Shown here: piece after piece, positions 1 through 64,000 of the stretch
How the letters are laid out: every line of letters starts with the position of its first letter
How positions within the stretch are numbered: the first letter of the stretch is position 1
Origin: Gammaproteobacteria bacterium
GTDB taxonomy: Bacteria > Pseudomonadota > Gammaproteobacteria > GCA-001735895
Assembly (NCBI GenBank): GCA_024225395.1
Contig: JAAEMR010000044.1
Coordinates: 8,132 to 72,131 of the forward strand
Length of the DNA stretch: 64,000 nt
Reading direction: 5' to 3'
The notes under the pieces: model-generated
Databases searched by the model: none
Told to the model about the DNA's origin: nothing
What the model saw: only the letters and a program-made list of their open reading frames with translations
Position numbers and translations under genes: made by a program

Positions 1-383
1 TCAATGCTGCTGATGCAGATGGTTCTAGCGAGATTCAAAACGTATTTGATGAGCTGGGTCGGATTGCCGGTCGTCCCTGGGTGATGTTATCGGCTGGTGC
101 TGGTAAAGCAGAATTTCGCAATGTATTAAAGCACGCGTTTAAAGCTGGAGCTTCCGGATTTCTCGCGGGTCGTGCGATCTGGCTGGATGCTTTTAATGCT
201 TACCCCGACTGGGATCAGATTCGTACCGATCTTGACGGTGAATCTAGTGATTATTTGTCAGATATCTCTGCATTAGCAAATCGAGAAGCGCATGATTGGT
301 CAAAACATGCCTGTTACGGTGAGCAAGGTGCTGTTTTCTCACCAGCTGATGCCAGCTTCCGCCATGATTATGATGAACTTTAG
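1..383 (+). CDS. Class I aldolase, DeoC/LacD family (tagatose-bisphosphate / sulfofructose-phosphate aldolase-like); 3' fragment of a gene that starts upstream of the window
   Basis: The ORF is open from the window edge. The C-terminal motif ...PWVMLSAGAGK...AGASGFLAGRAIW... matches the conserved C-terminus of LacD/YihT-type aldolases. The gene is followed by co-directional sugar-metabolism genes. Confidence 0.5.
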   Translation, partial: NAADADGSSEIQNVFDELGRIAGRPWVMLSAGAGKAEFRNVLKHAFKAGASGFLAGRAIWLDAFNAYPDWDQIRTDLDGESSDYLSDISALANREAHDWSKHACYGEQGAVFSPADASFRHDYDEL

Positions 384-416
384 ACCATAATTATAGGAAA
401 AAATTTTTAGGACACA

Positions 417-1805
417 ATGATGAAAATAGGCGTTATACCCCTTGGTCGTCCCACTTTTGACGTAGAGCTGGCTGAAAAAAAGCTGGCGCAAATGTTAAAG
501 AAATTAGCAGAAAGCGGAAATGAAATTATCGGCTCGGATACCCTTTTGTTTGATGAGCCTGGCACCCAACAGGCGATGACTGAGTTACAAAGTCAATCGG
601 TTGATCAAATACTGATACTGCAAGTTACTTTTACAGACGCTTCGATGGCGGTTGCTGCAGCATCGAAATTTGATCAACCTTTATCTATTTGGGCTATACC
701 TGAACCGCGCTTGGGAGGACGGTTGAGACTCAACGCTTTTTGTGGACTTAATTTGTTTAGTCACGCACTGAGCCTTTGTGACAAAACTTTTTCCTGGTTG
801 TATGCAGATCCCGATGAAGATGTTGAATCAGACTTAACGGCTCTTTTATCCGAGCAGCGATTATCAGAGCATTTACAGCCAATCTCCGCTGAAAAGTTTT
901 TCTCAGAAGCGGGTCAAAAAGTAACTGAGTCTATCAGTGGGCGTCGTATCGCGCGCATTGGAGAACATCCGACGGGTTTTGACTCTTGTGCTTATTCGGA
1001 AGAACAAATCACAAAACTGGCGGGTGTGACGGTTGACGCTTTGAAACTTGATGAGCTTTTTAGTGCTGCCAGTTCGGCATCCACACAAGAAACCGCGGTT
1101 GTACGTAAACTGGCGGAATCATCACTTTCAGATTTAGATGAAGTAAATCAAAAAGAGCTGGATCATTCTTTAAGGTTAAAAGTAGGTCTGGATAACATTC
1201 GAACAAAAGGCAACTACGATGCTTTTGCTATTCGATGTTGGCCAGAGACATTTACAGAGTATGGTGGAGCGGTCTGCGGCCCTGCATCCATGATGGGTGA
1301 AGCAAAGGTACCTTGCGCCTGTGAAGCTGATGTTTATGGTTCATTGAGTCAACTCATATTGCAGGAGGCTTCAGGGGAAGCCGTCTTTTTGACTGATTTG
1401 GTTGATATGGACAAAACGGATAATACCGGTGTTTTTTGGCACTGTGGTCAGGCACCAGTATCGATGCGTGCGCCAGAAGTAAATGCGACAGCTACTATTC
1501 ATACTAACCGAAAAATGCCACTTCTTTATGAATTTTCACTCAAAGCGGGGCCTGTGACTATGGTGCGTATATCACAATCCTTTAACCAGCCAAAAATGAT
1601 TTTAAGCTATGGTGAAATATTGAGTAGGCCTATGTCATTTACCGGAACATCCGGAGTGGTTCGCTTCGAACGTGATACGGGCAGTGTGCTGGAGGATATT
1701 ATCAATTCGGGACTGGAGCATCACATGGCGCTTGCTTATGGAGATCATCGTGAAGTACTACGCAGCGTGGCTGCGGCGATGAAACTACCGTTACTGGAGT
1801 TATAA
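417..1805 (+). CDS. Sugar isomerase of the L-arabinose/L-fucose isomerase (AraA/FucI) family
   Basis: 462 aa. The motif VPCACEADVYGSL resembles the metal-binding core of AraA/FucI-family isomerases (AVCEADV...). The reading frame sits tightly within the operon. Confidence 0.55.
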   Translation: MMKIGVIPLGRPTFDVELAEKKLAQMLKKLAESGNEIIGSDTLLFDEPGTQQAMTELQSQSVDQILILQVTFTDASMAVAAASKFDQPLSIWAIPEPRLGGRLRLNAFCGLNLFSHALSLCDKTFSWLYADPDEDVESDLTALLSEQRLSEHLQPISAEKFFSEAGQKVTESISGRRIARIGEHPTGFDSCAYSEEQITKLAGVTVDALKLDELFSAASSASTQETAVVRKLAESSLSDLDEVNQKELDHSLRLKVGLDNIRTKGNYDAFAIRCWPETFTEYGGAVCGPASMMGEAKVPCACEADVYGSLSQLILQEASGEAVFLTDLVDMDKTDNTGVFWHCGQAPVSMRAPEVNATATIHTNRKMPLLYEFSLKAGPVTMVRISQSFNQPKMILSYGEILSRPMSFTGTSGVVRFERDTGSVLEDIINSGLEHHMALAYGDHREVLRSVAAAMKLPLLEL

Positions 1806-2828
1806 ATGAATATTACTGCTTTTGGGAAAATGCCTGATGGCAGCGTGGTTGACTGTATCTCGCTCAGTGCAGGATCACTTACCGCAAAGATTCTAACTTA
1901 TGGTTCGGTTTTACAAGACCTGCGACTGGATGGGCATAGTCCATCACTGGTGTTAGGGTTTGATTCCTTAGAGCATTACCTCGATCATTCCCCTTACTTT
2001 GGAGCTACTGCAGGCCGCTGCGCTAATCGCATAGGACATGGACACTTGCTGCTTGAAGGTGTGGAATATCAATTGGATCAAAACTTTCTTCAACGACACC
2101 ACCTCCATGGCGGTGCCATGGGTATTGGAAAAAGGTTATGGAAGATTGAAAAAGCAAACACTGAACGGGTTACTTTATCGATTAAATTAGCCGATGGTGA
2201 AATGGGTTACCCTGGCAATATGGACGTAGAGGTGACGTATCGGTTATTGCCAGCAGGAGTGTTAGATATTTGTTTCGAGGCTACCACGGATAAAACGACG
2301 CTGTGCAATTTAGCCCATCATAGTTATTTTAATCTTAGCGGACGAGATTCTATTCTTGATCACAGGCTGCGAGTAGAAGCCGCTAGCTTTACTCCTGTTG
2401 ATGATGAATTGATTCCTACAGGAGAGGTGAGGTCGGTAACTGGTAGCATTTTTGATTTACGTCAGTTTAAAGATGTAGGGTCGATAGTCCATAAACAGGG
2501 AATTGATCATAACTTTTGTCTGTCTGATCAACGTCAATCACTGCGTTCAGTCGCTTTCCTGGAAAGTCCAAGCTCAGCTGTGAGTATGACAGTTCGCACC
2601 ACCGAACCGGGATTACAAATCTATGATGGTGCGCGCGTAGCTCCACCAGTACCTGGCCTTGATGGTTTGCATATGAAAGCCTATGCAGGTATCGCACTGG
2701 AACCACAGATATGGCCAGATGCGATTCACCACAGTCATTTTCCACAAGCTGTTTTACATTCTGATGAGGTATATAAACAGCGCACTCAATATATTTTTAG
2801 CAATAAAACTGGGGGTTTGTCATCATGA
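1806..2828 (+). CDS. Aldose 1-epimerase (mutarotase) family protein
   Basis: 340 aa. The N-terminal region ...DGSVVDCISLSAGSLTAKILTYGSVLQDLRL is typical of galactose mutarotase-like proteins. Its start codon directly abuts the upstream stop codon. Confidence 0.7.
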   Translation: MNITAFGKMPDGSVVDCISLSAGSLTAKILTYGSVLQDLRLDGHSPSLVLGFDSLEHYLDHSPYFGATAGRCANRIGHGHLLLEGVEYQLDQNFLQRHHLHGGAMGIGKRLWKIEKANTERVTLSIKLADGEMGYPGNMDVEVTYRLLPAGVLDICFEATTDKTTLCNLAHHSYFNLSGRDSILDHRLRVEAASFTPVDDELIPTGEVRSVTGSIFDLRQFKDVGSIVHKQGIDHNFCLSDQRQSLRSVAFLESPSSAVSMTVRTTEPGLQIYDGARVAPPVPGLDGLHMKAYAGIALEPQIWPDAIHHSHFPQAVLHSDEVYKQRTQYIFSNKTGGLSS

Positions 2829-3916
2829 TTCGTTATGGCTTAATTGGTTCCGGGATGATGGGGCAGGAACACATTCGAAATATAAAACTGCTGGAAGATG
2901 CAGAGGTAGTAGCTATTGCTGACCCAGATCAGGAGATGCGTGATCTTTCTTTCAAAACCAGTAACGGTACGGCGAAGTTATATAGTGATTACAAGCGGAT
3001 GCTGGATGATGACATATGCGATGTGTATGTGATTGTCGCTCCTAATGACACGCATCATCAAATACTTCTCGATACTATACCGGCTAACAAACCTATTTTG
3101 TGTGAAAAACCGCTTTGTACAACCGTAGAACATTGCAGGGAGGTAATCGCTCTGGCAGAGGATTACGCTACAGTGGTTTGGGTTGCCATGGAATATCGAT
3201 ACATGCCACCCGTGCAACGATTATTATCCGAGGTCGATAAAGGCACTACTGGTAGTTTGCAAATGATGAATATTCGCGAACACCGGTTTCCTTTTTTGAC
3301 CAAGGTGGGAGACTGGAACCGCTTTAACAAAAGAACCGGGGGTACGCTCACCGAAAAATGTTGTCACTTCTGGGATTTGATGCGTTTAACATTAAACAGC
3401 GATCCGATTCGGGTGTACGCGTCAGGTGCAATGGATGTTAACCACATTGATGAGCGTTATGATGGGAAAGTACCGGATATAATTGATAATGCTTTTGTCA
3501 CGGTTGACTTTGAAAATGGTAGCAGGGCTATGCTGGATCTTTGTATGTTTTCAGAGGGTTCCTATTGGCAGGAACAGATATCGGTGACCGGTCCCAAAGC
3601 TCGTGTAGATGCCTATATTCCCGGGCCTGCGCGTTTCAGCACAGATGGAAAAGAGCGACATGCTCAATTGAGTATATCTGATCGTAAAAGCAAAACCGAG
3701 ACTAGAGTAGATGTGATAGTTGATGAGACAATTTTACAGGCAGGTGACCATCACGGGTCGTCATTTTATCAACATCAAAAATTTCTGGATATGGTACAAA
3801 GTGGCAGTTCAACGCCAGAGGTTAGTTTGATCGATGGCTTATGGTCAGTGTGCGTAGGGGAAGCAGCTGAACGCTCTGCACGAACCGGGCAGGTCGTGCA
3901 GCTTGATCGGGTTTAA
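2825..3916 (+). CDS. Gfo/Idh/MocA-family NAD(P)-dependent oxidoreductase
   Basis: The N-terminal Rossmann motif GLIGSGMMGQEHIRNI and the EKPL motif are present. It shares a 4-bp ATGA overlap with the upstream gene. Confidence 0.75.
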   Translation: MIRYGLIGSGMMGQEHIRNIKLLEDAEVVAIADPDQEMRDLSFKTSNGTAKLYSDYKRMLDDDICDVYVIVAPNDTHHQILLDTIPANKPILCEKPLCTTVEHCREVIALAEDYATVVWVAMEYRYMPPVQRLLSEVDKGTTGSLQMMNIREHRFPFLTKVGDWNRFNKRTGGTLTEKCCHFWDLMRLTLNSDPIRVYASGAMDVNHIDERYDGKVPDIIDNAFVTVDFENGSRAMLDLCMFSEGSYWQEQISVTGPKARVDAYIPGPARFSTDGKERHAQLSISDRKSKTETRVDVIVDETILQAGDHHGSSFYQHQKFLDMVQSGSSTPEVSLIDGLWSVCVGEAAERSARTGQVVQLDRV

Positions 3917-3943
3917 CCCGGGTTAAACTCGAATTTTACAGCT

Positions 3944-4807
3944 TTATTTGTTTGCGACTACCTTGAATGAGGAAGAAAAATCTTCTGCGCCAAAACCTTT
4001 TTCCATGCCCTGGTCATAAACCTCGACCACTCTGTCTATAGTTGGTAATTCTAACCCGGCTTCTTGCGCCATTTGTTGAGCAATATGAACATCTTTGTGC
4101 ATGTTTTGCAGGCTAAAAGCAGCCGGATATTCATTTTTGTCAATATTAGGCCATTTAGCGTTGAGGTAAAAATTTCCAGCTCCACCATAAGAAATTGCTT
4201 CAACAAACTGGTCAGTTTTTATACCTTGATGGTGTGCCATGGTAATCATTTCGTTAACACCGTTCTGGATTTCTCCAACCAGCATGTTATGGCAAATTTT
4301 CATCACCAGACCTGAGCCATTATCGCCAAGATGTATGACGTTATTTCCCATACAAAGAAGTATGTCCTTCACCGTTTCATCAAAAACCGATTTGTTACCA
4401 CCAGCATAAATGCCAAGTGTTCCGTCTATTGCTGCGGGCTGAGATTTTACAACCGGGCAGTCGAGCATTGTTGCTCCTTTGCTTTCGACTTGTTTGGAAA
4501 TTTCTATAGATGCTGATGGTTCAATAGTGCTCATATCAATGGTTATCTTTCCAGCGGTAAGAGCAGGTAATAATTCTGAATACACAGCGCGGACATCCTT
4601 GCTGGCAGTGACCATGGTGATGATAACATCTGCTTTTTCACCAACTTCCTTGATCGAAGAAGCACTCTTTGCTCCGGCTTTGACCATTGTCTCAGCTACT
4701 GCTGGTTTTCGTGCAAATACCAGTACCGTGTCTTCTTTACGTTTGTTGACTAAATTCATTGCCATAGGAGTACCCATGGTGCCTAAACCGATAAATCCTA
4801 TAATCAC
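3944..4807 (-). CDS. NAD-binding beta-hydroxyacid dehydrogenase (3-hydroxyisobutyrate dehydrogenase / tartronate-semialdehyde or sulfolactaldehyde reductase family)
   Basis: IGFIGLGTMGTPMAMNL dinucleotide-binding motif plus the central catalytic Lys region (GSGLVMKICHNM). Length 287 aa. Confidence 0.8.
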   Translation of the reverse strand: MIIGFIGLGTMGTPMAMNLVNKRKEDTVLVFARKPAVAETMVKAGAKSASSIKEVGEKADVIITMVTASKDVRAVYSELLPALTAGKITIDMSTIEPSASIEISKQVESKGATMLDCPVVKSQPAAIDGTLGIYAGGNKSVFDETVKDILLCMGNNVIHLGDNGSGLVMKICHNMLVGEIQNGVNEMITMAHHQGIKTDQFVEAISYGGAGNFYLNAKWPNIDKNEYPAAFSLQNMHKDVHIAQQMAQEAGLELPTIDRVVEVYDQGMEKGFGAEDFSSSFKVVANK

Positions 4808-5100
4808 TCTTCACCTCTCATCGATGTTTATTTATGTTGAAGATGTACTTTTTAGTGCAAAATTAGTCTCCGAGTAATGGCTTTTATGCACCATAATTGG
4901 ACCAATTATAAAAATAAATATTATACTCAAATTGTTAAAATATTTATAGTATTATATAAGACTAGTTGACTATTGTTGAGTTAGGGAAATAGTCTTATCT
5001 TAAAGCTTGTCTTCGGCTATAAGGTGTCAACTAGCATTCAAATTAGAACCTTGGAAAGGGTACTGACAAATTAACTGTCTTTTCGCGATAATTTACAGAT

Positions 5101-5340
5101 GACGAATTCCCTCCTGAAATCATCCAATATGCAGTGTGGCTTTACTATCGATTTAATCTCAGTCATCCGGATATTAAAGGTCTATTAGCTCATCGCGGAA
5201 TCATTGTCAGTCGAGAATCCATTCGGTTATGGTGTAATAAGTTTGGATCTAAATATGCGACCAGATTGCGTAAGAAGCATCAGGGATATGGCGACACTTT
5301 TTTATTTTCGACAGCTTCGTCAAATAAATGGCCAGCCTGA
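5101..5340 (+). pseudogene. IS6-family transposase remnant (N-terminal portion only, no start codon, truncated 3')
   Basis: EFPPEIIQYAVWLYYRFNLSHPDIKGLLAHRGIIVSRESIRLWCNKFG...LRKKHQGYGDTF follows the conserved N-terminal pattern of IS6 (IS26/IS257-like) transposases. The frame then decays and is overlapped by the neighbouring gene's 3' end. Confidence 0.5.
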
Positions 5341-5362
5341 TACAAGGTGCCTTTCCCACTCT

Positions 5363-7828
5363 TTAATGTTGCTGAATAATGACCTGGTCGCTGCCATTAC
5401 AAGATATCATTACATGACTGCCGCTACCATCGGTAAAATGTGCATTGGTAGGGGAGTCACATCCCGTTAAAGATATGACTGTACTATTTGTGATGCTGGC
5501 ATCGGCATCGATACTCGTAACAGTGTAGTTGTTCTCGTTAAAACCAGTAGTGAGTGCCAATACTCCATCTCCATCGGGATCGGGGATGAGGTCAATATCA
5601 AGTGGACTTCCTCCCACATCAGCTGTGTTATGGATCACAGGCGTTACCTCTGGATTTGCCCAGCTTATGGTAGAAATGGTGTTGTCTCCAAAGTTTGATG
5701 TCACGCACACTCCACGTAGGCAGCGTAGTCGCCATGGATACATCCCGACCGAACCCAGATTTTGATCAGTATTGTCAATGTGCTCTTCTCTTGGATCAAA
5801 CAACCATAATGAGCCGTTAGTTTCTTCACCATTCTCAACAAGTACCAGTGCAGGTCCATCGAAACCACCAACAACGCTGACAACATCACCACTTTGTCGC
5901 CATTCGCCACTGGTTCGTATAAAACCTGCAGGTCGCCTCCAATCCGTTACCTCGCTATCCCAGCCAAGAAAGCTGACTGAATCACTGCCATTGTCTACCA
6001 CCAGATATCCGGTGTCGCGACCATTTATATCGACGGGCCCCGGGACAATGTCGGTAACACGACTGTTAGGGTAAGGGTGAAACTGGGACATTCCCCATTC
6101 GCCAGAATCCGAATTATATGAGGTTTCACTGTAACCGCCGCTGCCGGTATAGAATACCATCCATTCTGCTGTATCTCGATCAGACTCAGGAGCTACCAGG
6201 AATACACCACCCAGATACGGGTATAAACCTGCGGGCATCGACAGGCGTTCCACTTCGGTGCCATCGTGTAAATCCCAAACTCCAATTTGATCAGCACCTG
6301 ATACAAGGGCATAGTCACGGTCTGCAGGAAGATCCAGAACATCCAAAGACTGGTGTCTTATAGGTGATTCATCTGCAAAGGGATCGCCTGCAGACCAGTA
6401 ATTATCACGCACATTAAGTCCGATATAACCTACGTATGTTTCTGGTGCAGTCAGCTGGAATGAGTCTATCCAGCCAATACTCTCAGGGTCCTTGCAGCTT
6501 ACATGGACAGTGAGTAAATCTTTAGCCATGTAGAAACCTTCATCCTTTGGAAATACCCTTAGCTCAAATCCAATAGTCGTATCACCAGCTTTTAAACATT
6601 TATAACTAAGGTTTTGGGTATTAGCGCCTATTACAGGATTTTGGATCTCTATGGCATCATATTTCTTATTGGGAAACAGAGTGATCATTTCCGCTCCAGC
6701 ACTGGTAGCAGGATTGCCTAATTCTGTTTTCGATACAATGCCTGGATTACTGTCCAGGATCCAGATTTCGTATTCATTAGTGTTGTCTAATGCAATTTCA
6801 GTAATGGCAATTTTGAATGACTCCTCTAGTGTCTTAGTTACTTTGCTGGGGGCGAGTAAAAAACTTGTTGCGGGTCCGGATCCATAAGGAGAGATTATTG
6901 AAGTGGCCCCTGAATTGCTATCAGGCCCTATACAGATAATCCATTTGTCTTGTCGCTTAGTTACTATATTGGATAGTTTAAAGCCTTTAACTAACTTGAA
7001 AGTGCCATCTGAATACATGTCTTCATAGCCAACACTGAAGTGTGGTTTAGCCAGGCCTGGTCTTAAGCATTCCAGTTTCACTGTTCCCGATAATACTGAG
7101 GCTTGGCTTGCAACCAATGAGCCCATATCTATGGGCATTTCTTCCAAAATTGCTAATGGATCTGCTAAATCCACAGATCCATAAAATGCTATTCGCTCAG
7201 CACTGATATCGGATTCAGCAGAATGAGTAACCATGGCATTAACATTAAACTTCTGACCAACCTGTGCGACACCAGGGATTCCAGTTATTTTAAATCGATC
7301 ATAAAGACCTAATACTACGGCTATAGTGGAGAAATGACTCAGTTCACCACTTAAGCTGGTGATCCCAGTATTCTGATCTATTGATAATGTTACATTATCC
7401 AATAGCTCAATAATGCTATTGGATGAGGTGAGTATCGCCGCAATCGCACTACCTGCATCGTCATCTTCAAGTATTGACAACTCAATTGGAATACTAATTG
7501 TAATTGGCTTTTCCAGGGTTAAACCAGAAGGCCCCAGTTCATACGCAAAAATTGTATCAATACCTTCAAATTCTTCGGGAAAATCAACAGGATTTAGTTT
7601 AGTGACGCTGATATCAACTGTCTCAGTTAATGCATCTGCCGGTATCTGAAGACTAAGCAGTCCATCCGCGGAAGAAATAGCTCCCCCTTCAGCACCGACT
7701 GTAACGATGACGGGAGTATCCGTGTTTATGTTATCGTTATTGCTTCCACCACCACAGGCAGCTAAAACGATAGAAAAAGATAAAATGATAATTAAACGGA
7801 AGGCCTTAATTAAGTAAAGAACACCCAT
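5363..7828 (-). CDS. Large predicted lipoprotein (821 aa), surface or secreted, function unknown
   Basis: Signal peptide with a lipobox (…SIVLAAC GGGSNND). Ser/Thr/Gly/Asp-rich beta-type composition. Confidence 0.6.
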   Translation of the reverse strand: MGVLYLIKAFRLIIILSFSIVLAACGGGSNNDNINTDTPVIVTVGAEGGAISSADGLLSLQIPADALTETVDISVTKLNPVDFPEEFEGIDTIFAYELGPSGLTLEKPITISIPIELSILEDDDAGSAIAAILTSSNSIIELLDNVTLSIDQNTGITSLSGELSHFSTIAVVLGLYDRFKITGIPGVAQVGQKFNVNAMVTHSAESDISAERIAFYGSVDLADPLAILEEMPIDMGSLVASQASVLSGTVKLECLRPGLAKPHFSVGYEDMYSDGTFKLVKGFKLSNIVTKRQDKWIICIGPDSNSGATSIISPYGSGPATSFLLAPSKVTKTLEESFKIAITEIALDNTNEYEIWILDSNPGIVSKTELGNPATSAGAEMITLFPNKKYDAIEIQNPVIGANTQNLSYKCLKAGDTTIGFELRVFPKDEGFYMAKDLLTVHVSCKDPESIGWIDSFQLTAPETYVGYIGLNVRDNYWSAGDPFADESPIRHQSLDVLDLPADRDYALVSGADQIGVWDLHDGTEVERLSMPAGLYPYLGGVFLVAPESDRDTAEWMVFYTGSGGYSETSYNSDSGEWGMSQFHPYPNSRVTDIVPGPVDINGRDTGYLVVDNGSDSVSFLGWDSEVTDWRRPAGFIRTSGEWRQSGDVVSVVGGFDGPALVLVENGEETNGSLWLFDPREEHIDNTDQNLGSVGMYPWRLRCLRGVCVTSNFGDNTISTISWANPEVTPVIHNTADVGGSPLDIDLIPDPDGDGVLALTTGFNENNYTVTSIDADASITNSTVISLTGCDSPTNAHFTDGSGSHVMISCNGSDQVIIQQH

Positions 7829-7990
7829 GATGTTTAACCTCTATTTATTTAAAGGCTACTCTCACCATGAATCAAAAACAATTCAAGATGGATATAGAAT
7901 TGACCTGTATCAAAGGCTATAAATGGACCATTGCGGGTATCGAGGTTGTCACACAGAATTGACCGGTTCACGCCCTGAGTCATTCACCTT

Positions 7991-8217
7991 GGTCAGATAA
8001 ATGGCCGGTGACTGGAATAGAACTGGCTGATACTCTGGAAAAAAAGAGCAAATATATCTTTTGAAAAATAAACCGGGAAGTGTCAGGTTTTTAAACTTTC
8101 TGGTTTCCCCATACCGGACAAAGTAGACAACAGGATCTTCGGTTTACAGCTAGGTCAGAGAGATTAATAATGCTTTCCATTGGTCTTAAAAATGAACAAA
8201 GGAGTCGTTCCAGTCGG
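7991..8217 (+). repeat. Interspersed non-coding repeat, copy A (about 225-nt family)
   Basis: Shares the GGTCAGA(C/T)AAA…CTGGAAT…GGGAAGTGTCAGGTTT…CCATACCGGAC…TTCGGTTTA…ATGAACAAAGGAGTCGTTCC core with copies at about 13006, 15326, 19951 and 60361. Confidence 0.6.
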
Positions 8218-8231
8218 TGCACTAGAGAACT

Positions 8232-9494
8232 TTATTTTAACTTATGGTGCCAGATATTATTCAGGTTTAGACTCTGTTCTTTTCGAGGAATAACAACAAT
8301 TCCGCTCCTCGTTACGTGATAAAGTTGCTTGTCTTTTTCCTGATCATAACCTATTACGGTGTTTGCAGGAATTTTGACGTGTTTATCGATGATGGCTCGC
8401 CGAATTTTACATCCTCGACCTATCTCTACTTTATCAAATAATATTGAATCGCTGATGTCGCAATAGCTATTAACCTTAATATTTCGCCCTAGCACGCTGT
8501 CGTAAACTTTGCTGCCGCTTAGGATAGTTCCCTCGGAGATAATGGAATCCACTGCCATGCCTCTGCGACCATCGTCATTAAAGGCAAATTTTACCGGAGG
8601 AGAGCTTAGTTCAGCAGTTCTTAGCGGCCACTGATCATTATAAAGATTAAAATTTGGTGAAATACTTTTTAAATCCATGTTTGCTTCGAAGAAATCATCG
8701 ATGTCTCCAACATCTTTCCAGTAGTCTCTTTCCTCCTGAGTAACCGACCCCGGTACTCTGTTCAGGCCGAAATCATAAGCGAAAACTTTCATCCTGTGGC
8801 ATATATCAGGCAGTATCGTTCTCCCGAAATCATGATCAGTATTCATTACCGCATCACTCTTGAGTTCTTCTAGCAGTACCTCAGTATTAAAAATGTAGTT
8901 TCCCATCGATACCAGACATTTACCAGGATCGTTCGGTATAGTAACAGGCACTTTAGGTTTTTCGTAAAACTGCTTTACCTTCCAGTCCTCATCAATCTCG
9001 AGGCAACCGAATTTATACGATTCTTCCTTGTCGATGCACAAAGCTGATACAGTTGCATCGGCATTTTTCTTTTCATGGAAGGTGATCATCTGGCTCACAT
9101 CCATACGGTAAATATGATCCGCTCCGAATATCGCAACATAGTCTGGCATGGCTCTTTCTATGAGGTGGATATTCTGGTAGATAGAGTCAGCGGTCCCTTT
9201 GTACCAACTTTCACCAACTCTCATTTGTGCAGGAACAAGAGTAATAAACTGATTTCTAAGCAGCGAGCCGAATTGCCAGCCATTTTCAAGATGCTCTACC
9301 AGTGACTGAGATTTAAACTGCGTGAGTACGTAAATCGAACAGATGCCGGAATTGACTAGATTGCTAAGGATAAAATCAATTATCCGGTATTTTCCACCAA
9401 AAGGAACTGCCGGTTTCGCCCTGTCCTTAGTCAGTGGATAGAGCCTGGTTCCTTTTCCACCGGCCATGATTAATGCTAATACACTTTTTTTCAT
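8232..9494 (-). CDS. glgC: Glucose-1-phosphate adenylyltransferase
   Basis: 420 aa. N-terminus LALIMAGGKGTRLYPLTKDRAKPAVPFGGKYRIIDFILSN and the overall length match GlgC. Confidence 0.9.
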   Translation of the reverse strand: MKKSVLALIMAGGKGTRLYPLTKDRAKPAVPFGGKYRIIDFILSNLVNSGICSIYVLTQFKSQSLVEHLENGWQFGSLLRNQFITLVPAQMRVGESWYKGTADSIYQNIHLIERAMPDYVAIFGADHIYRMDVSQMITFHEKKNADATVSALCIDKEESYKFGCLEIDEDWKVKQFYEKPKVPVTIPNDPGKCLVSMGNYIFNTEVLLEELKSDAVMNTDHDFGRTILPDICHRMKVFAYDFGLNRVPGSVTQEERDYWKDVGDIDDFFEANMDLKSISPNFNLYNDQWPLRTAELSSPPVKFAFNDDGRRGMAVDSIISEGTILSGSKVYDSVLGRNIKVNSYCDISDSILFDKVEIGRGCKIRRAIIDKHVKIPANTVIGYDQEKDKQLYHVTRSGIVVIPRKEQSLNLNNIWHHKLK

Positions 9495-9905
9495 CCTGCC
9501 TCCCGAAATTCACGTTCTTCAAAAACTTGTCAAAACGGAAATGACATTTAGTAATAATATCAGTCATGCAAAATAGTCTAATTAGGATACTAGCATAATC
9601 GAGTATTACACATACAACAAAGCTGGCATATCCGGTTTTTCTGTATATTGAGAAGCCCCTTTACAAGCTATTGAGGTGAAAACTGATATTACCGAACATT
9701 TGTGGGTTTTATTATTTAAGATATAGCTAGAAAAATTAAATGTTCACAAATATGAAATTTAATTCTCAAGTAGTGAATTATTCTGGTGGATCGATTCTGA
9801 GATACAAGGCTGCTTCTTGTTTGATTGTAGCCATCATAGTGGTGAAAAAGAAAACTAGTAGTTTAACCTGTAAAATTGCACAAAAAGTTCATATGTTTGA
9901 CTCCA

Positions 9906-9960
9906 GAATGGACAAACCGGCCGTATATGCCAGCACCAAAACCGGCTCTTCACGACCGAC
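9906..9960 (+). repeat. 3'-end fragment of the interspersed repeat family
   Basis: GAATGGACAAACCGGCCGTATATGCCAGCACCAAAACCGGCTCTTCACGACC matches the 3' terminus seen at 60478-60536. Confidence 0.4.
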
Positions 9961-10306
9961 CCACCGCGGACCTTCAGAAAAAGCCAACCTCTATGACGTT
10001 GGCTTATTATATAGGGCATAAGTACTTAATTTGTCAGAATTCTGCCTGGCCTGTTTATTATTCAGGATATGAATCTGCCGGATGTTCCTCTGATAAGCTA
10101 TTCTTCTCTTTTAAAACATTCTTCTAACGATTCAATGAGACCGCTTTAATTGATACAATCCCATGAGCAGCTTCAGCAATCGGGGCATCGGACAAATTCA
10201 TCGTGAGAGGCCGGTTTCCTCCGAGTCCCTGAGCAAACCATGGGCTGACAGGGAAAGTAAGGTGCAGTCTTTATAGACGTACTTTGGGTTTAACATCTAA
10301 CAGTGG

Positions 10307-12784
10307 TCAATAGAGATAAACCGCTCCAGCACTTTTTGCCGAATCATTACTCTGGTCACCATTGACCCCAATACTGTCGCTGCTTTCCCAGCGTGCACCG
10401 ACTGCCAGTTTCTCACCATCATCACTTAGGGTGACACTGATTCCAAAATAATCGTCATTTCCGGTATTACTCGCTTTTACGTATGCCTGCTGGCTCCAGG
10501 TAATACCGCTACGAGTAAATACATACGCGGCGCCTGTCTGGTAGCCGGTATTATTCTGGTTACCATTTAGACCTATGGCATCGCTGTCTTCATTAGCTGA
10601 ACCTGTAGCGAGGATATTACCATCGCTACTCAGCGCAATACTGCCACCAAAATAATCTCGTTCATCGGTATTGCTGGCCTTGATGTAAGCCTGTTGCTCC
10701 CAGCCAGCATCGGTATCAATAAACAGATAAACAGACCCTGAATATATAGCATCATTATTGAACTGCTCACCATCTATACCCGTGGCATTGCTGGCTTCTT
10801 TTGAGCCTACGGCAAGCGTTTTCCCATCACCACTGATAGCTAGATTACCGCCAAACATATCACTTGCTTCTGCATTGCTTGCCTTGAAATAGGTTTGCTG
10901 ACTCCAGGCGGAGCCGCTGTAGTTAAACAGGTAGGCTGCACCTGCTCCTGAGGCTGTATTATCTGCCTGATTACCATCAATTCCGGTTGCAATGCTATCC
11001 TCGCTTGCTGCACCCACGATAAGGGTATTGGCGTCATCACTCAGATCGATACTTCCTCCAAACGAGTCCCCTGCATCAGTATTGCTCGCCTTGATATAGG
11101 CCTGCTGGCCCCAGGCCGAGCCATCGTAATTAAACAGGTAGACTGCACCGGCACTTGTGGCTGTATTATCTGTCTGATTACCATTAATACCGGTGCTGGC
11201 ACTATCTTCTTTCGGAGCACCCACGGCCAGGATCGTACCGTCATTACTCAGTGCAATGCTATAACCAAACCATTCATCTGGATCAGTGTTGCTCGCTTTC
11301 ACATAGGCCTGCTGGTACCAGTTACCTGCGCTATATTCAAACACATAGGCTGCACCGGAATTTAGATGAGCGAAATCATCACCATTATTTGGATAGTCAT
11401 CGACACCGGTGCCATTACTGTCTTCATAGGGAGCACCCACGGCCAGAATGTTGCCGTCGTAGCTAAGTGCGACCTTAAGGCCAAACTGATCCTCTGCACC
11501 GGCATTATTTGCCTTGACGTATCCTCTTGGTATCCAGGTGCTTCCGCGCTTGAAGATGTACACTGCTCCCGCTGATTCCTCCACGTTGAAATTGGGTGCT
11601 TGGTCACTGTCTTCACCCGGCGCCCCCACAGCCAGGGTTCTACCGTCACCACTTAATGCAACACTACTAAAACCATCACCAGCTTGGGTATTAATGGCCT
11701 TAAGGTATCCAATCGCTTCGATCATCACTGGGACGATGCTTTCTGGTGCTGAAGATGCAAGTAAAACCCCACCTGCACCATAGGCCTCGACCATGTAGCT
11801 TGCATTGACCCAGTCAGCCAGGTGCACCGAGACCTCATCCCATGAAGAAAAATTCTCTGCACCGAAATCATAGAAATTAGTCAAAAGCTGGGTATAACCC
11901 GACGCACCATCTGGATTGACAAAAAGCTTGTAATAGACCGTGCCCTCATAATCAGACCAGTCAAACCACACTCTATTGACGTATGAGGTATCTTCTGGTT
12001 TGACGACATTAAGTTCAAGAACATCATTAACCGTTACTGTGACAAGTTGCGTGGCGAGATAAGCGCCGTCAGTCGCACCGACCTGAACCTGGTAGACGTT
12101 ATCCTGATCACCATCAAATGGCGATTCGTAATCGGGTATAGTGATGAAGCTTAACCCACCGCTGGCGCCATCAATGGTAAAATCGGCACCATCATAGCTA
12201 TTCAAGATTGTGAATATAACGTTGTCCGATTGGGGATCGGTTGCACTTATTGTGGCCACCGCTACATTATTTTCCTGAACAGAAAAATCGCTTCCTGAGG
12301 TAAACTGGGGCGCTTCGTTACCACCAACAATACCGCACATATACTCAGTAGTGGTGATCTCGCTGATATCGAGCAATCCATCGTTATCAAGATCCAGCCC
12401 GGCATCAATCTGCAGACCGTCAACGATACAATTAGCCCCGGCAGGTTCGTCACTGACTGAAACCAGTGCAGTATTACCATCAGCACCATCAGTACCATCA
12501 GCACCGTTGCACACCTTCTCAGCGCTATCGACTTCACCGTCGTCGAGCACGCCATTGCCGTTTTCATCGATGCCGGCCTCTACAAGGATGCCACCATAAG
12601 GACAGTCGATATCGTCAGCTGCCAATACAGTGGTGCGGGCGGCTGACGATAAATCGCCGCTTTCGGAGACTGGGCTATCATCGTCATTACCAGCGCTTCC
12701 ACTGCAAGCGGAAAGAAATATTAACGAGATAAATAAAACGAACTTAAAGAATTCTTCAGGGGAGTTTGAGTTTGAGCTGTCCAT
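10307..12784 (-). CDS. Surface lipoprotein with a cadherin-like domain and tandem FG-GAP-type (integrin-alpha-like) repeats
   Basis: Signal peptide plus lipobox (LSAC). Cadherin-like segment (VQENNVAVATISATDP…VTVTVNDV). Seven or more roughly 60-aa repeats of the type FG.S..LS.DG.TLAVGAP.EDS…G.NG.Q.DN….GA.Y.F. Paralogous to the C-terminal half of the 39899..45955 product. Confidence 0.7.
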   Translation of the reverse strand: MDSSNSNSPEEFFKFVLFISLIFLSACSGSAGNDDDSPVSESGDLSSAARTTVLAADDIDCPYGGILVEAGIDENGNGVLDDGEVDSAEKVCNGADGTDGADGNTALVSVSDEPAGANCIVDGLQIDAGLDLDNDGLLDISEITTTEYMCGIVGGNEAPQFTSGSDFSVQENNVAVATISATDPQSDNVIFTILNSYDGADFTIDGASGGLSFITIPDYESPFDGDQDNVYQVQVGATDGAYLATQLVTVTVNDVLELNVVKPEDTSYVNRVWFDWSDYEGTVYYKLFVNPDGASGYTQLLTNFYDFGAENFSSWDEVSVHLADWVNASYMVEAYGAGGVLLASSAPESIVPVMIEAIGYLKAINTQAGDGFSSVALSGDGRTLAVGAPGEDSDQAPNFNVEESAGAVYIFKRGSTWIPRGYVKANNAGAEDQFGLKVALSYDGNILAVGAPYEDSNGTGVDDYPNNGDDFAHLNSGAAYVFEYSAGNWYQQAYVKASNTDPDEWFGYSIALSNDGTILAVGAPKEDSASTGINGNQTDNTATSAGAVYLFNYDGSAWGQQAYIKASNTDAGDSFGGSIDLSDDANTLIVGAASEDSIATGIDGNQADNTASGAGAAYLFNYSGSAWSQQTYFKASNAEASDMFGGNLAISGDGKTLAVGSKEASNATGIDGEQFNNDAIYSGSVYLFIDTDAGWEQQAYIKASNTDERDYFGGSIALSSDGNILATGSANEDSDAIGLNGNQNNTGYQTGAAYVFTRSGITWSQQAYVKASNTGNDDYFGISVTLSDDGEKLAVGARWESSDSIGVNGDQSNDSAKSAGAVYLY

Positions 12785-13005
12785 CTTTCCACACCTATTG
12801 ATTCCAATTAACTCAATCTTAATTTGAGCAGATATTAAAAAGGTTAATACTGATTGAGGTCATGTTTGGGGGAGATTCAATCTTTAAAGAATTTAAAATT
12901 AGATGAAAGGTACTTACGGCTCTAAACTTATGTAGAAATATACTGTAAAAGATAATAATTATTTTACCAGTATCTTCCCATGGCACGTTGTACTCATGTC
13001 CGATC

Positions 13006-13225
13006 GGTCAGACAAATGACCGGTAACCTGGAATAGAATTGGATAATAACCTGGGGAAATCTGAGTAAATAAATCTTTTGTAAAGTTAAGCAGGAAGTGT
13101 CAGGTTTCAAACGTCCAGATTTCCCTATACCTGTCATAGGAAGCAATAGGGTCTTCGGTTTAAAAGCTCAATCAGCGAATCATTCCACATTTTCTGTTAG
13201 TCTCAACCATGGACTTAGCTGACAT
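13006..13225 (+). repeat. Interspersed non-coding repeat, copy B
   Basis: Same conserved core and orientation as copy A. Lies between a minus-strand adhesin gene start and a plus-strand secreted-protein gene. Confidence 0.6.
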
Positions 13226-13380
13226 AGAAAGTTTTCAATAAAATAGCTTAACCAAGTAACTAATCTACCACATTCTGGATTGTGATTCTCTGGTTGATAT
13301 TGGCGAACAGGCCTTTTTACCTATTGATAAGCTCCTTCTTCGGTTAGAATGTTTTTTTTTAAAACTAATGGAATGAACCA

Positions 13381-14061
13381 ATGAATAGCAAACTTTCTGT
13401 AGCTTTAGTATTACTATTATTATCACCTGTTACCTGGGCTATCGATCACACTGGGACTATTCTGGAAACCATGAATTCTGGTGGATATACCTATGCCAAA
13501 ATCAAGGCAAAGCAGAAAGAATTCTGGATAGCCGGTTCTAGTGCCGTGGTCAAGGTTGGCGATACTATTAGCTTTAATGAGCAAATGAAGATGCATAACT
13601 TTACCAGTAAAACTCTCAATCGTACCTTTAAGGATATAATGTTTGTAGGTGGAATTACTCAGGGAAATAGCGCCGAGAATGTCTCCTCTGTCTCTGCAAC
13701 CTCGGTACATGGCAAAATTTCTGCTCCAGTTGCTAAAGTAGATAAAGCCACTAAAGCCGAAGGTGGATATACCGTTGCTGAACTGTTTAGTAAAAAGTCT
13801 GAATTAAGCGGCAAAAAAGTAAAAGTTCGTGGCACTGTTGTTAAAGTTTCTAACGCTATTATGAAGACAAACTGGATTCATATTCAGGATGGTACGGGTG
13901 CGATGGGTAGCGATGATATTATCTTTCGTGCACCGACGGCCACCGCTAATGTCGGAGACGTCGTTATTGCCTCTGGTACTTTAGTCACAGATCAGGATTT
14001 TGGATATGGTTACAAATATGCAGTGATTGTAGAAGGTGCTTCTTTTGAAATCAGTAAATAA
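13381..14061 (+). CDS. Secreted protein with two OB-fold-like (BOF/YgiW-like) halves; function unknown
   Basis: Signal peptide (…SPVTWA). Two internally similar halves with the pattern GGYT…K.K…V…G.VVKV… Assignment is tentative. Confidence 0.4.
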   Translation: MNSKLSVALVLLLLSPVTWAIDHTGTILETMNSGGYTYAKIKAKQKEFWIAGSSAVVKVGDTISFNEQMKMHNFTSKTLNRTFKDIMFVGGITQGNSAENVSSVSATSVHGKISAPVAKVDKATKAEGGYTVAELFSKKSELSGKKVKVRGTVVKVSNAIMKTNWIHIQDGTGAMGSDDIIFRAPTATANVGDVVIASGTLVTDQDFGYGYKYAVIVEGASFEISK

Positions 14062-14266
14062 CGGTATGTCTTATACAACCTGATGTTATAACTATCTTGA
14101 AAAGATGTTTACGAGGAACGCGCGAGTTGATTTGATCAAAAGCGAGTCAGAGCAATACCGCACAGGATAATTATCAGTGCAATAATGCTGCTTGCGTTTA
14201 CCGTTTCCGAGATAATGAGAGCATCCGAAAAAAGCAACTACCAGGATCAGGTAATTTATCCTGCTT

Positions 14267-15046
14267 GTGGACAAAAGTTACTGGACAGCTGATCTGAAAG
14301 GCCCTCTTGATGTTGGTGTATTTTTTCCAGGCTATCGGGAATATACGTTGATAGAGCAGATATCATTAGAAAGCCCATCACCATCAGCCTGTGGTGATTA
14401 CGCTGTTTTTATTGAAGACAGTTGCCAGAATTTTTTAATCCCTGAACTGGTGCAACAGGCTGATATCGATCGTATCAATGGAGAGGCATTGAATTCAATG
14501 ACAATTTGTCCTGCTACCAAACAGGAGACGGGGGGACGGTTTGTTTATATTCCTGAAGACAGAAATAATGGTAATTATATCAGCTGTGAATATCAGGGTA
14601 ATGAGATTGGCTCCCTGATGGCTTACCAGGTGCCTTACCTGAATTACAATTTTACAGATGGAGTAAAAATTTCCTATGATGTAAATGGGAATTTTTTTGC
14701 AGTTACTGAAAGAAATTCAACCGATACCACAAGCACATCGCTGTTTTATGAGCCTGATGGATTTATAAAGCAGGTCTATTACAGCTCAGAGGTAGAGAAT
14801 ATTTATCTGACCATGTTTTTTACACCGGATGATTTATGGGGCAGCACCTGGAGTTATAGCTTTAACCAGGGTGTAACTGGTGTAGACCATCATGGTCAGT
14901 GGGTTAATTTTAATGACAAGGAGGTTTTATCAGTATTGTTATTTGGAATATCCAATACTATGGAAAAAGACATGAGATTTGAAGCGGGCGTAATGACCCA
15001 GTGCACACTACGCAATGGCAATGAAATACTGGGTAGTTGTATGTAA
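14267..15046 (+). CDS. Hypothetical protein (GTG start in the ORF track), Cys-containing, possibly secreted
   Basis: ORF of 259 aa with coding-like composition. No recognisable family. Confidence 0.35.
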   Translation: MDKSYWTADLKGPLDVGVFFPGYREYTLIEQISLESPSPSACGDYAVFIEDSCQNFLIPELVQQADIDRINGEALNSMTICPATKQETGGRFVYIPEDRNNGNYISCEYQGNEIGSLMAYQVPYLNYNFTDGVKISYDVNGNFFAVTERNSTDTTSTSLFYEPDGFIKQVYYSSEVENIYLTMFFTPDDLWGSTWSYSFNQGVTGVDHHGQWVNFNDKEVLSVLLFGISNTMEKDMRFEAGVMTQCTLRNGNEILGSCM

Positions 15047-15091
15047 GGATTTACTCCTGACCAAAATAGCGCAATGTAATAAAGCATTGCT

Positions 15092-15118
15092 ACCTTTAAT
15101 TCGTCTGAATTAAAGGTT
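15092..15118 (+). terminator. Perfect 11-bp hairpin downstream of the 14267..15046 ORF
   Basis: ACCTTTAATTC-gtctg-GAATTAAAGGT inverted repeat. It has no strong U-tract, so it may be only a weak or bidirectional terminator. Confidence 0.25.
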
Positions 15119-15325
15119 AAAACCTTACCTTTAGACGAGTGGCTTTTCATCTAGCAGTTGAATTATTGTATATGATATGGGATATCGAACAGGTTCACAT
15201 ACAAAATAGAATATCATTTTGGAAGTAACTGGGATCATAGAATTTAATATATAGAAAGTTCAAACTCCATAAAAAAAGGAAAATTTTCTACGGCTGGTTT
15301 CTCCACTTTGTAAGTATTCACTATT

Positions 15326-15546
15326 GGTCAGACAAACGACAGGTGCCTGGAATCGAAGTAGATTGTATTCTGGAAAAATAAGAGCTAAAACCTTTTGAAG
15401 AATTAACCTGGAAGTGTCAGGTTTAAGCTTCCTGAATTCTCCATACCGGACGTAGGAGGCCATAGCACATTCGGTTTAAAGTTAAACCACAGAAATAGTC
15501 AACTATAACCATCAGGCTTAATCATGGACTAATGAGTCATTCAGGT
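15326..15546 (+). repeat. Interspersed non-coding repeat, copy C
   Basis: GGTCAGACAAACGACAGGTGCCTGGAAT…CCTGGAAGTGTCAGGTTTAAGCTTCCTGAATTCTCCATACCGGACGTAGGAGGC…TTCGGTTTAAAG…ATGGACTAATGAGTC. Lies about 290 nt upstream of the PKD-protein gene. Confidence 0.6.
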
Positions 15547-15836
15547 ATTGGTTTAAACACTAAATTTCTGATATTCCTGTTCGACATTGACACCTAAACT
15601 GATGGGCAAGGTGCTGGGTATCGTTTACCGCTCGAATGCATCCCACCTCATCAAAAAAGCAGGGCTGACTCAAAAAATGCCAAAATCCAGTGCGACAACG
15701 AACTTGATACCCGCAATACCCGTTTGAACAGCTGTCCAATACCATTGGATTTAAGGAAATGTATCGTTTATTCTTCTTTTACTTTACGTACATGCCCTCT
15801 TGATTTGTTCCATGATATTGTGAGAATGCTAAAACC

Positions 15837-18800
15837 ATGAAAACTCCACAGCAGCTTATTATCGCAGGTTTTTTTTACCTGATTACTTCTGGTTTAGCTA
15901 ACTCAGCCTCTTTGGTTACTGTTCTGGCTTCGAATAAAAGCTCGCTATCAACAGCAATATTAAGTGCCTGTAGTGCGAACGGATCCACTTATATCTGCCA
16001 CAGTGAAAATGCTTTTATCCATAAAGTAACTGAACTCGGTTTTAACTTGTTTAGAGAAGGCTTTGAAACTACTGCCTGGGATGTTGTGCGCTCTCCAAAT
16101 TCTGCTCCAGACGTTGTCAGTAAAGGGGTCACCTGGACTACAGGCGCAAATAGTATAACTACCGGGATTCCTAAAGGTATTGGCAATTCATGGGCAGGTT
16201 TTAAACCTTCCCATGGGCTAGCGACACTGACTTCATCCAGCTGTGAAACTAAAACTCCTCCAGCAGGATGCTTTCAACATGATGGTTTGAGCGGAAGTGG
16301 ATCAGGACTATTCGCTGTAGGTGGCTACATACAGACTACTGGTGCTAATCCAGCAAATATTTCCATAATTGTGAATGGTGTTTCTCACCGTTTCGAGAAA
16401 AAAAATCTGGATAGACCTCAATTTTACGGTGTTATTAAAACGACAGGTTTTACCACTTTCAAGTTTCTCGAACAGGATGGAAAAGCAGGACATGAAATAC
16501 CAGTATTTATTGATAATTTAGTGATTGGAACATCAAAGACTGTAGCTGCAAATAATATACCTGAACTAACCCCTTTAAAGTCCAGGGTAGCTAAAGTCAA
16601 TAGAACTCTGCGCATTGCGGTAACAGCGACTGATCTGGATATAGATGATAGTTTTAAATTTTCCAGTAGCTCCCTACCAGCAGGTGCAACTTTTGAAGAT
16701 AATCTCGACGGTACAGCAACCTTTACCTGGAGACCCGATTATTCCCAGGTAGGTAGTTATCCGATTAGTTTTACAGTAACCGATAATGGATTTCCTGCTG
16801 GTAGTGATACCGTAGTTTCGACGATCAAGGTAAATCATCCGCCAGTGATAAATAGTGCACCGGTTATAAGCGCCACAGAGGACACTGCCTATAGTTACAG
16901 CCTGCTGGCTTCAGATGTAGATGGAGACGTTTTAACTTATACCGATATCAGTAATCCAGCCTTACCTGGCTGGATTAATTTTGATAAGAAAACTCATGTT
17001 TTAAGCGGTATTCCTACTGTAACTGATGTCGGAGTCTTGAATGTAGCTCTGCAAGCTGCAGATGGTAATTTTAAAGTGAACCAGCGCTTTAATATTACCG
17101 TAGAAAAATTAAACAGGCCTCCAGTAGCTGACATAGGCGGGCCTTATACGTTGCTGGAAGGTGCCAGTGTATTAGTGGATGCAGGTAAATCGACTGATGT
17201 AGACGGAGACCAACTCAGTTATGGCTGGGATTTAAATAATGATGGAAACTTTACCGATGCCACAGGGGTCAGCTTAACTCACAGTTGGCCTGATAATGGC
17301 AGTTATTCAATTGCTGTGAAAGTCACCGATGATAAGGGCAATATTGACACTGCCACTACTTCAGTCACAGTAAATAATGTAGTCCCGAAAGTTAATGCGG
17401 GTACAGACCAGACAGTCAGGGAAACTGAAACAGTCAAATTTAGTGGTTCTTTTAGTGACCCAGGCTCTGTCGATACCCATACTATCCTGTGGGATTTCGG
17501 CGATGGCAGTGCAGAAGTGAGTGAGACACTAACCCCGGACCACATCTATATGAAACCGGGCCAGTATACAGTCACTCTTCGTGTAACCGATAAAGATCAG
17601 GGAATGACCAGTCATACATCAACGGTATCTGTCATTAACATAGCACCTGTCGCTGTCGCAGGGCTGGGACAGCTGCAAAGAGTTAAGGTTAATGATCAGG
17701 TAAATCTCAATGGTAGCAGTTCATTTGATATTTCTGGTGCTCCAGTTACCTATGCCTGGAGTATCAAAACGAAACCCTCAGGCAGTAACAGCCTTTTATC
17801 GAGTGCCGCTACAGTTGACTCCAGCTTTGTGGCGGATACTTCAGGCACCTATGTAATACAACTGATTGTGAACGACGGAATAGATGATAGTTATGCCGAT
17901 ACGGTGACTATTAGCGTGAACTCAGCCCCAGTAGCAAATGCGGGAGAGGATCAAACAACTCCACTTGCTAATAGTGTGATACTGGATGGTAGTGGCTCGA
18001 TAGATTCTGATGGGGATGAGCTAACGTATAATTGGTCAATGGTCAGCAAACCGACAGGTAGCGCAACCGGTTTATCCAGTGCATCTGTGGTAAATCCCAG
18101 CCTGAAGATTGACTTACCCGGTAGCTATCAGGTGCAACTAACGGTCAATGATGGTTATGTAGATAGTCAGGTCGATACAGTGAGTATCAGAACCATCAAC
18201 AATGCACCTGTGGCAAATGCAGGTATAGAACAAGTTGCTCATATCTCAGATACCATCACCCTGAATGGCAGTAACTCAAGTGATACCGATGGCAATGATT
18301 TATTGTTTAGCTGGGTATTAATCAGCAAACCGGAAGGTAGCGCCGTCAAATTATCCCGCGCTTCCACTGCTACTCCGAATTTTGTAGCCGATCGGGTCGG
18401 TAGTTATGTCGCCCAGTTAGTGGTCAATGACAATCAGCTCGACAGTGTGCCTGATACAGTGACAGTCAACATTAACAACAGGGCTCCTTTAGCCGTCATC
18501 AGACAAGTCGAGCAGATTGATGAAGGCGCCAGTGTATTACTGGATGCGAGAGAATCTTCTGATGCGGATGGAGATCCGCTTGTTTATAGCTGGGACCTGA
18601 ATGATGACGGAGTGTTTGATGATGCCGTGGGTACGACGGCCACTTTTAAAAATTTAGAGAATGGAATATACCCCGTTTCTGTCGAAGTATCTGATGGTTC
18701 ACTAGCCAGTCATAGCACCGTAAGCGTAACCGTAAATGACCTGGGACCTACCGCCGCGTTGAGTGGCAATAGTATTTTGAATGAAGGAACCACTGGTACT

Positions 18801-19544
18801 TTTAATGCTGGTGAATCCAGTTCCAGCCCGGATAAAATTGTCAGCTACGAATGGGACCTGAACAACAATAGCAGCTTCACCGATGCCACAGGAGTTATCA
18901 CCACCCATAGCTGGCCGGATAATGGCAGTTATACCATCTCAGTAAAAATCACCGATGACGATGGTAGTACTGATATTGCCACCACCACAATTGAGGTGAA
19001 TAATGTGGCTCCGGAGGTTAATACAGGTCCAGGCCAGACAGTTAACGAAGCCGAAACGGTTGAATTTAGCGGTTCTTTTATCGATCCTGGGACACTAGAC
19101 ACTCATACAATTGTATGGAACTTTGGTGATGACAGCGAAGAAGTGGGAGGAACGCTAACTCCAACCCATGTGTATATGAAACCAGGTCTATATATAGCTA
19201 CTCTTAGTGTGACTGATAAAGATCAAGGAACTGCCAGCAACACATCCATTATGTCGGTTAGCAACCTGCCACCGGTTGCTGTCGCGGGAATAAACCAGAG
19301 CGTTTCACTAAATACCCTGGTTAACCTTGATGGCAGTAGTTCATTCGATGTCTCTGACGCTCCACTCTCCTATGCCTGGAGTATCATAACTAAACCCATA
19401 GGAAGCACCACCAGCCTGAACAATGCTACGACCGTTACACCTAGCTTTGTTGTAGATATCGCAGGGATCTATGTAGTAAAACTTTTTGTGAATGATGGTA
19501 TCGGCAATAGTATTGCAGATACCGTGACAATTGCTACCCATTAG
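15837..19544 (+). CDS. Large secreted protein with multiple PKD domains and PKD/Ig-like (K319-like) tandem repeats
   Basis: Signal peptide. Several PKD signatures (…VNAGTDQTV…F.GSFSDPG..DTHTI.WDFGDGS…). Six or more roughly 95-aa repeats (APVANAG.DQ…LDGS.S.D.DGD.L.Y.W…KP.GS…). Confidence 0.75.
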   Translation: MKTPQQLIIAGFFYLITSGLANSASLVTVLASNKSSLSTAILSACSANGSTYICHSENAFIHKVTELGFNLFREGFETTAWDVVRSPNSAPDVVSKGVTWTTGANSITTGIPKGIGNSWAGFKPSHGLATLTSSSCETKTPPAGCFQHDGLSGSGSGLFAVGGYIQTTGANPANISIIVNGVSHRFEKKNLDRPQFYGVIKTTGFTTFKFLEQDGKAGHEIPVFIDNLVIGTSKTVAANNIPELTPLKSRVAKVNRTLRIAVTATDLDIDDSFKFSSSSLPAGATFEDNLDGTATFTWRPDYSQVGSYPISFTVTDNGFPAGSDTVVSTIKVNHPPVINSAPVISATEDTAYSYSLLASDVDGDVLTYTDISNPALPGWINFDKKTHVLSGIPTVTDVGVLNVALQAADGNFKVNQRFNITVEKLNRPPVADIGGPYTLLEGASVLVDAGKSTDVDGDQLSYGWDLNNDGNFTDATGVSLTHSWPDNGSYSIAVKVTDDKGNIDTATTSVTVNNVVPKVNAGTDQTVRETETVKFSGSFSDPGSVDTHTILWDFGDGSAEVSETLTPDHIYMKPGQYTVTLRVTDKDQGMTSHTSTVSVINIAPVAVAGLGQLQRVKVNDQVNLNGSSSFDISGAPVTYAWSIKTKPSGSNSLLSSAATVDSSFVADTSGTYVIQLIVNDGIDDSYADTVTISVNSAPVANAGEDQTTPLANSVILDGSGSIDSDGDELTYNWSMVSKPTGSATGLSSASVVNPSLKIDLPGSYQVQLTVNDGYVDSQVDTVSIRTINNAPVANAGIEQVAHISDTITLNGSNSSDTDGNDLLFSWVLISKPEGSAVKLSRASTATPNFVADRVGSYVAQLVVNDNQLDSVPDTVTVNINNRAPLAVIRQVEQIDEGASVLLDARESSDADGDPLVYSWDLNDDGVFDDAVGTTATFKNLENGIYPVSVEVSDGSLASHSTVSVTVNDLGPTAALSGNSILNEGTTGTFNAGESSSSPDKIVSYEWDLNNNSSFTDATGVITTHSWPDNGSYTISVKITDDDGSTDIATTTIEVNNVAPEVNTGPGQTVNEAETVEFSGSFIDPGTLDTHTIVWNFGDDSEEVGGTLTPTHVYMKPGLYIATLSVTDKDQGTASNTSIMSVSNLPPVAVAGINQSVSLNTLVNLDGSSSFDVSDAPLSYAWSIITKPIGSTTSLNNATTVTPSFVVDIAGIYVVKLFVNDGIGNSIADTVTIATH

Positions 19545-19705
19545 ACGGGAGTGTTAGCGTGGTCTTAATGAAAATACCGGGTTGTACTTCAGAGTTGAAT
19601 CCGTACATTATTAATAAGACAATTAACTACACCTTAAGTCGACAGCAACAGTTAACCGGAGTCAACCGAAGGGCAACAGAGTAGCACCGAATTAAGCTCT
19701 GGAGA

Positions 19706-19942
19706 ATGGACATGCCAAAAGATGCCAAGATTGAGATTATTATTGATTCCTCGCTGCTGAAACATTTCACAGAGAATCTGAATAGGCTGAATTCCGGCAA
19801 AACGCCGGAAGATGTTATTGCTGGGGTCATTACGACCATCCTTGACGGCTCGTCCTTTCCGCTGAAGGTAAAGCGGACAGGAGAGCAGACCATCCACATA
19901 GGCTATCACTTCCGTTCCTTTTCCCAACCGTTTTTTGAGTAA
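19706..19942 (+). CDS. Small hypothetical protein (78 aa)
   Basis: ATG start with coding-like composition. No confident family assignment. Confidence 0.3.
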   Translation: MDMPKDAKIEIIIDSSLLKHFTENLNRLNSGKTPEDVIAGVITTILDGSSFPLKVKRTGEQTIHIGYHFRSFSQPFFE

Positions 19943-19950
19943 TCACAATT

Positions 19951-20174
19951 GGTCAGACAAACGACCGGTGCCTGGAATCAAAGTGGATGATAATCTGGAA
20001 AAATCCGAGCTTACAACTATTTGAAAAATTTAACTGGAAGTGCCAGGTTTCAACTTCCTGAATTCTCCAAACTGGACGTAGGTGGCGGTAGGCTTTCGGT
20101 TAGCAATTAAGCCAAAGAGATTATTAATAATTTCACTTAGTCTTAAAGATGGACGAAGCGGTCGTTCATGAAGG
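19951..20174 (+). repeat. Interspersed non-coding repeat, copy D
   Basis: GGTCAGACAAACGACCGGTGCCTGGAAT…ACTGGAAGTGCCAGGTTTCAACTTCCTGAATTCTCCAAACTGGACGTAGGTGGC…TTTCGGTTAG…ATGGACGAAGCGGTCGTTCATG. Confidence 0.6.
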
Positions 20175-20378
20175 TATTAGGAGGGGTTTTTCTCTACCCA
20201 AACCAGGTTCAATAAAGCTTTTATGGGATTTTCTGTTCCCTCGGTAAATGCTTAGTTAGTCAGCCCTGAAAAATACGCCAAGCTATTGATTATTATTAAT
20301 AAATCACTAAAAACAGATACCCCTTTCGAACAGGAATAGTAAAATAGTAGCTCAGTTTCTGGTCGAAATGGTGAAATA

Positions 20379-20597
20379 ATGCTGATCAATAGTAGTAACG
20401 ATGCGCATCAACCCAGTTTATCTGGAAATGACTTATTGCAGCAGCTTGATCCAGCTGACCCATTGCTCCAATTATCCAGCGTTATTCCCTGGTCTGACTT
20501 TGATCAGGCCTTTACAAAGCATTACACCCAAGGGATTGGAGCGCCCAGCAAGCCAATCAGGCTGATGGTCGGTTTGTTAATACTCAAGCAGCTTTGA
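20379..20597 (+). CDS. IS5-family transposase, N-terminal part (orfA; DUF772-like)
   Basis: …PWSDFDQAFTKHYTQGIGAPSKPIRLMVGLLILKQL is the typical N-terminus of IS5/InsH-like transposases. Confidence 0.7.
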   Translation: MLINSSNDAHQPSLSGNDLLQQLDPADPLLQLSSVIPWSDFDQAFTKHYTQGIGAPSKPIRLMVGLLILKQL

Positions 20598-20622
20598 GAA
20601 CCTCAGTGATGAATCGGTTGTC

Positions 20623-21384
20623 TTGCAGTGGAAGCGTAACCCCTGCTATCAGGCTTTTTGTGGGCTCACGGAGTACCAACCCAGACCGCCCTGTCACAGT
20701 ACCGAACTGGTGCATTTTAGAAAACGCATTGGTAAAGTCGGTATCGAACAGATATTCCAGATGAGTGTACGCCTGCATGGCCGTCTGGCGCAGGAAGATA
20801 CGGTTAATATTGATACCACGGTTCAGGAAAAGAACATCACCTATCCGACGGATGCCAGGCTTGCCATCAAGACCATTAACCACAAGTGTATTGCATCGGT
20901 AAGGGCAAAGATCATAAGCAGTATGAGTATGGCAATAAAGTATCCATCTCCTGTAGTGCAAAAAAGTAACCTGATTGTCGGTGTCGTCAGCCATGAGCTG
21001 AACCTGCATGATATTCATACTCTGCCAGAGGTGTTAAAACACATCGAAGAGTCGAGAGGAAAAGCGGTTAAGACTGCCGTCTGTGATCGAGGCTATCGGG
21101 GTAAAAAGGAAGTCAATGGAACACGTATCATGCTACCGGCAAAAGGGCTGAAAAGAGACAATCGATATCAGCGAGATAAAAAAAGAAAGCAGTGTAAAAG
21201 GCGAGCAGCCATCGAGCCGATCATTGGTCATTTAAAATCAGACTTTCGGCTCTCCAGAAACTTTTTAAAAGGTGTTACAGGTGATGAAATTAATTTGCTG
21301 ATGGCAGCCACTGCCTGGAATCTAAAAAAATGGCTAATCGCCTTTTTTGGGCTGTCATTATTACCCGGAAAAATCTATTTTTAA
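20623..21384 (+). CDS. IS5-family DDE transposase, catalytic part (orfB)
   Basis: Continues orfA in a different frame. DDE_Tnp_1-type features are present (…DTTVQEKNITYPTDARL…AVCDRGYRGK…). The split suggests either a programmed frameshift as in the IS427 group or an inactivating frameshift. Confidence 0.75.
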   Translation: MQWKRNPCYQAFCGLTEYQPRPPCHSTELVHFRKRIGKVGIEQIFQMSVRLHGRLAQEDTVNIDTTVQEKNITYPTDARLAIKTINHKCIASVRAKIISSMSMAIKYPSPVVQKSNLIVGVVSHELNLHDIHTLPEVLKHIEESRGKAVKTAVCDRGYRGKKEVNGTRIMLPAKGLKRDNRYQRDKKRKQCKRRAAIEPIIGHLKSDFRLSRNFLKGVTGDEINLLMAATAWNLKKWLIAFFGLSLLPGKIYF

Positions 21385-21995
21385 TAAAAATTTAGCCTGT
21401 CAGAAAAAGATGGAAAGAATATTCGGGCCTGGCTTACCAGCCTGGAATTTGGAGGAATATCAATCAGCCCCAATTCTTTTTTCAGGGCTGACTAAATACT
21501 AAAATCAAAGAATCTGTGCTGTTAAACAGGGATGTGCTTATGCTGCGAGGCCAGGGGAAGAGAGCCATCGCGAGGGTCGGATCAGCGAGAGTAAAGAGTT
21601 ATTCCCCCATTTTTTCAAGCAGCAGTTGGTTATTGCAAAAATTGAGGAGCTAGAGATGGCAGTCTCCATGGTCCGTAATTTTAGTCACAACTATACAGAT
21701 CTGTCTATCTGGGCGTAGCGGCATGCATCGCACCTTGCTCCCTTTTTAAATTATTACTATTTTGCCAAATGGATTGTATTTTGCAAATTGGGAATCAGGT
21801 TTATTGATTGTGTTGGTCAATTAGGAGTATATCTGAAAACTAGGATATCTACTCGGCAACTGCTCCATACGCTACTCACCAACGTTATGGCGGACTATGC
21901 TCGGACAGACTGTCTTCATAAAATACAGTTATATTAATAGTGGAATAATTCTTGCTTATTTCCATATTGCATATATTAAAAAAGGAAGTCATTTA

Positions 21996-22745
21996 ATGAA
22001 AAGCCCAGCTATATTTGCAACGCCAAGAATCTTCCATTCATCAAATGGATGGTTTATTGACTTGCGTCCAAGTGATCGTCAGTTCAGACTCAATGTACCC
22101 CATGTAGACGATGGCAAGACATTGTCTGCAGGCCCATTTATAACAAAAAATGAGTTGGAAAGCTGGTTTGATTTTTTTATTGCAACCCATCGAAATAAAC
22201 GCTTTGAAGCTACAGAAATACCCGATGAGTTGAAAATTCCAAGTTTTTCTAGAAGCCTGAAACTGGTAAATAAGCACACAATCTCTCATGCTAAACCTAT
22301 TGTTAATAAGTTGATTAATCTGAAAGAGACACCAAAGTCAATTGATGGTTTAGTGGGGGCTCGTATTTTACTGATTGATGATTGTATCTCCTTTCAGCGC
22401 TTGACAGTTGCAATGTTGAAAAAGGTTGGGATTAAATCAGTGAAGGTTGCTCCAACCCTGGCCGAAGGGTTACATCAGCTCTATTACAATCAAACTGAAT
22501 TTGCTCGACCAGAGTTCGATCTGGTTCTTATGGATGTCAATCTCCCTGATGGGAATGGTATGCAAGGGTGTGAGTTCGCTACTCGGCATGCTTCCTCTCA
22601 TGATATACCGGTTATTATTGTTACAGGGGGGGCTGAGCAAAAAACTATCGACTGCGCATTTGAGGCGGGGGCCAGTGATTTTATGCAAAAACCTCTGGTA
22701 GGTCGTCATTTAAAAGATAGAATCGAGGTGTTGTTAAAAGGATGA
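21996..22745 (+). CDS. Response regulator with a C-terminal receiver (REC) domain and an N-terminal domain of unknown function
   Basis: REC motifs (ILLIDD…, LVLMDVNLPDGNG, phospho-acceptor Asp context, …IIVTGG). ATG at 21996 with a GGAAG ribosome-binding site is preferred over the track's upstream start at 21897. Confidence 0.6.
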   Translation: MKSPAIFATPRIFHSSNGWFIDLRPSDRQFRLNVPHVDDGKTLSAGPFITKNELESWFDFFIATHRNKRFEATEIPDELKIPSFSRSLKLVNKHTISHAKPIVNKLINLKETPKSIDGLVGARILLIDDCISFQRLTVAMLKKVGIKSVKVAPTLAEGLHQLYYNQTEFARPEFDLVLMDVNLPDGNGMQGCEFATRHASSHDIPVIIVTGGAEQKTIDCAFEAGASDFMQKPLVGRHLKDRIEVLLKG

Positions 22746-22939
22746 TCATAATACAAGTTGTATATACCTAATCTACCTGAAAACGGTTGCTTCAGCCTGC
22801 CTAATTAAGTGCAGCTCTTCGAAGTATAATAAGTAGAATAACCGCAACACCCATGCATATCAATCCACAAAAAAACAGCCCTGACTCTGTTCTTTAGCAG
22901 ATTAGTTAATAATTTTATCCCGGGGTATGCAGGCATTGA

Positions 22940-25780
22940 TTACCTGGAATTTTTATTGATGATTTCCTCAAGAGGTTGCGGTAAACCAAGGCCGTAACCC
23001 TGGGCATAATCAACACCGATTGCTCTTAACAATTCGACAATTTCATCGTTTTCGACAAACTCGGCTATTGTTTTCATGCCCATCACTTGACCGATTTCAT
23101 TAATCGATTTGACCATGGCATAGTCGACCGAATCATCAACGATATCCTTCACGAACATACCATCTATTTTCAGGTAATCCACCGGCAAGTTTTTAAGGTA
23201 ACCAAAAGATGAAATACCGCTGCCAAAATCATCCAGTGAAAAACGAAACCCGGATTGCTTCAATAGCTTGATAAATTTAACCGCCGAATCCAGGTTGGAA
23301 ATAGCCACGGTTTCGGTTACTTCAAAACATATCTTTTCTGGCGGGATGCGACTATTCCTGAAATTTACCAGTACCGATTTGAGGAAATCCTGGTTATTGA
23401 GGGTGTGTCCGGAAAGGTTGATGGACAGGGAATCTACCCATCTCACAAATTCCGGATACTGTGCCAGAATTTTACAGACATGGTTGACCACCCAGGAATC
23501 CACTCTTTCCATCAGGTTATAACGTTCTGCGGCAGGCAAAAATGAGCCTGGTGAAATGACTCTACCACGGTTATCAAGCATTCGTATCAGCAATTCATAA
23601 TGATGCTGGGATTTCCCATCAAGTGGAACTATGGGTTGCGCGTAAAGACAGAATCGATCCTCATCGAGTGCTTGTCTGATTCTTCCAACCCATTGCATTT
23701 CTCCGTGGCGGAGGGCAAATATGGTATCATCAGGGTGGTAGGTGTGAATACGGTTTCGCCCCAGATCTTTGGCCAGATAGCAGGCTGCATCCGCCTGCTT
23801 GAACAGGTCAGTATACTTACCTGTGTTCTCGGTAATAGCGACCAGCCCGATACTGACTCCTATACGGAATACCTTTCTTTCCCAGATGAACTGGTAATCC
23901 GTGATTGAGTTGAGAATATCATTGGCTACCCGACTGGCCTGCTGGAGTGAGCAGTCTTTCATTAATACTCCAAACTCATCACCACCAAGCCTTGCCAGAG
24001 CATCATGTTTCCTGACCGTTTTTTGTAGTAGTTTTCCTACCTGGCGTAATAGCTCATCACCGGAGGTGTGGCCGCAGGTATCATTGATAACCTTGAACTG
24101 GTCAAGGTCCAGAAAGCACATGGCATGCTCAACTCTTTCATTCTGCGCATTTTCCAGCAATAAGCTGACCTGTTGCTCAAAGTAATGGCGATTGATCAGC
24201 CCGGTCAGGATATCATGGTGGGCATGGTGGTTAAGTTGTTCGGTGAGATAATGTTCCTGGGTGACATCTTCCTGAATAGAGATAAAGTGAGTGATACTTC
24301 CATCTTTATCCATCAGGCAGGATATGGATACGCGATCCCAGTAAAGCCTGCCATCTTTTTTACGGTTATGTATTTCGCCTTTCCATTCCCGACCGGAGAG
24401 AATGGTGTTCCAAAGGTCGGCATACAGGCTGTCCGGATTTTCCCCGGAATTTAGAATACTGGGACTACTGCCCACCACTTCTTCACTGGTATATCCGGTA
24501 GTCTCGATAAATTTCGGATTGACATACCGGATGATGCCTTTGGCGTCCGTGATTAAAACCATGACCGAGCTGGCTTCGACGGCGCGCTGAAATACCCTGA
24601 GGTTGTCTTCTGCCTGGCTAAGCAGGGTGATATCGGTAAAAGTGCTGTACACCTGGTAGGGTTTGCTTTCACCCGGTCTGATTTGCGGAAAGGCATTTAT
24701 CACTATCCAGCGATGTTTACTTTCGTTCGGATTACAAATACCCATTAAGGCATTCCTGACTTCCTTTTTAGTACGCAGGGCTTCCATCCCGGGGTGAGTA
24801 TCTCCCGGGTAATCCTCACCATTAACATGGATAGCTTTCCATCTTGGATCTATCGATTTTCTGCCTAGCATCTGATTGAGAGTTAATCCGAGTATCTCTT
24901 CTGCGGCGCGGTTTGCCGAGGTTATCTGACCATCCGCATTCTGATAGACGACCCCTTGTACCATGGTGTCATACAGGCTTCGGTACATGTGTTCACTTTT
25001 GGAAAGATCTTCGTGGGCAGATTCTAGATTTCTTACATCGTTTTCCAGAGTGGTTCTCATTCGGTTAAATGAGTTGACAACGGTATCAAGTTCATCCGAG
25101 AAATCTTGTTTTTTCCTGTCCAGAAAGAGTGGTGTATCAAGCTGACCTATGTTGAAATCATGTAGAAACTCGCTGATCTTCCCGAGGTGGCGGGTAACCA
25201 CGATCTCTACGATGAAAAAAAAGGCCAACGATACAATGAAGATCTGCAGACCATGGATCAGCAAGATCAGGAAAAAGCGATCTTTTGTACGGTCCAGGTG
25301 GATACTCAGATCACTGATAAGCTTGAGTGTACCCAGGTGATACTTTGACCCGGAGTGGTACAGTTCTTTTTGATGTGTATTGCTAATGCTATCATCGATT
25401 TGCGAACCAATCTGGTAGTGTTCACCGTAACTGGTTTGCAGTTCAACTCTCTGGATATCGGGTAGAGACAGTATGCTTTCAAGCTGCACATTGATGAGTT
25501 CATTGTCGAGCGTCCATATACTCAGAGCCAATGCAGGGATATGACTTTCCTCGATAGCGAGAATACGGTTGCTCTGAAATTTTATATCCTTTTGATACTC
25601 GGCATAGAGTTGAAATCCGGTAGAAATCAGGGTAAAGGTCACACTGGTGATTACTATCAATTTTAGCAGTTTAAAATTGATGCTTTTATAAAAAAATTTT
25701 CCTGATAACAATCTACTATGGTCGTTTGTCTTATGCTCCTTTGGATTGGTATTTAAAGAATTTTGCAATAGTTTACTCAC
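22940..25780 (-). CDS. Membrane sensor protein with PAS, GGDEF and EAL domains (c-di-GMP cyclase/phosphodiesterase)
   Basis: 946 aa. TM plus periplasmic N-terminus, PAS segments, a GGDEF motif (RLGGDEFGVL) and an EAL-domain C-terminus. Confidence 0.85.
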   Translation of the reverse strand: MSKLLQNSLNTNPKEHKTNDHSRLLSGKFFYKSINFKLLKLIVITSVTFTLISTGFQLYAEYQKDIKFQSNRILAIEESHIPALALSIWTLDNELINVQLESILSLPDIQRVELQTSYGEHYQIGSQIDDSISNTHQKELYHSGSKYHLGTLKLISDLSIHLDRTKDRFFLILLIHGLQIFIVSLAFFFIVEIVVTRHLGKISEFLHDFNIGQLDTPLFLDRKKQDFSDELDTVVNSFNRMRTTLENDVRNLESAHEDLSKSEHMYRSLYDTMVQGVVYQNADGQITSANRAAEEILGLTLNQMLGRKSIDPRWKAIHVNGEDYPGDTHPGMEALRTKKEVRNALMGICNPNESKHRWIVINAFPQIRPGESKPYQVYSTFTDITLLSQAEDNLRVFQRAVEASSVMVLITDAKGIIRYVNPKFIETTGYTSEEVVGSSPSILNSGENPDSLYADLWNTILSGREWKGEIHNRKKDGRLYWDRVSISCLMDKDGSITHFISIQEDVTQEHYLTEQLNHHAHHDILTGLINRHYFEQQVSLLLENAQNERVEHAMCFLDLDQFKVINDTCGHTSGDELLRQVGKLLQKTVRKHDALARLGGDEFGVLMKDCSLQQASRVANDILNSITDYQFIWERKVFRIGVSIGLVAITENTGKYTDLFKQADAACYLAKDLGRNRIHTYHPDDTIFALRHGEMQWVGRIRQALDEDRFCLYAQPIVPLDGKSQHHYELLIRMLDNRGRVISPGSFLPAAERYNLMERVDSWVVNHVCKILAQYPEFVRWVDSLSINLSGHTLNNQDFLKSVLVNFRNSRIPPEKICFEVTETVAISNLDSAVKFIKLLKQSGFRFSLDDFGSGISSFGYLKNLPVDYLKIDGMFVKDIVDDSVDYAMVKSINEIGQVMGMKTIAEFVENDEIVELLRAIGVDYAQGYGLGLPQPLEEIINKNSR

Positions 25781-26756
25781 TTAGTTTTTTATCATCCAAA
25801 CTTGTGCAATTCGAATCAGCCAGCCATTTTTTCCAGGTCGAGCTGTTAACCGAAAGCCATTGCTGTGCGGCCTCTTCATAATCAAGACCATTGACTTCCA
25901 CCAGTGCGGCAGCATTGGCAATCTGCTTATTACTGAAACTGATGTATTTCAACAGTGTCATAGCACAAGGCCAGGTTGTGGGGAAATTTGTGGATACTGC
26001 TTTTTTAAGCCAGCCATTTTTTGGGTTGCCACAATCCCAATTAAGTTGCTTATTGATTCCCCAGGAGTTCTGGGTTTCGCAGGCCAGTTGGTAAGCCGGA
26101 AATTCGACAAATTCTCCCTCGTAAACAGACTCTATCCAGTTGGGCGTCCAGTTGAAGATCAGGACGGGTTTTTTAGCCTGGATGGCTGTTTCAAGTTTGT
26201 TGCGTAATGCATTGCTGTCCTTTAGTAAAACCACTTCGAAAGGCAGACCAAGTGCTCGGACTCTGGCATGGTCAGGTTTTTCCCATGGCCCGGTATAATA
26301 TTTACCCTTTGAGCCACCACTGCCGGAGAATATCTCACTACAGTTTTTAAGGGCATGCCAGTCGGGAAGTCCCGGGCATTTTTCTCTGACATAGGAAGGA
26401 AACCACCACTCTTCACGTGTCTGGGCGGCATGATCACCCGCGCTGAGAATCAGTTTTCGATCCAGTAATCGATTGAAGTCATTAGCCATACTTCCTTGCC
26501 AGACTTCGACCTGCAGGTTGGCCTTTTTACTGCTTAGTAAAAACCACTGGCTAATAGAAGTCTCTGCAAGGTAAGTAACCGAATACCCGGTTTTTTGCAG
26601 AAGCAGGCCTACGATATGTGAAACAACCACCTGGCTGGTCCAGTCCAGTGTCAGGATTTTTATAGCGGGTGATTTTGCATATAGGGAAGCCGGGGGCAGG
26701 ACTGTGAGTACTGCTATTAAAGTTACCTGTATTAGTTTGTGAACAAAGATGTGCAT
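25773..26756 (-). CDS. Periplasmic substrate-binding protein (glycine-betaine/ProX-like family), coupled to the downstream GGDEF/EAL sensor
   Basis: Signal peptide. 327 aa. Shares an 8-bp overlap with the start of the sensor gene. Confidence 0.55.
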   Translation of the reverse strand: MHIFVHKLIQVTLIAVLTVLPPASLYAKSPAIKILTLDWTSQVVVSHIVGLLLQKTGYSVTYLAETSISQWFLLSSKKANLQVEVWQGSMANDFNRLLDRKLILSAGDHAAQTREEWWFPSYVREKCPGLPDWHALKNCSEIFSGSGGSKGKYYTGPWEKPDHARVRALGLPFEVVLLKDSNALRNKLETAIQAKKPVLIFNWTPNWIESVYEGEFVEFPAYQLACETQNSWGINKQLNWDCGNPKNGWLKKAVSTNFPTTWPCAMTLLKYISFSNKQIANAAALVEVNGLDYEEAAQQWLSVNSSTWKKWLADSNCTSLDDKKLSE

Positions 26757-27007
26757 AAAAAAGATGTGCTTAAAAAAATGTAAGTTTGAACAGGTAACTT
26801 CTTAACCTATTCCCGATACACTAATCATTAAAAAAACTGCCTGAAAATCATGAATTTCCATTTTATAGCACAGAAACTCATAAATGAAAGGCAGAGTCAA
26901 GCATCTCGCGTTACATTCCTGATGGATCCAGCGGTTTACCACGATAGCAGCAATTACAAAAGAATGTATTTTTTTAGTAGATATACTGGCACTATATATG
27001 CTCATTT

Positions 27008-27055
27008 CTCTGTATTTTCTAATAAACATTATTCTGTATTTTCTAATAAATATTA
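27008..27055 (+). promoter_or_regulatory. Tandem 24-bp direct repeat in the promoter region of the LuxR-type response regulator operon
   Basis: TCTGTATTTTCTAATAAACATTAT / TCTGTATTTTCTAATAAATATTAT, about 140 bp upstream of the 27194 start. Coordinates are approximate. Confidence 0.3.
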
Positions 27056-27193
27056 TGTGGTACTATTCGTTTTTTTTTATGTATTTCGTCAGTAAATAAT
27101 ATGTTTGTTTGCGGCCAACAAGTTAGAGCTTTAGGTGCATATTCTCAATGTAGAAAGTTTGACTGGCTTTCGGCTTAGATTGAACGCATATTA

Positions 27194-27847
27194 ATGACTC
27201 AAAGAAAGCGTGTTTTAATTGTTGAAGATGATGAACTCACTGGAGCCAGGCTGAGTGATGCTATCATAGAATGTAATTACTCACTTGCCGGGCTTTTTAC
27301 TACTTTAAAACAGGCGAAAGCAGGCTTACAAAAAGCAAAGCCGGATGTGTTACTGATTGACCTGGGCTTGCCCGATGGCAGTGGTATCGAATTAATCCGT
27401 GTTGCCAACAACCTGTTTGCTGAATTACGTATTATGGTCATCAGTGTATTTGCAGATGAACGACATGTTATTGATGCCATTGAAGCTGGCGCAAATGGTT
27501 ATCTGCTTAAGGATGGTGACGTAAGCCAAATCAAGGATAGCATTGAGCAGTTAATCAACGGAGGCTCCCCCATCACTCCATCTGTTGCCATTTACCTGTT
27601 GAAACGTTTTCAGGGGACAGAATCTATAAATGATAAAAAAACATCAAGTTTGAGTTTAACCAACCGTGAACAGGATGTATTAAAACTAATTGCCAGAGGC
27701 TTAACCTATGCAGAAATTAGCATCAATCTACAGCTATCAGTTAACACCATCCGTGTTCATATGAAAAACTTATTTCGTAAACTGGCTGTTACCTCTCGTA
27801 GTGAAGCAGTATTTGAAGCGGTCGAAAAAGGCATTTTAAGAATGTAA
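27194..27847 (+). CDS. Two-component response regulator, NarL/FixJ (LuxR HTH) family
   Basis: REC domain (VLIVEDDEL…LLIDLGLPDGSG) plus a C-terminal LuxR-type HTH (LTNREQDVLKLIARGLTYAEISINLQLSVNTIRVHMKNLFRKL). Confidence 0.85.
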   Translation: MTQRKRVLIVEDDELTGARLSDAIIECNYSLAGLFTTLKQAKAGLQKAKPDVLLIDLGLPDGSGIELIRVANNLFAELRIMVISVFADERHVIDAIEAGANGYLLKDGDVSQIKDSIEQLINGGSPITPSVAIYLLKRFQGTESINDKKTSSLSLTNREQDVLKLIARGLTYAEISINLQLSVNTIRVHMKNLFRKLAVTSRSEAVFEAVEKGILRM

Positions 27848-27854
27848 TTTCAAA

Positions 27855-29792
27855 ATGATAAATCTGAATACCAGTAATCGACACTGGGTACATATTGCCC
27901 TAAGTCTGGTTGTACTTACTTTTTTTATCAGCATTTTCTCAATCCTGAATCAACAGCCACTTCCTGAAAAATCATATGCCATTGACAGTACTAAATCCAT
28001 ATTTTCAGACAGTGAAACTGTGCCACCCGATCAAAATCAATGGAAAGATACTCCGCTTCCCGATGACTGGTCCAGATCGGCTGAAGGTATATATAAATGG
28101 TATCGATTTGAACTACCTGTTTCAGCAGTAACTTCACCGTTAGCTATCTACCTGACTTATACAACCCGACCAGCAAGTGTTTTCATCAATAACCATTTAC
28201 AGTTTAAAACTGAAGTAAGTCCGGCAACAACGGCTCGAACCTGGGGGCAACCTCAATTTGTCAGGTTATATAATATTGAACCCGACAAATTACTGCACAA
28301 CCAATCACCTAAAAAACTAACGGTCAATATCATGTTGGCTACCAACCAGAGTAACTCAGGCATGTTGGGAGATATTTTTATTGGTCCTGAAAAAAATTTA
28401 TTTGAAGCTTTTAATAAGGCTTTTTTTATAAAAGTTACGTTAGTAAAACTACTTGTATTTGCTATGGTTCTTAGCAGTCTATTTGTTGTCATGTTGTGGA
28501 TATTTCGACGAAATGAAACCATTTATGCATTTTATGCAATAGCTGTTTTTCTATGGGCGATCTATAGCTTCAGCCATATACCATTACAGTTACCCTTTTC
28601 CAGTCATGTTTGGGAATGGCTACGCTGTAGTTCAATGGTATTCTGGTCAATAACAATTAGTTTGTTCTGTAATCGATTTTTAAATTCACCTCAACCTAAA
28701 ATTGAAAAGCTATTGGTTTTACATGCTACGTTAATCTCCTTTATCCTCATTTTTATTGATGAAAACTCCTTGTACTGGCTTGGTGATTTCTTTTTTCCTG
28801 CCTATGCAACTGTTCTTGGTTTATACCCTTCATATCGAATGCTTTCAGCAACATTCAAACGGAAAAGCCCCTATCTAACCTGGCTGACAATGTGTGGCAT
28901 GATGGTGATGTTGCTAGCCGCTCATGATATTACCGTTATGGCTCACTGGATGGAGCCCTGGAAAGGACTTTATCTACACTATTCTGCATTAGTACTTTTA
29001 TCAGTTTTTAATATAATTTTGATAAAACGATTTGTCAGCACATTAAATGAAGTTGAAGCTCTCAATACTAGCCTTGAACAACGAGTTGAAAAAAAGACTC
29101 AGGAGCTGAAAGCAAATTATGAACAACTCCATCACATGCAACGAGAAAAAGATTTAATTTTTGAGCGCGAAAGGATTATGCAGGATATGCATGATGGCAT
29201 TGGAGGTTCACTGGTTTCTATGCGTGCAGCACTGGAAGGAGGAAGCTGGAATGAGCAGGATATTTGTGATGGACTGGGAACTGCTCTTGACGACCTGTAT
29301 CTGATGATTCATTCACTGGATCCATACGATGCGGATCTATCTCTGGCTCTGGGTTCCATTCGCCGCACACTGGAAAATCGGTTAAGACGTACTGAAATTA
29401 ATCTACATTGGGTTATTCAGGATATGCCCTCTATACAGGGTTTAAGTCCGGCAATCGTACTCTCTATTATGCGAATAATGCAGGAGGCAATTGCCAATAT
29501 CATCAAACATTCTAATGCCAGTGAAGTGATTATTCGCATCCCTGATAACTTGCCTGATATCAAGGGTATACCTGATCCAACGGTCGTCATACTTTCCATC
29601 ACAGACAATGGCTGTGGTTTCAACCCAGCCAATTTCCATCATCATGCTAATATTTCACATCACAATGGAAAAGCTCATTATGGGCTATCCGGTATGCAAA
29701 GCCGTGCTAATAAAGCAGGAATACAGCTTTCTATTCAATCAGAAAATTCTGGAACCCGTGTACAATTAATCATTCCAATTCTACTGGGCTGA
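27855..29792 (+). CDS. Sensor histidine kinase with 7TMR-DISM extracellular and 7TM domains and a HisKA_3/HATPase core
   Basis: N-terminal periplasmic domain followed by a 7-TM block. HisKA_3-type H-box (ERERIMQDMHDGIGGSL) and ATPase motifs. Lies 8 nt downstream of the response regulator gene. Confidence 0.8.
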   Translation: MINLNTSNRHWVHIALSLVVLTFFISIFSILNQQPLPEKSYAIDSTKSIFSDSETVPPDQNQWKDTPLPDDWSRSAEGIYKWYRFELPVSAVTSPLAIYLTYTTRPASVFINNHLQFKTEVSPATTARTWGQPQFVRLYNIEPDKLLHNQSPKKLTVNIMLATNQSNSGMLGDIFIGPEKNLFEAFNKAFFIKVTLVKLLVFAMVLSSLFVVMLWIFRRNETIYAFYAIAVFLWAIYSFSHIPLQLPFSSHVWEWLRCSSMVFWSITISLFCNRFLNSPQPKIEKLLVLHATLISFILIFIDENSLYWLGDFFFPAYATVLGLYPSYRMLSATFKRKSPYLTWLTMCGMMVMLLAAHDITVMAHWMEPWKGLYLHYSALVLLSVFNIILIKRFVSTLNEVEALNTSLEQRVEKKTQELKANYEQLHHMQREKDLIFERERIMQDMHDGIGGSLVSMRAALEGGSWNEQDICDGLGTALDDLYLMIHSLDPYDADLSLALGSIRRTLENRLRRTEINLHWVIQDMPSIQGLSPAIVLSIMRIMQEAIANIIKHSNASEVIIRIPDNLPDIKGIPDPTVVILSITDNGCGFNPANFHHHANISHHNGKAHYGLSGMQSRANKAGIQLSIQSENSGTRVQLIIPILLG

Positions 29793-29968
29793 CACTTCAG
29801 CGTAAAAGTTTTAAATAAATTCAAATATCACATATTCATGTGAAAGACATCAGAATAGATTAACCATAGAATGATAATAATTTAAAATAATAATAACTCA
29901 GCATTGAAAGCAATAACTTTTCTAACTCTGCTGCAGGTTTTTTTTACAAAGCAGCCAAGGGCAGTCAG

Positions 29969-32900
29969 ATGGTTTTTTTTCATATTTTTTCATATTTAAG
30001 TAGCAGATCATCAATTACCAGTCATAGACGAAAGATCTGTTACGTATTTTTGGCTTTAACCGGGCTTTTATTGCTCAGTGCCTGTGGTGGTGGAGGAGGT
30101 AAATCACAAGATGACACAACAGTAACACTCAAAGGAGTTGTTCAAAAAGGTCCGTTTACTCAACTTACAGTTAGTGCTTTTCCGGTTAATAGTGCTGGAG
30201 TAAAGGGTAAAGGAGTCACTACAAACTCATCTGGTTCCAGCTTTGAAATTGAACTTCCTGATACAGGGCTTTACCAACTTGAAGCTTCTGGAACTTACAC
30301 CAATGAAGTGACAGGGAATGAAGAAACACTTGAGCAACCATTACTTTCTATCTTAGAAGTCAATACAGAAACACAAACTGGCAATATCAATCTGCTAACA
30401 CATCTGGCAGCGATACAACTTCTTTCACATGTTGCTCAAGGCGAAACAGTCGAAAGTGCTTTGCCCGAAGCAGAAGCTTTTGTTGAGCAAACATTAGGAC
30501 TGGAAGCCACTACTGATTTTACGCAACTTGATCTGACCGCGATTACCGCTGAAAGCACGGTGGATGATCCTGACCTTCAGCTACTGTTACTTTCAGCAGC
30601 CGTGTTACAACATGCAGAAGTCAATAATTTACCCGATCTCGGTGGGTTCATCACAGAGTTTGGCAGTTTTGAAACACCCTCAGAAGCAACTGCCGAATTC
30701 ATTCCCATCAGTGGTTCCAGTGGGTCGTCTCTATATGAAACAGTTCAGCCTTTTTTTCCTCAGTTACCTTCTGCTCTCCCTGCTTTAGCGCAAACCCAAC
30801 CGGTATTTATCTGTGAGCCGGGGTCTGCCTGCAACTGGCAAATGTTTAATACACGCACAGTCAGCTTACTGGCAGAGACCGTTTTGGAAGCTGATGGCGA
30901 AATCGACCTCACACTGCAGCTATCCAGCGCCAGCGATCAAGATATTCAGGTTCAGTTAAATAGTTCTGCTGTCAGTGCCAGTGCAGGCATTGATTTTAGG
31001 CCGGATGAAAAAATTATCACTATAGAAGCTGGTCAAACACAGGCTAGTACAACCTTCAAACTTATTCTGGATGAAGCCGACGAAGCGGCGGAAACAATTC
31101 AATTTGATCTGACCGCAATTGACAATAGCTACGATATTGCAGTGGGTAGAAGGCTGGTGACGATCACCGATGGTTTTGGAACAGTCGTCAACGGGGCAAG
31201 CACCGATGTAGAAGTCTCATCACTGTGCCTGTCAGGGCTGGGTGATGGTTTAACCATTGAAGGTCAGGGTTGTGCTGATGGCTCATTATCCGCAATACCT
31301 GATAGAGACACAGCGGCTCTGGCTGCCGATCTTACTCTGCAAAATAATTGTAATTCTAAGGATACCAGTTGCGATGCTCAAAATAAAAATTGGCTAGTTA
31401 AGCTATCACTGCAAAGCTTTGATAAAAATCTCGGCAGTATCATAAGCGAAGAAGATCTTGGCCATTACTGGTTTCCAGGTAACAAACTTCATCTACCAGA
31501 TGAAACAGCCAAGGTTGAAACCGTATTTGCACATATCACCCCGGCTTTTTTACAACTGCTCGATGATGCCAGGCAAAAGAACCATACTGTCCGTTTAGCG
31601 GCAAGCCTCGTCGAAACCAGTCAGCCGGTGGTGGTTAGTGATTTAGAGCAACCAGTGCTGCTACCTGACACCATCATTGCTGGTGAGCATTCATTGGGTT
31701 ATCAACTACAATCCCTTTCACAAAATGCTGACTGTAGTGGAGACCATTACCTGCTGAATGCCGAGTTCAGCCTGGATGGTCGGCATGATCAACCCGCTGA
31801 ATTGTGTGTACGGGTATCAACCGGCTCAAACAATCAAATAGTTGGGCATCTGCAAGACGGTCAACAGCTTGAGTTAGCCGGTACACAAATACAGCTTCCT
31901 GCTTTTCACTCCAGCCATATTGTTTATCATGATGAAAACCCCAATTTTAGTCGCCTACAAACGCTGGGTGCTGATTATTTTATCATGCCTTCTGCTGATG
32001 ATAATGGTGCTGCGCTACAACAACTCTGTACGGACCTGGATTGCTTTCATGGGCAGGGACTCACTGGAGAGGTTGAAGAACTTTCACTTTATCTGCATGC
32101 AGAGGGGTTACCATTTGCTTTCAAAATTGATTCGGGTTATCTGGATAATCAGGGTATTCAGGTAGATTATTCAGCCCGAAAATACCTGCATTTTGGAGAA
32201 TATGCAATGCATGATGAGAGGAACTTTCATTCAAGTGCAGTGCCTCTAGTTGCTGAAGCAGCTAAATACCTGAAAAGTAATGATATTATTTATCAAAAAT
32301 CGGGGTCAGGTATTTTTCATTTAAGTGATTCAGGCATTACTACGCATATTGATACGTCTGCGGGAGGTGGTTTTCATGCCTTTCCGGATGCAATTTTAAC
32401 ATGGCAGGATTTTGGTTTTGATATTCAAAATAGTAAAATAGCTGGATTAAATACTGTTCCAGTCACATTTAGCTTACTACAAACTACACGCTGTGAAGGT
32501 TGTGCTCTATTGGCACAGGTTCGATATTCACTTTCGGGTGATCTTTTCGTCAATGAATCCGGGATTGCCTTGGGTGATTTAAATATTTCGGGTTCCGCAG
32601 TACCCAAATGGGGGGTTATTGACAATCAGCCTGTTTTCCAGAGACCCGGCGATTTATCGGTAAATTCCAGTGCGATGATTTCTCTGCCCGGGTATATATT
32701 TGATCTCCCTGAAAATGTCGGCATTGATACCTTGCTGTTAGGTCATGTTGAACAAAGTGCTGATGACTTAATCATTCATGCATTAACAAGCCCTGCAGCT
32801 ATAGAAGGAAACGAATGGCCTACAGGCATCACCCTTGGACCGCAGTTTTATTATAGTGATAATGGAGAGCCAGTTGCCGGTGATGGACGTTTGCTTAATG

Positions 32901-35900
32901 ATTATGATCTCCTCATTAATAATGGTATTGATGATGTATTTACCAAACCTGTAAATAAAGGGGTTAAATATGTCATCAGAAATAGTGGCATCACGGGCGT
33001 TTTTAATCTGGATATAAATCCGGATTTAGGCGATGCCATGACTATTTTTGATTATCAGTTAAATTTCAGGCGCTTTGCCTTTCGTTTAACGGATAATACG
33101 CTGGATGATAAACTAAGCTGGGTCGATGGCACTATCCATTTACCGGGTCATGCCGATTTTGATACCGAGTTTACCTCATTGATTCTTGGCTGTGATGGAA
33201 AGTTTGATAAAGGTTCAGTGACTTATTGTGCTGATGACAGCTGTCAGCAAAACTTAAACGCCTGGAATGCTAACACCGATATTTTCAATATGAGGTTTTC
33301 CAGTGCTGCTGCTTGCGTTGCTTCAGATCAGCAGTTAATTTTAGATCAAACGGTAGAAATGCTGGCTCTTAATAACGAAACAGGAGCGATAAAACCCGTG
33401 GGCATCGTTGATGCTAAATGGTCTCCAGCAGGGAATATTCTAGACAGTTCTCTGGCTCCCCTACAAAATATGATGCTTGATAGAAAACCAACCCACAATG
33501 GTTTTGCAATCTCTCCCGGTTCTGGACAATTATCCGTATTAACGAACCCCGCTGATTATGGTGTGCTGGAATTAAAATCAACACGACTGGTTGCTGGACA
33601 GTTTTGGAGTGCTATGCAAACAGACATTCGTTTAGCCAATCAAGATTCAGCAGCAGCTGAAAATTCTGTAGTGGTGGCAGCGGGAGAGCTTGAAGAAATC
33701 AAAGCGCAAAGACCAGAGCAAGGTAATACGGAACTGGCTGCAAACCTGGTATCCGACGGGGGGTATAAACAATATAGCCCCGATGCCTATTACGACTGGA
33801 AAGGGTTATTCGACTTTTCGCTTCCTGTTTACTATACCAGTGGTGACTCAGCCGCAGAACAGGCCAGTTTTTACGGTCGTTACAAAAAAACGGATTTAGT
33901 GATTATGCAAGCAGGTGCTGGTATTGATTATATTAACGCTGATAACACACAATTAAGCTTTGGCGTATCAGCAAAAATACCCGAAGTAGGCAGTCTACCC
34001 ATCAAACTTAACTTAACGGATCTCGCCAGCCTTAAAAATATCGATAACTTATTGGCAGGATTAAGTATAAATCTGGATCTTGAACAACAATTTACTGTAA
34101 CCATTCCGTTACAACCACTTTTATCCGATATTCTGGATTTGGGCAGTAATGGAATATTAGCGGCCACAGAAGAAGTGTTAGATGAAATACTAAAACACAG
34201 TGCAGAACGGACTATTGAAGGTATTGATGTAAATTTATGGGAAGAAGTAGCCGAACCCTTAGTGGCACTACAATCTATTCCACTGCAACTCCATGCCGTA
34301 TTTGATGCAGGTATCAGCGAATCCTTTCATACCGGCGTTTTTGAAAAATCACTAAATTTGAGAGAACAACTTCAGGCATTGGATGAAGAATTAACCGTCA
34401 ATGCCTCGGTAGCAGTAACTGATACCAATGTCACGATACCTGTTTTGCAATATATTTTACGCATTAAGCTGATTCTTGGTGATATACAGCAAGAAAATGA
34501 TCGCGTATTAAATGATATAAATCGGGTAGCTGATCAGGCGCTTTCACTGGTAGACAGCGTTGATGGTCGAATCAATAATCAGATAACCCGTTTAAACACA
34601 GCAATCGATGCAATAACCAATAACAGTACAGGGATTTTACAACAGGCTTTTGCTGTAACAGAGTTAGCCTGTAGAGCAGATACTCCTGTTATTGATGATG
34701 TACGGTTCCTGAAACCAGGATTAGATCAGGTTAAAAATGTAGAAAGAGCGATAGAAGAGTTAGCTAAGATAACCCAGTTAATCGGTATTGTCAGTTTACT
34801 CTATACGGGGGAGGCTGAACTTAATCAACAGCTACAACAAACACTGCAAACTATAGAGCAGGAAGCTGAAATTTTAAAAAGTGATTTTGAAGCCGGTCTG
34901 GATGGTTTGTTTGAGGCTTTGTGTAGTAGTAATGACTCGGATGTATACATTCAACATGCTCTGGAACACTTCGAGAGTTTGCGAGGACAGGTAGAAGAAG
35001 TAACTGAAAATCTGAATGCAATTCCACCAATAATTGAACAGGAGATTAATGCTGCAAAAATACAGCTTAGTACCATTCAAATCTATCTTTCCACTTTAGA
35101 AACTATTCTGACTGATGTTGAACAGCAATTGGTTCATCCTACCGGGGGCTTTCATTTAAGTCTTATTCATGAACAAATTAATCATGGAATAAGTGTATTC
35201 GATACAGATGCTTATGACTTCCGGCTCTACTCTGATGGAACGGGAGGGACTGTAGACTTCCATACAGGTTTAGTTGTCGATCTTGATACTCGTCTTGAAG
35301 CGTTACCTCAAAGAGTCCGTGAATTGATTCCACAAATTAATTTTAGCGGGGCTTATTTCAGTGCGGATGAATATCGTGCGTTAATTATTCAGGGCATCAT
35401 GAGCAGTGTGGGAATTTCTGAATTGCGTGAAGGTATAAACCGCTTTTTACAATCCTACATCGATGACATTATGTCAACCCAGTTGCTGATTAGTGACCAG
35501 ATCAATCTTGCCATAAAAGCCCAGTTAGCCAGGGTAGCATCACCCGTTAATGATTTGATCGCTGAAGCGACAGCACAGTTACCGTTACCGATGGAAGCAG
35601 CCGAGCTAAATGGTTCAGCCATTATTGAATATAACACTTTGACCAATATTCATATTCAGGCAATTTTTTCAACTCCGGGTCAGGGTGAAGATGTTAAAGG
35701 TAATACGTTTGAAGGCGCCTTTGATGCTTATAGCCATACCGCTAACGATGGAACTGAGAATTGTGATCGAACTGGCATTGATGCCCTGCATGCAAAAATA
35801 TCAGCCTCAGGACCCATCAGTATTGGAGACTCAAGTCAAGAAGCCAGTATTGGTCTGGAATTTACCTTTAATACAGCTGCTGATGGCATTTCTACCTATT

Positions 35901-36553
35901 TACCGATTGGTTTAAATGGAGGAATAACATTAAAAGGCCCACTGGATTATGACCCTTTTGTATTAAATGACTTTGCTTTTGAAGTAGGTCTTGGTTTAGA
36001 TGAAGTGTATTTAGGTGCAGGAGGAACAGGCATGTTTGATACCACAGAACTGGGGTTATACGCCTTTGTTGGTAGAACCTGTAAGTCAGAAGTAATTACC
36101 CGGATTGACTCTCAGGTTGCCGACTTTATTAGCATTCAAAGTCCTTTTTCAGGTCTATATGCTCGCGGAAATACCGTTATTCCGTTGGTCAATTATAGCT
36201 GCGCCTTAAATGCCAGTGCCTCAGTTGATGTCGGTAGCTGGATTACTGTAGAACCTGCGGGTGGTTTTGGCGGGTTATTAGGTGGTGGTTTGATGGGTGA
36301 ACTTGCCTGTGTCGGGTCATTACGAGGACAGGTGAAAACCGCAGCATCTATCAATACCCGTGGAGATATATTCTTTGCCGGTGAAGCATTTGCTGTGGCT
36401 GGAGCAGGTCCTGATTGTGATGCAGGAACATGGACCAATATCGGTCGCTCCCGCGGCGATGACTGGTGCGGTACTGCTGATATTCGTATAGGGGTGAAAT
36501 ATGAAGATGAAGCCTGGGATGTTAGTCCAGATTCACCCACCGCAATACATTAA
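29969..36553 (+). CDS. Giant lipoprotein (2194 aa) with a Calx-beta domain and coiled-coil regions; surface protein of unknown function
   Basis: Lipobox LLLSAC GGGGG. Calx-beta-like segment (…IQVQLNSSAVSASAGIDFRPDEKIITIEAGQTQASTTFKL…). Long uninterrupted ORF. Confidence 0.7.
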   Translation: MVFFHIFSYLSSRSSITSHRRKICYVFLALTGLLLLSACGGGGGKSQDDTTVTLKGVVQKGPFTQLTVSAFPVNSAGVKGKGVTTNSSGSSFEIELPDTGLYQLEASGTYTNEVTGNEETLEQPLLSILEVNTETQTGNINLLTHLAAIQLLSHVAQGETVESALPEAEAFVEQTLGLEATTDFTQLDLTAITAESTVDDPDLQLLLLSAAVLQHAEVNNLPDLGGFITEFGSFETPSEATAEFIPISGSSGSSLYETVQPFFPQLPSALPALAQTQPVFICEPGSACNWQMFNTRTVSLLAETVLEADGEIDLTLQLSSASDQDIQVQLNSSAVSASAGIDFRPDEKIITIEAGQTQASTTFKLILDEADEAAETIQFDLTAIDNSYDIAVGRRLVTITDGFGTVVNGASTDVEVSSLCLSGLGDGLTIEGQGCADGSLSAIPDRDTAALAADLTLQNNCNSKDTSCDAQNKNWLVKLSLQSFDKNLGSIISEEDLGHYWFPGNKLHLPDETAKVETVFAHITPAFLQLLDDARQKNHTVRLAASLVETSQPVVVSDLEQPVLLPDTIIAGEHSLGYQLQSLSQNADCSGDHYLLNAEFSLDGRHDQPAELCVRVSTGSNNQIVGHLQDGQQLELAGTQIQLPAFHSSHIVYHDENPNFSRLQTLGADYFIMPSADDNGAALQQLCTDLDCFHGQGLTGEVEELSLYLHAEGLPFAFKIDSGYLDNQGIQVDYSARKYLHFGEYAMHDERNFHSSAVPLVAEAAKYLKSNDIIYQKSGSGIFHLSDSGITTHIDTSAGGGFHAFPDAILTWQDFGFDIQNSKIAGLNTVPVTFSLLQTTRCEGCALLAQVRYSLSGDLFVNESGIALGDLNISGSAVPKWGVIDNQPVFQRPGDLSVNSSAMISLPGYIFDLPENVGIDTLLLGHVEQSADDLIIHALTSPAAIEGNEWPTGITLGPQFYYSDNGEPVAGDGRLLNDYDLLINNGIDDVFTKPVNKGVKYVIRNSGITGVFNLDINPDLGDAMTIFDYQLNFRRFAFRLTDNTLDDKLSWVDGTIHLPGHADFDTEFTSLILGCDGKFDKGSVTYCADDSCQQNLNAWNANTDIFNMRFSSAAACVASDQQLILDQTVEMLALNNETGAIKPVGIVDAKWSPAGNILDSSLAPLQNMMLDRKPTHNGFAISPGSGQLSVLTNPADYGVLELKSTRLVAGQFWSAMQTDIRLANQDSAAAENSVVVAAGELEEIKAQRPEQGNTELAANLVSDGGYKQYSPDAYYDWKGLFDFSLPVYYTSGDSAAEQASFYGRYKKTDLVIMQAGAGIDYINADNTQLSFGVSAKIPEVGSLPIKLNLTDLASLKNIDNLLAGLSINLDLEQQFTVTIPLQPLLSDILDLGSNGILAATEEVLDEILKHSAERTIEGIDVNLWEEVAEPLVALQSIPLQLHAVFDAGISESFHTGVFEKSLNLREQLQALDEELTVNASVAVTDTNVTIPVLQYILRIKLILGDIQQENDRVLNDINRVADQALSLVDSVDGRINNQITRLNTAIDAITNNSTGILQQAFAVTELACRADTPVIDDVRFLKPGLDQVKNVERAIEELAKITQLIGIVSLLYTGEAELNQQLQQTLQTIEQEAEILKSDFEAGLDGLFEALCSSNDSDVYIQHALEHFESLRGQVEEVTENLNAIPPIIEQEINAAKIQLSTIQIYLSTLETILTDVEQQLVHPTGGFHLSLIHEQINHGISVFDTDAYDFRLYSDGTGGTVDFHTGLVVDLDTRLEALPQRVRELIPQINFSGAYFSADEYRALIIQGIMSSVGISELREGINRFLQSYIDDIMSTQLLISDQINLAIKAQLARVASPVNDLIAEATAQLPLPMEAAELNGSAIIEYNTLTNIHIQAIFSTPGQGEDVKGNTFEGAFDAYSHTANDGTENCDRTGIDALHAKISASGPISIGDSSQEASIGLEFTFNTAADGISTYLPIGLNGGITLKGPLDYDPFVLNDFAFEVGLGLDEVYLGAGGTGMFDTTELGLYAFVGRTCKSEVITRIDSQVADFISIQSPFSGLYARGNTVIPLVNYSCALNASASVDVGSWITVEPAGGFGGLLGGGLMGELACVGSLRGQVKTAASINTRGDIFFAGEAFAVAGAGPDCDAGTWTNIGRSRGDDWCGTADIRIGVKYEDEAWDVSPDSPTAIH

Positions 36554-36569
36554 TCAGGGAGGATAAAAA

Positions 36570-39500
36570 ATGAAAACTCAAATAGTTTACAACATGAAAA
36601 AAGCAGTTCTACTACTTACTCTAATTCTTATTCAGCTTTTATTTTCCAGGCAGTTAATGGCGAATGAAGGGCAGTTTTATTTTACGGCCAAATCTGCACC
36701 TTTAGGAGCAAGTTCGCAAATGGGTAAATCAGCTCAAGCGGTCTATTTACGCTGGGATCTGGTGGAAGGATTATTGCCTGATGATATAACCCGTTTTGAA
36801 TTAAGGCGTGATGATATTCCTACTCCTCTCCTGAAAAAAAATATCGATGACATCATGCTACCAGCTGAAATTCACCAAATGTATGCGGGTGAAGCAGAAC
36901 AACAACGTCTGTTACAAACCGTTAATTCATTACAAAAGCTGTCTTTAGCTCAAAACCAACCGTTCAATGCCAGTGGTTTTGCCACAGAACTACATGACAG
37001 ATTAACCAATAGTGACGATATAGCCTGGACTTTTCTGGCCTCTCGGCAAAATTTTAACATTGCCAGAGCGCGTTATCGTGGATATCTGGACACCGAGGCT
37101 TCTGGCTTAGTAACCTATAAACTCTATGTTTTTAATGCACAGGGAAACTCTGCTCTGGTAGGAAAAGTGGATGTAGATACGACGTCTTTAACTGACAAGC
37201 AAGTATTACCGGTCAGTAACTTTCATCAGGTAGAAAAAACGAACTGCAGTATCACAAATGCTATGGAAGATCATTATACTGTCATACTGGATTGGGCGGC
37301 GCCCGGTAATACGGTAACTGATCATACCGCCAGTGCTTTGCAAAATGGCGGTTATCAAATATATCGATCAACTTCAAACATCGGGGCTGATATCACTGAA
37401 GTTCCTGTTGTTAATCTCGCTGCTAAAGCAGCTACTTTGGGGCATGATCAGCGCGGTAATATCAAATTTACTGATCTGGAACCGGTAAATGAATTTTTAA
37501 TCATAGCCGAAGGAAATGATACTCAGGGACAAAGACAACCAGCCTATTTTGAATCGCCCAGCCAATTAAAAGCGGCAGGTTTAAAACCCGGTGATAAACG
37601 TTTTTATTACATTGCTCCAATAGACTTTGCAGGGCATATTGGAAAAACAACAGGCACCATAGTTCAGGTTCCCGACCGCTTAAAACCCGCAACACCCTGG
37701 AATATTGAGTTTAAACAAGCAACAGGAAGTATTGACCGGGCCAGTCTGGAATGGGATAGCAGTACTTTAACAAACTATACCGCTTACTATGATCAAAGCC
37801 GGGTGATTTGTAACGCCGAATCAGCTGCAGTTGACGGGAAAATTGAATATGCAGCTTCCTTGGAAGCCTGTAATTCAGTCATACATAGCCGAATCGATAT
37901 TGAAACCTATCTGGTTTATCGTTTTCAGACAGCACAACAGTCAGCGGGGTTTAGTGATGCGGATGGAGATGGATTTACTGATGTTGATGAAAAAATAGCA
38001 GGTAGTAATGCCTGTGATGATGGATCGATACCTACCGATTCAACCACAAAATATTTAATTAAGCAGGATAATTATTCAGCGATAGATCTTGCCAATGGAC
38101 GTAAAAAAATTCGTTTCAACGATACGTTTTTAACAGAAGATGAGAATGTTGGTAACACCTTCTGGTATCGTATCGCCAGTAAAACTGCTGATGGGAATAT
38201 CAGTCCACTGTCTGCACCCATAAGAGGTGTTTTCTGGGACAGGGTTTTACCTCAAAAACCAACATTTACTGCATTCAGGAATGGAAATTGCTGTAAATTG
38301 ACGACCACTGGTGGAGATAACTGGGCATTTACTGATGAGGTTGAGCAGCTAGGCAGTCTCTCGCTATTATTTTCCAGTGACTCAAACTCACAGACTTCAC
38401 CTTTTAACACCATTCATTTTTCAGACTCAGAATCTACTCTCTGTAAAGACAAAGACAGCCCCATTCAAGCTTTTTGGGGTAAAGATATTGCTGGCCGTGA
38501 GCTTATATATCCCGGTGCTGAACCTGGTTCTCTGCAACAGGCATATTGCCAGGTTGCTATACCGGAATCTATGGATCTCTGTAAAACAGGCAGTTGGAAA
38601 CTGGAAAAAACCAGTTGCGAGCAACCGGTGAGAACAGGTGATATTGTCGATGGTCCTGTGCAAATTACGGTTAATGCAGAAGAAGAGGGCGATTGCGTCA
38701 CTCTATGGAGTAAAATTGCCGGTCAGTATACGCGGGTAGGATCATCATGCGGAACTGATCAAATTTCAAACCTTGTTTATGAAGCTGAACCCGGAGAATG
38801 CCTCTTTGCACATTCACAGGATAGTAGTGGAAACCAGTCACCTTTAACCGAGGTTGTTTGTACAACGACTGCCAGTAGCAGTCCTCCCAGCCCTCCACAG
38901 GTTATTTCATTTAACGCTGGAACAGATAGTTCAGACTTTAGCTGGCGCCTGCCTCTGGAGCCTACAGCCATCACGTTGGTAGAAATTAGTAGCGATGTTA
39001 GTGAAAACCAACAGACTGATTCAGACTTTCAGTTACTGTCGATTCCAAATGCAGGTTTTATTCCTGGCAATGTTTTTGCTGAAACTACCGGCATTCATGA
39101 ATTAATCGGCGCCAGAGACCAGTGGTGTATACGCATGAAAGCCCTGGCACCTGTTGCTCAAGATGCCGCAGAACCATTAAGTTCTGAATGGAGTAACCGC
39201 TTATGTAGTACCCGAAGAACACGTACCGATCAATCTAAAGATTATATGCCCTGGCCATTGGTTGAAAATGTATCGGTGGAACAGGGTTTTGTTGTGAAAG
39301 CCAGTAAAGATTTTATTGATAGTTCGTTGGGCATGGCTTATGAAAAAATGCCTATTATTATACCCTTTGCTTCCCCCGCCCTTATTGCTTTGAACAATGA
39401 TGGAGGTGTACTCGATTGTAACATTCATGATCGAAGCATTAATTTTGATGAGTCGGATTCTACTGATTCGGGTTTATTATTATTCGGTCGAAATGTCACT

Positions 39501-39902
39501 TGTCCATCGCTTTTTTCTGTTGAAAAATTGCAACTAAATAAATTAGTAGACCTTCCATTTATGGTTTACAGGCAGGCTCGTACAATGGATGGTAACGTCG
39601 GAAAGTGGGTTCAGGTAAGCCCGTTGATTAATACGATATTCTGGGAATTTTATCTGGAAAAAGACAATGTAACCAGAGTCTGGACTTTTAATGACCCTTA
39701 TTTCAAGTTTTTCCGAACATCCTATAATCCGGCCTCTCCCTGGGTATTATCTTTTGTTGACCGATACCCGCATATTGCCGGATATGAATACCGCTATCAA
39801 ATTGTCAGCTTTACAGAAGAACATGCAATTGATGCTATTAAAATATCTGCCGGATTAGACGAAACCTGGGTAAAAGCCGCTGAGCTGGGAGCAATGCAAT
39901 GA
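36570..39902 (+). CDS. Secreted large protein (1110 aa), possibly with Fn3-like domains; function unknown
   Basis: Signal peptide (…LLFSRQLMA). Lies 16 nt downstream of the giant gene. Its stop overlaps the next start (ATGA). Confidence 0.6.
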   Translation: MKTQIVYNMKKAVLLLTLILIQLLFSRQLMANEGQFYFTAKSAPLGASSQMGKSAQAVYLRWDLVEGLLPDDITRFELRRDDIPTPLLKKNIDDIMLPAEIHQMYAGEAEQQRLLQTVNSLQKLSLAQNQPFNASGFATELHDRLTNSDDIAWTFLASRQNFNIARARYRGYLDTEASGLVTYKLYVFNAQGNSALVGKVDVDTTSLTDKQVLPVSNFHQVEKTNCSITNAMEDHYTVILDWAAPGNTVTDHTASALQNGGYQIYRSTSNIGADITEVPVVNLAAKAATLGHDQRGNIKFTDLEPVNEFLIIAEGNDTQGQRQPAYFESPSQLKAAGLKPGDKRFYYIAPIDFAGHIGKTTGTIVQVPDRLKPATPWNIEFKQATGSIDRASLEWDSSTLTNYTAYYDQSRVICNAESAAVDGKIEYAASLEACNSVIHSRIDIETYLVYRFQTAQQSAGFSDADGDGFTDVDEKIAGSNACDDGSIPTDSTTKYLIKQDNYSAIDLANGRKKIRFNDTFLTEDENVGNTFWYRIASKTADGNISPLSAPIRGVFWDRVLPQKPTFTAFRNGNCCKLTTTGGDNWAFTDEVEQLGSLSLLFSSDSNSQTSPFNTIHFSDSESTLCKDKDSPIQAFWGKDIAGRELIYPGAEPGSLQQAYCQVAIPESMDLCKTGSWKLEKTSCEQPVRTGDIVDGPVQITVNAEEEGDCVTLWSKIAGQYTRVGSSCGTDQISNLVYEAEPGECLFAHSQDSSGNQSPLTEVVCTTTASSSPPSPPQVISFNAGTDSSDFSWRLPLEPTAITLVEISSDVSENQQTDSDFQLLSIPNAGFIPGNVFAETTGIHELIGARDQWCIRMKALAPVAQDAAEPLSSEWSNRLCSTRRTRTDQSKDYMPWPLVENVSVEQGFVVKASKDFIDSSLGMAYEKMPIIIPFASPALIALNNDGGVLDCNIHDRSINFDESDSTDSGLLLFGRNVTCPSLFSVEKLQLNKLVDLPFMVYRQARTMDGNVGKWVQVSPLINTIFWEFYLEKDNVTRVWTFNDPYFKFFRTSYNPASPWVLSFVDRYPHIAGYEYRYQIVSFTEEHAIDAIKISAGLDETWVKAAELGAMQ

Positions 39903-42900
39903 GGAATAAATTGATTGCAGGTTTGGTCATGGCATGCCAGCTATATTTTCTGGTAGGAGTTATCTCGGCAGAAGCTGCCAGTCCTTTATTTGTTGAACAC
40001 TCTAATACGAATTTATGGATCGTGGATAAGAATACCGGACAAATGAGCGCATACCGTCATCGAAACGGAGTAAATTTTTGGCTTGAATCATTTGACGATA
40101 CTGTCTATACCCTGGGTTCTAATGAAGTTGCTCTAATCAATAACATGACTAACAGTTCAGATACCCTGTCATCTGATCTAGCCCCGATATCACTGGCTGG
40201 ATTAGGAGAAGCTGATCTGGACACGGCAGGTAATAACGGTATGTTAGCACTAACGGTTACCCCGGAATCCGGTAGTTATAATGAAACTATTATGGTTGAA
40301 ATGGCCGTTAATGTGAATTTAACCAATGAAGGTCCAGTAACATTAAACTGGACAATAAACGGGGATAGTTCCGGGAACTCAACTGGATCATCAACTCTGG
40401 TGCCTGCTTCTGAGTTGCATGATGGCAGATTGTACACACGCTTTTATTTAGTTCTGGACGATCATTACAGTATAACAGTGAAGCTGTTAAATACTGCACA
40501 GAATGAAATTGCATCTAAAACCGTTACTTATGATTTAACCTCTACAGACCCGAAAGGAAAAAGACGTGATACAGATAGTGATGGTTTACCCGATCTGGTC
40601 GAACTGGATATTGGCCTTGACCCCTTAACCGGAGACTGGAAAACCGACAGCGATAATAATGGCTGGAGTGATTTTGATGAATGGTTACGTTCGGCAAATC
40701 TAGGTACTGATGGTTTGCCACTGGATAGCGATAATGACGGCTGGAGTGATTTTGATGAAGACTTGCGTGGTACCGAAAAGAATGATCTGGTTCAGACACT
40801 GGTTGGATCTTCTGCACCAGCTGCCGATACCGAACAATTTCGCAATACACTGAGACTATTTCAGGATATTCCTGCAGCAGATAGATTATACGAAGTAGAA
40901 TATTTAATCGATGTAACCGCCACAGAAATTCAAGCCGATACACAATGGCGACATTTTTCCAGCTACATCCCCGGTAGTGAAATTATTTTTGACTCGGATG
41001 AACTATTAACTATAGATGATATGGATATGGCTGGCAGCAATAAAGCTTCCATACCACCTAGACGAACACTGCAATTGTTCGCTACGTTAATCACTAACGA
41101 CACATTTAGTCACTTACGTCTGCCGGCCAGTCATTCACAAGTTCTTGATATATTGGGTATTAATGAGCAAACCATCAATGTCGGGCAACCCGACGAGAGT
41201 GAGCAAACTCGCAACTGGCACTTTTTGCACTGGTTGGAGACACAAGCTGACCTGACTCCAGTTAATTATGATGCTGGAAATAGCTGGACAACTGTTGACG
41301 AATGGAAAACGGCGTATATCGCTTATTTAGGTAATAATCTGGTGGTCAGTAAAAGCCTGCAAATGAACCTGACAAACACGACCAATACATCGTTATTACT
41401 GAATGTACTAGCCAATGAATATGAGCTTGCAGGTGGTCTGGATTTACCGGTTTTTAATTCCCGACACGGCATCAGTCAGCAAATATTTGATCAATTAAAA
41501 CAGAGCCTCGCCATTCGTGAAAATGGCCGCACGCTGGATGATGTGTACGCTGATTTGCTCACACTGGGCACATCGAATGTTCCTTTTGGTAACAGTCGAG
41601 CTGTGGTGCAATCAGGCATTCAAAACATGCCCTGGCAGCAGGATAGCTTGCATTACCTGTTAGAAATTCTGTCAGATGATTCCGCAGACATGAAGCTGCT
41701 GGCACATATTAGTCGACTGGCATTATTTGCCGATGGTATAGCTGAGCTTGATACAGATTCGACATTGGGTTTGATTTTTTCTGACTCAGATGCTGATACA
41801 ATCAAAAATAATACAGAAATTTTGACTACTGTTTTTTCTCAGTCACTATACCCCTGGCTTTCTGATTCAGATGGTGATCTGGTTTTAGATGCAGTTGATC
41901 CCTGTCCACTGGATGAGCTTAATTCATGTCAGTTAGAAACTCCCGTACTCAGTGTCAGTGGTCCCGGTAATTACAATGTCACAATTATTCGTGGCGAAGG
42001 TGATTACATAGTCGTTACCGTTCAGCTCAACCAGGCAAATGAGCAGGATGTCACAGTCGATTTTGATCTCACCTCGCTATCCGGGGATAGTGCCGTATCG
42101 GGTGTGGATTATGAAGCCATGAGTGGTACCTTATCGATACCTGCCGGCGAGATATCAGCCAGTATCATTATTAATATATTGCCTAAGGACAACATCGGTA
42201 CTGAGAATTTTCACCTGATTCTAAGTAACCCGCAAAATGCCACACTGGGTCAAACAGAATATGCCATCAACGTTGAAACTGAACCGGGTGACAATCCGAA
42301 TTTACAGAGCCTTTTGGTATCTGCGGGTTCATTAGACCCTGTGTTTTCTACCTATACGCAGCTTTATCATGTCAGGGTCAATGCCAGTGACGCAACTATA
42401 AAATTAACACCAACAGCAGAAGATGCCAATGCCACTATTACAGTGAATGGTATTGCTGTGACTTCAGGGACAGAGTCACAGGCTATCGCTCTGAGAGCTG
42501 GTTCTGAGGATGATATTACAGTCATAGTAACTGCTGAAAGTGGACAGTTAATGAGAATCTATACCGTTAGCGTAATTCGCCCGGTACCTATAAGCGACAA
42601 TGCTGATTTAGGGAATCTAAGTCTATCTAGTGGTTTGCTCTCACCAGGTTTTGATTCGGCTACATTAAACTATACGGCTGCGGTTGGCTTTGGCACCACA
42701 TCTATTACGCTGACCCCGACAGCCGCCAATGAAAATGCTGATATAACAGTCAATGGCAACATAACGGCTTCGGGCAATGCCAGCAATAGTATCGATCTAG
42801 ATGAAGGAGACAATATCATTGATGTGGATTTACTGGCTGAAGATGGAGTCACAACCAAAACCTATCGAGTCACCATAACTCGCGCTACTGCAACTCAATT

Positions 42901-45900
42901 TGTGCAGGAAGCTTATATTAAGTCAGCCAGTCCGGATGCCAATGATTTTTTTGGCGTGGGTGATTTTAGCACTGGCTCAAACGGTGGCCATACTGCAAAA
43001 GGACTAGCTATGTCGGGTAATACGCTGGCCATTGCTGTCTCGGGTGAAGACAGCAATTCATCATGGAGCACAACGAACAATAGTTATGCAGAATCGGGTG
43101 CGGTATATATTTTTACCCGAAATATCAACGATAACTGGTCTCAGCAAGCTTATATAAAACCAGATTTAAAAGGTGCTGGTGACCGTTTTGGTAGCAGTCT
43201 TGACCTGGATGGAGATACATTGGTTGTGGGAGCAATAGAAGAGGATTCAAACTCTGCTGGACCTGGTAATAATAGCTCAACAAACTCTGGTGCAGCTTAT
43301 GTTTTCACTCGCACTGGTACCAGTTGGTCACAGCAGGCTTTCCTGAAAGCATCTAATAGTGATGCCTATGATGAGTTTGGAATCAGTGTAGCCGTATCAG
43401 GTGATACGATAGCCGTAGGTGCTCTTGAAGATAGTAGTGCTCAAGGTATTAATGGAAGTCAGACAGATAACGGATCAGTCCAGTCAGGAGCTGTTTATAT
43501 CTTTAGCCGAGAGGCGGATACCTGGTCACAACAGGCTTATATCAAATCGTCAGATTCATCAATAAAATACTGGTTTGGAATTTCTGTATCGCTTGACGGG
43601 CATACCCTGGCGGTTGGTGCAAATCAGGAAAATGGACCAAGTTCTGGTAATGGGGCTGCTTATATCTTTACACGTAGTGGTTTCACCTGGACAGAACAGG
43701 CTATTATTCATGCATCTAATGCAGAGACATCAGATGAATTTGGTAAGTCGGTGAGTATTGATAATGACACTCTGGTCGTTGGTGCACCAGGTGAAGACAG
43801 TAACTCTACAGAAATAGATACTGGGTTGGATGATAATTCTGCCAGTGGTGCCGGTGCAGCTTATGTATTTACCCGTGATAGTGCGGGCATCTGGACACAA
43901 CAGGCTTATCTGAAAGAATCAGCACCTGGACTGGCTTATAATTTTGGTGACAGTGTTTCAGTTTCAAGAAATGCCATTGTTGTAGGAGCCAATGTCTACC
44001 TGCGTAATGATGCAAGCTGGTCTCATTTTGCCACTTACCAACCGGCCAACCCTGATGTCTTAGACTTATTTGCTGCCAATGTTGCCTTATTTGATGAAAC
44101 CATAATAGCCGGTAGCCGACAGGAAGACAGTAATGCTAGTGGTATCAATGGTGATGAAACAGATAATTCATTATCATCCTCCGGTGCAGCTTATGCATTT
44201 AGAATGCCTTCAGATAGCAATACGACATTACATAATAATGCCAATCTTAATGATCTATTACTATCCAATGGCACTCTTTCTGCAGAGTTTGATTCAGCAA
44301 CACTGACTTATACGGCGTCTGTTGGGTATACCACAACAGCCATATCATTAATTCCCTCTCTTGCGGATAAAGATGCCACTGTTACGGTCAATGGTGACTC
44401 TGTAACCTCTAACAAATCTACAGACCCAATAAGTTTAGATGAAGGGCAAAATGAAATTTCTATCACGGTGCTGGCCGAAGACATGTCAACATCACAGACT
44501 TACCTTGTTACTGTGACACGTTTATCAGCCAGTGAATTTGCACAGCAGGTTTATCTTAAAGCATCCAATACCGAGTTGGGTGATAGCTTCGGTTTCAGTG
44601 CTGCTATATCGGGAGATACATTAGTGGTTGGTGCTCCCTATGAGGACAGTCTGGTTTTCGGTAGCTCGGTACAGTTTCATGTGACAGATGAACATGACAA
44701 TTCGGAATTAAACTCTGGAGCGGCTTATGTCTTTGTTCGTGACAGTGATGGAGCATGGAGTCAACAGGCTTATCTGAAAAGTGCTAACTCAAATGCCGGT
44801 GACTACTTTGGTTACAGTGTTGATATTTCAGGAGATACGCTGGTTGTAGGGGCTTATGGTGAAGATAATGCTTATACCGGTATTAATCCTACCAGTGAAA
44901 ATTATGGTAGTGCTAGCAGTCAAAATTCCGGTGCAGCTTATGTTTTCTTAAGAGATGGTGAAGGCATATGGACTCAACAGGCTTATATTAAGGCTAAAGG
45001 CAGTACAAAAAAAGCAGCCGATGATTATTTTGGATACAATGTAACCTTGTCAGGGGATACCCTGGCCGTAAGTCTGCACAATGAAGATAGCTACTCATTG
45101 GGTGATAATCATGGTGCGGTTGAAATCTATGAAAGAACAGGTTCAATCTGGGCCTTCAGTACAACGTTAAATTCCTCTAATGCTGAAGCAGGCGATACAT
45201 TTGGTTATGCGATAGATTTATCTAACGATACGCTTGTCGTCAGCGCAAGACATGAAGATAGTAATGCAACCGGGGTAAATGCTGACGAGTCCAATAATGA
45301 CATGGCTGCATCAGGGGCTGTTTACGTTTTTGTGAAAACGACCGGGGTATGGAGCCAGCAAGCCTATATCAAAGCATCAAATACTGATATAGCGGATATT
45401 TTTGGCAGCAGTGTAGCAATATCCGGAGATATACTGGTCGTGGGTGCTGCATATGAGGAGAGTAGTTCGACGGGCATTAATCAGGATGAATCAGATAACT
45501 CATTAGGCAGTGGAGCAGGGGCTGTTTATGTATTTGAACGTAATACAGGAGTATGGGTTCAGCAAGCCTACATCAAAGCATCTAATACAAATGAGTATGA
45601 CCAGTTTGGTAGCAAAGTAGCTGTATCAGGTGAAACTATCGCCGTTAGTGCAAGAAGGGAAAGAAGTAGTGCCACAGGTATCGGGGGTATTCAAACTGAT
45701 AACTCAGCTGATTACTCTGGCGCGACCTATATTTTTAATCGAGATGTAGATGATAACTGGAGCCAGTCCGCCTATATCAAAGCATCCAATACAGAACAGG
45801 AAGACTACTTTGGTTCCGGGATAGCGCTGGGTGCTGACACCCTCTTTGTTGGAGCAAATGGAGAAGCAAGTGATACAGTGGGTATTAACGGAAGCCAGCA

Positions 45901-45955
45901 AAATGGGACAGGAACCAATTCATCTGGAGCGGGTTATATTTTTTATATTCCCTAG
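39899..45955 (+). CDS. Giant multidomain surface protein (2018 aa) with TSP3-like Ca-binding repeats, a Calx-beta domain, three cadherin-like beta-sandwich domains and about 14 FG-GAP-type repeats
   Basis: DTDSDGLPD…DSDNNGWSDFDE (TSP3-like repeats). Calx-beta segment (…VDFDLTSLSGDSAVSGVDYEAMSGTLSIPAGE…). Three roughly 95-aa repeats (L…S.G.L.P.F…T.YT..V…LTPT….A.ITVNG…). C-terminal half built of FG.SV..SGDTL.VGA..EDS…GIN…DNS….GA.YVF repeats. Confidence 0.8.
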   Translation: MRNKLIAGLVMACQLYFLVGVISAEAASPLFVEHSNTNLWIVDKNTGQMSAYRHRNGVNFWLESFDDTVYTLGSNEVALINNMTNSSDTLSSDLAPISLAGLGEADLDTAGNNGMLALTVTPESGSYNETIMVEMAVNVNLTNEGPVTLNWTINGDSSGNSTGSSTLVPASELHDGRLYTRFYLVLDDHYSITVKLLNTAQNEIASKTVTYDLTSTDPKGKRRDTDSDGLPDLVELDIGLDPLTGDWKTDSDNNGWSDFDEWLRSANLGTDGLPLDSDNDGWSDFDEDLRGTEKNDLVQTLVGSSAPAADTEQFRNTLRLFQDIPAADRLYEVEYLIDVTATEIQADTQWRHFSSYIPGSEIIFDSDELLTIDDMDMAGSNKASIPPRRTLQLFATLITNDTFSHLRLPASHSQVLDILGINEQTINVGQPDESEQTRNWHFLHWLETQADLTPVNYDAGNSWTTVDEWKTAYIAYLGNNLVVSKSLQMNLTNTTNTSLLLNVLANEYELAGGLDLPVFNSRHGISQQIFDQLKQSLAIRENGRTLDDVYADLLTLGTSNVPFGNSRAVVQSGIQNMPWQQDSLHYLLEILSDDSADMKLLAHISRLALFADGIAELDTDSTLGLIFSDSDADTIKNNTEILTTVFSQSLYPWLSDSDGDLVLDAVDPCPLDELNSCQLETPVLSVSGPGNYNVTIIRGEGDYIVVTVQLNQANEQDVTVDFDLTSLSGDSAVSGVDYEAMSGTLSIPAGEISASIIINILPKDNIGTENFHLILSNPQNATLGQTEYAINVETEPGDNPNLQSLLVSAGSLDPVFSTYTQLYHVRVNASDATIKLTPTAEDANATITVNGIAVTSGTESQAIALRAGSEDDITVIVTAESGQLMRIYTVSVIRPVPISDNADLGNLSLSSGLLSPGFDSATLNYTAAVGFGTTSITLTPTAANENADITVNGNITASGNASNSIDLDEGDNIIDVDLLAEDGVTTKTYRVTITRATATQFVQEAYIKSASPDANDFFGVGDFSTGSNGGHTAKGLAMSGNTLAIAVSGEDSNSSWSTTNNSYAESGAVYIFTRNINDNWSQQAYIKPDLKGAGDRFGSSLDLDGDTLVVGAIEEDSNSAGPGNNSSTNSGAAYVFTRTGTSWSQQAFLKASNSDAYDEFGISVAVSGDTIAVGALEDSSAQGINGSQTDNGSVQSGAVYIFSREADTWSQQAYIKSSDSSIKYWFGISVSLDGHTLAVGANQENGPSSGNGAAYIFTRSGFTWTEQAIIHASNAETSDEFGKSVSIDNDTLVVGAPGEDSNSTEIDTGLDDNSASGAGAAYVFTRDSAGIWTQQAYLKESAPGLAYNFGDSVSVSRNAIVVGANVYLRNDASWSHFATYQPANPDVLDLFAANVALFDETIIAGSRQEDSNASGINGDETDNSLSSSGAAYAFRMPSDSNTTLHNNANLNDLLLSNGTLSAEFDSATLTYTASVGYTTTAISLIPSLADKDATVTVNGDSVTSNKSTDPISLDEGQNEISITVLAEDMSTSQTYLVTVTRLSASEFAQQVYLKASNTELGDSFGFSAAISGDTLVVGAPYEDSLVFGSSVQFHVTDEHDNSELNSGAAYVFVRDSDGAWSQQAYLKSANSNAGDYFGYSVDISGDTLVVGAYGEDNAYTGINPTSENYGSASSQNSGAAYVFLRDGEGIWTQQAYIKAKGSTKKAADDYFGYNVTLSGDTLAVSLHNEDSYSLGDNHGAVEIYERTGSIWAFSTTLNSSNAEAGDTFGYAIDLSNDTLVVSARHEDSNATGVNADESNNDMAASGAVYVFVKTTGVWSQQAYIKASNTDIADIFGSSVAISGDILVVGAAYEESSSTGINQDESDNSLGSGAGAVYVFERNTGVWVQQAYIKASNTNEYDQFGSKVAVSGETIAVSARRERSSATGIGGIQTDNSADYSGATYIFNRDVDDNWSQSAYIKASNTEQEDYFGSGIALGADTLFVGANGEASDTVGINGSQQNGTGTNSSGAGYIFYIP

Positions 45956-46143
45956 GAATAAAGGCGAGTTCAACGAAAATTTCTCTCTTGATGGTTCCAG
46001 GCTTTAATTCATGTGGCCACCTATGCAGTCGTACCTACGCCTGTCCATGGGTTGGCCAGTTAAGCCAGGCTCAATAATCCTGTTTTTATGAAATTTGTAG
46101 AAGGGTACGCCATGAGCACCAAATGATTTAAATCGGTTACTTA

Positions 46144-46584
46144 GTGATCGGTATTTAATTCAATCTTAAATATTTTACCAATCGCCTCGATGATTTCCGG
46201 GTTATCCCCTTTATAAGCTCCACGTAGTTTTGTTAAAACTTGACCATGTTCATTCACCAGAAGCGTCAGTGCAATCCTGCTCGAACCCAGCATATTTTCA
46301 AGAAAAAGTTTGCTGTCGAGATAATTTTAAAAGCTTATGCCTGCTTTTCAACTGAACCCTTTTCAGCACGACAGGGGGCACCAACTGACCCAGATGTTGA
46401 TTAACAGCAGCTTACCCTGATATTCAGCAAACGTACTGTTATTAGCATTCAGTCCATCCAGTCTGTTGAATCCCATTACAATCAGTTCGCTAATGGTATA
46501 GGTAGCAAAGCTGAAAACGGTTTTTTCATTGTGATGGATTAGAATACCGGTGGCGATAAGCAGTATTAATTGGGATGGCACCAA
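46144..46584 (-). pseudogene. Decayed thioredoxin-fold thiol:disulfide oxidoreductase (TlpA/redoxin-like) gene
   Basis: The 46363..46584 ORF ends with …LLINIWVSWCPLSC (a WCxxC redox motif) and then stops. Downstream in another frame there is a redoxin-like C-terminal segment (…TLLVNEHGQVLTKLRGAYKG…). Fragmented, with no intact ORF. Confidence 0.4.
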
Positions 46585-46808
46585 CGCAGGGTGTCGTTTA
46601 CCGTTATAAAAGCAGCTTAACCCTGCGGGGGTATGTGTTTAAACCGATAAAGACGTTAGGCAGGGGGGCAATTAATGTGATCCATACTAGAGCAGCTTGG
46701 AACAAGCTGCCATATCATCCGTCATTAAATCTTTTTCTCTTGAAACTTTAACCTTTTTTCAGTCAATCTATACCAGCTACTTTTATATTTATAAAATGTC
46801 AGCGCTAA

Positions 46809-47537
46809 CTAATCCTCATCATAATCAAAAGGTTTAACATTGGCTTTAATAATGCGATAACCGGCCTGCGCTAATTCAGTTTCTGCACCTTCTATCAATA
46901 TTTCACCAATGGCCCAGATGGGGTCATAGATATTGTCGGTTTTTATACCGGAACCTTTTTCCATCTGAATTAACACTGTTTGATTAATGGGTGGTGGAGG
47001 AACATGTATGCAGGCGCCATAATAGGGAACCAGTAAAAACTCAGTCACCAGGCCATCGGTGTTTTCCAGTGGTGTTATAAAACCGGCGAGTTGAACTTTT
47101 TGATGATTCAGTTTTTCATTTATCGGGGCATTCTCAAGTTCTGCCTGAATAGTGCCATATAGTTGCATTGCTTTAGGGTCAGAATCATCCAGTTCTGCTA
47201 ACTGTTCCATATATTTTCCGATGACGACCTCAGGCTGATAATCATCCGGCAGCAACGAGTCCCAGTCTATTCTCTGGTAGGCAGAATCTTCCTCCTGTGA
47301 AGCTGAACTGATAGTTGGAAGCAGGGTATCGGAAGCAGATTGACTGTTATCCGGTGGCGTTGCAGGTTGCTTGTCTGGACTAGTGTTTACCACAGGCTGA
47401 TTCGATTTTTCTTTTGACTGGGGTGTGGCATTGTCAGTATTTGAATCTGCAACTGTTGATTGGCTGTTATTGCAGGATATGAGCTGCAGCCACAGCATAA
47501 GGGTAAAAAGTGCTTTTAGTATACGGGATAGGGTCAT
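46809..47537 (-). CDS. DUF3299-family lipoprotein (ZrgB-like), accessory component of an FtsX-type ABC system
   Basis: Lipobox (LISC). 242 aa. Lies immediately downstream of the FtsX-like permease and ABC ATPase genes in the arrangement typical of DUF3299 loci. Confidence 0.55.
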   Translation of the reverse strand: MTLSRILKALFTLMLWLQLISCNNSQSTVADSNTDNATPQSKEKSNQPVVNTSPDKQPATPPDNSQSASDTLLPTISSASQEEDSAYQRIDWDSLLPDDYQPEVVIGKYMEQLAELDDSDPKAMQLYGTIQAELENAPINEKLNHQKVQLAGFITPLENTDGLVTEFLLVPYYGACIHVPPPPINQTVLIQMEKGSGIKTDNIYDPIWAIGEILIEGAETELAQAGYRIIKANVKPFDYDED

Positions 47538-47550
47538 CGATTAAGTCTCG

Positions 47551-48807
47551 TTATAGTCGTAACATCAGGCCGTCTTGCAGTGAATGTCGATAGGCGATTA
47601 TGCCGGGTATCAGGCTGATCAAAATGGCCACCACCAGGATAACCGCAAGCAGTGTCAATTGTTGCCAGTCAAGGAAAGTAATTTGCAGACTAATTCCAAT
47701 CCAGTCGACAATCAACGGATTGACTGCTATCAGCATACTGTACAGCAGTATCACGCCCATCAGGATTCCCAGGCTCGCTATGATCAGCGTCTCCAGTAAA
47801 AACAGCAGCAAAATATGATAGGGGTGTGCTCCTATCGCTCGCAGAATGGCCATTTCTCGACGTCGCTCATTGAGGCTGGATATTATCGTCGTCAGCATAC
47901 CGATTAAACCGGCAACCAGTACAAATGCCGAGATGACCAGTAAAATGGTTTCGAAGTTACTTAATAAACCCCACAGAGTGGACAATGTAGCACCGGGCAG
48001 GATGGCCAGTAAGGGTTCCTGATCGTAATTGTTGATTTCACGTTGTACACGAAAGGTCTGGATGCGTTTTTTCAAGCCCAGCATAAATGCGGTGATTTCT
48101 TTGGGCTTCAGGTTCATGTTCAGGGTCTGTTCGGCATTTAATCTTAATGGTGAACGGGAGCCTGATTGCCAGTCAATATGGATCGCACTGATGCCTTCCA
48201 GTGGTACATGAACGGTACGATCAACGGGGGTGCCGGTTTTTTTGAGTATGCCTATGACGCGAAACGGTTTGTCGTCATGATCGGCAAACCGGGCAGAAGA
48301 AAGTCCATGTGAAAGCACGATGTTATCACCCAGCTTATAATTCAGCTGGTTGGCTACCGTAGCACCGAGTACGGCCTCGTACACATGATCAAAGACCTTA
48401 CCTTCGGCCAGCTCAATATGACGCTTTCCACCGAATTTGTAGTGCTTGAAATAATCCTGATTGGTGCCGAGTACGCGAAAGCCACGGTGAGAATCCCCCA
48501 GTGAAAGCGGTATCGCCCACTTTACCTTTGGGTGAGTTGATATCTCTTCGAATGATTGCCACGACAGGTTGTTGGTTGCATTACCAATACGAAACACGCT
48601 GTATAGCAGCAGGTTAAGTGGGCCACTGCGGGCACCGACAATGAGGTCGGTCTGCGAAATGGTATTGATGAAATTGCGTTTGGCTTCCTTGCGCACCTGG
48701 TCTACACCGAGCAACAGCATGACACTAATAGCGATGGATAAAATGGTCAGGGACAGACTAAGTCTTCGATTCCAGGCACTTTTGAGAGTCAGTGGTAACA
48801 GTCTCAT
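47551..48807 (-). CDS. ABC transporter permease, FtsX/MacB-like
   Basis: 418 aa. N-terminal TM, a large periplasmic loop, then a C-terminal 3-TM FtsX-type block. Overlaps the ATPase gene by 4 bp. Confidence 0.75.
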   Translation of the reverse strand: MRLLPLTLKSAWNRRLSLSLTILSIAISVMLLLGVDQVRKEAKRNFINTISQTDLIVGARSGPLNLLLYSVFRIGNATNNLSWQSFEEISTHPKVKWAIPLSLGDSHRGFRVLGTNQDYFKHYKFGGKRHIELAEGKVFDHVYEAVLGATVANQLNYKLGDNIVLSHGLSSARFADHDDKPFRVIGILKKTGTPVDRTVHVPLEGISAIHIDWQSGSRSPLRLNAEQTLNMNLKPKEITAFMLGLKKRIQTFRVQREINNYDQEPLLAILPGATLSTLWGLLSNFETILLVISAFVLVAGLIGMLTTIISSLNERRREMAILRAIGAHPYHILLLFLLETLIIASLGILMGVILLYSMLIAVNPLIVDWIGISLQITFLDWQQLTLLAVILVVAILISLIPGIIAYRHSLQDGLMLRL

Positions 48808-49502
48808 GGTGTGTTTTCCAGGAGTATTGAATTGATATCGGCAAGATTAATGCAATGACTAAAGTGTGTGGACAGGTGCTCATCATGACTGACAAAAATC
48901 AAAGTACTGCCGTGCTCGGTGGCCCGGGAAAACAGTAGATCGATAAAACTATCACGGTTCGCTGTATCCAGTGCAGATGTGGGTTCATCGGCGATGACAA
49001 TTTCCGGGTTGCCGATCAATGCTCGTGCTGCAGCGACACGTTGTTGCTGGCCAACGCTTAAATCCATAACATCGCGGGAAATAAGTTCGCCAGGGATCTG
49101 TAACTCATCCAGTAACTGTCTTGCCGTGGTTTCCAGGTCTCCAGCTTTAGACAGGCGATGACGTGAAAAACGACAGGGCAGAATGACATTGTCCATGATG
49201 CCAAGAAAAGGTAGCAGATTGAATTGTTGAAAGATTACGCCCAGGTGGTCAGCACGAAAACGATCGCGCTGGATACTGTTCATGGCGCAAAGATCCTGAC
49301 CCAGGATATTTAGATTGCCCTGGTCAGGCTGGTTGATTCCCGTCAGCAGATTGAGCAGGGTGGTTTTACCGCTGCCGCTCGGTCCCTGAATAAACAGGTG
49401 CTCACCGGCTTTAATATCCAGGTGAGCAATATCCAGCACCGGCCTGCTGCTTCTGGGCCAGCGAAATTGAAGGTTATCAAAGGTGACGACCGACTGCGAC
49501 AT
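48804..49502 (-). CDS. ABC transporter ATP-binding protein (LolD/MacB-ATPase-like)
   Basis: Walker A (GPSGSGKTT), ABC signature (LSVGQQQRVAAARAL) and Walker B (IVIADEPTSALD). Confidence 0.85.
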   Translation of the reverse strand: MSQSVVTFDNLQFRWPRSSRPVLDIAHLDIKAGEHLFIQGPSGSGKTTLLNLLTGINQPDQGNLNILGQDLCAMNSIQRDRFRADHLGVIFQQFNLLPFLGIMDNVILPCRFSRHRLSKAGDLETTARQLLDELQIPGELISRDVMDLSVGQQQRVAAARALIGNPEIVIADEPTSALDTANRDSFIDLLFSRATEHGSTLIFVSHDEHLSTHFSHCINLADINSILLENTP

Positions 49503-49505
49503 GGT

Positions 49506-50288
49506 TTATCTCAGGTTTATCCGGGTATTTGAAGGATTTAGCTCAACGGCCCCCTGTTTCAAGTCAGTAACCCATTCAACATCAAGTTCTTCGATCCCGT
49601 TAAATGCCTCGAATAGACCGGACATGTCGATATACTTTAACTGACTCGTTTTATTGCAATGGTACTGGATTGATACCTCAAAGTCAGCGTGTTCTGATGT
49701 TGGTTCGTCGTGATCATTATGCTGATCGTTATGATCCTCGTGCTGATCGTTGTGATCATTATGCTGATCGTCGTGATTCTCGTGCTGATCGTTGTGATCG
49801 TTGTGATCGTTGTGATCGTTGTGATCGTTGTGATCGTCGTGATCCTCGTGCTGATCGTTGTGATCGTCGTGATCCTCGTGCTGATCGTTGTGATCGTCGT
49901 GATCTTCGTGCTGATCGTTGTGGGCCATCTCTTCATCAGAATGGTTTGGTTGATGATTGATCAGTGAACTTTCTATATTGACTGGTTGTAATTTACATTC
50001 AGCAGCAATATCCAGACTCAACAGTTGATTAGCCTGTTTCAGTTGTTGAACAACATGTTGCAGAGTTTGTTTGTCTTTTGCATTGACGGCCTGGTGTTCA
50101 AAACCGGTTAAATTCATTGCTGGAGTATCCAGTTCAATGTCAAGATTTCCATTAGACCAGGCGAATTTTAGTTCAGCATGACCGTGTTGATGGGCATCAT
50201 GTTTGCGCTGATGAGTATCTGCAAAAGTTGCCGATGCGCCTGAAAGAAGTGATATCAGTAATAAAAATCTCATAGTTGATCCTGTCAA
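49506..50288 (-). CDS. Periplasmic His/Asp-rich metal-binding protein (ZrgA/DUF2796-like), probable zinc-binding
   Basis: Signal peptide. Central stretch of about 75 aa of (DHNDQHEDHD)n. Position between a Zur box and the ABC genes. Confidence 0.55.
   Translation of the reverse strand: MTGSTMRFLLLISLLSGASATFADTHQRKHDAHQHGHAELKFAWSNGNLDIELDTPAMNLTGFEHQAVNAKDKQTLQHVVQQLKQANQLLSLDIAAECKLQPVNIESSLINHQPNHSDEEMAHNDQHEDHDDHNDQHEDHDDHNDQHEDHDDHNDHNDHNDHNDHNDQHENHDDQHNDHNDQHEDHNDQHNDHDEPTSEHADFEVSIQYHCNKTSQLKYIDMSGLFEAFNGIEELDVEWVTDLKQGAVELNPSNTRINLR
49690..49925 (+). repeat. Tandem 9-bp and 30-bp imperfect repeats inside the His-rich protein CDS
   Basis: (GATCGTTGT)n and roughly 30-bp TCGTGCTGATCGTTGTGATCGTCGTGATCC units encode the HND/HEDHDD repeats. 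Seen directly in the sequence. Confidence 0.6.
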
Positions 50289-50353
50289 AATTAACTCGTG
50301 TTTATGTAAATGCCTAAAAATTGGCTGCTTCTGGAAGTGGCCAGTCAGCGCAT

Positions 50354-50372
50354 AATGTTACAATGTAACATT
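50354..50372 (+). promoter_or_regulatory. Zur box (Fur-family operator) upstream of the zrgA-like operon
   Basis: Perfect palindrome AATGTTACA-A-TGTAACATT, close to the gammaproteobacterial Zur consensus (AAATGTTATAWTATAACATTT). It lies between the zur-like gene and the His-rich protein gene. Confidence 0.6.
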
Positions 50373-50440
50373 AGGCAGGTCTAGCCTCGTTTGCCAATAA
50401 GTCACATATAAGTTGATTAAAGTTTTACCTGAAGGAAATA

Positions 50441-50908
50441 TTAACCAATGCAGTCATCACATAGGCAATCCAGTTCTATTTGAGTGTTTATCATCTTATA
50501 ACCGGCACTGCTAACCTGGCTTGAGAGCTGTTCGATGATGGTTTTTTGAACGGCGATTTCCTTAACTTTATGACAGCCTCTGCATATCAAAAACTGAGGT
50601 ACTTCATGATCATGCTTACAGGTTATATGAGAACAGGCTACAAACTTGTTTTCCAGGCTGAGTTTATGAACCAATTGCTCAGCCTGTAAAAATTCCAGAA
50701 TGCGGTAGGCTGACATGGGTTGAATCTGCTGTGACGCATGTTCGTTGTATAACTCAACTATATTGTATGCGGAGAGCGGTATTTCTGAGTTGATTAACAG
50801 CTCAAGAATATGAGCACGCTTTGCAGTAAGTCGGCTACCGGATTGAGTACACTTTTTGTCTGCCTGTTTAAGTATTTTTGCAGTATTTCTGCTAGCCATC
50901 AGTTGCAC
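50441..50908 (-). CDS. zur: Fur-family transcriptional regulator, probable Zur
   Basis: 155 aa. Winged-helix N-terminus and C-terminal CxxC…CxxC metal sites (CRGCHKV…CDDC). Adjacent to a Zur box and a zinc-uptake-like operon. Confidence 0.7.
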   Translation of the reverse strand: MQLMASRNTAKILKQADKKCTQSGSRLTAKRAHILELLINSEIPLSAYNIVELYNEHASQQIQPMSAYRILEFLQAEQLVHKLSLENKFVACSHITCKHDHEVPQFLICRGCHKVKEIAVQKTIIEQLSSQVSSAGYKMINTQIELDCLCDDCIG

Positions 50909-51274
50909 ACCATAAATTTATTGACATTAATACTAACAATATACTTTGTGAAATCGGCTTGTCTCAAAAATATATATACACTCTGTACTGGTAGACGGAT
51001 AACAGCCTGATCCAGGACATAATACATTAACCTGCCGAACCTCGGGCATAAATGAAAAATAAGGAAGAGAAATAAAAGGGGATGATACCAATGCCGTTAA
51101 GTTAAGATAGCCCGAAATTAGGTGGTCAAAATGACTATGCCACATAGTATGTTCACCTTACATTTGATCCTCCTCTCATTGATAAATTTCTTATTTTGAG
51201 AGCATAAGCATATCATGTCCTAAAAAATGTTTTGTAGCCAGTTTACATTCCCAAAATTTGACTCTTCATTTGGA

Positions 51275-51405
51275 GTTGGCTTCCTTAATTCCTGGTTTCT
51301 CCATACCTGTCAAAGGAAGAGCTAAGGCCTTCTGATTACAGTTTAAACACCGAATATGTCAACAATTACTGTCAGGCTTAATCATGGAAGTAGCTGCCAT
51401 TGCTG
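51275..51405 (+). repeat. Partial copy (3' half) of the interspersed repeat family
   Basis: …CTGGTTTCTCCATACCTGTCAAAGGAAG…GTTTAAACACCGAAT…TCAGGCTTAATCATGGAAGTAGC parallels the 3' half of copy C, including TCAGGCTTAATCATGGACTAATGAG. Confidence 0.4.
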
Positions 51406-51608
51406 TTTATCCATATATGACCAGTTTTGGTATTCAGGCTTTAGATGCTCGAAATCTTGTAAAACGAGATCGCTTTTCCAGCACTGGACATTTAAAGAGA
51501 ACCCAAAGGTCTCAACCTGGTACTTCATACGAAACATTTCAGAATTGAATCTGCATTGTGTGCTGCTGGCACTCATACACCAGAATCGATATTCTCCCTG
51601 TAAAGACT

Positions 51609-52526
51609 TTAAAGAAATGCCTTGATATGCGCTTCTACGCTACGTGCTAAAGCCCGCAGGTCATAACCACCCTCCAGACAGGATACTATTCGATTATTTG
51701 CACTCATCGTTGCCAGTTGGCTCAATTGCCGGGTAATCCATTCGTAGTCGGCTTCGAGTAAATTAAAATGTGCCATGTCATCTTCACGGTGCCCATCGAA
51801 GCCGGCAGAAATCATAATCAACTCAGGCTGGAAAACTTCAATGCGAGGTATCCAGGCATGGTATACCGCTTCACGAAAGGCTTCTCCATCGGTTAAACGA
51901 GGCAATGGAAGGTTAATGATATTGGGTTTATCTGTGCTGAAATGACTGCCTGGATAAAAGGGATGTTGAAAGCTGGAGCAGAACAGGATGCGTTCATCAT
52001 CCTCTACGATGTCTTCGGTGCCATTGCCATGATGAACATCAAAATCGATTATGGCGACACGTTTTAGACCGTATTTATTGATTGCATGGTAAGCACCTAT
52101 TGCGACATTATTAAAGATACAGAATCCCATGGCACGATGGCGTTCTGCATGATGGCCGGGAGGACGAACCGAACAGAAAACCTGTGAGGCCTTGTCTTCC
52201 ATCACCAGGTCAACTCCTAACACCGCTGCCCCTGCCGCGTGTAAAGCGGCTTCTAAAGAGTATGGATTCATTGCTGTGTCGCCATCCAGCCAGACCAGCC
52301 CTTCAGTGGGTGTTTTTTCATAAATCATATCGATATAGGCTTCATCGTGTACCGCCAATAATTGCTCTCGGGTAGCTTGCGGGGCATCATAATGGATCAG
52401 CACCATGTCCAATCCGGAAGCGATTAAACGGTTGTTAATGGCATCCAGTCTACCCGGTTCTTCAGGGTGATGATCCCCCATCTGATGCTTTCTACAGGAC
52501 GCATCAGAAATTAATGCAATTGTCAT
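51609..52526 (-). CDS. Histone deacetylase-family (Zn-dependent) protein/acetoin or acetylpolyamine deacetylase-like
   Basis: HDAC signature region (…SVRPPGHHAE…AIIDFDVHHGNGT…). 305 aa. Confidence 0.85.
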   Translation of the reverse strand: MTIALISDASCRKHQMGDHHPEEPGRLDAINNRLIASGLDMVLIHYDAPQATREQLLAVHDEAYIDMIYEKTPTEGLVWLDGDTAMNPYSLEAALHAAGAAVLGVDLVMEDKASQVFCSVRPPGHHAERHRAMGFCIFNNVAIGAYHAINKYGLKRVAIIDFDVHHGNGTEDIVEDDERILFCSSFQHPFYPGSHFSTDKPNIINLPLPRLTDGEAFREAVYHAWIPRIEVFQPELIMISAGFDGHREDDMAHFNLLEADYEWITRQLSQLATMSANNRIVSCLEGGYDLRALARSVEAHIKAFL

Positions 52527-52657
52527 AAAAATTCTCTGTAAAACTGTATAAGTGTTCTATATTCAATGTAGTGCAACAAAATTATTGAAGCGGGTCAGTC
52601 TTATTCTACCTGGCCATTTGTTTTCTGCTCCCAATAATTTTTCTCTCTGGAAATGCC

Positions 52658-55339
52658 ATGAAAGACCATTATCTGAAACCCATCTTTGAGCCCAGTTCAG
52701 TAGCTGTTATCGGAGCCTCTGAACGTGAATCATCTGTCGGTGAACAAGTATTACGTAATATACGCGAAGGTGGTTTCACAGGCGAGATCTATCCGGTTAA
52801 TCCGAAACATAAAACTGTGCAGGGACTGAAATGTTATTCTTCTTTAAATGACATTGATCACCCCGTTGATCTGGTTGTTTTTGCCATACCCTCAAAACAT
52901 ATACCTAAAGTCATGCGCGAATGCAGCCAACACGGTGTGCGCGGCGCTATCGTATTGTCAGCGGGATTTTCCGAAGTTGGTAAACATGGCGAAGTGCTAC
53001 AAAACGAGATTGTTGATACCGCAAAAACATTTAACATCCCGCTAATCGGGCCAAATTGTCTTGGCATCATACGCCCCAGAGTTGGATTAAACACCACGTT
53101 TGCCAAAAGTACCGCACGCAAAGGGCATGTTGCTCTTGTTGCCCAGTCAGGTGCTTTTTGCACTGCTTTGCTGGATTGGGCCGACAGTGAAGGGTATGGT
53201 TTTTCAGCGGTTGCTTCGTTAGGAGCCACTGCCGATATTGGTTTCGGGGATGTACTCGATTATCTCTCGGTAGACCCGGATACCCACAGCATTTTACTTT
53301 ATGTAGAAGGCATTTCGGATGCGCGTTCCTTTATCAGTGGTTTGCGTGTGGCAGCTCGTTTGAAACCAGTGATCGTAGTAAAATCCGGGCGTAATGAAAT
53401 TGGTTCCAGAGCAGCTGTATCACACACGGCGGCACTGGTCGGTAACGACATGGTATTCGATGCTGCGATTCGTCGTGCCGGGGCGGTACGTGTCATAACG
53501 GTTGCACAATTGTTTTCGGCAGCGCAAACGCTGGCTTCCGGGACTCGCGTTGAAGGCCCACGCCTGGCCATCGTCACCAACGGCGGGGGGCCTGGTGTCA
53601 TGGCTGCCGATCGTATAGCCGATCTGCAGCTGCCTTTAGCCGAGCTATCAAAAGATAGTGTCGATAAACTTAGCAAGGTACTACCAGAACACTGGTCACA
53701 CAGTGATCCGGTCGATATTCTGGGTGATGCCGATGCAGTTCGCTACGAAGAAGCGAGCAGAATTGTGTTGGCTGATAAAAATGTGGATGGGCTACTGGTG
53801 TTATTAACTCCACAGGGAATGACAGACCCGGCAGCCTGTGCGCAGGGTGTGATTAGAGCTGCCAGGAAATCCACTAAACCGGTACTCGCCTGCTGGATGG
53901 GTGAAAAGCTGGTTGAAAAGGGAAGACACCTGCTTTCGAAAGCAGGCATACCCCAGTTCCGAAGCCCGGAAGCCGGAGTGGATGCATTCGGGTATCTGGC
54001 CGGGTATAGACGCAGCCAGAAAGCGTTGTTGCAAACGCCTCCTCCTTTAACCAGGCTCAGGGAACCGGATGTCGAAGGTGCCAGAATGATCATTGAAAAT
54101 GCCTTTGATGAACGGCGTTATACATTGAGTAATACCGAATCAAAAGCGGTATTAAAAGCGTTTCGCATTCCTGTATCACCCAGTGTCAATGTCAATTCTG
54201 CGGCTGACGCCCTGATAGCGGCTGAAAATCTGGGGTTACCGGTGGCGATGAAAATTAATTCTTCAGATATTACGCATAAATCGGATGCTGGAGGTGTGCG
54301 TCTGAATATACGGGAACCACGCACAGTACGAACTGCATTTCGTGAAATGATGAACAGTGTGGCATTGCATTCACCTGAGGCCAGCATTCAGGGTGTCACC
54401 ATTGAGCCGATGCTGGATCACCCTCATGCACGTGAGGTCATGATCGGTATTGTACAAGATCCGGTTTTTGGCCCGGTCATCAGTTTTGGTACCGGAGGTA
54501 CCGCGGTTGAAATTTTTGCAGACAATCAGGTGGCTCTGCCACCACTCAATGAGTATTTAAGTAAACAATTGATTGAAGGAACACGGTTATCGACTTTTTT
54601 GAAGAAATTTCGTAACTTGCCTGAAGCCAATATGCCGGAATTGATCAAAGTATTGCAACGCATCTCAGAAATTGCCTGTGAATTACCTGAGATTAATGAA
54701 CTCGATATCAATCCGTTGCTGGTAGATGAAAACGGGGTCATGGTCGTCGATGCCCGAATTGTGGTGAAAGAGCCTTCTACCACAACGTCACATTATGGTC
54801 ACATGTCAATTCATCCTTATCCTGCAGAGCTGGAAAGCATCTGGCAATTACCCGACGGAACCAATGTCACCATACGTCCCATTAGGCCGGAGGATGCAAC
54901 AAACGAACAGTCATTCATTAAAAATATGTCGGCTGAAAGCAAGTATTTCCGTTTCATGCAAAGCCTCGAACAACTCACACCAGTGATGCTGGCCCGTTTT
55001 ACCCAAATTGATTACGATCGAGAAATGGCCTTTATTGCCGAAATCAATGGAGGCACAGCTGATGCGCGTATCATTGCAGTGGTTCGATATGTCAGTAATC
55101 CTGATCACCATTCCTGTGAATTTGCATTGGTAGTTAGTGATGAATTTCAACGTAAAGGCATTGGTCGCCATCTGATGCAAAGATTGATGACTGTGGCACA
55201 TAATCGGGGATTAGAAGTGATGGAAGGTGAAGTGTTATCAACCAATAGCAAAATGTTGAAGTTGTTGGATCGTATTGGTTTTCGTACCGTTCACAGTACC
55301 GAGGAGCCGGAAGTGGTTCAGGTACGTCGTCATCTTTAA
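52658..55339 (+). CDS. Protein lysine acetyltransferase of the Pat/YfiQ type (CoA-binding, ADP-forming acyl-CoA synthetase-like and C-terminal GNAT domains)
   Basis: 893 aa. N-terminal CoA-binding and succinyl-CoA-ligase-like domains, an ATP-grasp region and a C-terminal GNAT domain (…EFQRKGIGRHLMQRL…). Confidence 0.8.
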   Translation: MKDHYLKPIFEPSSVAVIGASERESSVGEQVLRNIREGGFTGEIYPVNPKHKTVQGLKCYSSLNDIDHPVDLVVFAIPSKHIPKVMRECSQHGVRGAIVLSAGFSEVGKHGEVLQNEIVDTAKTFNIPLIGPNCLGIIRPRVGLNTTFAKSTARKGHVALVAQSGAFCTALLDWADSEGYGFSAVASLGATADIGFGDVLDYLSVDPDTHSILLYVEGISDARSFISGLRVAARLKPVIVVKSGRNEIGSRAAVSHTAALVGNDMVFDAAIRRAGAVRVITVAQLFSAAQTLASGTRVEGPRLAIVTNGGGPGVMAADRIADLQLPLAELSKDSVDKLSKVLPEHWSHSDPVDILGDADAVRYEEASRIVLADKNVDGLLVLLTPQGMTDPAACAQGVIRAARKSTKPVLACWMGEKLVEKGRHLLSKAGIPQFRSPEAGVDAFGYLAGYRRSQKALLQTPPPLTRLREPDVEGARMIIENAFDERRYTLSNTESKAVLKAFRIPVSPSVNVNSAADALIAAENLGLPVAMKINSSDITHKSDAGGVRLNIREPRTVRTAFREMMNSVALHSPEASIQGVTIEPMLDHPHAREVMIGIVQDPVFGPVISFGTGGTAVEIFADNQVALPPLNEYLSKQLIEGTRLSTFLKKFRNLPEANMPELIKVLQRISEIACELPEINELDINPLLVDENGVMVVDARIVVKEPSTTTSHYGHMSIHPYPAELESIWQLPDGTNVTIRPIRPEDATNEQSFIKNMSAESKYFRFMQSLEQLTPVMLARFTQIDYDREMAFIAEINGGTADARIIAVVRYVSNPDHHSCEFALVVSDEFQRKGIGRHLMQRLMTVAHNRGLEVMEGEVLSTNSKMLKLLDRIGFRTVHSTEEPEVVQVRRHL

Positions 55340-55947
55340 TAAGTCATTTTTTATTGTCAGTGAACAGTTCTCATTCCAAACAAATTGTCGACTGAAAGTG
55401 TTTTAGCGAAGTAGTAAGTACCAGTTTTTTAAGCTGTAAACTATTGCTTGTCCACAATGTATAACAATCGAGGATTCAGAAAATAGAGTTACTGCTGCTG
55501 TCTCAGCCAATATCCCTTGTGTTGCGATATGCACATCTTATGTTCAGACATCATGACTTAAGCAAGTCGATGAGAACATTAACGAAGTAAAACTATCGGT
55601 TACAGAAAATTATACACTTCACCCATGCTATAACAGGTTTATGTAAAATCAAAACATGCAACATAATTCTAACCTTGAAGTCAGTAAACCAGCTGTAGTT
55701 ATTCGTTAAAAACCTTTTACTTATAATATTAATCTCGGCCAAATATTATTTGTTGTTATAAGCGCCTATATAATTACTGGTTTACCGGCATTATAAGTCA
55801 AATGGCTATAAAAATAATTTAGCCATGCCATTAAAAAACTGTCACCATCTGCCGGTAGTCTGTCTACTTTAGCCGCAAGTTTTATCGTTGATGAACAGTT
55901 TAATCAGGCAGACGCTTTCATAATAAATAATATTGAGAGGATATAAC

Positions 55948-57012
55948 ATGATAAAAGCTCTACCTTACAAATTTCTAACCAGTCTGTTATTTACAAGCTT
56001 GTTATTGCTAAGTGCCAGTGTAGTGCAGGCTGCAAACTGTGCTCATCGTGGTGTACTGGATGATAAATTCTGCGATGAAAATAAAGATCTGGTGGCTGAT
56101 ACACCCAAAGACTCTTCTAAATGGAGAGATCCTAGTACGCTGGTTTTTACATATACTCCGGTGGAAGACCCTGCTGTTTATAAAGATGCATTTAGTGAGT
56201 TTCAGAAATATCTGACTGAAATCACAGGTAAGAGAGTGGTCTACTTTACCGTCCACTCGAATGCAGCCGAAGTTGAAGCCATGCGTTCCGGTCGTTTGCA
56301 TATTGCCGGTTTTTCAACCGGTCCTACTGGTTATGCGGTAAATCTTGCGGGTTATGTGCCAATAGCCGTTAAAGGTACCGAAGAATCTTTTCAGGGTTAT
56401 AACCTGATAATTGTGGTCAAAAAAGATAGTCCAATTAAAACGATCGCAGATTTAAAAGGTAAGTTGGTGGCCCATACATCGGCGTCATCTAATTCTGGTA
56501 ATCTAGCGCCCCGGGCTTTATTTCCAGATTCAGGAATTACTCCTGATAAAGATTACACGGTAAAGTATTCAGGTAAACATGATCAGTCCATTTTAGGTGT
56601 CATGACCGGCGACTACGATGCGGCACCTGTAGCATCGGATGTTTTCCATCGCATGGCTAACGCTGGTCGTATCAAAAAGGATGATTTCCGTATCATTTTC
56701 ACTAGCCCACGTTTTCCTACCTCTTCTTTTGGTTACGCTCATGACCTCAATCCGGATTTGGCCAGCAAAATTCAGTATGCATTTTCAACATTTCGCTTCA
56801 CCTCTAAAATGCAGGAAACCTTCGGTGGTGCAGACAGGTTTTTTCCTATAACTTATAAGAAAGACTGGAAAGTTATTCGCGACATTGCACATGCGACTGG
56901 AACAGCCTATACGAAAAAAGGATTGAAAAAACTGGCTGAGAAAGATGCTGCCAAAGCGGCCAAAAAGAAGGCAAAAAAACTGGCAGAAGAGGCAAAAAAG
57001 AAAATGAAATAG
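55948..57012 (+). CDS. phnD: Phosphonate ABC transporter substrate-binding protein (PhnD-like) with an unusual Lys/Ala-rich C-terminal tail
   Basis: Signal peptide. PhnD/SsuA-like fold region. ATG at 55948 with a GAGAGGA ribosome-binding site is preferred over the track's TTG at 55933. The tail reads KKGLKKLAEKDAAKAAKKKAKKLAEEAKKKMK. Confidence 0.7.
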   Translation: MIKALPYKFLTSLLFTSLLLLSASVVQAANCAHRGVLDDKFCDENKDLVADTPKDSSKWRDPSTLVFTYTPVEDPAVYKDAFSEFQKYLTEITGKRVVYFTVHSNAAEVEAMRSGRLHIAGFSTGPTGYAVNLAGYVPIAVKGTEESFQGYNLIIVVKKDSPIKTIADLKGKLVAHTSASSNSGNLAPRALFPDSGITPDKDYTVKYSGKHDQSILGVMTGDYDAAPVASDVFHRMANAGRIKKDDFRIIFTSPRFPTSSFGYAHDLNPDLASKIQYAFSTFRFTSKMQETFGGADRFFPITYKKDWKVIRDIAHATGTAYTKKGLKKLAEKDAAKAAKKKAKKLAEEAKKKMK

Positions 57013-57065
57013 CCGGCATAAAAGTTGGGTTTTAATGTGAAACTTTCCGTTTCACCATTTGTGAT

Positions 57066-57105
57066 TCGATCGTGCTACGCAAACTATCTGTAGCACGATC
57101 AACCT
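57066..57105 (+). terminator. Intergenic hairpin between phnD and phnC (partial terminator or mRNA-stabilising stem-loop)
   Basis: GATCGTGCTAC-gcaaactatct-GTAGCACGATC (11-bp perfect stem) followed by AACCTTTTAT. Coordinates are approximate. Confidence 0.4.
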
Positions 57106-57122
57106 TTTATGCAGGAAATTTT

Positions 57123-57890
57123 ATGACGACTAATCCCCCCTTTCTGGAAATAAAAGGGCTCAAAAAAGAATATGTAGCCGGTAAACCAATTCTTAAAGGG
57201 ATTGATTTAACAATTTCTGAACCCGGAATCATTGCCATTATCGGCCCCTCGGGAACCGGTAAAAGTACCTTGATACGTTGCATCAATCGCTTAATTGATT
57301 CTACCGAAGGACAGATCATTTTTGACGAATCCGATGTTTGCCAGGCCAAAGGCACTCTATTACGGCAATTACGGCGCCAGGTCGGTATGGTCTTTCAGGA
57401 ATATAATTTAGTCGAACGACTTAGTGTTATTGAAAATGTACTCACCGGACGCCTGGGATATATGTCTTCATGGCAAGCCTGGCGTAGAAATTTTAGTCAA
57501 AATGATATCAATACTGCCTTTGAATTGCTCGATGCAGTCGGCTTATCTGATCATGCTAAAAATCGCGCGGACAGTTTGTCAGGAGGGCAGCGTCAACGTG
57601 TTGGCATTGCACGCGCAGTTATGCAGCATCCTAAAATTTTACTGGCAGATGAACCAACATCTTCTTTAGATCCTAAAACGGCTGCCGAAATTATGGAGCT
57701 TCTGGCCAAATTTTCCAGACAAAAACACATACCGGCGCTGGTGAATATGCACGATGTCTCGCTGGCCAGAAAATTTGCCAAAAGAATCATCGGAATGGCA
57801 GAAGGTGTAATTGTTTATGATGGTGACGCGGATGGCATTACAGATGAAATCCTGAAACAGATATACGGGGGGGAGGAATGGCTGAACTAG
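57123..57890 (+). CDS. phnC: Phosphonate ABC transporter ATP-binding protein
   Basis: [15 protein letters not shown]…GPSGTGKST (Walker A), [14 protein letters not shown] (signature) and [12 protein letters not shown] (Walker B). ATG at 57123 preferred. Confidence 0.85.
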
Positions 57891-58681
57891 GCGTTACTCC
57901 TGTTAAAGACTATAAAAATCCGTTTAGCATAAACTGGTTAACCAGCGGGCTGTGGATTTTAGTTGCTGGTTATCTGCTTTATACCGTGCAATCCCTGGGG
58001 CTAAGCTGGACGCGCTTTAGTGAGGGGTTGCATCATGCCGGTACTTTACTGGATAGAATGTTTCCACCCAATTTCTCCCGTTGGGAATTATTGTTCAGTG
58101 GGTTGGCTGAGAGTCTGGAAATTGCGGTGATATCCAGTGTTGTGGGCATATTTTTCTCGTTGTTTTTTGGTTTATTTGCAGCACGTAATTTAATGTCGAA
58201 CCTGGTGACTGTCCCTGTACGTGGTTTTATTGCCGTATGTCGCTCCTTTCATCCTATTATTGTCGCAATTCTATTTGTAAAAAGCGTAGGATTTGGAGCT
58301 TTGGCTGGTATTCTTACCTTAATTATTGCGTCGATCGGTTTTATTGCAAAATTATTTGCAGAAGCCATCGAAGAAATCTCACTGAAACAGGTTGAAGCAA
58401 TACGTGCAACCGGTGCCAGCTTTACCAGCGTTATCCTGTTTTCAGTATTACCCCAGGTATTCTCACGTTTTATCGGTTTTTCTACTTACCAGCTGGATTC
58501 AAATTTACGTAACTCGACGATGGTTGGTATTGTCGGGGCAGGTGGTCTGGGTGGCACGCTCTTCTCAGCCTTTCAACGATTTGATTATGATTTTGTCTCG
58601 GCTATTTTAATCACCATAATTGCATTGATTCTATTCTGGGAATTTCTGTCCAATGTTGTCCGGAGTATTTTCAGTGAGTGA
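57878..58681 (+). CDS. phnE: Phosphonate ABC transporter permease
   Basis: 267 aa polytopic membrane protein with a PhnE-type EAA-like region (EAIRATGAS). Overlaps phnC by 13 bp. Confidence 0.8.
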
Positions 58682-59483
58682 AACAGACAGTAAAATAGAT
58701 CACCACTGGCAACGCTTTACTCTAAAAAAGCAATTATCCCGCTATGCGGTCTATTTAAGCTTTTTAATAGCCTTGGTATTATCCATACGCACCGTGGAAG
58801 TCATACCAGAATTTTTTTATGATGCGCCAGAACAGATTGCAGATCTGTTTGCAAGAATGTGGCCAATAAGTTTTGAGTTTTATCAAATTTCGGTTCATGA
58901 AGCGATGATCGAAACTCTTAACATCGCTACTCTGGGTACATTGGTTACACTCATTTTTGCTGTACCTCTGGCATTTATGAATGCGTCTAACATCGTTGCC
59001 TCACCCTGGTCTCACTGGATCTCACGTTTTTTCCTGGTGTCATCACGTTCGATAAATTCGTTGATCTGGGCATTATTGTTTGTTGCTATATTTGGTCCCG
59101 GAGTCATTGCCGGTGTATTGGCAATTGCGTTTCGTTCAGTAGGGTTCATCGGAAAGCTGTTATCCGAAGCGATAGAAGAAATTAACATGGGATCGGTAGA
59201 AGCGTTACGGGCTACAGGTGCCCCCTGGGGAGCCGTATTACTGAAAGGATACTGGCCTCAGGTGAAACCGGCTTTTTTCAGTATAGTGCTGTTTCGATGG
59301 GATATAAATGTTAGAGAATCAGCGGTTTTAGGGCTTGTTGGTGCGGGCGGAATCGGTATCGTGCTGAATAATTCCATGAATCTGTTTGAGTGGCAACAGG
59401 TGGCTATGTCACTGTTAGCCATATTTGTCGTTGTGATAATGGCGGAGATTGTTGTCGTCAACATACGTAAGCGTTTAATCTGA
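58653..59483 (+). CDS. phnE: Phosphonate ABC transporter permease (second PhnE paralog)
   Basis: 276 aa. Paralogous to the preceding permease (EALRATGAP…). Overlapping start. Confidence 0.8.
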   Translation: MLSGVFSVSETDSKIDHHWQRFTLKKQLSRYAVYLSFLIALVLSIRTVEVIPEFFYDAPEQIADLFARMWPISFEFYQISVHEAMIETLNIATLGTLVTLIFAVPLAFMNASNIVASPWSHWISRFFLVSSRSINSLIWALLFVAIFGPGVIAGVLAIAFRSVGFIGKLLSEAIEEINMGSVEALRATGAPWGAVLLKGYWPQVKPAFFSIVLFRWDINVRESAVLGLVGAGGIGIVLNNSMNLFEWQQVAMSLLAIFVVVIMAEIVVVNIRKRLI

Positions 59484-59797
59484 TAAAGCTTTGTTACAGA
59501 ACCTAAAAAAATAGTTTTTTTTAGGCGTCACGGTGAAAGCGAAGCCAACATGGCCGGCATTATCGTCAGTGATTCGTCAGTGGGCTGCCAAAATTATGGT
59601 TTGACCGATAAGGGATGATTACAGGTTAAGACCACTACCGAAAATTTTAAGCAGCAACACATCAGTTTGATAATCAGTTCAGATTTTTTGAGAGCCAGGT
59701 AACCTGGCCATCATCATGACATGATGCTGAATTTACCGGCTGAATTTTTGCCATTCCGTATTTTCAGACCCTCCATCTTGAATCAGGCAATAAGCCA

Positions 59798-60085
59798 TTG
59801 AACGAGTTATTCAACCCGGTTGCCGTAATGTGTGGCGATGCTGGGTATGGGCTTGCTATGCTATGCCGCTATGCGAACCAGTTTCGATTACTGCTCTCCA
59901 GTCTGGGTTATATCCTGCTGGAAAGTATCCGTCGCCTGGCTTTGAAAGGGACTGAGCTGGAAAATCCACAAGCCGGTGCGCTCAGGTTAAAGTTGTTAAA
60001 AATTGGTACGGTTATTTTACATAATACCCGTCGAATACGTTTCCTGTTATCCAGTCATTACCCTTATCGGATTTATTCAGATCGG
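59798..60085 (+). pseudogene. C-terminal fragment of an IS4/IS1380-superfamily DDE transposase (remnant)
   Basis: …ANQFRLLLSSLGYILLESIRRLALKGTELENPQAGALRLKLLKIGTVILHNTRRIRFLLSSHYPY resembles the conserved C-terminus of IS1380-type transposases. There is no upstream catalytic domain, and the ORF then reads through non-homologous sequence. Confidence 0.45.
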
Positions 60086-60360
60086 TGGCGGCCAGATTGC
60101 AATCGGGATAAGGGAAAAGAGTGCTGTCCCGGCACGCTGAAAAATAATGGGGAAGGGGATGTTGCGCCTGGAATCTGTCAAAAGAGCTCAACAGCGATTT
60201 CAGATGCAAAAAAAATGAATCAGATGGCTGCTCTCTTTGCCATGAGCAAAATGCTGACTACCTATGAAACATTCAGGCTAGAAAGTACAGTCCGATATCT
60301 TGGTATAGAAGTAGATGATGCTCTGGAAATATCTGAGTTAACTGATAGTTGATGCAATTA

Positions 60361-60536
60361 ACCAGGAAGTGCAAATCTGGTACTTCCTGACTTCTCCATA
60401 CCGGACGTAGGGGGAGGGGAGTAATAAGTTTTGGCTAACTCCTGTAACGTCACCTGAATTTTCGATTAGTCGCTGAAATGGACAAACCGGTCGTACCTGC
60501 CAACATTGAAACAGGCTCTTCACGACCCTTCCGATC
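60361..60536 (+). repeat. Interspersed non-coding repeat, copy E (lacks the 5' part of about 50 nt)
   Basis: …CAGGAAGTGCAAATCTGGTACTTCCTGACTTCTCCATACCGGACGTAGGGGGAGG…GAAATGGACAAACCGGTCGTACCTGCC…GGCTCTTCACGACC. Confidence 0.55.
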
Positions 60537-61121
60537 AGCCCCTACAGGTTGTAGTCTTCGTCAGCAGTGTGGCGTTACCGGACGTTGAATTAAATCCTGA
60601 AATTACTTGCAATCATAAATCAAAGACCTGACCCCATGTATTCACAGCCATCGTTGAAAAAAATTTAGTAAAAGTACAGGATCAAAATGAAATGGAAGAA
60701 GATCAGAGAAGAAGATGTTTTTATATGAAATTATGAAGAAAATGCAGAAGAAAATATAACACTTTCAGAATGTCAGATTACCTACACTTTCAGGTTACAG
60801 CTGACATGTTTGATGATATTTGCTTCGGAATATGAAGCAAAATGATGTAAAAGCTGGGCAGATTAAAAGGAATTATGGTAAGAATCGGTGTAATTGAGTG
60901 GTTGTTGGATGATGTCTTCTGGCCTGTAATATGAAAATATGGCTTTTATACTTCTTATACTTTGATAAAATTTGGACTGGATTTGCGGATTGATATTGGC
61001 ATATTGGCAGAAAGATCTTTTATACTGCTTATACTGCTACCTTAACTCTCATAATAACATTATTTTTGATTGGCTATCTTCATGACTTCATTGGCACAGG
61101 GCTCGAGTAATACTGGATACT

Positions 61122-64000
61122 ATGACGGCGTACTCAACTAAATATAGAAAATCACTCTATACTCTAACCCTGACACTAATATTCGTATTTATTACTTTAG
61201 CCACCACCTATGCTAATCAAAAAATTCAGTTTGAAAAAGTCGATATTGGCAGCAACCGCTCCATCGGAGCAGGCTTTGTTCAAGATTTAGACGGTTTTTT
61301 CTGGATCGGTGCGCAACCGGGGCTGATCAAATGGAATGGTACTGACAATACCATCTATACCCAATCCAATTCAGGACTTTCCGACAATACTATTACGGCA
61401 ATTATTGAGGATTCCAAAGGATTGCTATGGATAGGTACCATGGGGGGATTGAATAGCTATAATAAAGAAACTAATAGTTTTATCCGATTCACACATAATC
61501 CAGCTGATCCAAATAGTTTAAGCCATGAGTCCGTTGGCATGATTAATCATTTTCAATCACTTCTGGAGGATAAAAATGGAGACATCTGGATTGCCACCCA
61601 AAACGGCCTTAACAGCTTTTCTCCGGAACTACACGAATTTAAGCATTTTTTACATGATCCGGAGGTATCCAGCAGCTTATCGAATAATATTGTTAATGCC
61701 ATATTTGAAGACTCGAACGGTTCATTATGGGTCGGGACTAAAAGCGGCCTGAATCGATTCAACGAGAATAAAACAGCTTTTAAGCGCTATACTCATGACG
61801 GTAAAAATCCGGCCAGTATCAGTAATAATGAAATCTATGCCATTATGGAAGACAATGATGGCCAGATCTGGATTGGTACAGAAAACGGATTAAATCAATA
61901 TGATTCGAAAACAGATTCATTTATTCGCTTTTATCATGATCCAAATAGCCACAGAAGAATTGCAAATAATAAAGTCACATCAATCAACAAGGATAATCAA
62001 GGACGGCTCTGGTTATGCCATTACGGTAAAGGCAGTGTGACTCTTTTTAATCCTTATACCCAGCAATCAAATATTTATAGGTATGCTCCAAATAATCCAA
62101 CTGGATTACCGACAAATGATGTTAAATATGTTTATCAGGATCGACACGATGCACTATGGTTTGTTTCCACTACCGGAGGGAATTTATATAAACATGATAA
62201 AAACACCCACAAGTTTAAAACTTTTAAACAGGAGCCAAATAATCCCAACAGTCTTAATGGCAGCTCTGTTCTCCCTATCTACGAAGACAGCAGAGGTATT
62301 ATCTGGATCGGGACCGATAAAAATAAATTAAATAAGTATGACAAAAACAGCGGTCATTTCACGAACATCCCCATATCAGGTTATTATCCCTATGCATTTT
62401 TAGAAGACAGCTATGGAACCTTTTGGGTTGGGGAAACCACAGGCAGGCTAAGCATTTTTGATAGGTCATCGGAAACCTATATTAAATCCTATGATGGAAT
62501 TTCTTCCTCCTTTATCAACCACATCGCCCAAGATTCAAATAATCCCTCAATTTTATGGCTAACCACCCATAAGGACGGATTGGTTAAGTTTAATATTAAA
62601 ACCGAAAAAATAGTCCATTTCCAATATCAAGATAGAAAGGAAAACAGTTTAAGTAATAATTCCATTTGGGGCTTTGCGCAGGAAGAGGATGTTTTATGGT
62701 TGGGTACCTGGGGCGGGGGACTCAATAAATTTAATAAGGCAAAAGAAACGTTTACAGTTTACCAACACAACCCTGACGACCCCAAAAGTATTAGTAGTAA
62801 TGTCAGTGGAAACCTCTTACTAACCTCTGCAAATGAACTTTTTATCAGCACCCTGGGTGGTGGTTTAAATAAGTTCAACCGAAAAACCAATACCTTTGAA
62901 CGCTACTCTACTAAAAATGGCTTATTTCCTTCCGATAATCTCGAAGGCCTATTGGAAGATGAACAAGGCAACCTTTGGATAGCATCATCCAGCGAAGAAG
63001 TAATTAAGTTTGATCCTAATACGCTTAAATATAAAGGATACGGTTCAGGGGATGGAATTGAAATCGGTGCTCCCTGGTTTGTATCTAATCATAAAACCCA
63101 TGATGGTCAAATGTGGTTCGGCGGTCCAAAGGGGGTAACGGCATTTTATCCTGACAAGATCAAAAACAATACTTTCAGACCACCTGTCTATATTACTTCA
63201 CTTACCCAGGGCGGCGAGCCTATTGCATCCAACACAGCTTTAGAAAGGATATCAGAAGTTCACCTTTCCTGGAAAAAACCATTTTTCGAATTTAAGGCTA
63301 CTGCACTAAATTATTTAAGGTCAGAACATAATCGTTACCGCTACAAACTGGAAGGCTGGGATAAAAACTGGTTCGAATCCGGAGTTTACCAAAATGGCAG
63401 ATATTCAAACCTCAAAGCAGGGGAATATATCCTCAGAATCACAGGTTCAAACAATGACGGCATATGGAGCAGTCCACAAGACGAGGTAGCCCTTAACATT
63501 TTCGTAAGCAGCCCATTCTGGAGAACATGGTGGTTTTATCTAGCTCTTGCAAGCGGTATTTTATTATTACTAACCATAATATTACTTTATTTTATAAAAC
63601 TTAAATCCGAAATTCAGAAGCGTAAACAAGCTAAATACGAACTACAATATCAGGCTCACTACGACGCATTGACGAATCTTCCCAACCGGGTACTTTTTAG
63701 CGATCGACTATCTCAGGCGGTAATAAAATCTATACGCCACCAAGAAAAATTTGCACTTTTATTTATCGATCTAGATCGCTTTAAACCGATCAATGACTCA
63801 TTAGGTCATAAGACCGGAGACAGAGTGCTTCAGACTATTGCCGATAGACTTAAGAGCCTGATTAGAAATGAAGATACTGTCGCGCGCTTAAGCGGTGACG
63901 AATTTGCCATTATTATGATGAATTTGAGTAATGAACAAGATGCCTCTTTATTGGCACAAAAAGTTTTAACATATTTTGCCAAAGCCATTATTGTTAATCA
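61122..64000 (+). CDS. Sensor diguanylate cyclase with a periplasmic two-component-regulator beta-propeller (Reg_prop repeats) and Y_Y_Y domain, a TM segment and a GGDEF domain; 3' end lies beyond the window
   Basis: Hand translation gives a signal/TM N-terminus, about 14 Reg_prop-like repeats (…W.GT..GL..F/Y…), a Y_Y_Y-like region, TM (WWFYLALASGILLLLTIILLYFI) and the start of a GGDEF domain (…LTNLPNRVLF…RLSGDEFAII…). The ORF is absent from the supplied track because no stop codon occurs before the window end. Confidence 0.7.
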   Translation, partial: MTAYSTKYRKSLYTLTLTLIFVFITLATTYANQKIQFEKVDIGSNRSIGAGFVQDLDGFFWIGAQPGLIKWNGTDNTIYTQSNSGLSDNTITAIIEDSKGLLWIGTMGGLNSYNKETNSFIRFTHNPADPNSLSHESVGMINHFQSLLEDKNGDIWIATQNGLNSFSPELHEFKHFLHDPEVSSSLSNNIVNAIFEDSNGSLWVGTKSGLNRFNENKTAFKRYTHDGKNPASISNNEIYAIMEDNDGQIWIGTENGLNQYDSKTDSFIRFYHDPNSHRRIANNKVTSINKDNQGRLWLCHYGKGSVTLFNPYTQQSNIYRYAPNNPTGLPTNDVKYVYQDRHDALWFVSTTGGNLYKHDKNTHKFKTFKQEPNNPNSLNGSSVLPIYEDSRGIIWIGTDKNKLNKYDKNSGHFTNIPISGYYPYAFLEDSYGTFWVGETTGRLSIFDRSSETYIKSYDGISSSFINHIAQDSNNPSILWLTTHKDGLVKFNIKTEKIVHFQYQDRKENSLSNNSIWGFAQEEDVLWLGTWGGGLNKFNKAKETFTVYQHNPDDPKSISSNVSGNLLLTSANELFISTLGGGLNKFNRKTNTFERYSTKNGLFPSDNLEGLLEDEQGNLWIASSSEEVIKFDPNTLKYKGYGSGDGIEIGAPWFVSNHKTHDGQMWFGGPKGVTAFYPDKIKNNTFRPPVYITSLTQGGEPIASNTALERISEVHLSWKKPFFEFKATALNYLRSEHNRYRYKLEGWDKNWFESGVYQNGRYSNLKAGEYILRITGSNNDGIWSSPQDEVALNIFVSSPFWRTWWFYLALASGILLLLTIILLYFIKLKSEIQKRKQAKYELQYQAHYDALTNLPNRVLFSDRLSQAVIKSIRHQEKFALLFIDLDRFKPINDSLGHKTGDRVLQTIADRLKSLIRNEDTVARLSGDEFAIIMMNLSNEQDASLLAQKVLTYFAKAIIVN

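Follow-up and report, generated by a model that had tools for sequence, protein, structure and literature searches.

Gene organization of the locus

The first 4807 bp of the window (the whole 64-kb stretch of DNA that was analysed) carry five open reading frames and one palindrome.

1–383 (open frame 3–383), forward strand: C-terminus of an aldolase, 126 aa, truncated by the start of the window
417–1805, forward strand: isomerase, 462 aa, start at 417 or 420
1806–2828, forward strand: aldose 1-epimerase, 340 aa
2825–3916, forward strand: Gfo/Idh/MocA-family protein (predicted SqgA), 363 aa
3912–3927, no strand: perfect 16-bp palindrome, TTTAACCCGGGTTAAA
3944–4807, reverse strand: convergent beta-hydroxyacid dehydrogenase (HIBADH/GarR family), 287 aa

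The four forward genes are closely packed. The isomerase stop and the epimerase start abut at 1805/1806, and the epimerase and Gfo/Idh/MocA genes overlap by 4 bp (2825–2828). This tight spacing fits an operon. The ORF calls and the Pfam and NCBIfam profile matches confirm the five ORFs as genuine and place each in the family given in the first-pass annotation; these assignments, together with the aldolase motif described below, are far beyond chance. The palindrome covers the stop codon of the Gfo/Idh/MocA gene inside the 27-bp gap of the convergent genes and could be a bidirectional terminator stem. It was not called in the terminator scan because no T-run follows it.

The genes upstream of the aldolase lie outside the window and were read from another contig (L001), which is 99.755% identical to the window across 11,018 bp. 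The order rebuilt from L001 is a DeoR regulator, the TRAP transporter DctQMP, a Sel1 protein on the opposite strand, a MauG-like di-haem protein, a PfkB kinase, the class I aldolase, the isomerase, the mutarotase and SqgA, followed by the convergent dehydrogenase. Conservation of this order was observed directly, as were the family identities and kept residues given below. Among 84 loci carrying the isomerase, PfkB was found in 74, SqgA in 70, the aldolase in 68, DctP in 61 and the mutarotase in 45.

The Gfo/Idh/MocA protein is a predicted GH188 sulfoquinovosidase

The protein encoded at 2825–3916 has GFO_IDH_MocA N-terminal (PF01408, E 3e-25) and C-terminal (PF02894, E 9e-25) domains. In the PDB search it gave full-length matches to RdSqgA (8ZN9, E 1e-114, about 50% identity) and to FlSqgA and ArSqgA (8QC2 and 8QC3, E 1e-107, about 48% identity). 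The SqgA structures scored 361–387 bits, about 275–300 bits higher than the top other oxidoreductase (86 bits, E 3e-23).

These three solved SqgAs are biochemically characterised sulfoquinovosidases (PMC10755693, PMC12780224). In the alignment, the catalytic and sugar-binding residues K95, Y124, E177, H181 and H309 correspond to K107, Y136, E189, H193 and H321 of ArSqgA, and the sulfonate triad R154, L158 and K160 (motif RFPFLTK) corresponds to R166, L170 and K172, of which Leu170 makes its contact via the backbone amide only (PMC10755693). Counting this leucine, the protein has conserved all eight residues used for catalysis and sulfonate contact. Judged from sequence, the protein is a GH188 SqgA, an NAD+-dependent sulfoquinovosidase predicted to release sulfoquinovose (SQ) from sulfoquinovosyl glycerol. 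The first-pass annotation had left it as a dehydrogenase with an unexplained role, and had suggested looking upstream for a GH31 sulfoquinovosidase. A search for GH31 genes, covering 7.9 kb upstream of the window and its first 12 kb, found none. Since the predicted SqgA would fill this role, a GH31 enzyme is unnecessary and its absence is explained.

Upstream kinase, regulator and transporter

The PfkB kinase on L001 is 37% identical to E. coli YihV. Its K27, N109, R136 and D240 align with YihV Lys27, Asn109, Arg138 and the catalytic Asp244. The K-N-R sulfonate triad replaces the 6-phosphate-binding triad of phosphosugar kinases (PMC8006165). Among 72 cluster kinases, the lysine and the arginine are present in all 72 and the asparagine in 65, and two E. 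coli controls, PfkB and RbsK, lack the triad. The kinase is thus very likely a YihV-like sulfofructose kinase.

The DeoR regulator resembles CsqR (32% identity, E 3e-49). The TRAP binding protein shares about 80% identity with its counterpart in a sulfo-SMO (SQ monooxygenase) cluster. A kinase and a transporter had been expected upstream of the window, and both were found there on L001. In clusters of this type, and in at least one of the sulfo-SMO type, the periplasmic Sel1 protein and the MauG-like di-haem protein accompany the SQ-type TRAP transporter; no mention of this pair with an SQ-type TRAP transporter was found in the literature searched.

The isomerase and the mutarotase

The only NCBIfam match of the isomerase is NF048012 (SftI), over the full length (E 7e-87), with 292 bits, below the equivalog cut-off of 700 bits. 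Its score against Pfam Fucose_iso_C (PF02952) is 29.2 bits, marginally below the cut-off of 29.3. The AF2 model (pLDDT 89) matched AraA (1.5e-20) and FucI (1fui, 3.9e-16) in Foldseek, so the modelled protein has the AraA/FucI fold. E303, D327/D330, H342 and H435/H436, possible ligands of a divalent metal at a site like the Mn2+ site of FucI/AraA, are invariant in 30 homologues. The homologues, 31–79% identical, are all within SQ-type clusters, and even those at 31% identity adjoin Gfo/Idh/MocA, aldolase, kinase and SSADH genes. The 417–1805 product is very likely an SqvD/SftI-type sulfoquinovose–sulfofructose isomerase. The SftI profile match and the fold bear out the earlier view that a FucI-family isomerase stands in place of YihS. 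This is not a new non-orthologous variant, since the FucI-type SQ isomerase SftI/SqvD was described in 2020–21 and hybrid clusters with it are published (PMC9594981, PMC10665668).

The epimerase matches PF01263 (Aldose_epim, E 2e-75) and PRK11055 (241 bits, cut-off 240), and is 26% identical to E. coli YihR. It is a GalM-type aldose 1-epimerase, presumed to act as SQ mutarotase.

The aldolase and its possible substrates

The window holds the last 126 codons and the stop of the aldolase gene, which starts upstream. This fragment matches DeoC/LacD (PF01791, E 2e-7) and NF009498. The complete protein, encoded on L001, reaches 335 bits with PRK12858 (cut-off 184), and its PDB matches are 8TNF (305 bits), LacD (136 bits) and YihT (75–77 bits). 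It is 26% identical to YihT. The motif AGASGFLAGRAIW in the fragment contains an arginine at fragment residue 57 (window 171–173), which is R272 of the full-length protein and aligns with the phosphate/sulfonate Arg253 of YihT. K210, encoded on L001 upstream of the window, aligns with the Schiff-base Lys193. In the Ser226–Ser227 phosphate site of YihT, the first serine is kept (S245) and Ser227 is replaced by Ala246; Ala26, of the water-mediated sulfonate site, is replaced by Pro31.

By these scores LacD/PRK12858 is nearer than YihT. The protein is a class I aldolase of the LacD-like PRK12858 subfamily, of which no assayed member was found in the literature, and the presumed sulfofructose-1-phosphate aldolase of the operon. 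It is not filed as a YihT orthologue, yet it could still work like one.

The NCBIfam name for the aldolase would be 'tagatose 1,6-diphosphate aldolase', and the 2825–3916 protein has a weak match to IolG (123 bits, cut-off 355). Both would suit an ordinary tagatose/galactitol or inositol-type pathway, in which a sugar phosphate would be the substrate of the PfkB kinase and the LacD-like aldolase, and the Gfo/Idh/MocA protein would serve as an inositol or sugar dehydrogenase. This reading is very improbable, given the far better match of the Gfo/Idh/MocA protein to the SqgA structures and the K-N-R triad of the kinase, which PfkB and RbsK of E. coli do not have. No iol, gat or lac genes were found in the cluster. 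In relatives, the cluster is continued by genes for SSADH-type and 2-hydroxyacid dehydrogenases, and in one case also by SuyAB-like and ComC-like sulfolactate genes.

LacD-type aldolases have relaxed C3/C4 stereochemistry, and the aldolase is nearer to LacD, a tagatose-bisphosphate aldolase, than to YihT. The operon might thus serve another 6-sulfo or 6-deoxy hexose via a ketose-1-phosphate, for example sulfofucose via sulfotagatose-1-phosphate, or a neutral 6-deoxyhexose giving lactaldehyde to be reduced by the HIBADH-type enzyme. The aldolase is also about 49–55% identical to a Paracoccus wurundjeri protein that was considered by its authors for sulfotagatose-1-phosphate cleavage (PMC12421959). 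This is still unlikely. SqgA retains all the SQ contacts of the crystal complexes, including the Glu on C4-OH and the Arg/Lys/backbone sulfonate triad; the kept sulfonate triad of the kinase is contrary to neutral 6-deoxy sugars; and the sulfo-SMO cluster has the same TRAP binding protein. For the P. wurundjeri protein, the nearest solved relative of the aldolase (8TNF), no function was demonstrated, the kinase/aldolase pair was uninduced on sulfofucose, and sulfotagatose was undetected (PMC12421959).

The 6-deoxyhexose and tagatose alternatives of the first-pass annotation, as well as inositol, are therefore unsupported, by the SqgA residues, the kinase triad and the gene content of the cluster. 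Its sulfoglycolysis reading (sulfo-EMP-type) is upheld by SqgA, the kinase sulfonate triad and the conserved context. We conclude with good confidence that window 1–4807 is the distal part of an SQ/SQGro catabolic operon of the 'hybrid sulfo-EMP' type with SqgA.

The convergent reductase

The reductase has NAD_binding_2 and NAD_binding_11 domains (PF03446, PF14833; HIBADH family; E 6e-42). Its top NCBIfam match is 2-hydroxy-3-oxopropionate reductase (202 bits), and it scores 165 bits against the sulfolactaldehyde (SLA) reductase PRK15461, below the cut-off of 348. In the PDB, tartronate semialdehyde reductase (1vpd, 159 bits) is nearer than YihU (6sm7, 113 bits). K170 aligns with the catalytic Lys171 of YihU, and the sulfonate residues Asn174 and Ser178 are replaced by His173 and Val177. 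A YihU-like assignment, as first proposed, does not agree with these data. Nor is the gene a conserved member of the cluster: of the 84 loci, only the window and L001 carry it, and it is absent even from L002–L004, whose isomerases are 79% identical.

Chances are about even that the operon ends at 3916 and that this dehydrogenase is an unrelated neighbour brought in by rearrangement, with SLA handled by an enzyme encoded elsewhere. The restricted distribution, the non-conserved Asn174 and Ser178, and the GarR/HIBADH top families are in line with it. The gene probably has its own promoter, judged from a promoter-like site at 4979–4951, and no operator-like motif common to it and the operon was found. 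About 290 bp upstream of the gene there is a remnant of an IS6 transposase. On the other side, the gene fills the slot of the relatives' SLA-oxidising aldehyde dehydrogenase, and no SSADH-type gene was found within the 64-kb window. The nearest characterised relatives act on tartronate semialdehyde, which closely resembles SLA. Sulfo-EMP clusters are known to use either an SLA reductase or an SLA dehydrogenase (PMC10665668). The 3944–4807 product is tentatively regarded as a lineage-specific sulfolactaldehyde reductase. The first-pass annotation had named an aldolase and a reductase outside the YihT and YihU clades as a refuting result, and both proteins are indeed nearer to other families. 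The pathway call survives this, because stronger evidence comes from SqgA, from the sulfonate triad of the kinase and from the conserved gene context.

Proposed pathway

Sulfoquinovose is an abundant sulfonated sugar in photosynthetic membranes. The host, a marine bacterium, very likely imports and splits it by means of this operon. We infer all of the enzymatic steps, the substrate of the aldolase and, above all, the role of the reductase. The TRAP system would import SQGro or SQ, and SqgA would split the glycoside through transient NAD+-dependent C3 oxidation, elimination, water addition and re-reduction. After anomer equilibration by the GalM-type mutarotase, SQ would be converted to sulfofructose by the metal-dependent SqvD/SftI-type isomerase and then to sulfofructose-1-phosphate by the YihV-like kinase. 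The LacD-like Schiff-base aldolase would yield DHAP and SLA. In this lineage SLA would be reduced to 2,3-dihydroxypropanesulfonate, probably by the adjacent dehydrogenase; most relatives have an SSADH-type aldehyde dehydrogenase instead, and sulfolactate is the expected product. An exporter for the C3 sulfonate was not among the genes identified.

Comparison with known systems

The locus shares with E. coli sulfo-EMP (yihO-W/csqR) the DeoR/CsqR-type regulator, the YihV-type kinase with sulfonate triad, a class I Schiff-base aldolase with the Arg253 equivalent, a PF01263 mutarotase and a HIBADH-family reductase. In contrast to E. coli, it contains no YihS (AGE-fold), GH31 YihQ or MFS transporters, and its aldolase and reductase are outside the YihT and YihU clades.

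The SqvD/SftI-type FucI-family SQ isomerase is also found in Firmicutes sulfo-EMP2 (SqvB-SqvD-SqiK-SqiA; Liu et al. 2021, as reviewed in PMC9594981). The kinase here is PfkB (PF00294) rather than PfkA (PF00365, SqiK), the aldolase is class I (PF01791) rather than class II (PF01116, SqiA), and the mutarotase is PF01263 rather than PF16161 (SqvB). Strict-sense sulfo-EMP2 was rejected for these family differences.

Compared with the GH188 SqgAs (ArSqgA and FlSqgA, PDB 8QC2–8QC8; RdSqgA, 8ZN9), the protein here keeps the ligand-contacting residues at 48–50% full-length identity, slightly below the 54% cut-off used by Ma et al. 2025 for counting marine prokaryotic sqgA.

In published hybrid clusters a FucI-type SQ isomerase is found together with a mutarotase of the YihR type, a PfkB kinase and an aldolase of family PF01791 (Wei et al. 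2022, PMC9594981; 2023, PMC10665668), and Kaur et al. 2023 (PMC10755693) surveyed sulfo-EMP clusters containing SqgA. The mix-and-match combination is already described by these surveys and hence is not novel. The locus resembles these clusters in its PF01263 mutarotase, PF02952 isomerase, PF00294 kinase and PF01791 class I aldolase, in having GH188 SqgA where a GH31 sulfoquinovosidase would otherwise stand, and in the predicted route from SQ through sulfofructose and sulfofructose-1-phosphate to DHAP and SLA. It differs in having the LacD-like PRK12858 aldolase with its low identity to YihT, TRAP import instead of YihO or an ABC system, the embedded periplasmic Sel1/MauG-like pair and, in this lineage, a GarR-like reductase instead of the usual aldehyde dehydrogenase.

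Gene organization of the cluster

The start of the window carries four closely spaced genes on the + strand and one convergent gene on the − strand:

3–383, +, aldolase gene, 3' end; open frame running off the window start, last 126 residues
417–1805, +, isomerase gene (ORF)
1806–2828, +, mutarotase (aldose 1-epimerase) gene (ORF)
2825–3916, +, SqgA gene, Gfo/Idh/MocA family (ORF)
3944–4807, −, convergent reductase gene (ORF)

ORF calls placed all five genes where the first-pass annotation had put them, and Pfam and NCBIfam agreed with the families it had named. The aldolase fragment belongs to the DeoC/LacD family (Pfam/NCBIfam). In Pfam, the 1806–2828 product is an aldose 1-epimerase (E 2e-75), the 2825–3916 product matches both Gfo/Idh/MocA domains, and the 3944–4807 product has the HIBADH-type NAD_binding_2/NAD_binding_11 domains (E 6e-42). 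The isomerase and mutarotase genes abut at 1805/1806 and the mutarotase and SqgA genes overlap by 4 bp (2825–2828). This tight spacing fits an operon.

L001, a JGI metagenome contig near-identical to the window (99.755% identity over 11,018 bp without gaps), reaches 7.9 kb further upstream. Its gene order is DeoR regulator, TRAP DctQ, DctM and DctP, Sel1-repeat protein (opposite strand), CCP/MauG-family protein, PfkB kinase, full-length aldolase (341 aa) and then the window genes. The kinase and transporter that had been expected upstream of the window are therefore both present, as the PfkB kinase and TRAP DctQMP. The closest metagenomic relatives (isomerase 79% identical) have the same order as L001 without the convergent reductase. 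In the window, L001 and L002–L004 the isomerase is followed by the mutarotase and SqgA, whereas in nearly all genome representatives it is followed by SqgA and the mutarotase (comparison with L005–L084).

SqgA points to sulfoquinovose as the probable substrate

In the PDB, the 2825–3916 protein matched 8ZN9 with E 1e-114 and 8QC2/8QC8 and 8QC3/5/6 with E 1e-107, while the best-scoring oxidoreductase other than SqgA reached E 3e-23. The 8QC2–8QC8 entries are FlSqgA and ArSqgA, the founding members of GH188, which are NAD+-dependent sulfoquinovosidases (PMC10755693). The 8ZN9 crystal structure was deposited with Ma et al. 2025, who report the RdSqgA structure from Roseobacter denitrificans (PMC12780224), and we take 8ZN9 to be RdSqgA. 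The window protein is about 50% identical to RdSqgA and 48% identical to ArSqgA. The sulfonate triad of ArSqgA consists of Arg166, the Leu170 backbone amide and Lys172 (PMC10755693). In the alignment, the sulfonate residues R154, L158 and K160 of the window protein, as well as K95, Y124, E177, H181 and H309, are all conserved. Judged from these matches and residues, the protein is assigned as the GH188 sulfoquinovosidase SqgA, the strongest sulfoquinovose (SQ) marker in the cluster. The first-pass annotation had the family right and left the gene without a place in the pathway; it now has one.

A GH31 sulfoquinovosidase had also been expected upstream, but neither the 7.9 kb upstream on L001 nor the window's first 12 kb showed one. 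Its absence is explained because GH188 genes are present in SQ clusters without GH31, including sulfo-EMP ones (Kaur et al., PMC10755693).

The isomerase matches the known FucI-type SQ isomerase

The Pfam score of the isomerase was borderline (Fucose_iso_C, 29.2 bits versus a cut-off of 29.3) and its sequence gave no match in the PDB, so a predicted structure was used. The AlphaFold2 model (pLDDT 89.4, pTM 0.90) matched L-arabinose isomerases with E 1.5e-20 and E. coli L-fucose isomerase 1FUI with E 3.9e-16. The only NCBIfam match was full length to NF048012, sulfoquinovose isomerase SftI (E 7e-87), and its 292 bits are below the equivalog cut-off of 700 bits. Public gene calls begin the protein at the second Met (461 aa versus 462 aa).

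Genomic context supports this membership at all distances. Among 84 loci with isomerase homologues at 57–100% identity, PfkB was present in 74/84, SqgA in 70/84, the aldolase in 68/84 and DctP in 61/84. Carriers available in culture include Shimia haliotis DSM 28453, Aliiroseovarius conchicola and Primorskyibacter aestuariivivens. A 37%-identical homologue on the Zymomonas mobilis plasmid pZZM402 lies between aldose epimerase and Gfo/Idh/MocA genes, with class II aldolase and SSADH genes nearby, and a 31%-identical one on a Chlorohelix plasmid occurs with PfkA-type kinase, Gfo/Idh/MocA, SSADH and sulfite reductase genes. The window isomerase is assigned to the known FucI-type SQ isomerases. 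The proposal that it is a non-orthologous variant was correct; such a variant is already described in reviews and is not new. Some clusters combine SqvD with a YihR-type mutarotase, and sulfo-EMP1/sulfo-EMP2 gene hybrids are found in Proteobacteria (PMC9594981, PMC10665668, PMC12890257).

Kinase, regulator and transporter

The PfkB kinase on L001 shares 37% identity with E. coli YihV (E 4e-57). Sulfofructose kinases are defined by the sulfonate triad Lys27-Asn109-Arg138 together with the catalytic Asp244 (PMC8006165), and the L001 kinase keeps all four (K27, N109, R136, D240). The triad positions are K/V/G in the control E. coli PfkB and T/I/E in RbsK; across 72 cluster kinases K is found in 72/72, N in 65/72 and R in 72/72. 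A tagatose/galactitol, inositol or neutral 6-deoxyhexose pathway is contradicted by the SqgA match and the kinase triad, and the cluster contains no iol, gat or lac genes.

CsqR and the DeoR regulator share 32% identity (E 3e-49). Across loci, the TRAP binding proteins are 72–90% identical, and an 81%-identical copy is found in L109, a sulfo-SMO cluster with the order SqgA, GntR, luciferase-like monooxygenase, aldo-keto reductase, DctQMP. In R. denitrificans, import of SQ or sulfoquinovosyl glycerol (SQGro) is ascribed to a TRAP system and binding protein of the SQ gene cluster (Ma et al. 2025, PMC12780224).

A class I aldolase outside the YihT orthologues

The C-terminal motif SGFLAGRAxW, pointed out in the first-pass annotation, is indeed closer to YihT than to LacD (GVLCGRATW). 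The enzyme is class I, but the full-length protein clears the NCBIfam threshold for PRK12858, tagatose 1,6-diphosphate aldolase (335 bits versus 184), and in the PDB 8TNF (305 bits) and streptococcal LacD (136) outscore YihT (75; 26% identity to the E. coli protein). The Schiff-base lysine (K210, YihT K193) and R272 (window 171–173, YihT Arg253) are conserved; YihT Ser226 is kept as Ser, Ser227 is replaced by Ala and Ala26 by Pro. The aldolase is not a YihT orthologue, and it probably works like a sulfofructose-1-phosphate (SFP) aldolase.

8TNF, the nearest solved relative, comes from Paracoccus wurundjeri (onubensis) strain Merri, where it is the PF01791 protein MDP0926269. Its authors weighed it as a possible sulfotagatose-1-phosphate aldolase; it was not induced on sulfofucose and no sulfotagatose was detected (PMC12421959). 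We rejected 8TNF as a characterised sulfotagatose-phosphate aldolase, as the paper reports neither activity nor induction (PMC12421959). The kinase adjoining it (L086:9081–11038, the strain Merri locus) also carries the YihV K-N-R triad, which suggests that this kinase/aldolase pair may act on a sulfonated ketohexose. The PRK12858 LacD-like subfamily is repeatedly linked to sulfosugar genes.

A route for a different sulfosugar, for example sulfofucose, would also be compatible with the aldolase. However, all SQ-contacting residues of SqgA are conserved and the TRAP binding protein is common to the sulfo-SMO cluster, which leaves this alternative a small residual probability.

The reductase and the fate of sulfolactaldehyde

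The weak link of the SQ pathway reading is the convergent reductase. Its proposed likeness to YihU holds for the HIBADH family, but it scores 165 bits against the sulfolactaldehyde (SLA) reductase family PRK15461, below the cut-off of 348, and the YihU sulfonate-pocket residues Asn174 and Ser178 are replaced by His and Val. The catalytic Lys is conserved. The best NCBIfam families are GarR/tartronate-semialdehyde reductase and HIBADH, and among solved structures tartronate semialdehyde reductase 1vpd ranks first (159 bits) and YihU (6sm7) eleventh (113 bits).

Among the 84 loci compared, the gene is confined to the window and L001. It has a predicted promoter-like site of its own, and no operator-like motif was common to its promoter region and the operon intergenic regions, which shared only two AT-rich chance 12-mers. 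In 42 loci the operons of relatives run on into an aldehyde dehydrogenase of SSADH type, a kind of enzyme used as SLA dehydrogenase, and a D-2-hydroxyacid dehydrogenase follows in 55 loci. Ldh_2 (ComC-like) and SuyAB-like genes also occur in one relative locus. None of these genes (SSADH-type, D-2-hydroxyacid dehydrogenase, Ldh_2, SuyAB-like) was found in the 64-kb window. Our reading, at about even odds, is that a rearrangement replaced the oxidative branch, with the GarR-like enzyme perhaps now reducing SLA to 2,3-dihydroxypropanesulfonate (DHPS).

Flanking genes and variant clusters

A transposase remnant lies beyond the reductase gene:

about 5092–5337, +, IS6-family transposase remnant (NF033587, E 5e-15, profile positions 3–64 of 202)

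It comprises the N-terminal 82 codons ending in a stop, between the reductase and an 821-aa gene, ~290 bp upstream of the reductase. A weak ISCR/IS91-like remnant occupies L001:1–264, the upstream extremity of that contig and the opposite end of the cluster. Both were recognised by NCBIfam and had no Pfam match. Remnants at both ends suggest that the cluster forms an island acquired by transfer or shaped by rearrangement.

Further genes on the − strand encode predicted lipoproteins or secreted proteins of 821 aa (5363–7828; almost nothing in Pfam) and 825 aa (10307–12784; FG-GAP-like repeats and a cadherin-like region), and a glgC-like glucose-1-phosphate adenylyltransferase (8232–9494). They seem to have no connection with the SQ cluster.

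L015, L017, L019, L021, L028, L035, L041, L042 and L045, from Silicimonas, Boseongicola and unnamed Paracoccaceae MAGs, have a reduced variant in which the PfkB kinase gene is followed by those for the isomerase, an SSADH-type dehydrogenase and a 2-hydroxyacid dehydrogenase, in that order. Aldolase, SqgA and TRAP genes are absent nearby; in L015, the sole such locus annotated in detail, a TauD-family dioxygenase then follows. Another relative, L090, carries a GH116-family glycosidase (5650–7986) between DctP and the MauG-like gene, and downstream Ldh_2, 2-hydroxyacid dehydrogenase, a SuyB-like (GD_AH family) gene and a small unannotated ORF. By gene content, L090 would have a complete route to sulfite.

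A Sel1/MauG-like pair accompanies the TRAP genes

The most interesting lead of the analysis lies outside the window:

L001:4539–6365, just upstream of the window, Sel1-repeat protein (periplasmic, −) and divergent MauG/CCP-family di-haem protein; equivalent sites in L002–L084 and L094–L157

The stop of the MauG-like gene overlaps the PfkB start. The pair is located between the TRAP transporter and the kinase (Sel1 in 59/84 and MauG-like in 58/84 isomerase loci). Two CxxCH haem motifs and a signal-like N-terminus mark the MauG-like protein, whose best family is TIGR03981 (244 bits versus a cut-off of 340). MauG-like proteins of 585–630 aa were rejected as fusions, being gene-call artefacts over the antisense Sel1 gene.

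In an outward search from the MauG-like protein, 64 metagenomic relatives sharing at least about 60% identity were examined. All 64 are linked to this TRAP transporter wherever their flanks are available; kinase, aldolase and isomerase come next in only a minority. Nine have a ~50%-identical SqgA on the opposite strand roughly 6–7 kb upstream, and the annotated one is the sulfo-SMO cluster L109. The distribution of the pair tracks that of the TRAP genes, not of the sulfoglycolytic ones.

The MauG-like gene is kept directly before the aldolase in loci without PfkB within about 8–10 kb (L036, L037, L052, L056, L065, L081, L084, L090, L091), most of them assigned to Rhizobiaceae. Either their kinase gene lies elsewhere, or such clusters operate in another way. 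For the pair, a periplasmic oxidative or maturation step is one possibility. No literature linking SQ with MauG was found, nor any mention of the pair in the SQ literature searched; Ma et al. 2025 (PMC12780224), in their survey of sulfoquinovosidases, mention no peroxidase, cytochrome or Sel1 protein. We regard it as a tentative, rather unlikely combination that the aldolase is a third SFP-aldolase lineage (LacD-like PRK12858, neither YihT nor SqiA) and that the pair is an unrecognised part of marine SQ/SQGro acquisition.

Proposed pathway and comparison with known systems

Family identity, residue conservation and synteny of the cluster are observed, and from them we infer every catalytic step of the following route. 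SQGro or SQ would be imported by the TRAP system, and the glycoside would be cleaved by SqgA via NAD+-mediated C3 oxidation, elimination, hydration and reduction. After the mutarotase step, the SqvD-type isomerase would form sulfofructose, the YihV-type kinase would form SFP, and the class I aldolase would yield DHAP and SLA. SLA would tentatively be reduced to DHPS, and in relatives be oxidised to sulfolactate. Expression would be under a DeoR/CsqR-like repressor.

An estimated 10 billion tonnes or so of SQ are produced each year, and SQ-consuming marine bacteria connect the carbon and sulfur cycles. As the window shows, SQ genes can be hidden behind annotations such as 'Gfo/Idh/MocA oxidoreductase' and 'tagatose 1,6-diphosphate aldolase'. 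The PRK12858 aldolase subfamily and the TRAP-linked Sel1/MauG-like pair are singled out here as worth examining.

The result is confirmatory rather than surprising. The cluster in the window is of hybrid sulfo-EMP type and includes a GH188 sulfoquinovosidase; it comes from an unrepresented lineage (about 43% G+C; best GTDB species representative for the isomerase, 65% identical). In terms of Pfam families, Sharma et al. 2023 and Kaur et al. 2023 (PMC10755693) had already catalogued this combination, and for marine members of the Roseobacteraceae and Oceanospirillaceae 'a variant of sulfo-EMP (sulfo-EMP2)' is cited by Ma et al. 2025 (PMC12780224). The window lineage differs in having a reductase in the slot where its relatives have a dehydrogenase. 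If the reductase has the proposed role, DHPS would be excreted instead of sulfolactate, and different cross-feeders would benefit.

Follow-up and report, generated by a model that had tools for sequence, protein, structure and literature searches.

The window, by which we mean the whole 64,000-nucleotide stretch analysed, carries at 5363-21498 three large genes for exported proteins. Among them lie glgC, standing on its own, a pair of small ORFs, a 235-nt dispersed repeat present four times, and a single IS5 element. The ORF coordinates of the initial annotation all matched, and the features, with a comparator from the giant operon farther along the window, are as follows:

5363..7828, minus strand: 821-aa lipoprotein with signal peptide, LAAC lipobox, ZU5-like N-terminal domain, Ig-like middle domains, and C-terminal seven-bladed beta-propeller
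7975..8214, plus strand: 235-nt repeat copy 1 (nhmmer E 4.5e-70), located between the glgC stop and the start of the 821-aa gene
8232..9494, minus strand: glgC, glucose-1-phosphate adenylyltransferase (TIGR02091, 461 bits against a cut-off of 424.9)
9907..9957, no strand assigned: solo fragment that matches the long-form 3' tail of the repeat, downstream of the 825-aa gene
10307..12784, minus strand: 825-aa lipoprotein with LSAC lipobox, two DUF7151 modules, cadherin-like domain, and seven-bladed FG-GAP_2 (integrin-type) propeller
12997..13232, plus strand: 235-nt repeat copy 2 (E 1.9e-66), in the divergent intergenic region of the 825-aa and 226-aa genes
13381..14061, plus strand: 226-aa secreted protein with signal peptide and two OB-like repeats
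14267..15046, plus strand: 259-aa ORF without a family match
15311..15548, plus strand: 235-nt repeat copy 3 (E 1.3e-71), 289 nt before the start of the 1235-aa gene
15837..19544, plus strand: 1235-aa secreted protein with signal peptide, an unassigned N-terminal domain, then cadherin-like/He_PIG/Big_9 and about nine PKD domains
19936..20172, plus strand: 235-nt repeat copy 4 (E 2.1e-71)
20253..21498, plus strand: full-length insertion sequence of the IS5 family, bounded by terminal inverted repeats of 21 nt (NF033578, 302 bits, cut-off 275)
39899..45955, plus strand: 2018-aa giant-operon protein (comparator) with 11 FG-GAP_2 stretches and three cadherin-like domains

The lipobox in its translation bore out the 821-aa product as a lipoprotein. 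A phmmer search against 1.8 billion representatives returned 1242 relatives of modular build, only one of them above 40% identity. The AF2 model (mean pLDDT 84) was matched by Foldseek to the YncE and LGI1-EPTP propellers (TMt 0.63-0.66), and an ankyrin ZU5 domain profile matched the N-terminal domain (E 3e-4), with the Pfam ZU5 score below threshold (17.9 versus 21 bits). An HFS motif at residues 165-167, sitting between two strands, is kept in 67-68 of 78 homologues. H-F-S is the self-cleavage motif of PIDD-type ZU5 domains (PMC3210808), and by analogy the 821-aa protein may undergo autoproteolysis at this position.

Domain analysis of the 825-aa protein recovered the seven FG-GAP-type repeats read earlier as consecutive FG-GAP_2 blades of ~69 aa (E 6.6e-46). 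The proposed cadherin domain gave a match, but a weak one (25.7 bits against a cut-off of 28.8), and the two DUF7151 modules had been overlooked. Its homologues number over 7000; the closest shares 92% identity, and across the propeller many proteins of unrelated taxa reach about 50%. The 11 FG-GAP_2 stretches of the 2018-aa protein are read here as two tandem propellers, and its C-terminal half aligned with the 825-aa propeller across 488 aa, of which 43% are identical (E 3e-84); the repeats of the two proteins, described before as nearly identical, are thus alike in architecture but not in sequence. Propellers from unrelated bacteria are in fact closer to the 825-aa protein (48-56%) than is this in-genome paralogue (only 43-47%).

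At the DNA level, blastn detected no similarity between 10307-12784 and 39899-45955. At 15 nt, the longest exact match common to both genes is at the level expected by chance (codon-shuffled controls, 11-14 nt), and codon-aligned identity is 52-55%, falling to 38-41% at third positions. Since the DNA of the pair has diverged to saturation, homologous recombination or cassette exchange between the two genes is not feasible, and the low nucleotide identity tells against the claim that modules shared with the giant operon serve as recombination substrates. All-versus-all BLASTP among the window proteins returned the 825/2018 pair alone, rather than paralogous modules throughout the region; the 821-aa and 1235-aa proteins had no paralogue in this comparison, and the search for PKD domains in the three giant-operon proteins found none. 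The sole link is an ancient, very widespread FG-GAP_2 propeller carried by both the 825-aa and the 2018-aa proteins.

The description of the 1235-aa protein as built from PKD/Ig-like repeats held, with 9 PKD_4, 8 K319L-PKD, and 5 Big_9 stretches; it has no lipobox. A three-domain block is duplicated inside its gene (17215-17912 and 18841-19532, 69% nucleotide identity). Assignment to the myxosortase-dependent M36 peptidases (NCBIfam) was rejected, because the match was confined to the PKD region and scored 327 against a cut-off of 1500 bits. The 821-, 825-, and 1235-aa proteins are three exported types of different structure, mutually unrelated and each evolving on its own; they would be exposed at the surface and probably have an adhesin-like or ligand-binding role.

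Four sister-strain contigs (L001-L004; 99.3-99.8% identical to the window) keep the whole locus and are colinear with window positions 1-21516 save for two deletions in the 825-aa gene:

11657..13246, no strand assigned: segment of 1590 bp missing from the sister-strain contigs, with its junction at the 5-bp microhomology TTAAG
11019..11432, no strand assigned: in-frame segment of 414 bp missing from the sister-strain contigs, exactly two FG-GAP blades

The larger deletion takes the promoter region, codons 1-376, and repeat copy 2, and its junction is identical in four independently assembled JGI samples. The smaller one has its junction inside a 9-bp match, CGTGGGTGC, common to blades 2 and 4; having excised exactly two FG-GAP units at a repeat match, it shows that intragenic repeats do promote deletion. 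The 224 bp kept between the deletions hold 9 substitutions, including a TGA stop. The 825-aa gene of the sister strains is thus inactivated, destroyed by two short-homology deletions, and the loss of two blades is decay rather than variation of a working protein, since the same gene lacks its promoter and N-terminus as well and contains a stop codon.

Perfect conservation of the locus across strains, which would have spoken against surface variation, was therefore not observed. The 821-, 1235-, and 2018-aa genes are unchanged in length, and their SNP density is that of the background. The 2018-aa gene differs by 16-17 scattered SNPs (~0.3%, the background level), with no conversion patch seen in the sister-strain contigs; in the 821-aa gene, 7 of the changes relative to the sister strain are synonymous and 2 non-synonymous. 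The 1235-aa gene has the same length in L001-L003, its copy in L004 being broken by assembly gaps and an insertion; six of its SNPs are common to all four contigs. The 226-aa gene has a 9-bp in-frame insertion in the sister strain (229 aa), and a nonsense polymorphism at 14768 (K to stop) interrupts the 259-aa ORF in three of the four contigs. What had been called IS remnants is one complete IS5-family element, its transposase intact in L002 (334 aa) but broken by a frameshift in the window, where it reads as ORFs 20379-20597 and 20623-21384. That strain variation falls on one surface-protein gene, with the loss of repeat units as part of it, is akin to the earlier idea.

The TIGR02091 match confirmed glgC, which stands alone. 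Its relatives at 89, 87, 81, and 75% amino acid identity are also solitary, each in a different neighbourhood with none of the window's flank genes in common, as judged on short metagenome contigs, some possibly chimeric. Since no relative identified places glgC beside the same genes, gene order in this region is fluid; the lost synteny is lineage-wide and not particular to 5363-21498. The flanks of glgC had been suspected of being recent insertions; the composition of the region is native, however, with island genes (GC3 0.34-0.45, codon-usage distance 0.064-0.139) inside the range of the other window genes (0.33-0.54 and 0.073-0.155), and the GC skew that was to be checked merely tracks the coding strand. 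No tRNA, integrase domain, or flanking direct repeat was found around the island. With the whole block also present in the sister strains, recent acquisition of 5363-21498, whether as one genomic island or as several insertions around a resident glgC, is unlikely, even though such an origin would fit the varying glgC neighbours, the complete IS5 at the right edge, and the scarcity of close relatives of the 821-aa protein. It would also fit the end of homology to a contig with a 98% glgC relative (L171) at 7981, the outer edge of repeat copy 1, and the flanks of the 92% identical 825-aa orthologue (L165), where homology ends beyond ~170 bp upstream and ~10 bp downstream. A glgC context that differs in every relative favours lineage-wide fluidity, or movement of glgC itself, over one insertion.

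The interspersed elements of ~225 nt reported earlier were recovered by nhmmer, with four complete copies in the region and a further two elsewhere in the window. All six lie on the plus strand, are strictly intergenic, and are 72-77% identical to one another. The solo fragment has an equivalent downstream of the 825-aa orthologue, where 26 nt match exactly (L165 2881-2906), and the family extends to other metagenome assemblies, among them L171 and the contig of the 81% glgC relative (L170, E 1e-49). Four copies within 12 kb, adjoining each large gene in one orientation, may reflect some further organisation of the locus. This arrangement and the wider occurrence of the family would suit a reading that places the repeats at the functional centre of the locus, either as boundaries of mobile modules (recombination sites) or as a regulatory or small-RNA family co-regulating the adjacent exported-protein genes. 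The synteny breakpoint at the edge of copy 1 points the same way, as do the 1590-bp deletion, which ends 11-14 nt past copy 2 (nhmmer envelope/alignment end 13235/13232), and a GGAAGTG..CTTCC hairpin in which G-U wobble pairs are tolerated on the plus strand alone. We regard such a role as improbable: the repeat has neither terminal inverted repeats or palindromic structure nor an Rfam match, its fold z-scores reach only -0.9 and -0.2, neither strand has a favourable RNAalifold covariation term, the copies are inconsistently oriented relative to the adjoining genes, no recombinase gene lies nearby, and there are just eight distinct copies and a single breakpoint. The 235-nt repeat is a lineage-specific dispersed element and the only unexplained item of the region, and it may contribute to rearrangement.

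The remaining alternative, that FG-GAP and PKD modules here and in the giant operon are substrates of recombination or cassette exchange generating surface variation, is highly improbable: it could draw on the common seven-blade architecture, the two-blade deletion, and the mosaic 825-aa orthologue in L165 (64-100% identity across 100-nt windows), but that deletion sits in a decayed gene, glgC shows a mosaic of the same kind, which is thus not specific to surface proteins, the other large genes carry scattered SNPs only, intragenic repeats share just 66-69% identity and no exact run longer than 17-21 nt, and the 15-nt match between the paralogues is below the roughly 20-30 nt that RecA-dependent exchange generally needs.

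We consider it probable that the region is native and unremarkable chromosomal DNA of an uncultured marine gammaproteobacterium, with large exported-protein genes that evolve independently. The genes and domains of the proposed paralogous island are real, but a DNA basis for exchange was not found; the likeness to the giant operon is that of an ancient common protein fold with no swappable DNA, which leaves the region largely ordinary. Variation in the region takes three other routes. One is irreversible gene decay, as in the 825-aa gene deletions, the 259-aa ORF nonsense allele, and the frameshifted transposase. A second, probable one is homologous recombination of alleles among related lineages, to which the mosaic identity of both the 825-aa gene and glgC points. 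The third is frequent reshuffling of gene order, with at least one breakpoint at a 235-nt repeat edge.

Autopeptidase domains of the ZU5 superfamily are known from animals, in PIDD, NLRP1, and CARD8 (PMC3210808), and from bacteria, where surface proteins and also polymorphic toxins carry them (Zhang et al. 2012, PMC3482391). As in the bacterial examples (PMC3482391), the ZU5-like domain of the 821-aa protein is N-terminal and combined with a beta-propeller; unlike the ZU5 toxin proteins, it has no RHS repeats or toxin domain, and its Pfam ZU5 score is subthreshold. Bacterial integrin-type seven-bladed FG-GAP propellers (Pfam FG-GAP_2 / VCBS-supercluster) have been described (Chouhan et al. 2011, PMC3192720; PMC8023676), and tandem propellers occur in some bacteria (PMC3192720). 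The 825-aa protein with its seven FG-GAP_2 blades and the 2018-aa protein with its tandem pair, as read here, resemble these, and NCBI labels several homologues 'integrin'; no sequence relative was found in the PDB. The 825-aa protein differs in that its propeller is combined with a lipoprotein signal, a pair of DUF7151 modules, and a domain of cadherin-like type. With ~90-95-aa repeats after a signal peptide, the 1235-aa protein is like the PKD/Ig-like-repeat secreted proteins of marine bacteria (PKD_4, K319L-like_PKD, Big_9, He_PIG), but lacks a catalytic domain and a recognised C-terminal sorting tag.

Several surface-type genes with a common repeat architecture in one genome recall Neisseria pilE/pilS, Borrelia vlsE, and Mycoplasma genitalium MgPa. 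Gene conversion in those systems depends on long, near-identical DNA tracts that an expression site has in common with silent cassettes lacking a promoter; the copies here are full genes, ~55% identical in nucleotide sequence and without an exact match longer than 15 nt, and no variant mosaics were seen in the sister strains. The 235-nt repeat, multicopy and strictly intergenic, is like ERIC/IRU, REP/BIME, Correia/NEMIS, and MITE-like elements. It differs from these elements in having no terminal inverted repeats or palindromic structure and in being co-oriented in the window; it also exceeds most of them in length, and its long form carries a separate conserved 3' tail.

ORF calling, together with searches of Pfam and NCBIfam, reproduced the ORF coordinates and the gene and domain descriptions of the initial annotation. 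The genes on which the comparison turns are the following:

5363-7828, minus strand, gene of the 821-aa lipoprotein (lipobox LAAC)
8232-9494, minus strand, glgC (TIGR02091, 461.2 bits against an equivalog cut-off of 424.9)
10307-12784, minus strand, gene of the 825-aa lipoprotein (from ORF calling; lipobox LSAC)
15837-19544, plus strand, gene of the 1235-aa protein (signal peptide without a lipobox)
39899-45955, plus strand, 2018-aa protein of the giant operon (11 FG-GAP_2 stretches, three Cadherin-like domains)

The predicted lipoboxes read ...IVLAAC(25)GGG in the 821-aa protein and ...IFLSAC(27)SGS in the 825-aa protein, both fitting the pattern [LVI][ASTVI][GAS]C. The 825-aa protein featured seven FG-GAP_2 stretches (Pfam, E 6.6e-46) and two DUF7151 modules. 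The blade pattern FG...S.DG..L.VGA is legible seven times in its sequence, and the seven consecutive repeats would form one integrin-type FG-GAP_2 propeller. Its cadherin match was weak (25.7 bits against a Pfam cut-off of 28.8), and a PDB search returned no sequence relatives. The Pfam domain string of the 1235-aa protein comprised nine PKD_4, eight K319L-like PKD, five Big_9, and two He_PIG stretches, plus cadherin-like domains, while the 821-aa protein had no significant family in Pfam or NCBIfam. The glgC product is a full-length equivalog with NTP_transferase and LbH domains. In the giant operon, the 2194-aa protein gave no match beyond Calx-beta, which stayed below threshold (21.7 against 27 bits), the 1110-aa protein had no family match, and the domain search found no PKD domain in either. 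A promoter and terminator scan of the region showed no enrichment over shuffled sequences.

An island of paralogous surface proteins sharing modules with the giant operon had been proposed. In an all-versus-all BLASTP of the 31 large window ORFs, this was reduced to a single relevant pair, the 825-aa and 2018-aa proteins (43% identity over 488 aa, E 3e-84); neither the 821-aa nor the 1235-aa protein had a match among the other window proteins. The further proposal that the shared modules serve as substrates for recombination or cassette exchange was not borne out at the DNA level. Self-blastn of the window (word size 11, E 1e-5) revealed zero similarity between the 825-aa and 2018-aa genes and, among these genes, intragenic repeats only, of 66-69% identity. 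The longest exact match between the two was 15 nt, against 11-14 nt in codon-shuffled controls. When the propellers were aligned by codon, nucleotide identity was 52-55% overall and 38-41% at third positions, which are near saturation. The database search returned more than 7000 FG-GAP_2 relatives, and propellers of unrelated bacteria (Sandaracinaceae, Myxococcota, and Vibrio), 45-56% identical to the 825-aa protein, were about equally close to it as the paralogue from its own genome, and often closer. The likeness of the pair is a matter of ancient, widespread fold-family membership and not of recent duplication. Exact-protein look-ups of the 825-aa protein, the 2018-aa protein, and P0121 matched no records.

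Four JGI metagenome contigs of a sister strain (L001-L004), from four samples, were retrieved by exact-protein look-up of glgC. They are 99.3-99.8% identical to positions 1-21516 of the window and colinear with it except in the 825-aa gene, where all four lack two segments. The larger deletion (11657-13246, 1590 bp) has a junction of 5-bp microhomology, TTAAG, and takes, besides the region upstream of the gene, codons 1-376 and one copy of a 235-nt intergenic repeat. The smaller (11019-11432, 414 bp) is in frame and removes exactly two blades, with its junction inside a matching stretch of 9 bp, CGTGGGTGC, common to blades 2 and 4; this one repeat-mediated event shows that intragenic repeats can misalign. 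The 224 bp kept between both deletions carry nine substitutions, a TGA stop among them. Given the deletions and the stop, the sister population carries the 825-aa gene as a decaying pseudogene; the window and L165, the contig with a 92% orthologue, have it intact. Conversion of the nine-substitution patch from the L165 allele was considered and rejected, since the window and L165 are identical over this stretch and the substitutions are private to the sister strain; no better donor was found within the window.

Variation between strains in the repeat proteins had been anticipated, and it was observed in the 825-aa gene, including the two-blade loss, while in sister contigs of 99.7% identity the other three genes kept their lengths and had scattered SNPs no denser than background. 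Differences from the sister contigs amounted to seven synonymous and two non-synonymous changes in the 821-aa gene and to two synonymous and four non-synonymous changes in the 1235-aa gene. In four further sister contigs (L172-L175), the 2018-aa gene showed 16-17 scattered SNPs, about 0.3%, which equals background. No cassette-like mosaic was seen among the sister contigs in the 2018-, 1235-, or 821-aa genes, and the 825-aa gene was deleted, not shuffled. Among the sister strains, the locus varies by losing function, and the 825-aa gene offers a clean natural example of decay by short-homology deletions.

Several smaller differences accompany these. A 259-aa ORF without a family match (14267-15046) has a nonsense allele at 14768 (K to stop) in three of the four sister contigs; in the fourth, L002, it has 12 substitutions clustered within 46 nt (14311-14356). 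Indels relative to the sister strains comprise an 11-bp intergenic deletion (13279-13289), a 9-bp in-frame insertion at 13743 that takes the product of a 226-aa gene to 229 aa, and a further deletion, of 4 bp, where the fourth copy of the 235-nt repeat ends (20148-20151). Elsewhere in the window, about 110 nt are duplicated in tandem, with 78% identity, inside the ZrgA-family gene at 49506-50288 (49691-49922), and the sister-contig alignments overlap or break at this place; the called product is 229-239 aa there, against 260 aa in the window, which suggests repeat-length variation in this zinc-uptake protein.

The flanks of glgC had been suspected of being recent insertions. Composition gave this idea no support: GC3 of the island genes is 0.34-0.45 (0.33-0.54 in the other window genes) and their codon-usage distance 0.064-0.139 (0.073-0.155 in the remaining ones), so that both lie within the native range and neither base composition nor codon usage deviates from the rest of the window. 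The negative GC skew at 4-13 kb tracks the minus-strand genes there. No tRNA and no Rfam family were found in the window, domain searches detected no integrase domain, and self-blastn revealed no direct repeat flanking the island. The only mobile-type feature at its right edge is an insertion sequence:

20253-21498, complete IS5-family element of 1246 bp with 21-nt terminal inverted repeats

The "IS remnants" of the initial annotation are therefore represented here by a full-length element, albeit one whose transposase frame is broken in the window, as in L001 and L003, and intact (334 aa) in L002, owing to a polymorphic frameshift around 20591-20593. Another ORF, at 59798-60352, matched one family only, an IS1380-family transposase, of which it represents the C-terminal end (38.5 bits, cut-off 180), and is thus a true IS fragment; it directly adjoins the copy of the 235-nt repeat at 60292-60499.

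The sister strains carry the entire block, while distant relatives, known from short metagenome contigs, differ at glgC. The informative glgC loci were obtained by protein search followed by exact look-ups. In these relatives, glgC is likewise solitary (amino acid identity 89% in L169, 87% in L166-L168, 81% in L170, and 75% in L005), and each copy lies in a different neighbourhood, with zero flank genes in common with the window. Scans of genome and metagenome contigs anchored on glgC yielded, among the matches listed, glgC sequences no closer than 57% identity, apart from a single one of 75%, and tblastn of the window proteins on these loci gave no shared flank among the matches listed. Since neighbourhoods differ across the relatives, gene order is fluid across the lineage, as far as metagenome contigs in place of closed genomes can be compared, and this fluidity weakens the idea of one specific insertion at glgC. 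The gene is solitary, as had been described; that its flanks are recent insertions is improbable.

Two contigs allowed the ends of homology to be placed. In L171, whose glgC is 98% identical to that of the window in amino acids and 91% in nucleotides, homology runs from window position 9559 down to 7981, that is, over glgC and the adjoining 235-nt repeat, and stops exactly at the outer edge of the repeat. L165 and the window share homology over the 825-aa gene, about 170 bp ahead of it and about 10 bp past it, and no further. Identity along both alignments is mosaic. Between the 825-aa gene and L165 (10298-12953), 100-nt windows give values of 64-100%, with about 550 nt at 100% (zero synonymous differences in 185 codons) flanked by stretches of 83-90% and 64-68%. 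Between glgC and L171 (7981-9559), about 800 nt at 100% are followed by 500 nt at 89-96%. This pattern would result from inter-lineage homologous recombination or, alternatively, from metagenome contigs that are chimeric; being seen in both the 825-aa gene and glgC, it is not specific to surface proteins.

Taken together, what the initial annotation observed was largely correct, but its interpretation was mostly wrong. In the probable reading, the region is a native stretch of fluid gene order that encodes three unrelated large exported proteins; its link to the giant operon is an ancient shared fold, and the variation among strains reflects gene decay together with, probably, ordinary allelic recombination.

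The dispersed elements of about 225 nt that had been described do exist. We delimited them as a 235-nt repeat, of which nhmmer located six in the window, each on the plus strand; two other metagenome assemblies contain further copies:

7975-8214, plus strand, repeat copy 1
12997-13232, plus strand, repeat copy 2
15311-15548, plus strand, repeat copy 3
19936-20172, plus strand, repeat copy 4
60292-60499, plus strand, repeat copy 5
51289-51405, plus strand, repeat copy 6, partial
L170:4257-4475 and L171:1357-1565, repeat copies outside the window
9907-9957 and 60477-60527 in the window, L170:4470-4510, and L165:2881-2906, tail motif ATGGACAAACCGGTCGTACCTGCCAGCATTGAAACCGGCTCTTCACGAC

The repeat is intergenic, with 72-77% identity between copies. 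Its long form ends in a conserved 3' tail of about 50 nt (ATGGACAAACCGGTCGTACCTGCCAGCATTGAAACCGGCTCTTCACGAC), and the tail also stands alone, in the window as in L165, on the downstream side of the 825-aa gene. If anything new lies concealed here, it would be in this lineage-specific dispersed repeat, which is situated at a synteny breakpoint. It is conceivable, though we consider it improbable, that the repeat is an undescribed functional element, acting either as a recombination or junction site for the shuffling of modules between genomes or as a regulatory or small-RNA locus in several copies, with joint control over the neighbouring exported-protein genes. If so, the "island" would be an array of such modules, glgC and the genes of the large exported proteins among them. 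A structured RNA was rejected for now: the repeat had no Rfam match at the gathering threshold nor at E<=1, its fold z-scores (-0.86 and -0.19) gave no folding signal, and the RNAalifold covariation term was unfavourable on both strands, a result of low power with only 6-7 sequences. A MITE or an integron attC-like site was likewise rejected, as five copies showed no inverted repeats, terminal or otherwise consistent, and neither a palindrome nor an associated integrase or transposase was present. A coding sequence is ruled out because the copies differ by 1-2-nt indels, and a search of viral contigs for a phage-borne origin gave no match.

Among known systems, bacterial integrin-type seven-bladed propellers, sometimes in tandem, have been described by Chouhan et al. 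(PMC3192720). Gene-conversion systems are recognized by near-identical donor and acceptor tracts, which the 825-aa and 2018-aa genes do not share, and by an expressed locus accompanied by promoterless or truncated silent cassettes. The pair has no such arrangement; each of the two is a complete ORF opened by its own start codon, and the product of the 825-aa gene also brings a lipoprotein signal of its own. A repeat architecture common to large bacterial surface proteins should not be equated with a recombination or antigenic-variation system. The modules of this pair come from a propeller family both ancient and ubiquitous, and substitutions have saturated their DNA.

For the 821-aa protein, an exhaustive phmmer search of 1.8 billion representatives returned 1242 relatives, which match separate modules: the N-terminal part (aa 10-215), the middle part, and the C-terminal part (aa 500-820). 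One relative, 47% identical (P0122), lies in an unrelated neighbourhood. The AlphaFold2 model, built from 78 sequences, had a mean pLDDT of 84; its C-terminus was modelled as a seven-bladed propeller resembling YncE and the LGI1 EPTP propeller (Foldseek, TMt 0.63-0.66). A candidate ZU5-like domain lies at the N-terminus:

aa 40-182 of the 821-aa product (gene 5363-7828, minus strand), ZU5-like N-terminal domain

Pfam ZU5 scored 17.9 bits on this protein, under the 21-bit cut-off, while the family profile matched the ZU5 domain of ankyrin-1 (3f59, E 3e-4) and Foldseek matched the model to an ankyrin complex chain (8cs9_X). An H-F-S triplet at aa 165-167 is conserved in about 87% of the 78 aligned homologues (H in 68, F in 68, and S in 67) and is placed between the model strands E156-165 and E168-182. 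PIDD-type ZU5 domains cleave themselves at H-F-S (PMC3210808), and the protein carries this conserved motif of the ZU5 autopeptidases. We infer that it is a putative lipid-anchored propeller protein with predicted self-cleavage after F166, a member of a lipoprotein family that combines a ZU5-like domain with a conserved HFS motif. Zhang et al. (PMC3482391) predicted N-terminal ZU5 autopeptidases for propeller-containing surface proteins of bacteria.

Follow-up and report, generated by a model that had tools for sequence, protein, structure and literature searches.

Cryptons, a group of eukaryotic DNA transposons, have a tyrosine recombinase as their only gene product and are thought to use a circular intermediate and site-specific integration. 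CIMEs are kilobases long, occupy a single specific attB, frequently a tRNA or the 3′ end of a gene, and stem from large conjugative or mobilizable parents; derivatives of this type can recombine in trans and accrete in tandem in one orientation. CALINs are integrase-free attC clusters, and FimB and FimE are recombinases of ~200 aa. Here, we analyzed a gammaproteobacterial stretch of 64,000 nt (the window), which carries a family of short repeats. Each of these is probably a miniature, non-autonomous derivative of a mobile element of ~1.0 kb, whose sole gene encodes a 208-aa tyrosine recombinase.

The repeat family in the window

A profile HMM was built from the four full copies and used with nhmmer to search the window. 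All seven members of the family were found, all of them on the + strand, as the original prediction had it (Table 1). In the full copies A, B, C and D the model spanned positions 7987-8222, 13001-13234, 15321-15553 and 19946-20179, respectively, each with an E-value of about 1e-66 to 1e-70. The family had been described as at least five near-full copies and two fragments, and this count has to be revised to four full and three partial copies, copy E being 5′-truncated. The proposed coordinates were accurate to within a few bases, except that the unit starts ~22 nt further to the left, at CAC(T)TTGTA, and that copy E starts at about 60278 instead of 60361. Copy E is also the exception to the claim that all copies are intergenic, since the end of ORF 59798-60352 extends into it. 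In this ORF, its recombinase remnant is fused with the remnant of an IS1380/IS4-type transposase, a neighbor that lies outside the repeat.

Table 1. Positions of the repeat copies, their component blocks and adjoining IS remnants in the window
Feature	Position	Strand	Basis
Copy A, full short form	7969..8222	+	nhmmer E 2.7e-69; motif positions
Copy A, left end (LE): GGTCAGA; ATGGCCGGT	7991-7997; 8001-8009
Copy A, decayed int codons, from GGAATAGAA; hairpin	from 8014; from 8074
Copy A, CCATACCGGAC box; ATGAAC	8109-8121; 8192
Fragment G, right-end tail only (ATGGACAAACCGGCCGT...CTCTTCACGACC)	9907..9957	+	84% identical to copy E tail
Copy B, full short form	12984..13234	+	nhmmer E 4e-66
Copy C, full short form	15304..15553	+	nhmmer E 4e-70
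Copy C, LE block, CACTTTGTAAGTATTCAC..TTGGTCAGACAAACGACAGGTG, with forward ACCGGT-type box	15304..15347	+
Copy C, decayed last recombinase codons	15349..15381	+	frame translations
Copy C, hairpin CTGGAAGTG..GCTTCCTG, directly after int stop codon	15408..15434	+
Copy C, CCATACCGGACGT box	15441..15453	+	alignments
Copy C, right-end block, ATGGAC..	15524..15553	+	alignments; right boundary from L072a vs L083
Copy D, full short form, right tail decayed	19929..20201	+	nhmmer E 8e-70; tail similarity 20148-20198
IS5-family element, frameshifted	20252..21500	+	Pfam DUF772 and DDE_Tnp_1 in L132/L133
Copy F, right part only, CCATACCTGTC box to ATGGAA	51289..51408	+	nhmmer E 1.3e-20, model positions 112-231
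IS1380/IS4-type transposase C-terminus remnant	59798..60277	+	Pfam DDE_Tnp_1_4, aa 26-91, E 7e-18
Copy E, 5′-truncated long form	60278..60528	+	profile HMM 60292-60500, E 9e-21

The unit is about 235-270 nt long and contains only short broken frames. Its 28-nt core motif had three matches, compared to none expected in shuffles. Fragment G, located between glgC and an FG-GAP gene, gave a weak profile HMM match (9894-9929) and aligns over 51 nt with 60477-60527 of copy E. The copies in the window are mutually 65-77% identical and, judging by their sequences, are old; the nearest relative of copy C (82% identical) is L094, from another metagenome. The search for further copies, which had been suggested, revealed relatives in other uncultured Gammaproteobacteria, amounting to about 20 distinct copies in all. 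In the window, five of the seven copies and fragments are clustered within 7.9-20.2 kb, at gene-module borders, and an estimate of hundreds of copies per genome was therefore an over-extrapolation.

Copy A is also present in the near-identical strains L132-L135. These strains lack copy B, which is flanked by divergent genes (10307-12784 on the - strand and 13381-14061 on the + strand), because of a 1590-nt deletion (window positions 11657-13246) between CTTAA microhomologies. This was the sole presence/absence polymorphism found, and it is a microhomology deletion, not a site-specific event. The IS5-family element starts 50 nt downstream of copy D and is intact, at 334 aa, in strain L133. A homologous IS also adjoins a copy in L065 (tblastx, L065:307-1575).

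In several uncultured marine bacteria the copies form arrays of uniform direction between accessory genes. Each of the 11 adjacent copy pairs, found in five contigs, was co-oriented (p about 5e-4). The shared orientation noticed in the window is real and significant, with replication strand and accretion by recombination as candidate causes.

The parent element and the anatomy of the short unit

An intact element of ~1 kb was identified at L137:~2344-3346. It is composed of the left end (LE; about 50 nt), a 5′UTR of about 140 nt, the int gene (627 nt), a hairpin, the CCATACCGGTCAT box, about 70 nt of further sequence, the GGACAAACCGGTCGT box and a tail of about 35 nt ending in ACGACCC. Its only gene, int, encodes a tyrosine recombinase (PF00589) of 208 aa that comprises little beyond the catalytic domain and, in an alignment with XerH and the XerC-like recombinase of Pyrococcus (4a8e), retains the R..HxxR..H..Y residues. 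The combination of LE, int and right part also occurs in L138, L139 and L136; L138 comes from JGI sample 3300017613, which is also the source of strains 99.5% identical to the window. The intact 208-aa genes of this lineage, P0122 (97% identical to the int of L123), P0128 (92%) and P0255 (85%), have LE and the 5′UTR upstream and the right part of the repeat downstream, and their loci are those in L137, L138, L136 and L139. Databases contain very many pseudogene fragments of this integrase. No intact int was found within the window.

The short form consists of LE plus everything from int codon ~192 on. The left end of the ~1-kb element makes up its first ~48 nt, while the right two-thirds of the short form correspond to the last ~17 int codons and the int 3′ flank. 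On the intact L137 element, the short copies align from positions 770-773 on, i.e., int codon ~192, and decayed coding sequence makes up about a third of the unit. In copy C these codons read GIEVDCILEK*, compared to ..YLGIEVDDALEISELTDC* in the intact gene. The 5′ part of the repeat can be translated in frame in copy E and L072b, yielding ..LLGHTKLE..YLGIEVDDALEISELTD*, which is the C-terminal end of PF00589 integrases. Copy E, which maps to positions 749-1003 of the intact L137 element, retains the 24 terminal int codons in frame (..ESTVRYLGIEVDDALEISELTDS*), the entire 3′ flank and a tail ending in CACGACCC; it is 83% identical to aa 184-207 of a Methylomonas int (tblastn). Fragment G represents positions 952-1002 of the same element. 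The LE consensus matched L104:5818-5858 (z=8.4), which precedes an int remnant by about 145 nt, whereas no match to the int coding sequence was obtained (z about 1). LE lies upstream of int or of the int 5′UTR in L104a, L049b, L136b, L137 and L139.

Several inverted repeats were recognized within the unit. The hairpin following the int stop codon has eight pairs, with 83% of cells paired across nine copies and no covariation, and in L104 it is a perfect 11-nt inverted repeat. The CCATACCGGACGT box, the most conserved block of all copies, is an inverted repeat of the LE box: 85% of cells were paired in the nine full copies, compared to 30-48% when the boxes were slid. In L104a, the LE box and the middle box form a perfect 12-nt inverted repeat (CTATGACCGGTA/TACCGGTCATAG). 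Block-wise conservation along the unit was not significant (363/2000 permutations). The right-end block reads ATGGACAAACCGGTCGT in the better-preserved copies. Both ends carry GACAAAC in direct orientation and an ACCGGT-centered box (GACAAAC-GACCGGT in LE, GACAAAC-CGGTCGT at the right end), which are candidate parts of a directly repeated core of the attL/attR type.

Origin and proposed movement of the short form

Internal deletions of int that retain both ends of the element arose independently at least four times: in the short family, L104b (element positions 57-302 and 714-882), L104a and L136b (59-182 and 855-971). The LE-to-codon-192 junction of the short family is common to ten copies in at least four genomes. 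Over exactly 240 nt, L072a and L083, from different MAGs, share 92.5% identity, and their flanks are unrelated. One common junction at unrelated loci in several MAGs argues for a MITE-like non-autonomous derivative. The MITE-like character originally proposed is upheld by the autonomous ~1-kb parent with the same ends and by the single-junction short form; it fails in that the parent enzyme is a tyrosine recombinase and that terminal inverted repeats and target-site duplications are missing. Comparisons of LE with the reverse-complemented right end, made for ten copies, gave z from -1.3 to 2.9, with only L072a suggestive. The target-site duplications sought at copy boundaries were likewise absent: no copy-specific flanking direct repeat was found, and within-copy scores were not above between-copy scores, again except for L072a. 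Both absences are expected if a site-specific recombinase does the moving.

From the distribution of the copies we infer that the short form was mobile; excision junctions, empty sites and recent, near-identical pairs of copies at different loci were not observed. The age and divergence of the copies, the existence of several clearly independent deletion derivatives and the abundance of integrase fragments in databases would also suit a history in which every copy is the decayed remainder of a separate full-length insertion and the short form never moved alone. We regard such a history as improbable, because it would require the same deletion ten times independently, which is implausible given a single junction in at least four genomes, and because the unrelated flanks meet sharp 240-nt boundaries.

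For a MITE-like derivative, we propose that the short form would be recombined in trans by an intact recombinase of the same lineage, which may act on three ACCGGT-containing boxes, one forward in LE and two reversed, in the middle and at the right end. Movement would then consist of excision and integration, i.e., site-specific recombination, not transposition. Circles carrying one copy, with or without neighboring genes, could integrate into resident copies, and same-direction arrays would result. The co-orientation of the copies and their placement at module borders fit accretion by site-specific recombination.

A related but doubtful proposal is that the copies are the recombination sites of a cassette-type gene-capture array, integron-like yet independent of IntI and attC. 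With one site per module of one or two genes, the small recombinase would excise circles and insert them at resident sites, which would yield same-direction arrays at module borders. The uniform orientation of adjacent pairs favors this proposal, as do the occurrence of a copy or fragment in five of the six intergenic gaps between 7.8 and 20.4 kb of the window and the accessory modules of one or two genes between copies (an ATPase and a STAND-like NTPase in L072, GntR and a transporter in L104, a GGDEF protein in L049); in L136, a five-gene module adjoins the intact int. In addition, the divergence of copies within an array equals that between genomes, as expected if each copy came with its own module. 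However, the co-oriented sites separate modules of one to five genes that run in either direction, no module was seen in two contexts flanked by copies, single copies also occur (E, F and L139), and the intact int is enclosed by the LE..RE unit instead of adjoining a primary site of the attI type. Core motifs of attC are missing, as copies A-D contain no RYYYAAC ... GTTRRRY pair (its inverted core sites), and the recombinase scored 24.6 and 21.4 bits with the NCBIfam integron-integrase models, far below the cut-offs of 265 and 435.

The inverted repeats also bring to mind invertible DNA switches comparable to fimS, in which a recombinase of FimB/FimE size would flip a segment of ~105-190 nt between 10-12-nt inverted repeats (ATGACCGGTA / TACCGGTCAT) and thereby phase-vary the adjoining surface-protein genes. 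All nine full copies have an inverted repeat of 9-12 nt, which in L104a is a perfect 12-mer; the recombinase has ~200 aa; and secreted or adhesin-like genes lie downstream of several copies. Such switching is nevertheless very unlikely: a single internal orientation was found in more than 20 copies and in all five assemblies covering loci A, C and D, the segment contains no conserved promoter-like site, the conserved unit reaches well past the inverted repeats, and the NCBIfam matches included no FimB/FimE family. It seems scarcely credible that the copies are a structured small RNA family or a cis-regulatory RNA (a terminator or mRNA stabilizer), although they are one-strand, intergenic and hairpin-bearing and their right part is the natural 3′UTR of int. 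The original prediction had not recognized the sequence as a known riboswitch, tRNA, tmRNA, RNase P RNA or 6S RNA; the window and six loci gave no Rfam 15 match at the gathering score and none at E<=10 except chance snoRNA hits (E>3), and no tRNA or tmRNA was found. Its suggestion of structured small RNAs found no support in the weak RNAalifold consensus (-11.5 kcal/mol over 247 columns), which contained no compensatory pairs, in covariation, which equaled that of shuffles (0.147 in both; nine sequences, low power), or in folding z-scores of -0.85 to -1.54, which indicate no excess stability. Since recurrent promoter-like or terminator-like sites were also absent from the copies, the small-RNA reading is unsupported; moreover, the unit consists in part of decayed coding sequence. 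An RNA gene was rejected in favor of a gene-less form of a recombinase element.

Comparison with known systems

Like MITEs with a parent IS, the repeats are short, gene-less, multi-copy and intergenic, and they arose by internal deletion of an autonomous element with retention of both ends, the parent enzyme presumably acting in trans. They differ in that the parent encodes a tyrosine recombinase instead of a DDE or HUH transposase, in the lack of terminal inverted repeats and target-site duplications, and in the strict co-orientation of copies per contig. REP/BIME sequences and PATEs of the IS200/IS605 type were rejected as candidates, as the associated gene encodes a PF00589 tyrosine recombinase and no HUH gene is linked.

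With CIMEs and other att-flanked derivatives of ICEs and IMEs, the repeats share the origin from a tyrosine-recombinase element that lost the recombinase and kept both recombination ends. In contrast to these, the parent is only ~1 kb long with a single gene, and the derivative (~240 nt) occupies many loci. The resemblance to attC sites and CALINs lies in co-oriented arrays of imperfectly palindromic sites (~60-140 nt for attC, ~240 nt here) that border small gene modules and are tied to a tyrosine recombinase, often with none nearby. Unlike in integrons, the recombinase has 208 aa, compared to ~320 aa in IntI with its extra domain, R″/R′ core motifs are lacking, the genes between sites run both ways, and the repeat unit itself contains the recombinase gene. 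The fimS switch with FimB/FimE is similar in its ~200-aa recombinases and in short inverted repeats bracketing 100-300 nt near surface-protein genes. The repeats, however, are multi-copy, extend beyond the inverted repeats and show no inverted variant in any copy or assembly, and their recombinase is not specifically related to FimB/FimE in NCBIfam.

The likeness to Cryptons is one of architecture only: a small element without terminal inverted repeats, whose sole gene encodes a tyrosine recombinase. Cryptons are eukaryotic, several kb long and encode larger recombinases. It is conceivable, if rather unlikely, that the elements form a previously undescribed class of mobile DNA in bacteria, a counterpart of Cryptons, the miniatures of which would be portable sites for gene capture independent of IntI and attC. 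If so, an IS-sized unit, with a tyrosine recombinase of little beyond the catalytic domain as its sole gene product, would make modules of one to five genes (adhesins, signaling and defense-like genes) excisable and stackable in one orientation.

The repeat family in the window and its relatives

Repeat detection and a profile built from four full short copies (A-D) recovered the ~225-nt repeat family, with all copies on the + strand, as had been noticed in the sequence. The copies are real, but alignment with their flanks placed the left border ~22 nt further left than first proposed, at CAC(T)TTGTA. Fragment G, one of three partial copies (E, F and G), is 84% identical to the tail of copy E across 51 nt. 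The 28-nt core motif occurs three times in the window and in none of 100 shuffles. Identity among the copies within the window is 65-77%, no closer than to copies of other genomes, and block-wise conservation along the repeat unit was not significant. Proteins MCP4075263, MCP4075283 and MCP4075284 belong to the MAG of the window.

Locations of the repeat copies, of the deletion derivatives on the intact element (positions 1-1007, with the recombinase gene int at 197-823) and of the ~110-nt element of plasmid pLM6
Feature	Sequence	Coordinates	Strand	Intact-element positions	Evidence
Copy A	window	7987-8222	+		profile match, E ~1e-66 to 1e-70
Copy B	window	13001-13234	+		profile match, E ~1e-66 to 1e-70
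Copy C	window	15321-15553	+		profile match, E ~1e-66 to 1e-70
Copy D	window	19946-20179	+		profile match, E ~1e-66 to 1e-70
Copy E	window	60292-60500	+	749-1003	profile match
Copy F	window	51289-51408	+		profile match
Fragment G	window	9894-9929	+	952-1002	weak profile match
Short family, right part				begins at 770-773 (int codon ~192)	
L104b	L104			57-302 and 714-882	
L104a	L104			resumes at 795	
L136b	L136			59-182 and 855-971	
~110-nt element	pLM6	160456-160578			
~110-nt element	pLM6	25584-25675			
~110-nt element	pLM6	167961-168069			
~110-nt element	pLM6	91220-91327			
~110-nt element	pLM6	94519-94621			
~110-nt element	pLM6	20772-20830			

Relatives were sought in sequence collections with the conserved 5' block of the repeat, extending the search beyond the window as had been proposed; most matches were due to chance. 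True relatives come from marine metagenomes and from uncultured marine Gammaproteobacteria other than the window organism (loci L013/L072, L002/L083/L097, L019/L049/L103/L066, L094, L090 and L065), and with later loci included ~20 distinct copies are known. Between genomes, copy C and L094 share 82% identity, and L072a and L083 share 92%. The identity of the latter two is 92.5% across exactly 240 nt, beyond which their flanks are unrelated, and this sharp end of the identity marks off the repeat as a discrete unit with CACTTTGTA and GCCATT at its ends. No match to the window repeat was found in the PLSDB plasmids.

A box centred on ACCGGT, A(C/T)GACCGGT, is present three times: (i) box 1, forward, in the left end, (ii) box 2 (TACCGGTCAT), reversed, ~105-190 nt downstream of box 1, and (iii) box 3 (ACCGGTCGT), reversed, in the right end. 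The first and last of these had already been noticed among the conserved motifs of the core. In nine copies boxes 1 and 2 are 85% complementary, compared to 30-48% when slid against each other, and in L104a the inverted repeat made by the two is perfect over 12 nt. The boxes are the most likely candidates for recombinase-binding sites.

The parent element and its recombinase

The 5' part of copy E is the in-frame end of an ORF at 59798-60352 (..ESTVRYLGIEVDDALEISELTDS, then the stop), and the related copy L072b translates as ..LLGHTKLE..YLGIEVDDALEISELTDC up to its stop. A 47-aa query made from the C-terminus of int matched >3000 proteins, the best 120 of which were all short (33-82 aa) PF00589 'integrase/XerC' fragments. 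The ORF at 59798-60352 is itself chimeric: the end of a transposase of IS1380/IS4 type (C-terminus; Pfam DDE_Tnp_1_4, aa 26-91) runs into the final 24 codons of int, so that one mobile-element remnant is truncated by another.

L123 and L124 each have an int of this lineage that is near-full-length but broken, with the right part of the repeat after it. Intact genes encode proteins P0122 (in L137 and L138), P0128 (in L136) and P0255 (in L139 and L140), with 97, 92 and 85% identity, respectively, to the int of L123. L138 originates from JGI sample 3300017613, also the source of contigs 99.2-99.8% identical to the window (L132). The intact element of ~1.0 kb (L137:2344-3346) comprises the left end (LE), a 5'UTR, int, a hairpin (CCAGGAAGTG..CTTCCTGG), a CTCCAGACCGGTCATAG box, ~70 nt, a GGACATACCGGTCGT box and a tail ending in ACGACCC. 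For the left ~48 nt of the short copies, a reading as decayed int coding sequence was considered and rejected (coding-region match, z ~1); these nt match L104:5818-5858 (z=8.4), which lies ~145 nt upstream of an int remnant. LE and the int 5'UTR are also present in L104a, L049b, L136b, L137 and L139. In the region L136:1191-8056, directly upstream of the intact small int, is a phage-satellite-like block with a terminase small subunit, a capsid protein, a PriCT_2 primase and a 381-aa integrase; it is followed by a RelE/MqsA toxin-antitoxin pair, in place of the LE of the element.

Mapping of the derivatives on the intact element revealed different breakpoints, so the int ORF was lost at least four separate times, with both ends kept. 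A single junction is common to all ten full short copies, from at least four genomes, and the short form (LE and everything from the junction onward) has therefore spread after the deletion. Apparent 'half copies' (L049b, L104a and L136b) were examined as a sign of crossover near the hairpin; this was rejected, since LE and the 5'UTR lie further upstream in each, and they are simply other deletion forms. The best-supported reading of the repeat is a miniature, non-autonomous form of a ~1-kb element encoding only a tyrosine recombinase, and it is very probably derived from that element.

The complete protein, of ~208 aa, is a stand-alone tyrosine recombinase in which the match to the Xer-type catalytic domain is confined to residues ~40-200. 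In alignments with XerH and with the Pyrococcus XerC-like recombinase 4a8e, its R, HxxR, H and Y residues are matched. The family comprises >8000 proteins at E<1e-20. Clustering at 50% identity gives 853 clusters at E<=1e-30 and 8086 at E<=1e-10, and 481 PLSDB plasmids carry a member. The annotation is only 'integrase'; neither a specific NCBIfam family nor a solved structure of a close relative was found, and literature searches gave no described element with a small catalytic-domain-only recombinase. Database entries of the family are mostly fragments and contigs of ~1 kb, including C-terminal pieces of 33-82 aa, fusions of N-terminus to C-terminus (P0004 and P0084) and two-stretch matches, which suggests that internal deletions and assembly breaks are frequent throughout the family, beyond this lineage. 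In the regions L114:341-2628 and 3867-6624 and L139:7809-8609, intact small int genes of two lineages lie <~2 kb from reverse-transcriptase genes, that of L114 between an RT and ATPase pair and a SIR2-domain gene; small integrases may be associated with defence islands.

Arrangement of the copies and plasmid parallels

In contigs with at least two copies, all copies point in the same direction (11 of 11 adjacent pairs, p ~5e-4; six pairs in the window, two in L049 and one each in L072, L104 and L136). Five of the seven window copies lie within 7.9-20.2 kb, where they fill five of the six intergenic gaps and separate genes for an 821-aa secreted protein, glgC, an FG-GAP protein, two small secreted proteins and a 1235-aa PKD adhesin, and an IS5-like element. 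The modules between copies elsewhere are an ATPase and a STAND-like NTPase (L072), GntR and a transporter (L104), a GGDEF protein (L049) and five genes next to the intact int (L136). Circles integrating into resident copies would yield such same-direction arrays with modules between them, and this expected pattern is the basis for reading the arrays as cassettes. Neither a circle junction nor an empty site was found, nor did any module occur in two contexts. GC skew on the + strand of the window is mostly positive, which makes replication strand a possible cause of the co-orientation.

Strains L132-L135, near-identical to the window organism, lack copy B, and this is the only strain polymorphism among the copies. 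A site-specific origin of the loss was rejected, as it is a 1590-nt deletion between CTTAA microhomologies. In window 10380-11321 and 11018-13247, the FG-GAP gene (10307-12784, -) contains tandem units of 204-207 nt, and its product is shortened to 236 aa in L132-L135 by this deletion together with the absence of two of the units. There is also an 11-nt indel (ATTGTGATTCT), at about 13279. The IS5-family element at 20252-21500 (DUF772 and DDE_Tnp_1) lies ~50 nt from copy D; the window version has a frameshift, whereas that of strain L133 is intact (334 aa). In L065 (307-1575, 5862-6470) a homologous IS lies ~57 nt from a copy, on the opposite side of the repeat. This element may prefer insertion next to the repeat. 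Three consecutive giant genes on the + strand (29969-45955; 2194, 1110 and 2018 aa) have internal FG-GAP-like repeats related to those in 10307-12784, on the opposite strand (inverted repeats I1-I3), and the 26-kb stretch with these genes contains no repeat copies. Dense repeats with 9/12-nt periodicity (49666-49952; 17 overlapping copies, 107-nt register) lie inside an ORF at 49506-50288 (-), which probably encodes a low-complexity repeat protein.

The int of Methylomonas koyamae plasmid pLM6 is followed by a conserved ~110-nt element, also present without int in other plasmids, among them plasmids of Methylotuvimicrobium and Paraburkholderia. It occurs six times in pLM6 (L128-L131), in both orientations, with five sites away from int, and borders a duplicated module (PHB depolymerase, hypothetical, EthD, LysR). 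Plasmids pLM6 and pFW12EY share the right flank and diverge exactly at the left edge of the element. This suggests that other lineages of the recombinase family also have dispersed cognate sites. The element has no Rfam match, and homology to the window repeat was rejected (motif alike by eye, similarity not significant, z<1). The flanks of the pMOL30 int showed no homology to other plasmids beyond the gene.

RNA family or mobile derivative

The repeat had been proposed as either a family of structured small RNAs or a MITE-like non-autonomous element. Rfam (gathering score and permissive thresholds) gave no match for the repeat, ARAGORN found nothing in the window, and no promoter-like or terminator-like site recurred in the copies. 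The RNAalifold consensus was weak (-11.5 kcal/mol over 247 columns, no compensatory pairs), folding z-scores were -1.27 (A), -0.85 (C) and -1.54 (D), and pair counts revealed inverted repeats but covariation no different from that of shuffles, a test with little power at nine full sequences. Decayed coding sequence makes up about a third of the repeat unit. An RNA function is not supported by any of these searches, folds and scans.

The MITE-like reading fared best, with a tyrosine-recombinase parent and without the classical hallmarks. Terminal inverted repeats were not found in the copies, an apparent terminal pair (TGGCA-CTTTGT / TGGCAGCTTTGT) was not upheld across them, and copy-specific flanking direct repeats, sought as target-site duplications, were seen in L072a only. 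These absences are predicted for a tyrosine recombinase, an enzyme that does not duplicate its target. Movement of the short repeat in trans by site-specific recombination has about an even chance of being correct. The motif ACTTCCT..ATACC may resemble the oriIS of IS91/ISCR.

If one lineage is a discrete ~1-kb element with miniature derivatives, the recombinase family gains a concrete, testable role, and 'hypothetical short XerC/integrase' calls and metagenome assembly breaks are also explained. Among repeats of the MITE/CIME-like kind, this one stands out by its unusual parent and by the strict co-orientation of its copies. The logic is the same as for a MITE and its parent, a deletion derivative spreading with the ends of the parent kept. 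If the recombinase builds same-direction arrays, it would provide a second route, beside integrons, of modular gene capture in environmental bacteria.

Follow-up and report, generated by a model that had tools for sequence, protein, structure and literature searches.

The repeated, intergenic segment at positions 15326-15546 of a 64-kb stretch of DNA from an uncultured gammaproteobacterium (hereafter, the window) raises the question of what kind of element it is. The original prediction credited it with complementary terminal 9-mers and a conserved internal hairpin, and read it either as a miniature inverted-repeat transposable element (MITE) or as a closed RNA fold. The answer favored here, to which we assign a probability of roughly 0.6, is that the segment belongs to a non-coding copy of ~260 nt that would be an internally deleted, non-autonomous derivative of a tyrosine recombinase unit of ~0.9-1.1 kb, mobilized in trans.

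A co-oriented repeat family in the window

That the segment belongs to a repeat family is borne out far beyond chance by BLAST, profile and pattern matches in the window. A BLAST search with the unit 15326-15546 returns five further matches on the forward strand (19932-20168, with 77% identity and an E-value of 6e-46; 7982-8210; 13003-13164; 60301-60414; and 51289-51388), and a 28-nt degenerate pattern of the 5' part has four matches in the window against none expected. A position weight matrix (PWM) for the 3' box of the right-hand part of the unit, here termed the B module, finds exactly seven sites, all on the forward strand, and nothing comparable elsewhere in the window. The resulting census (Table 1) comprises four copies that are nearly full, two fragments and a further copy attached to a relic of a recombinase gene, all seven in the same orientation. 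The unit around 15326-15546 is in fact longer than the segment first delimited, spanning ~15287-15546.

Every copy in the window is intergenic, and its orientation is independent of that of the neighboring genes. The genes lying between copies have an accessory look and encode adhesin-like proteins (PKD, FG-GAP/cadherin); the copies at 51288 and 60275 stand isolated among housekeeping-type operons. Relics of insertion sequences (IS) adjoin two copies (20623-21384 and ~59870-60065). The strand that carries the copies is the G-rich strand in the window and in two related contigs, L004 and L014. Pairwise identity among copies ranges widely, from 50 to 87%, and such differences of 15-50% imply that any activity of the family is old.

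Table 1. Coordinates of the repeat copies and of their parts in the window
Feature	Position	Strand	Evidence or remark
R1 (Delta1)	7956..8215	+	nhmmer E 1.9e-74
Fragment: B 3' part and C module (ATGGACAAACCGGCCGT...GGCTCTTCACGACC)	9859..9960	+	B HMM E 0.0025; PWM score 26.0; C motif
R2 (Delta1)	12977..13246	+	nhmmer E 1e-73; missing from four strain contigs of 99% identity
R3, putative non-autonomous unit of Delta1 type: left end, pseudo 3' end of recombinase gene, stem-loop relic, B module	15287..15546	+	nhmmer 15296-15562, E 9e-76; colinear with recombinase gene (int) nt +575 onward and 3' flank of L003 (E 9e-30) and L015
R3, left end (LE), TCTACGGCTGGTTTCTCCACTTTGTAAGTATTCACTATTGGTCAGACAAACGACAGGT	15287..15344	+	ends in ACCGGT-type box, here ACAGGT, site of the deletion junction
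R3, pseudogene remnant of recombinase 3' end (..GIEVDCILEK, stop)	15345..15392	+	frameshifted, non-coding; aligns to CTTGGAATAGAAGTAGATGATGCTCTGGAAATATCTGAG of intact genes
R3, hairpin, eroded stem-loop relic, CTGGAAGTGTCAGGTTTAAGCTTCCTG	15408..15434	+	counterpart follows recombinase stop codon in intact loci
R3, B module: ~75 variable nt between a conserved 5' box, TTCTCCATACCGGAC, and a conserved 3' box, ATGGACTAATGAGTCATTCAGG	15437..15546	+	B HMM match 15426-15540, E 4.5e-28; 3'-box PWM score 22.8
R4 (Delta1), with 9-mer ACGACCGGT at 19961-19969	19923..20170	+	nhmmer E 5e-76
B-only copy, between Fur-family and deacetylase genes	51288..51410	+	B HMM E 1e-24; in all strain contigs
Full-unit relic: last 24 recombinase codons in frame, stem-loop, B, C	60275..60530	+	
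Relic, recombinase codons	60275..60352	+	
Relic, stem-loop	60362..60390	+	
Relic, C module	60514..60527	+	

The repeat as an RNA or a small gene

The two strings on which the internal structure had been described, the hairpin CTGGAAGTGTCAGGTTTAAGCTTCCTG (Table 1) and the GC-rich block CCATACCGGACGTAGGAGGC (15441-15460), match the sequence exactly. The complementary terminal 9-mers, on the other hand, are absent from the copy to which they had been attributed and turn out to be a composite of two other copies: GACAAACGACCGGTGCC lies at 19956-19972, in R4, and GACAAACCGGTCGTACC at 60481-60497, in the relic copy 60275. The 5' 9-mer occurs in R4 only (Table 1) and the 3' 9-mer, ACCGGTCGT, only at 60486-60494, while the copy 15326-15546 itself reads ACGACAGGT at its 5' end and ATGAGTCAT at its 3' end. 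No window copy carries both exact 9-mers, the closest being the copy at 19932, with eight of nine complementary positions.

Structure was assessed on an alignment of 11 copies (five of them window copies, the other six taken from other contigs; 272 columns). RNAalifold yields -3.2 kcal/mol over the 272 columns and predicts no terminal helix. The proposed terminal pairing is present in 59.6% of the cells of the alignment, and its covariation score (0.096) equals that of the shuffle control (mean 0.097, with 250 of 500 shuffles scoring as high). Minimum free energy (MFE) z-scores of the 221-nt segment (-1.0 on the forward and -0.7 on the reverse strand) are no better than those of shuffled sequence. 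The GGAAG/CTTCC stem fares better, being paired in 94% of the cells, but it shows no double, compensatory change. The idea that variation concentrates in loops holds insofar as conserved blocks alternate with variable stretches, and in no further sense. The unit has no match in Rfam, either at gathering scores or at E<=1, no tRNA or tmRNA was found in it, and a scan for sigma-70 promoters and terminators places no site inside it. A sigma-54-type promoter at the TGGCAC(N)GC of the left end was considered by eye and set aside, since its occurrence is confined to some copies and its spacing varies. The absence of a fold, of covariation, of an Rfam match and of promoter or terminator signals thus leaves the closed RNA fold unsupported, and the element acts as DNA rather than as a structured RNA.

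Translation of a small protein from the nearly invariant ATGGAC of the unit was likewise rejected: the open reading frames from this conserved ATG are only 2-36 aa long, their frames differ between copies, and no codon 3-periodicity was found in the unit.

Origin of the unit in a tyrosine recombinase locus

The source of the unit becomes apparent at a related locus in another contig, L003, where one copy starts within the last 25 codons of a 208-aa open reading frame and runs ~170 nt beyond its stop. The predicted product is a tyrosine recombinase (Pfam Phage_integrase PF00589, 7e-19, residues 42-192) that retains the catalytic HxxR...H...Y residues (..HSMRR..LLGH..TVRY..), matches the Xer-type and DNA-invertase models of NCBIfam weakly and has XerC-like proteins, XerH and XerD as its nearest solved structures in a PDB search. 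Against the integron integrase model TIGR02249 it scores 26.5 bits, the cut-off being 265 bits.

The same gene can be recognized in the window. The first part of the copy at 60275-60530 encodes RLESTVRYLGIEVDDALEISELTD followed by a stop codon, identical in BLASTP to the C-terminus of the L003 recombinase at 23 of 24 residues (96%); at the DNA level, identity is 89.5% over 143 nt. The copy directly follows a piece of the C-terminus of an IS1380-family transposase. Judged by these matches, it is the stump of a full recombinase unit. The four near-full window copies, together with L003a, L004a, L005, L007 and L008, are also colinear with full units, from nt +575 to ~+760 (alignments to L003 and L015 with E-values of 1e-8 to 1e-30), through a stretch that comprises the stem-loop, B and, ahead of them, the GIEVDDALE.SELT codons, which now contain frameshifts or stops. 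In R3 the colinear stretch starts at ~15342. For the pseudogene remnant of R3, tblastn finds matches to GIEVDD.LE.SELT in its sister copies.

This colinearity also bears on the predicted hairpin. Ten intact loci carry, 10-40 nt after the recombinase stop codon, a stem of 11-14 bp whose sequence differs by lineage (z-scores of -2.3 to -7), and of this stem only the outer 5 bp, GGAAG/CTTCC, are left in the deleted copies of the window type. The hairpin is hence the 3' stem-loop of the recombinase gene in eroded form.

The parent unit measures ~0.9-1.1 kb, and its sole gene encodes a recombinase made up of the catalytic domain only. A tblastn search found no intact recombinase gene in the window. 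The window also holds no N-terminal recombinase fragments anywhere, which led us to discard a split integrase of the SSV type, with the attP inside the gene and the N-terminal fragment at the opposite end. The recombinase family is very large, with at least 8000 scored candidates at E<=1e-10 that bear generic annotation only; the best matches are all of ~208 aa and 73-96% identical, and members are found on plasmids of Methylomonas, Pseudomonas, Cupriavidus and Paraburkholderia. The literature searched holds no statement on the function of this 208-aa family. IS-like multi-copy behavior was looked for in the complete replicon pSBC2-1 of Caballeronia and rejected there: the replicon has four tblastn matches to the family, but these are not near-identical copies, and the single locus used as a query lacks a near-identical counterpart elsewhere in the record.

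Two deletion classes and their boxes

Alignment with intact loci sorts the copies that lack the gene into two classes. The ~150 nt upstream of the recombinase gene, here termed U, are common to L003, L015 and L012. In the class termed Delta2, U is fused directly to B. Two such copies are known, L014b (~14700-15050) and L004b (~4395-4740); the former matches the 5' flank of the recombinase gene from -138 to -22 (E 7e-16) and then its 3' flank from +658 (E 7e-7), and the junction of the latter is identical in position. In Delta1, the class of R3, an LE of ~60 nt is joined to the last ~60 nt of the gene, which are followed by the decayed stem-loop and B. Here LE reads ...TGGCACTTTGTA.G.ATTCACTATTGGTCAGACAAACGACCGG and is joined at CCGG to ..T(A)TCTTGGAATAGAAG, which in the intact gene follows GTCCGG/TAT, the arginine-tyrosine codons of the active site, so that the junction adjoins the catalytic-tyrosine codon. 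A single junction is common to nine Delta1 copies, four in the window and five elsewhere (four to five other loci, in other assemblies). By sequence, then, Delta1 and Delta2 appear to be internal deletions of one kind of recombinase locus. The flanks of the copies share no similarity with one another, and the recurrence of one junction per class at unrelated loci in several assemblies argues that the gutted units multiplied after the deletion. Among copies, identity is higher in the non-coding pseudogene part (70-87%) than inside B (50-80%), a difference that speaks for constraint on the former.

LE is present in all nine Delta1 copies and at the left of the Delta2 copy L004b (35/44 identity), and L015 carries GAGAAACGACCGG at the equivalent place in U. 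Longer, gene-bearing units were found in related contigs, the kind of find that the original prediction had said would make the repeat simply a MITE. In none of the full-length recombinase genes fetched, however, does the upstream sequence contain the first ~45 nt of LE; a full-length parent with these ends is therefore inferred by way of L004b.

Boxes centered on ACCGGT recur in the unit, namely at LE (AAACGACCGGT), at the 5' end of B (B5', CCATACCGGWCA) and at its 3' end (B3', GACAAACCGGTCGT). The complementary 9-mers of the original prediction come from the LE and B3' boxes, the 5' 9-mer lying inside the LE box. Complementarity of the ends around ACCGGT extends over 8-9 nt and only in some copies, and the two boxes can also be read as direct repeats, GACAAAC..CCGGT, with a 2-nt offset. 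No consistent terminal inverted repeats were found, local alignments of left flanks with right ends being low-scoring and inconsistent; extended ones, pairing a far-left box (GAATTGACCGGTT) with the right end, looked suggestive in three to four copies and were rejected as inconsistent overall. The flanking direct duplications expected of a MITE did not materialize either: no target-site duplication was seen to recur among the copies, whose ends are not placeable to the base. A tRNA-like target upstream of the Delta2 copies (GTTCGATTCC in L014) was dismissed as well, because it shows no T-arm by eye and the string is diverged 5' flank of the recombinase gene. In L012, of an 87%-identical lineage, a different shared motif occupies the equivalent positions, and a perfect 13-nt inverted pair is found at -143 and +106 (p ~0.002); L017 carries a separate 12-nt pair. 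The positions of these pairs are not conserved across lineages, and we read them as putative lineage-specific recombinase sites. Orientation is strictly uniform, with 7/7 copies in the window, 3/3 in L004 and 2/2 in L014 pointing the same way.

Relatives in other contigs and strains

The degenerate 5' pattern recovers copies in at least two contigs of uncultured gammaproteobacterial metagenome-assembled genomes and in at least seven metagenome contigs, which collapse to at least five distinct loci (L003, L004, L005, L007 and L008). Profile searches of these loci add further copies, several of which consist of B only (the 3' half, ~125 nt). No DNA match to the unit was obtained in viral contigs or in annotated plasmid or phage records. 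The copy at 15326 has its closest relatives in other assemblies, with L008 at 87% identity (A part) and 77% identity (B part), and it is nearer to L008, L005 and L007 than to most copies of the window.

Several contigs reveal how copies and other genes are arranged. L014 has the order recombinase gene, stem-loop and B, then 4.7 kb of unrelated genes, then U, B and the short C module; L003 has the recombinase gene and B, 1.6 kb, and another B; and the window, at 7956-9960, has a Delta1 copy, one gene and a B-C fragment. C lies directly behind B in the L015 unit and in the window relic 60275, which have no cargo segment there, and behind the next B downstream in L014, where cargo follows B. Solitary cores of the B3' type occur in L003 (4427), L007 (144) and L014 (8584).

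Contigs 99% identical to the window were found in six JGI samples and contain the same copies, except in four of them (L031-L034), in which window positions ~11657-13246 are missing, that is, R2 and the first ~376 codons (1.1 kb) of an FG-GAP/cadherin gene. The missing stretch is joined at a CTTAA microhomology, with its right endpoint ~38 nt after the ATGGAC of R2, and its loss is a deletion, not an excision. This R2 deletion is the only difference of these strain contigs from the window, and no transposition or integration event was caught. At the deacetylase locus, no copy lies within 10 kb in relatives whose protein is 84-90% identical, but gene order differs there too, so that the comparison carries no weight. 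Full-length units (L015, L016, L020 and L021) were recovered from two of the same JGI samples as the window-like contigs, and the tetranucleotide composition of L015 correlates with that of the window (r 0.93); shared samples and composition make a trans-acting partner in the same organism plausible.

Comparison with known systems

The MITE half of the original prediction survives in part. As in bacterial MITEs of the Correia/ERIC or IS-derived type, the copies are short (~260 nt), non-coding, intergenic and numerous (seven copies or fragments in 64 kb), and they derive from a longer, gene-bearing unit of related contigs by internal deletion, with both flanks kept and a junction common to many copies. 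The right-hand ~215 nt and the U of the deletion copies match the full recombinase unit. The parent, however, is a small locus for a tyrosine recombinase and not a transposon with a DDE or HUH transposase, clear terminal inverted repeats and target-site duplications were not found, and the strict co-orientation of copies is not what random MITE insertion produces. The repeat is thus MITE-like in its logic, with what appears from sequence comparison to be a tyrosine recombinase unit as its parent. To our knowledge, neither ISfinder nor any other catalog of bacterial IS families includes one with a tyrosine recombinase, and we know of no bacterial miniature repeat family with a tyrosine recombinase as its parent; nothing relevant on a tyrosine-recombinase MITE or mini-element was found in the literature searched.

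Other systems share some of these features. In REPIN-RAYT systems, too, the gene for a DNA-processing enzyme is flanked by sequences that are also present as short non-autonomous copies, but RAYTs are HUH enzymes (IS200/IS605-like) and REPINs are palindromic doublets with strong hairpins, whereas here the copies show no fold and the enzyme belongs to the tyrosine recombinases. The Salmonella hin/hix system resembles the ~1-kb unit in having a recombinase gene between inverted repeats, which here are lineage-specific (the L012 and L017 pairs) and not conserved in position across lineages; Hin, however, is a serine recombinase, and inversion leaves the dispersed deletion derivatives unexplained. 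CIMEs, reviewed with the accretion concept for the ICESt1/ICESt3 family (PMC5704250), have lost the integrase and kept their recombination ends, much as Delta1 and Delta2 retain 5'- and 3'-flank sequences without the gene, and they form co-oriented tandem arrays by site-specific recombination with a related integrase in cis or in trans, to which the copies described here can be likened. Yet CIMEs measure kilobases and sit, flanked by short identical att cores, at a single conserved target, which is a gene's or tRNA's 3' end, while the unit described here is ~260 nt long, contains part of the recombinase gene itself and is found both in an array and scattered over intergenic sites, with no single target found.

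Mechanism and alternative explanations

Trans-multiplication of Delta1 and Delta2 as non-autonomous carriers of recombination sites would be, we infer from the comparisons above, the best-supported account. The parent would consist of the recombinase gene, the 5' flank U and a 3' flank with the stem-loop, B and sometimes the short C; deletion would have given Delta1 (LE, gene end, stem-loop and B) and Delta2 (U and B), and the deleted units would then have propagated. It seems reasonable to postulate that an intact recombinase moves or recombines these units in trans, acting on the ACCGGT-centered boxes kept at both ends. The units may be regarded as carriers of its sites because the recombinase is the sole gene of the parent and the flanks survive in both classes, and the common direction of all copies would follow if integration were oriented. 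A stronger version, in which the ~1-kb unit is a minimal autonomous, IS-like element with a lone tyrosine recombinase, and Delta1 and Delta2 are its MITE-like passengers inserted in a fixed, possibly strand-specific orientation, we regard as rather unlikely.

An account that we consider tentative, although it comes somewhat closer than that version, holds that the copies never moved as small elements and are instead att sites that serial site-specific integration of DNA segments next to a recombinase gene left behind (tandem accretion, of the CIME/IME or loosely integron-like kind), the DNA between them being acquired cargo. It would account for the uniform orientation in the window, L004 and L014, for the alternation of B with other genes in L014, L003 and the window, for the displacement of C behind the next B where cargo intervenes, for the solitary B3'-type cores, for GACAAAC..CCGGT standing at both ends in direct orientation and for the accessory-looking adhesin-like genes between copies. 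It has to contend, however, with the 13-20 kb array, which no recombinase gene heads and in which each boundary is formed by a complete Delta1 unit carrying the common internal deletion, not by a simple att core, and with the copies at 51288 and 60275, alone among housekeeping-type operons; moreover, no pristine attB, with the left end joined to C, was found and no cargo segment was seen in two contexts. Taking B for an integron-type attC, a folded single-stranded site in a CALIN-like cassette array, seems to us the least credible of all. Co-oriented sites of ~120 nt with conserved ends, a variable center and segments of one to a few genes between them, a linked tyrosine recombinase and the imperfect inverted pair that B has at its ends (TTCTCCAT...ATGGACAA) do recall integrons. 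The single-stranded folds of ten B modules, on either strand, nevertheless have z-scores of -2.4 to +1.4, mostly near 0; the ATGGAC present in 15 of 17 aligned copies has a partner whose changes break the pairing and do not compensate; the 208-aa recombinase falls far below the integron-integrase cut-off and is not of the IntI type; R''/L''/L'/R' boxes are absent; and the segments, at 2-5 kb, are larger and have genes on both strands, the repeat itself containing a recombinase gene fragment.

Two further explanations were weighed. The copies might be inert debris that does not behave as an element and in whose spread the recombinase had no part: remnants of several recombinase loci that segmental duplication, IS activity and homologous recombination have duplicated or rearranged. 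This would suit their age and divergence, the IS relics beside two of them and the fact that the sole strain-level polymorphism is an ordinary microhomology deletion. We hold this to be improbable, given that the deleted unit must have propagated for one junction per class to recur at unrelated loci (nine for Delta1, two for Delta2) in several genomes, that the flanks of copies share no similarity, that conservation is higher in the pseudogene part than inside B, and that the copies are co-oriented. A family of structured non-coding RNAs, whether an sRNA or a cis-regulatory leader closed by a long-range helix, could draw on the alternating conserved and variable blocks, the well-paired GGAAG/CTTCC stem and the intergenic position of all copies, but it appears very improbable in the light of the structure tests, the lack of an Rfam match and of promoter or terminator signals, and given that the orientation of copies is unrelated to the neighboring genes and that the 5' third consists of decayed coding sequence.

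Significance

On the preferred reading, a speculative RNA motif gives way to a recombinase gene and a set of short DNA units with its presumed sites. As multiplied deletion derivatives, these units would mark the flanking sequences that matter, namely the LE box, B5' and B3', and so provide a handle on the substrates of the recombinase. If the units are mobilized in trans, they form a MITE-like family driven by a tyrosine recombinase; if they are scars of accretion, they outline instead a hotspot at which an uncultured gammaproteobacterium captures adhesin-like genes. Should the ~1-kb unit prove to be an IS with a lone tyrosine recombinase, it would represent a mode of transposition or integration without counterpart in catalogued bacterial IS families, and its family would have thousands of unannotated members on plasmids and chromosomes.

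Organization of the recombinase units

Perfect inverted repeats flank the gene for the Xer-like tyrosine recombinase at two of the related loci on other contigs, L012 and L017, and their sequences are not alike between the two lineages. This lineage-specific pairing around the gene suggests that gene and inverted repeats together form a self-contained unit of ~0.9-1.1 kb, either invertible or mobile. In one lineage, the recombinases of which are 87-90% identical to that of the related locus L003, an ORF of ~560 aa follows about 240-350 nt 3' of the recombinase gene. These downstream ORFs, grouped by position and size alone, had no match in Pfam at any of the four loci, and the ORF may be a fixed partner of the recombinase or a gene under its control.

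At three loci the core of B3', the conserved 3' box of module B, occurs with the rest of the unit absent. These solo cores are co-oriented with nearby repeat copies, and that of L007 is followed by a C-like motif; they may represent bare attachment sites. The likeness of GGCAACGACCGGTAACGCCACACAGCAGTTATTCAC (L014, 19400-19440), which resembles the left part of the 5' flank U, to AACGACCGGATTCGCCACAACCGGGTAGTTCATC of L015 is close, and a further unit may begin at the former, shortly before the fetched sequence ends.

Features associated with the recombinase units and the window
Feature	Locus	Position	Description
Inverted repeat, 13 nt, perfect	L012	about 9858-9870 and 10733-10745	GCTAATTTGCCCA / TGGGCAAATTAGC
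Inverted repeat, 12 nt, perfect	L017	about 9774-9785 and 10861-10872	ATAGTGCTCCAG / CTGGAGCACTAT
Downstream ORF	L012	10976-12652	
Downstream ORF	L013	2260-3936	
Downstream ORF	L020	1181-2863	
Downstream ORF	L021	1494-2522	343 aa, ended by contig edge
Solo B3' core	L003	4427-4447	ATGGACAAACC.GTC.T
Solo B3' core	L007	144-164	ATGGACAAACC.GTC.T
Solo B3' core	L014	8584-8604	ATGGACAAACC.GTC.T
Tandem repeat, 207 nt	window	10860-11315	2.2 copies, 75% match; inside FG-GAP/cadherin gene
Tandem repeat, 9/21/30 nt	window	49705-49922	inside ZrgA-family zinc-uptake gene 49506-50288 (-)
DDE_Tnp_1/DUF772 ORF	window	20623-21384	transposase relic after repeat copy R4
IS1380-family transposase fragment	window	about 59870-60065	C-terminal; before recombinase stump at 60275
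Three successive giant ORFs	window	29969-45955 (+)	2194, 1110 and 2018 aa

Variation between strains

Four contigs from four JGI samples (L031-L034), 99% identical to the window, lack 1.6 kb of it (11657-13246). What is missing is repeat copy R2 and, from the FG-GAP/cadherin gene (10307-12784, minus strand), the initial ~376 codons. The deletion junction carries a CTTAA microhomology, and its right endpoint lies ~38 nt past the ATGGAC box of R2. The 207-nt tandem repeat region also varies between the window and strain contigs, and the repeat inside the zinc-uptake gene differs in length from the window in L027-L030, where alignments are broken at 49768-49862.

Genomic neighborhood

Both transposase relics directly adjoin repeat copies in the window. 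The three giant ORFs look like adhesin-type proteins, a reading based on the Calx-beta, Cadherin-like and FG-GAP domains that the gene caller recorded in the last of them (2018 aa). In L014 (6911-8056 and 1191-5917), the small recombinase unit is adjoined by a RelE/MqsA toxin-antitoxin pair, a second integrase of 381 aa and a block resembling a satellite phage, with PriCT_2 primase, AAA, capsid and small terminase; mobile DNA of several kinds clusters at this locus, which is a hotspot for it.
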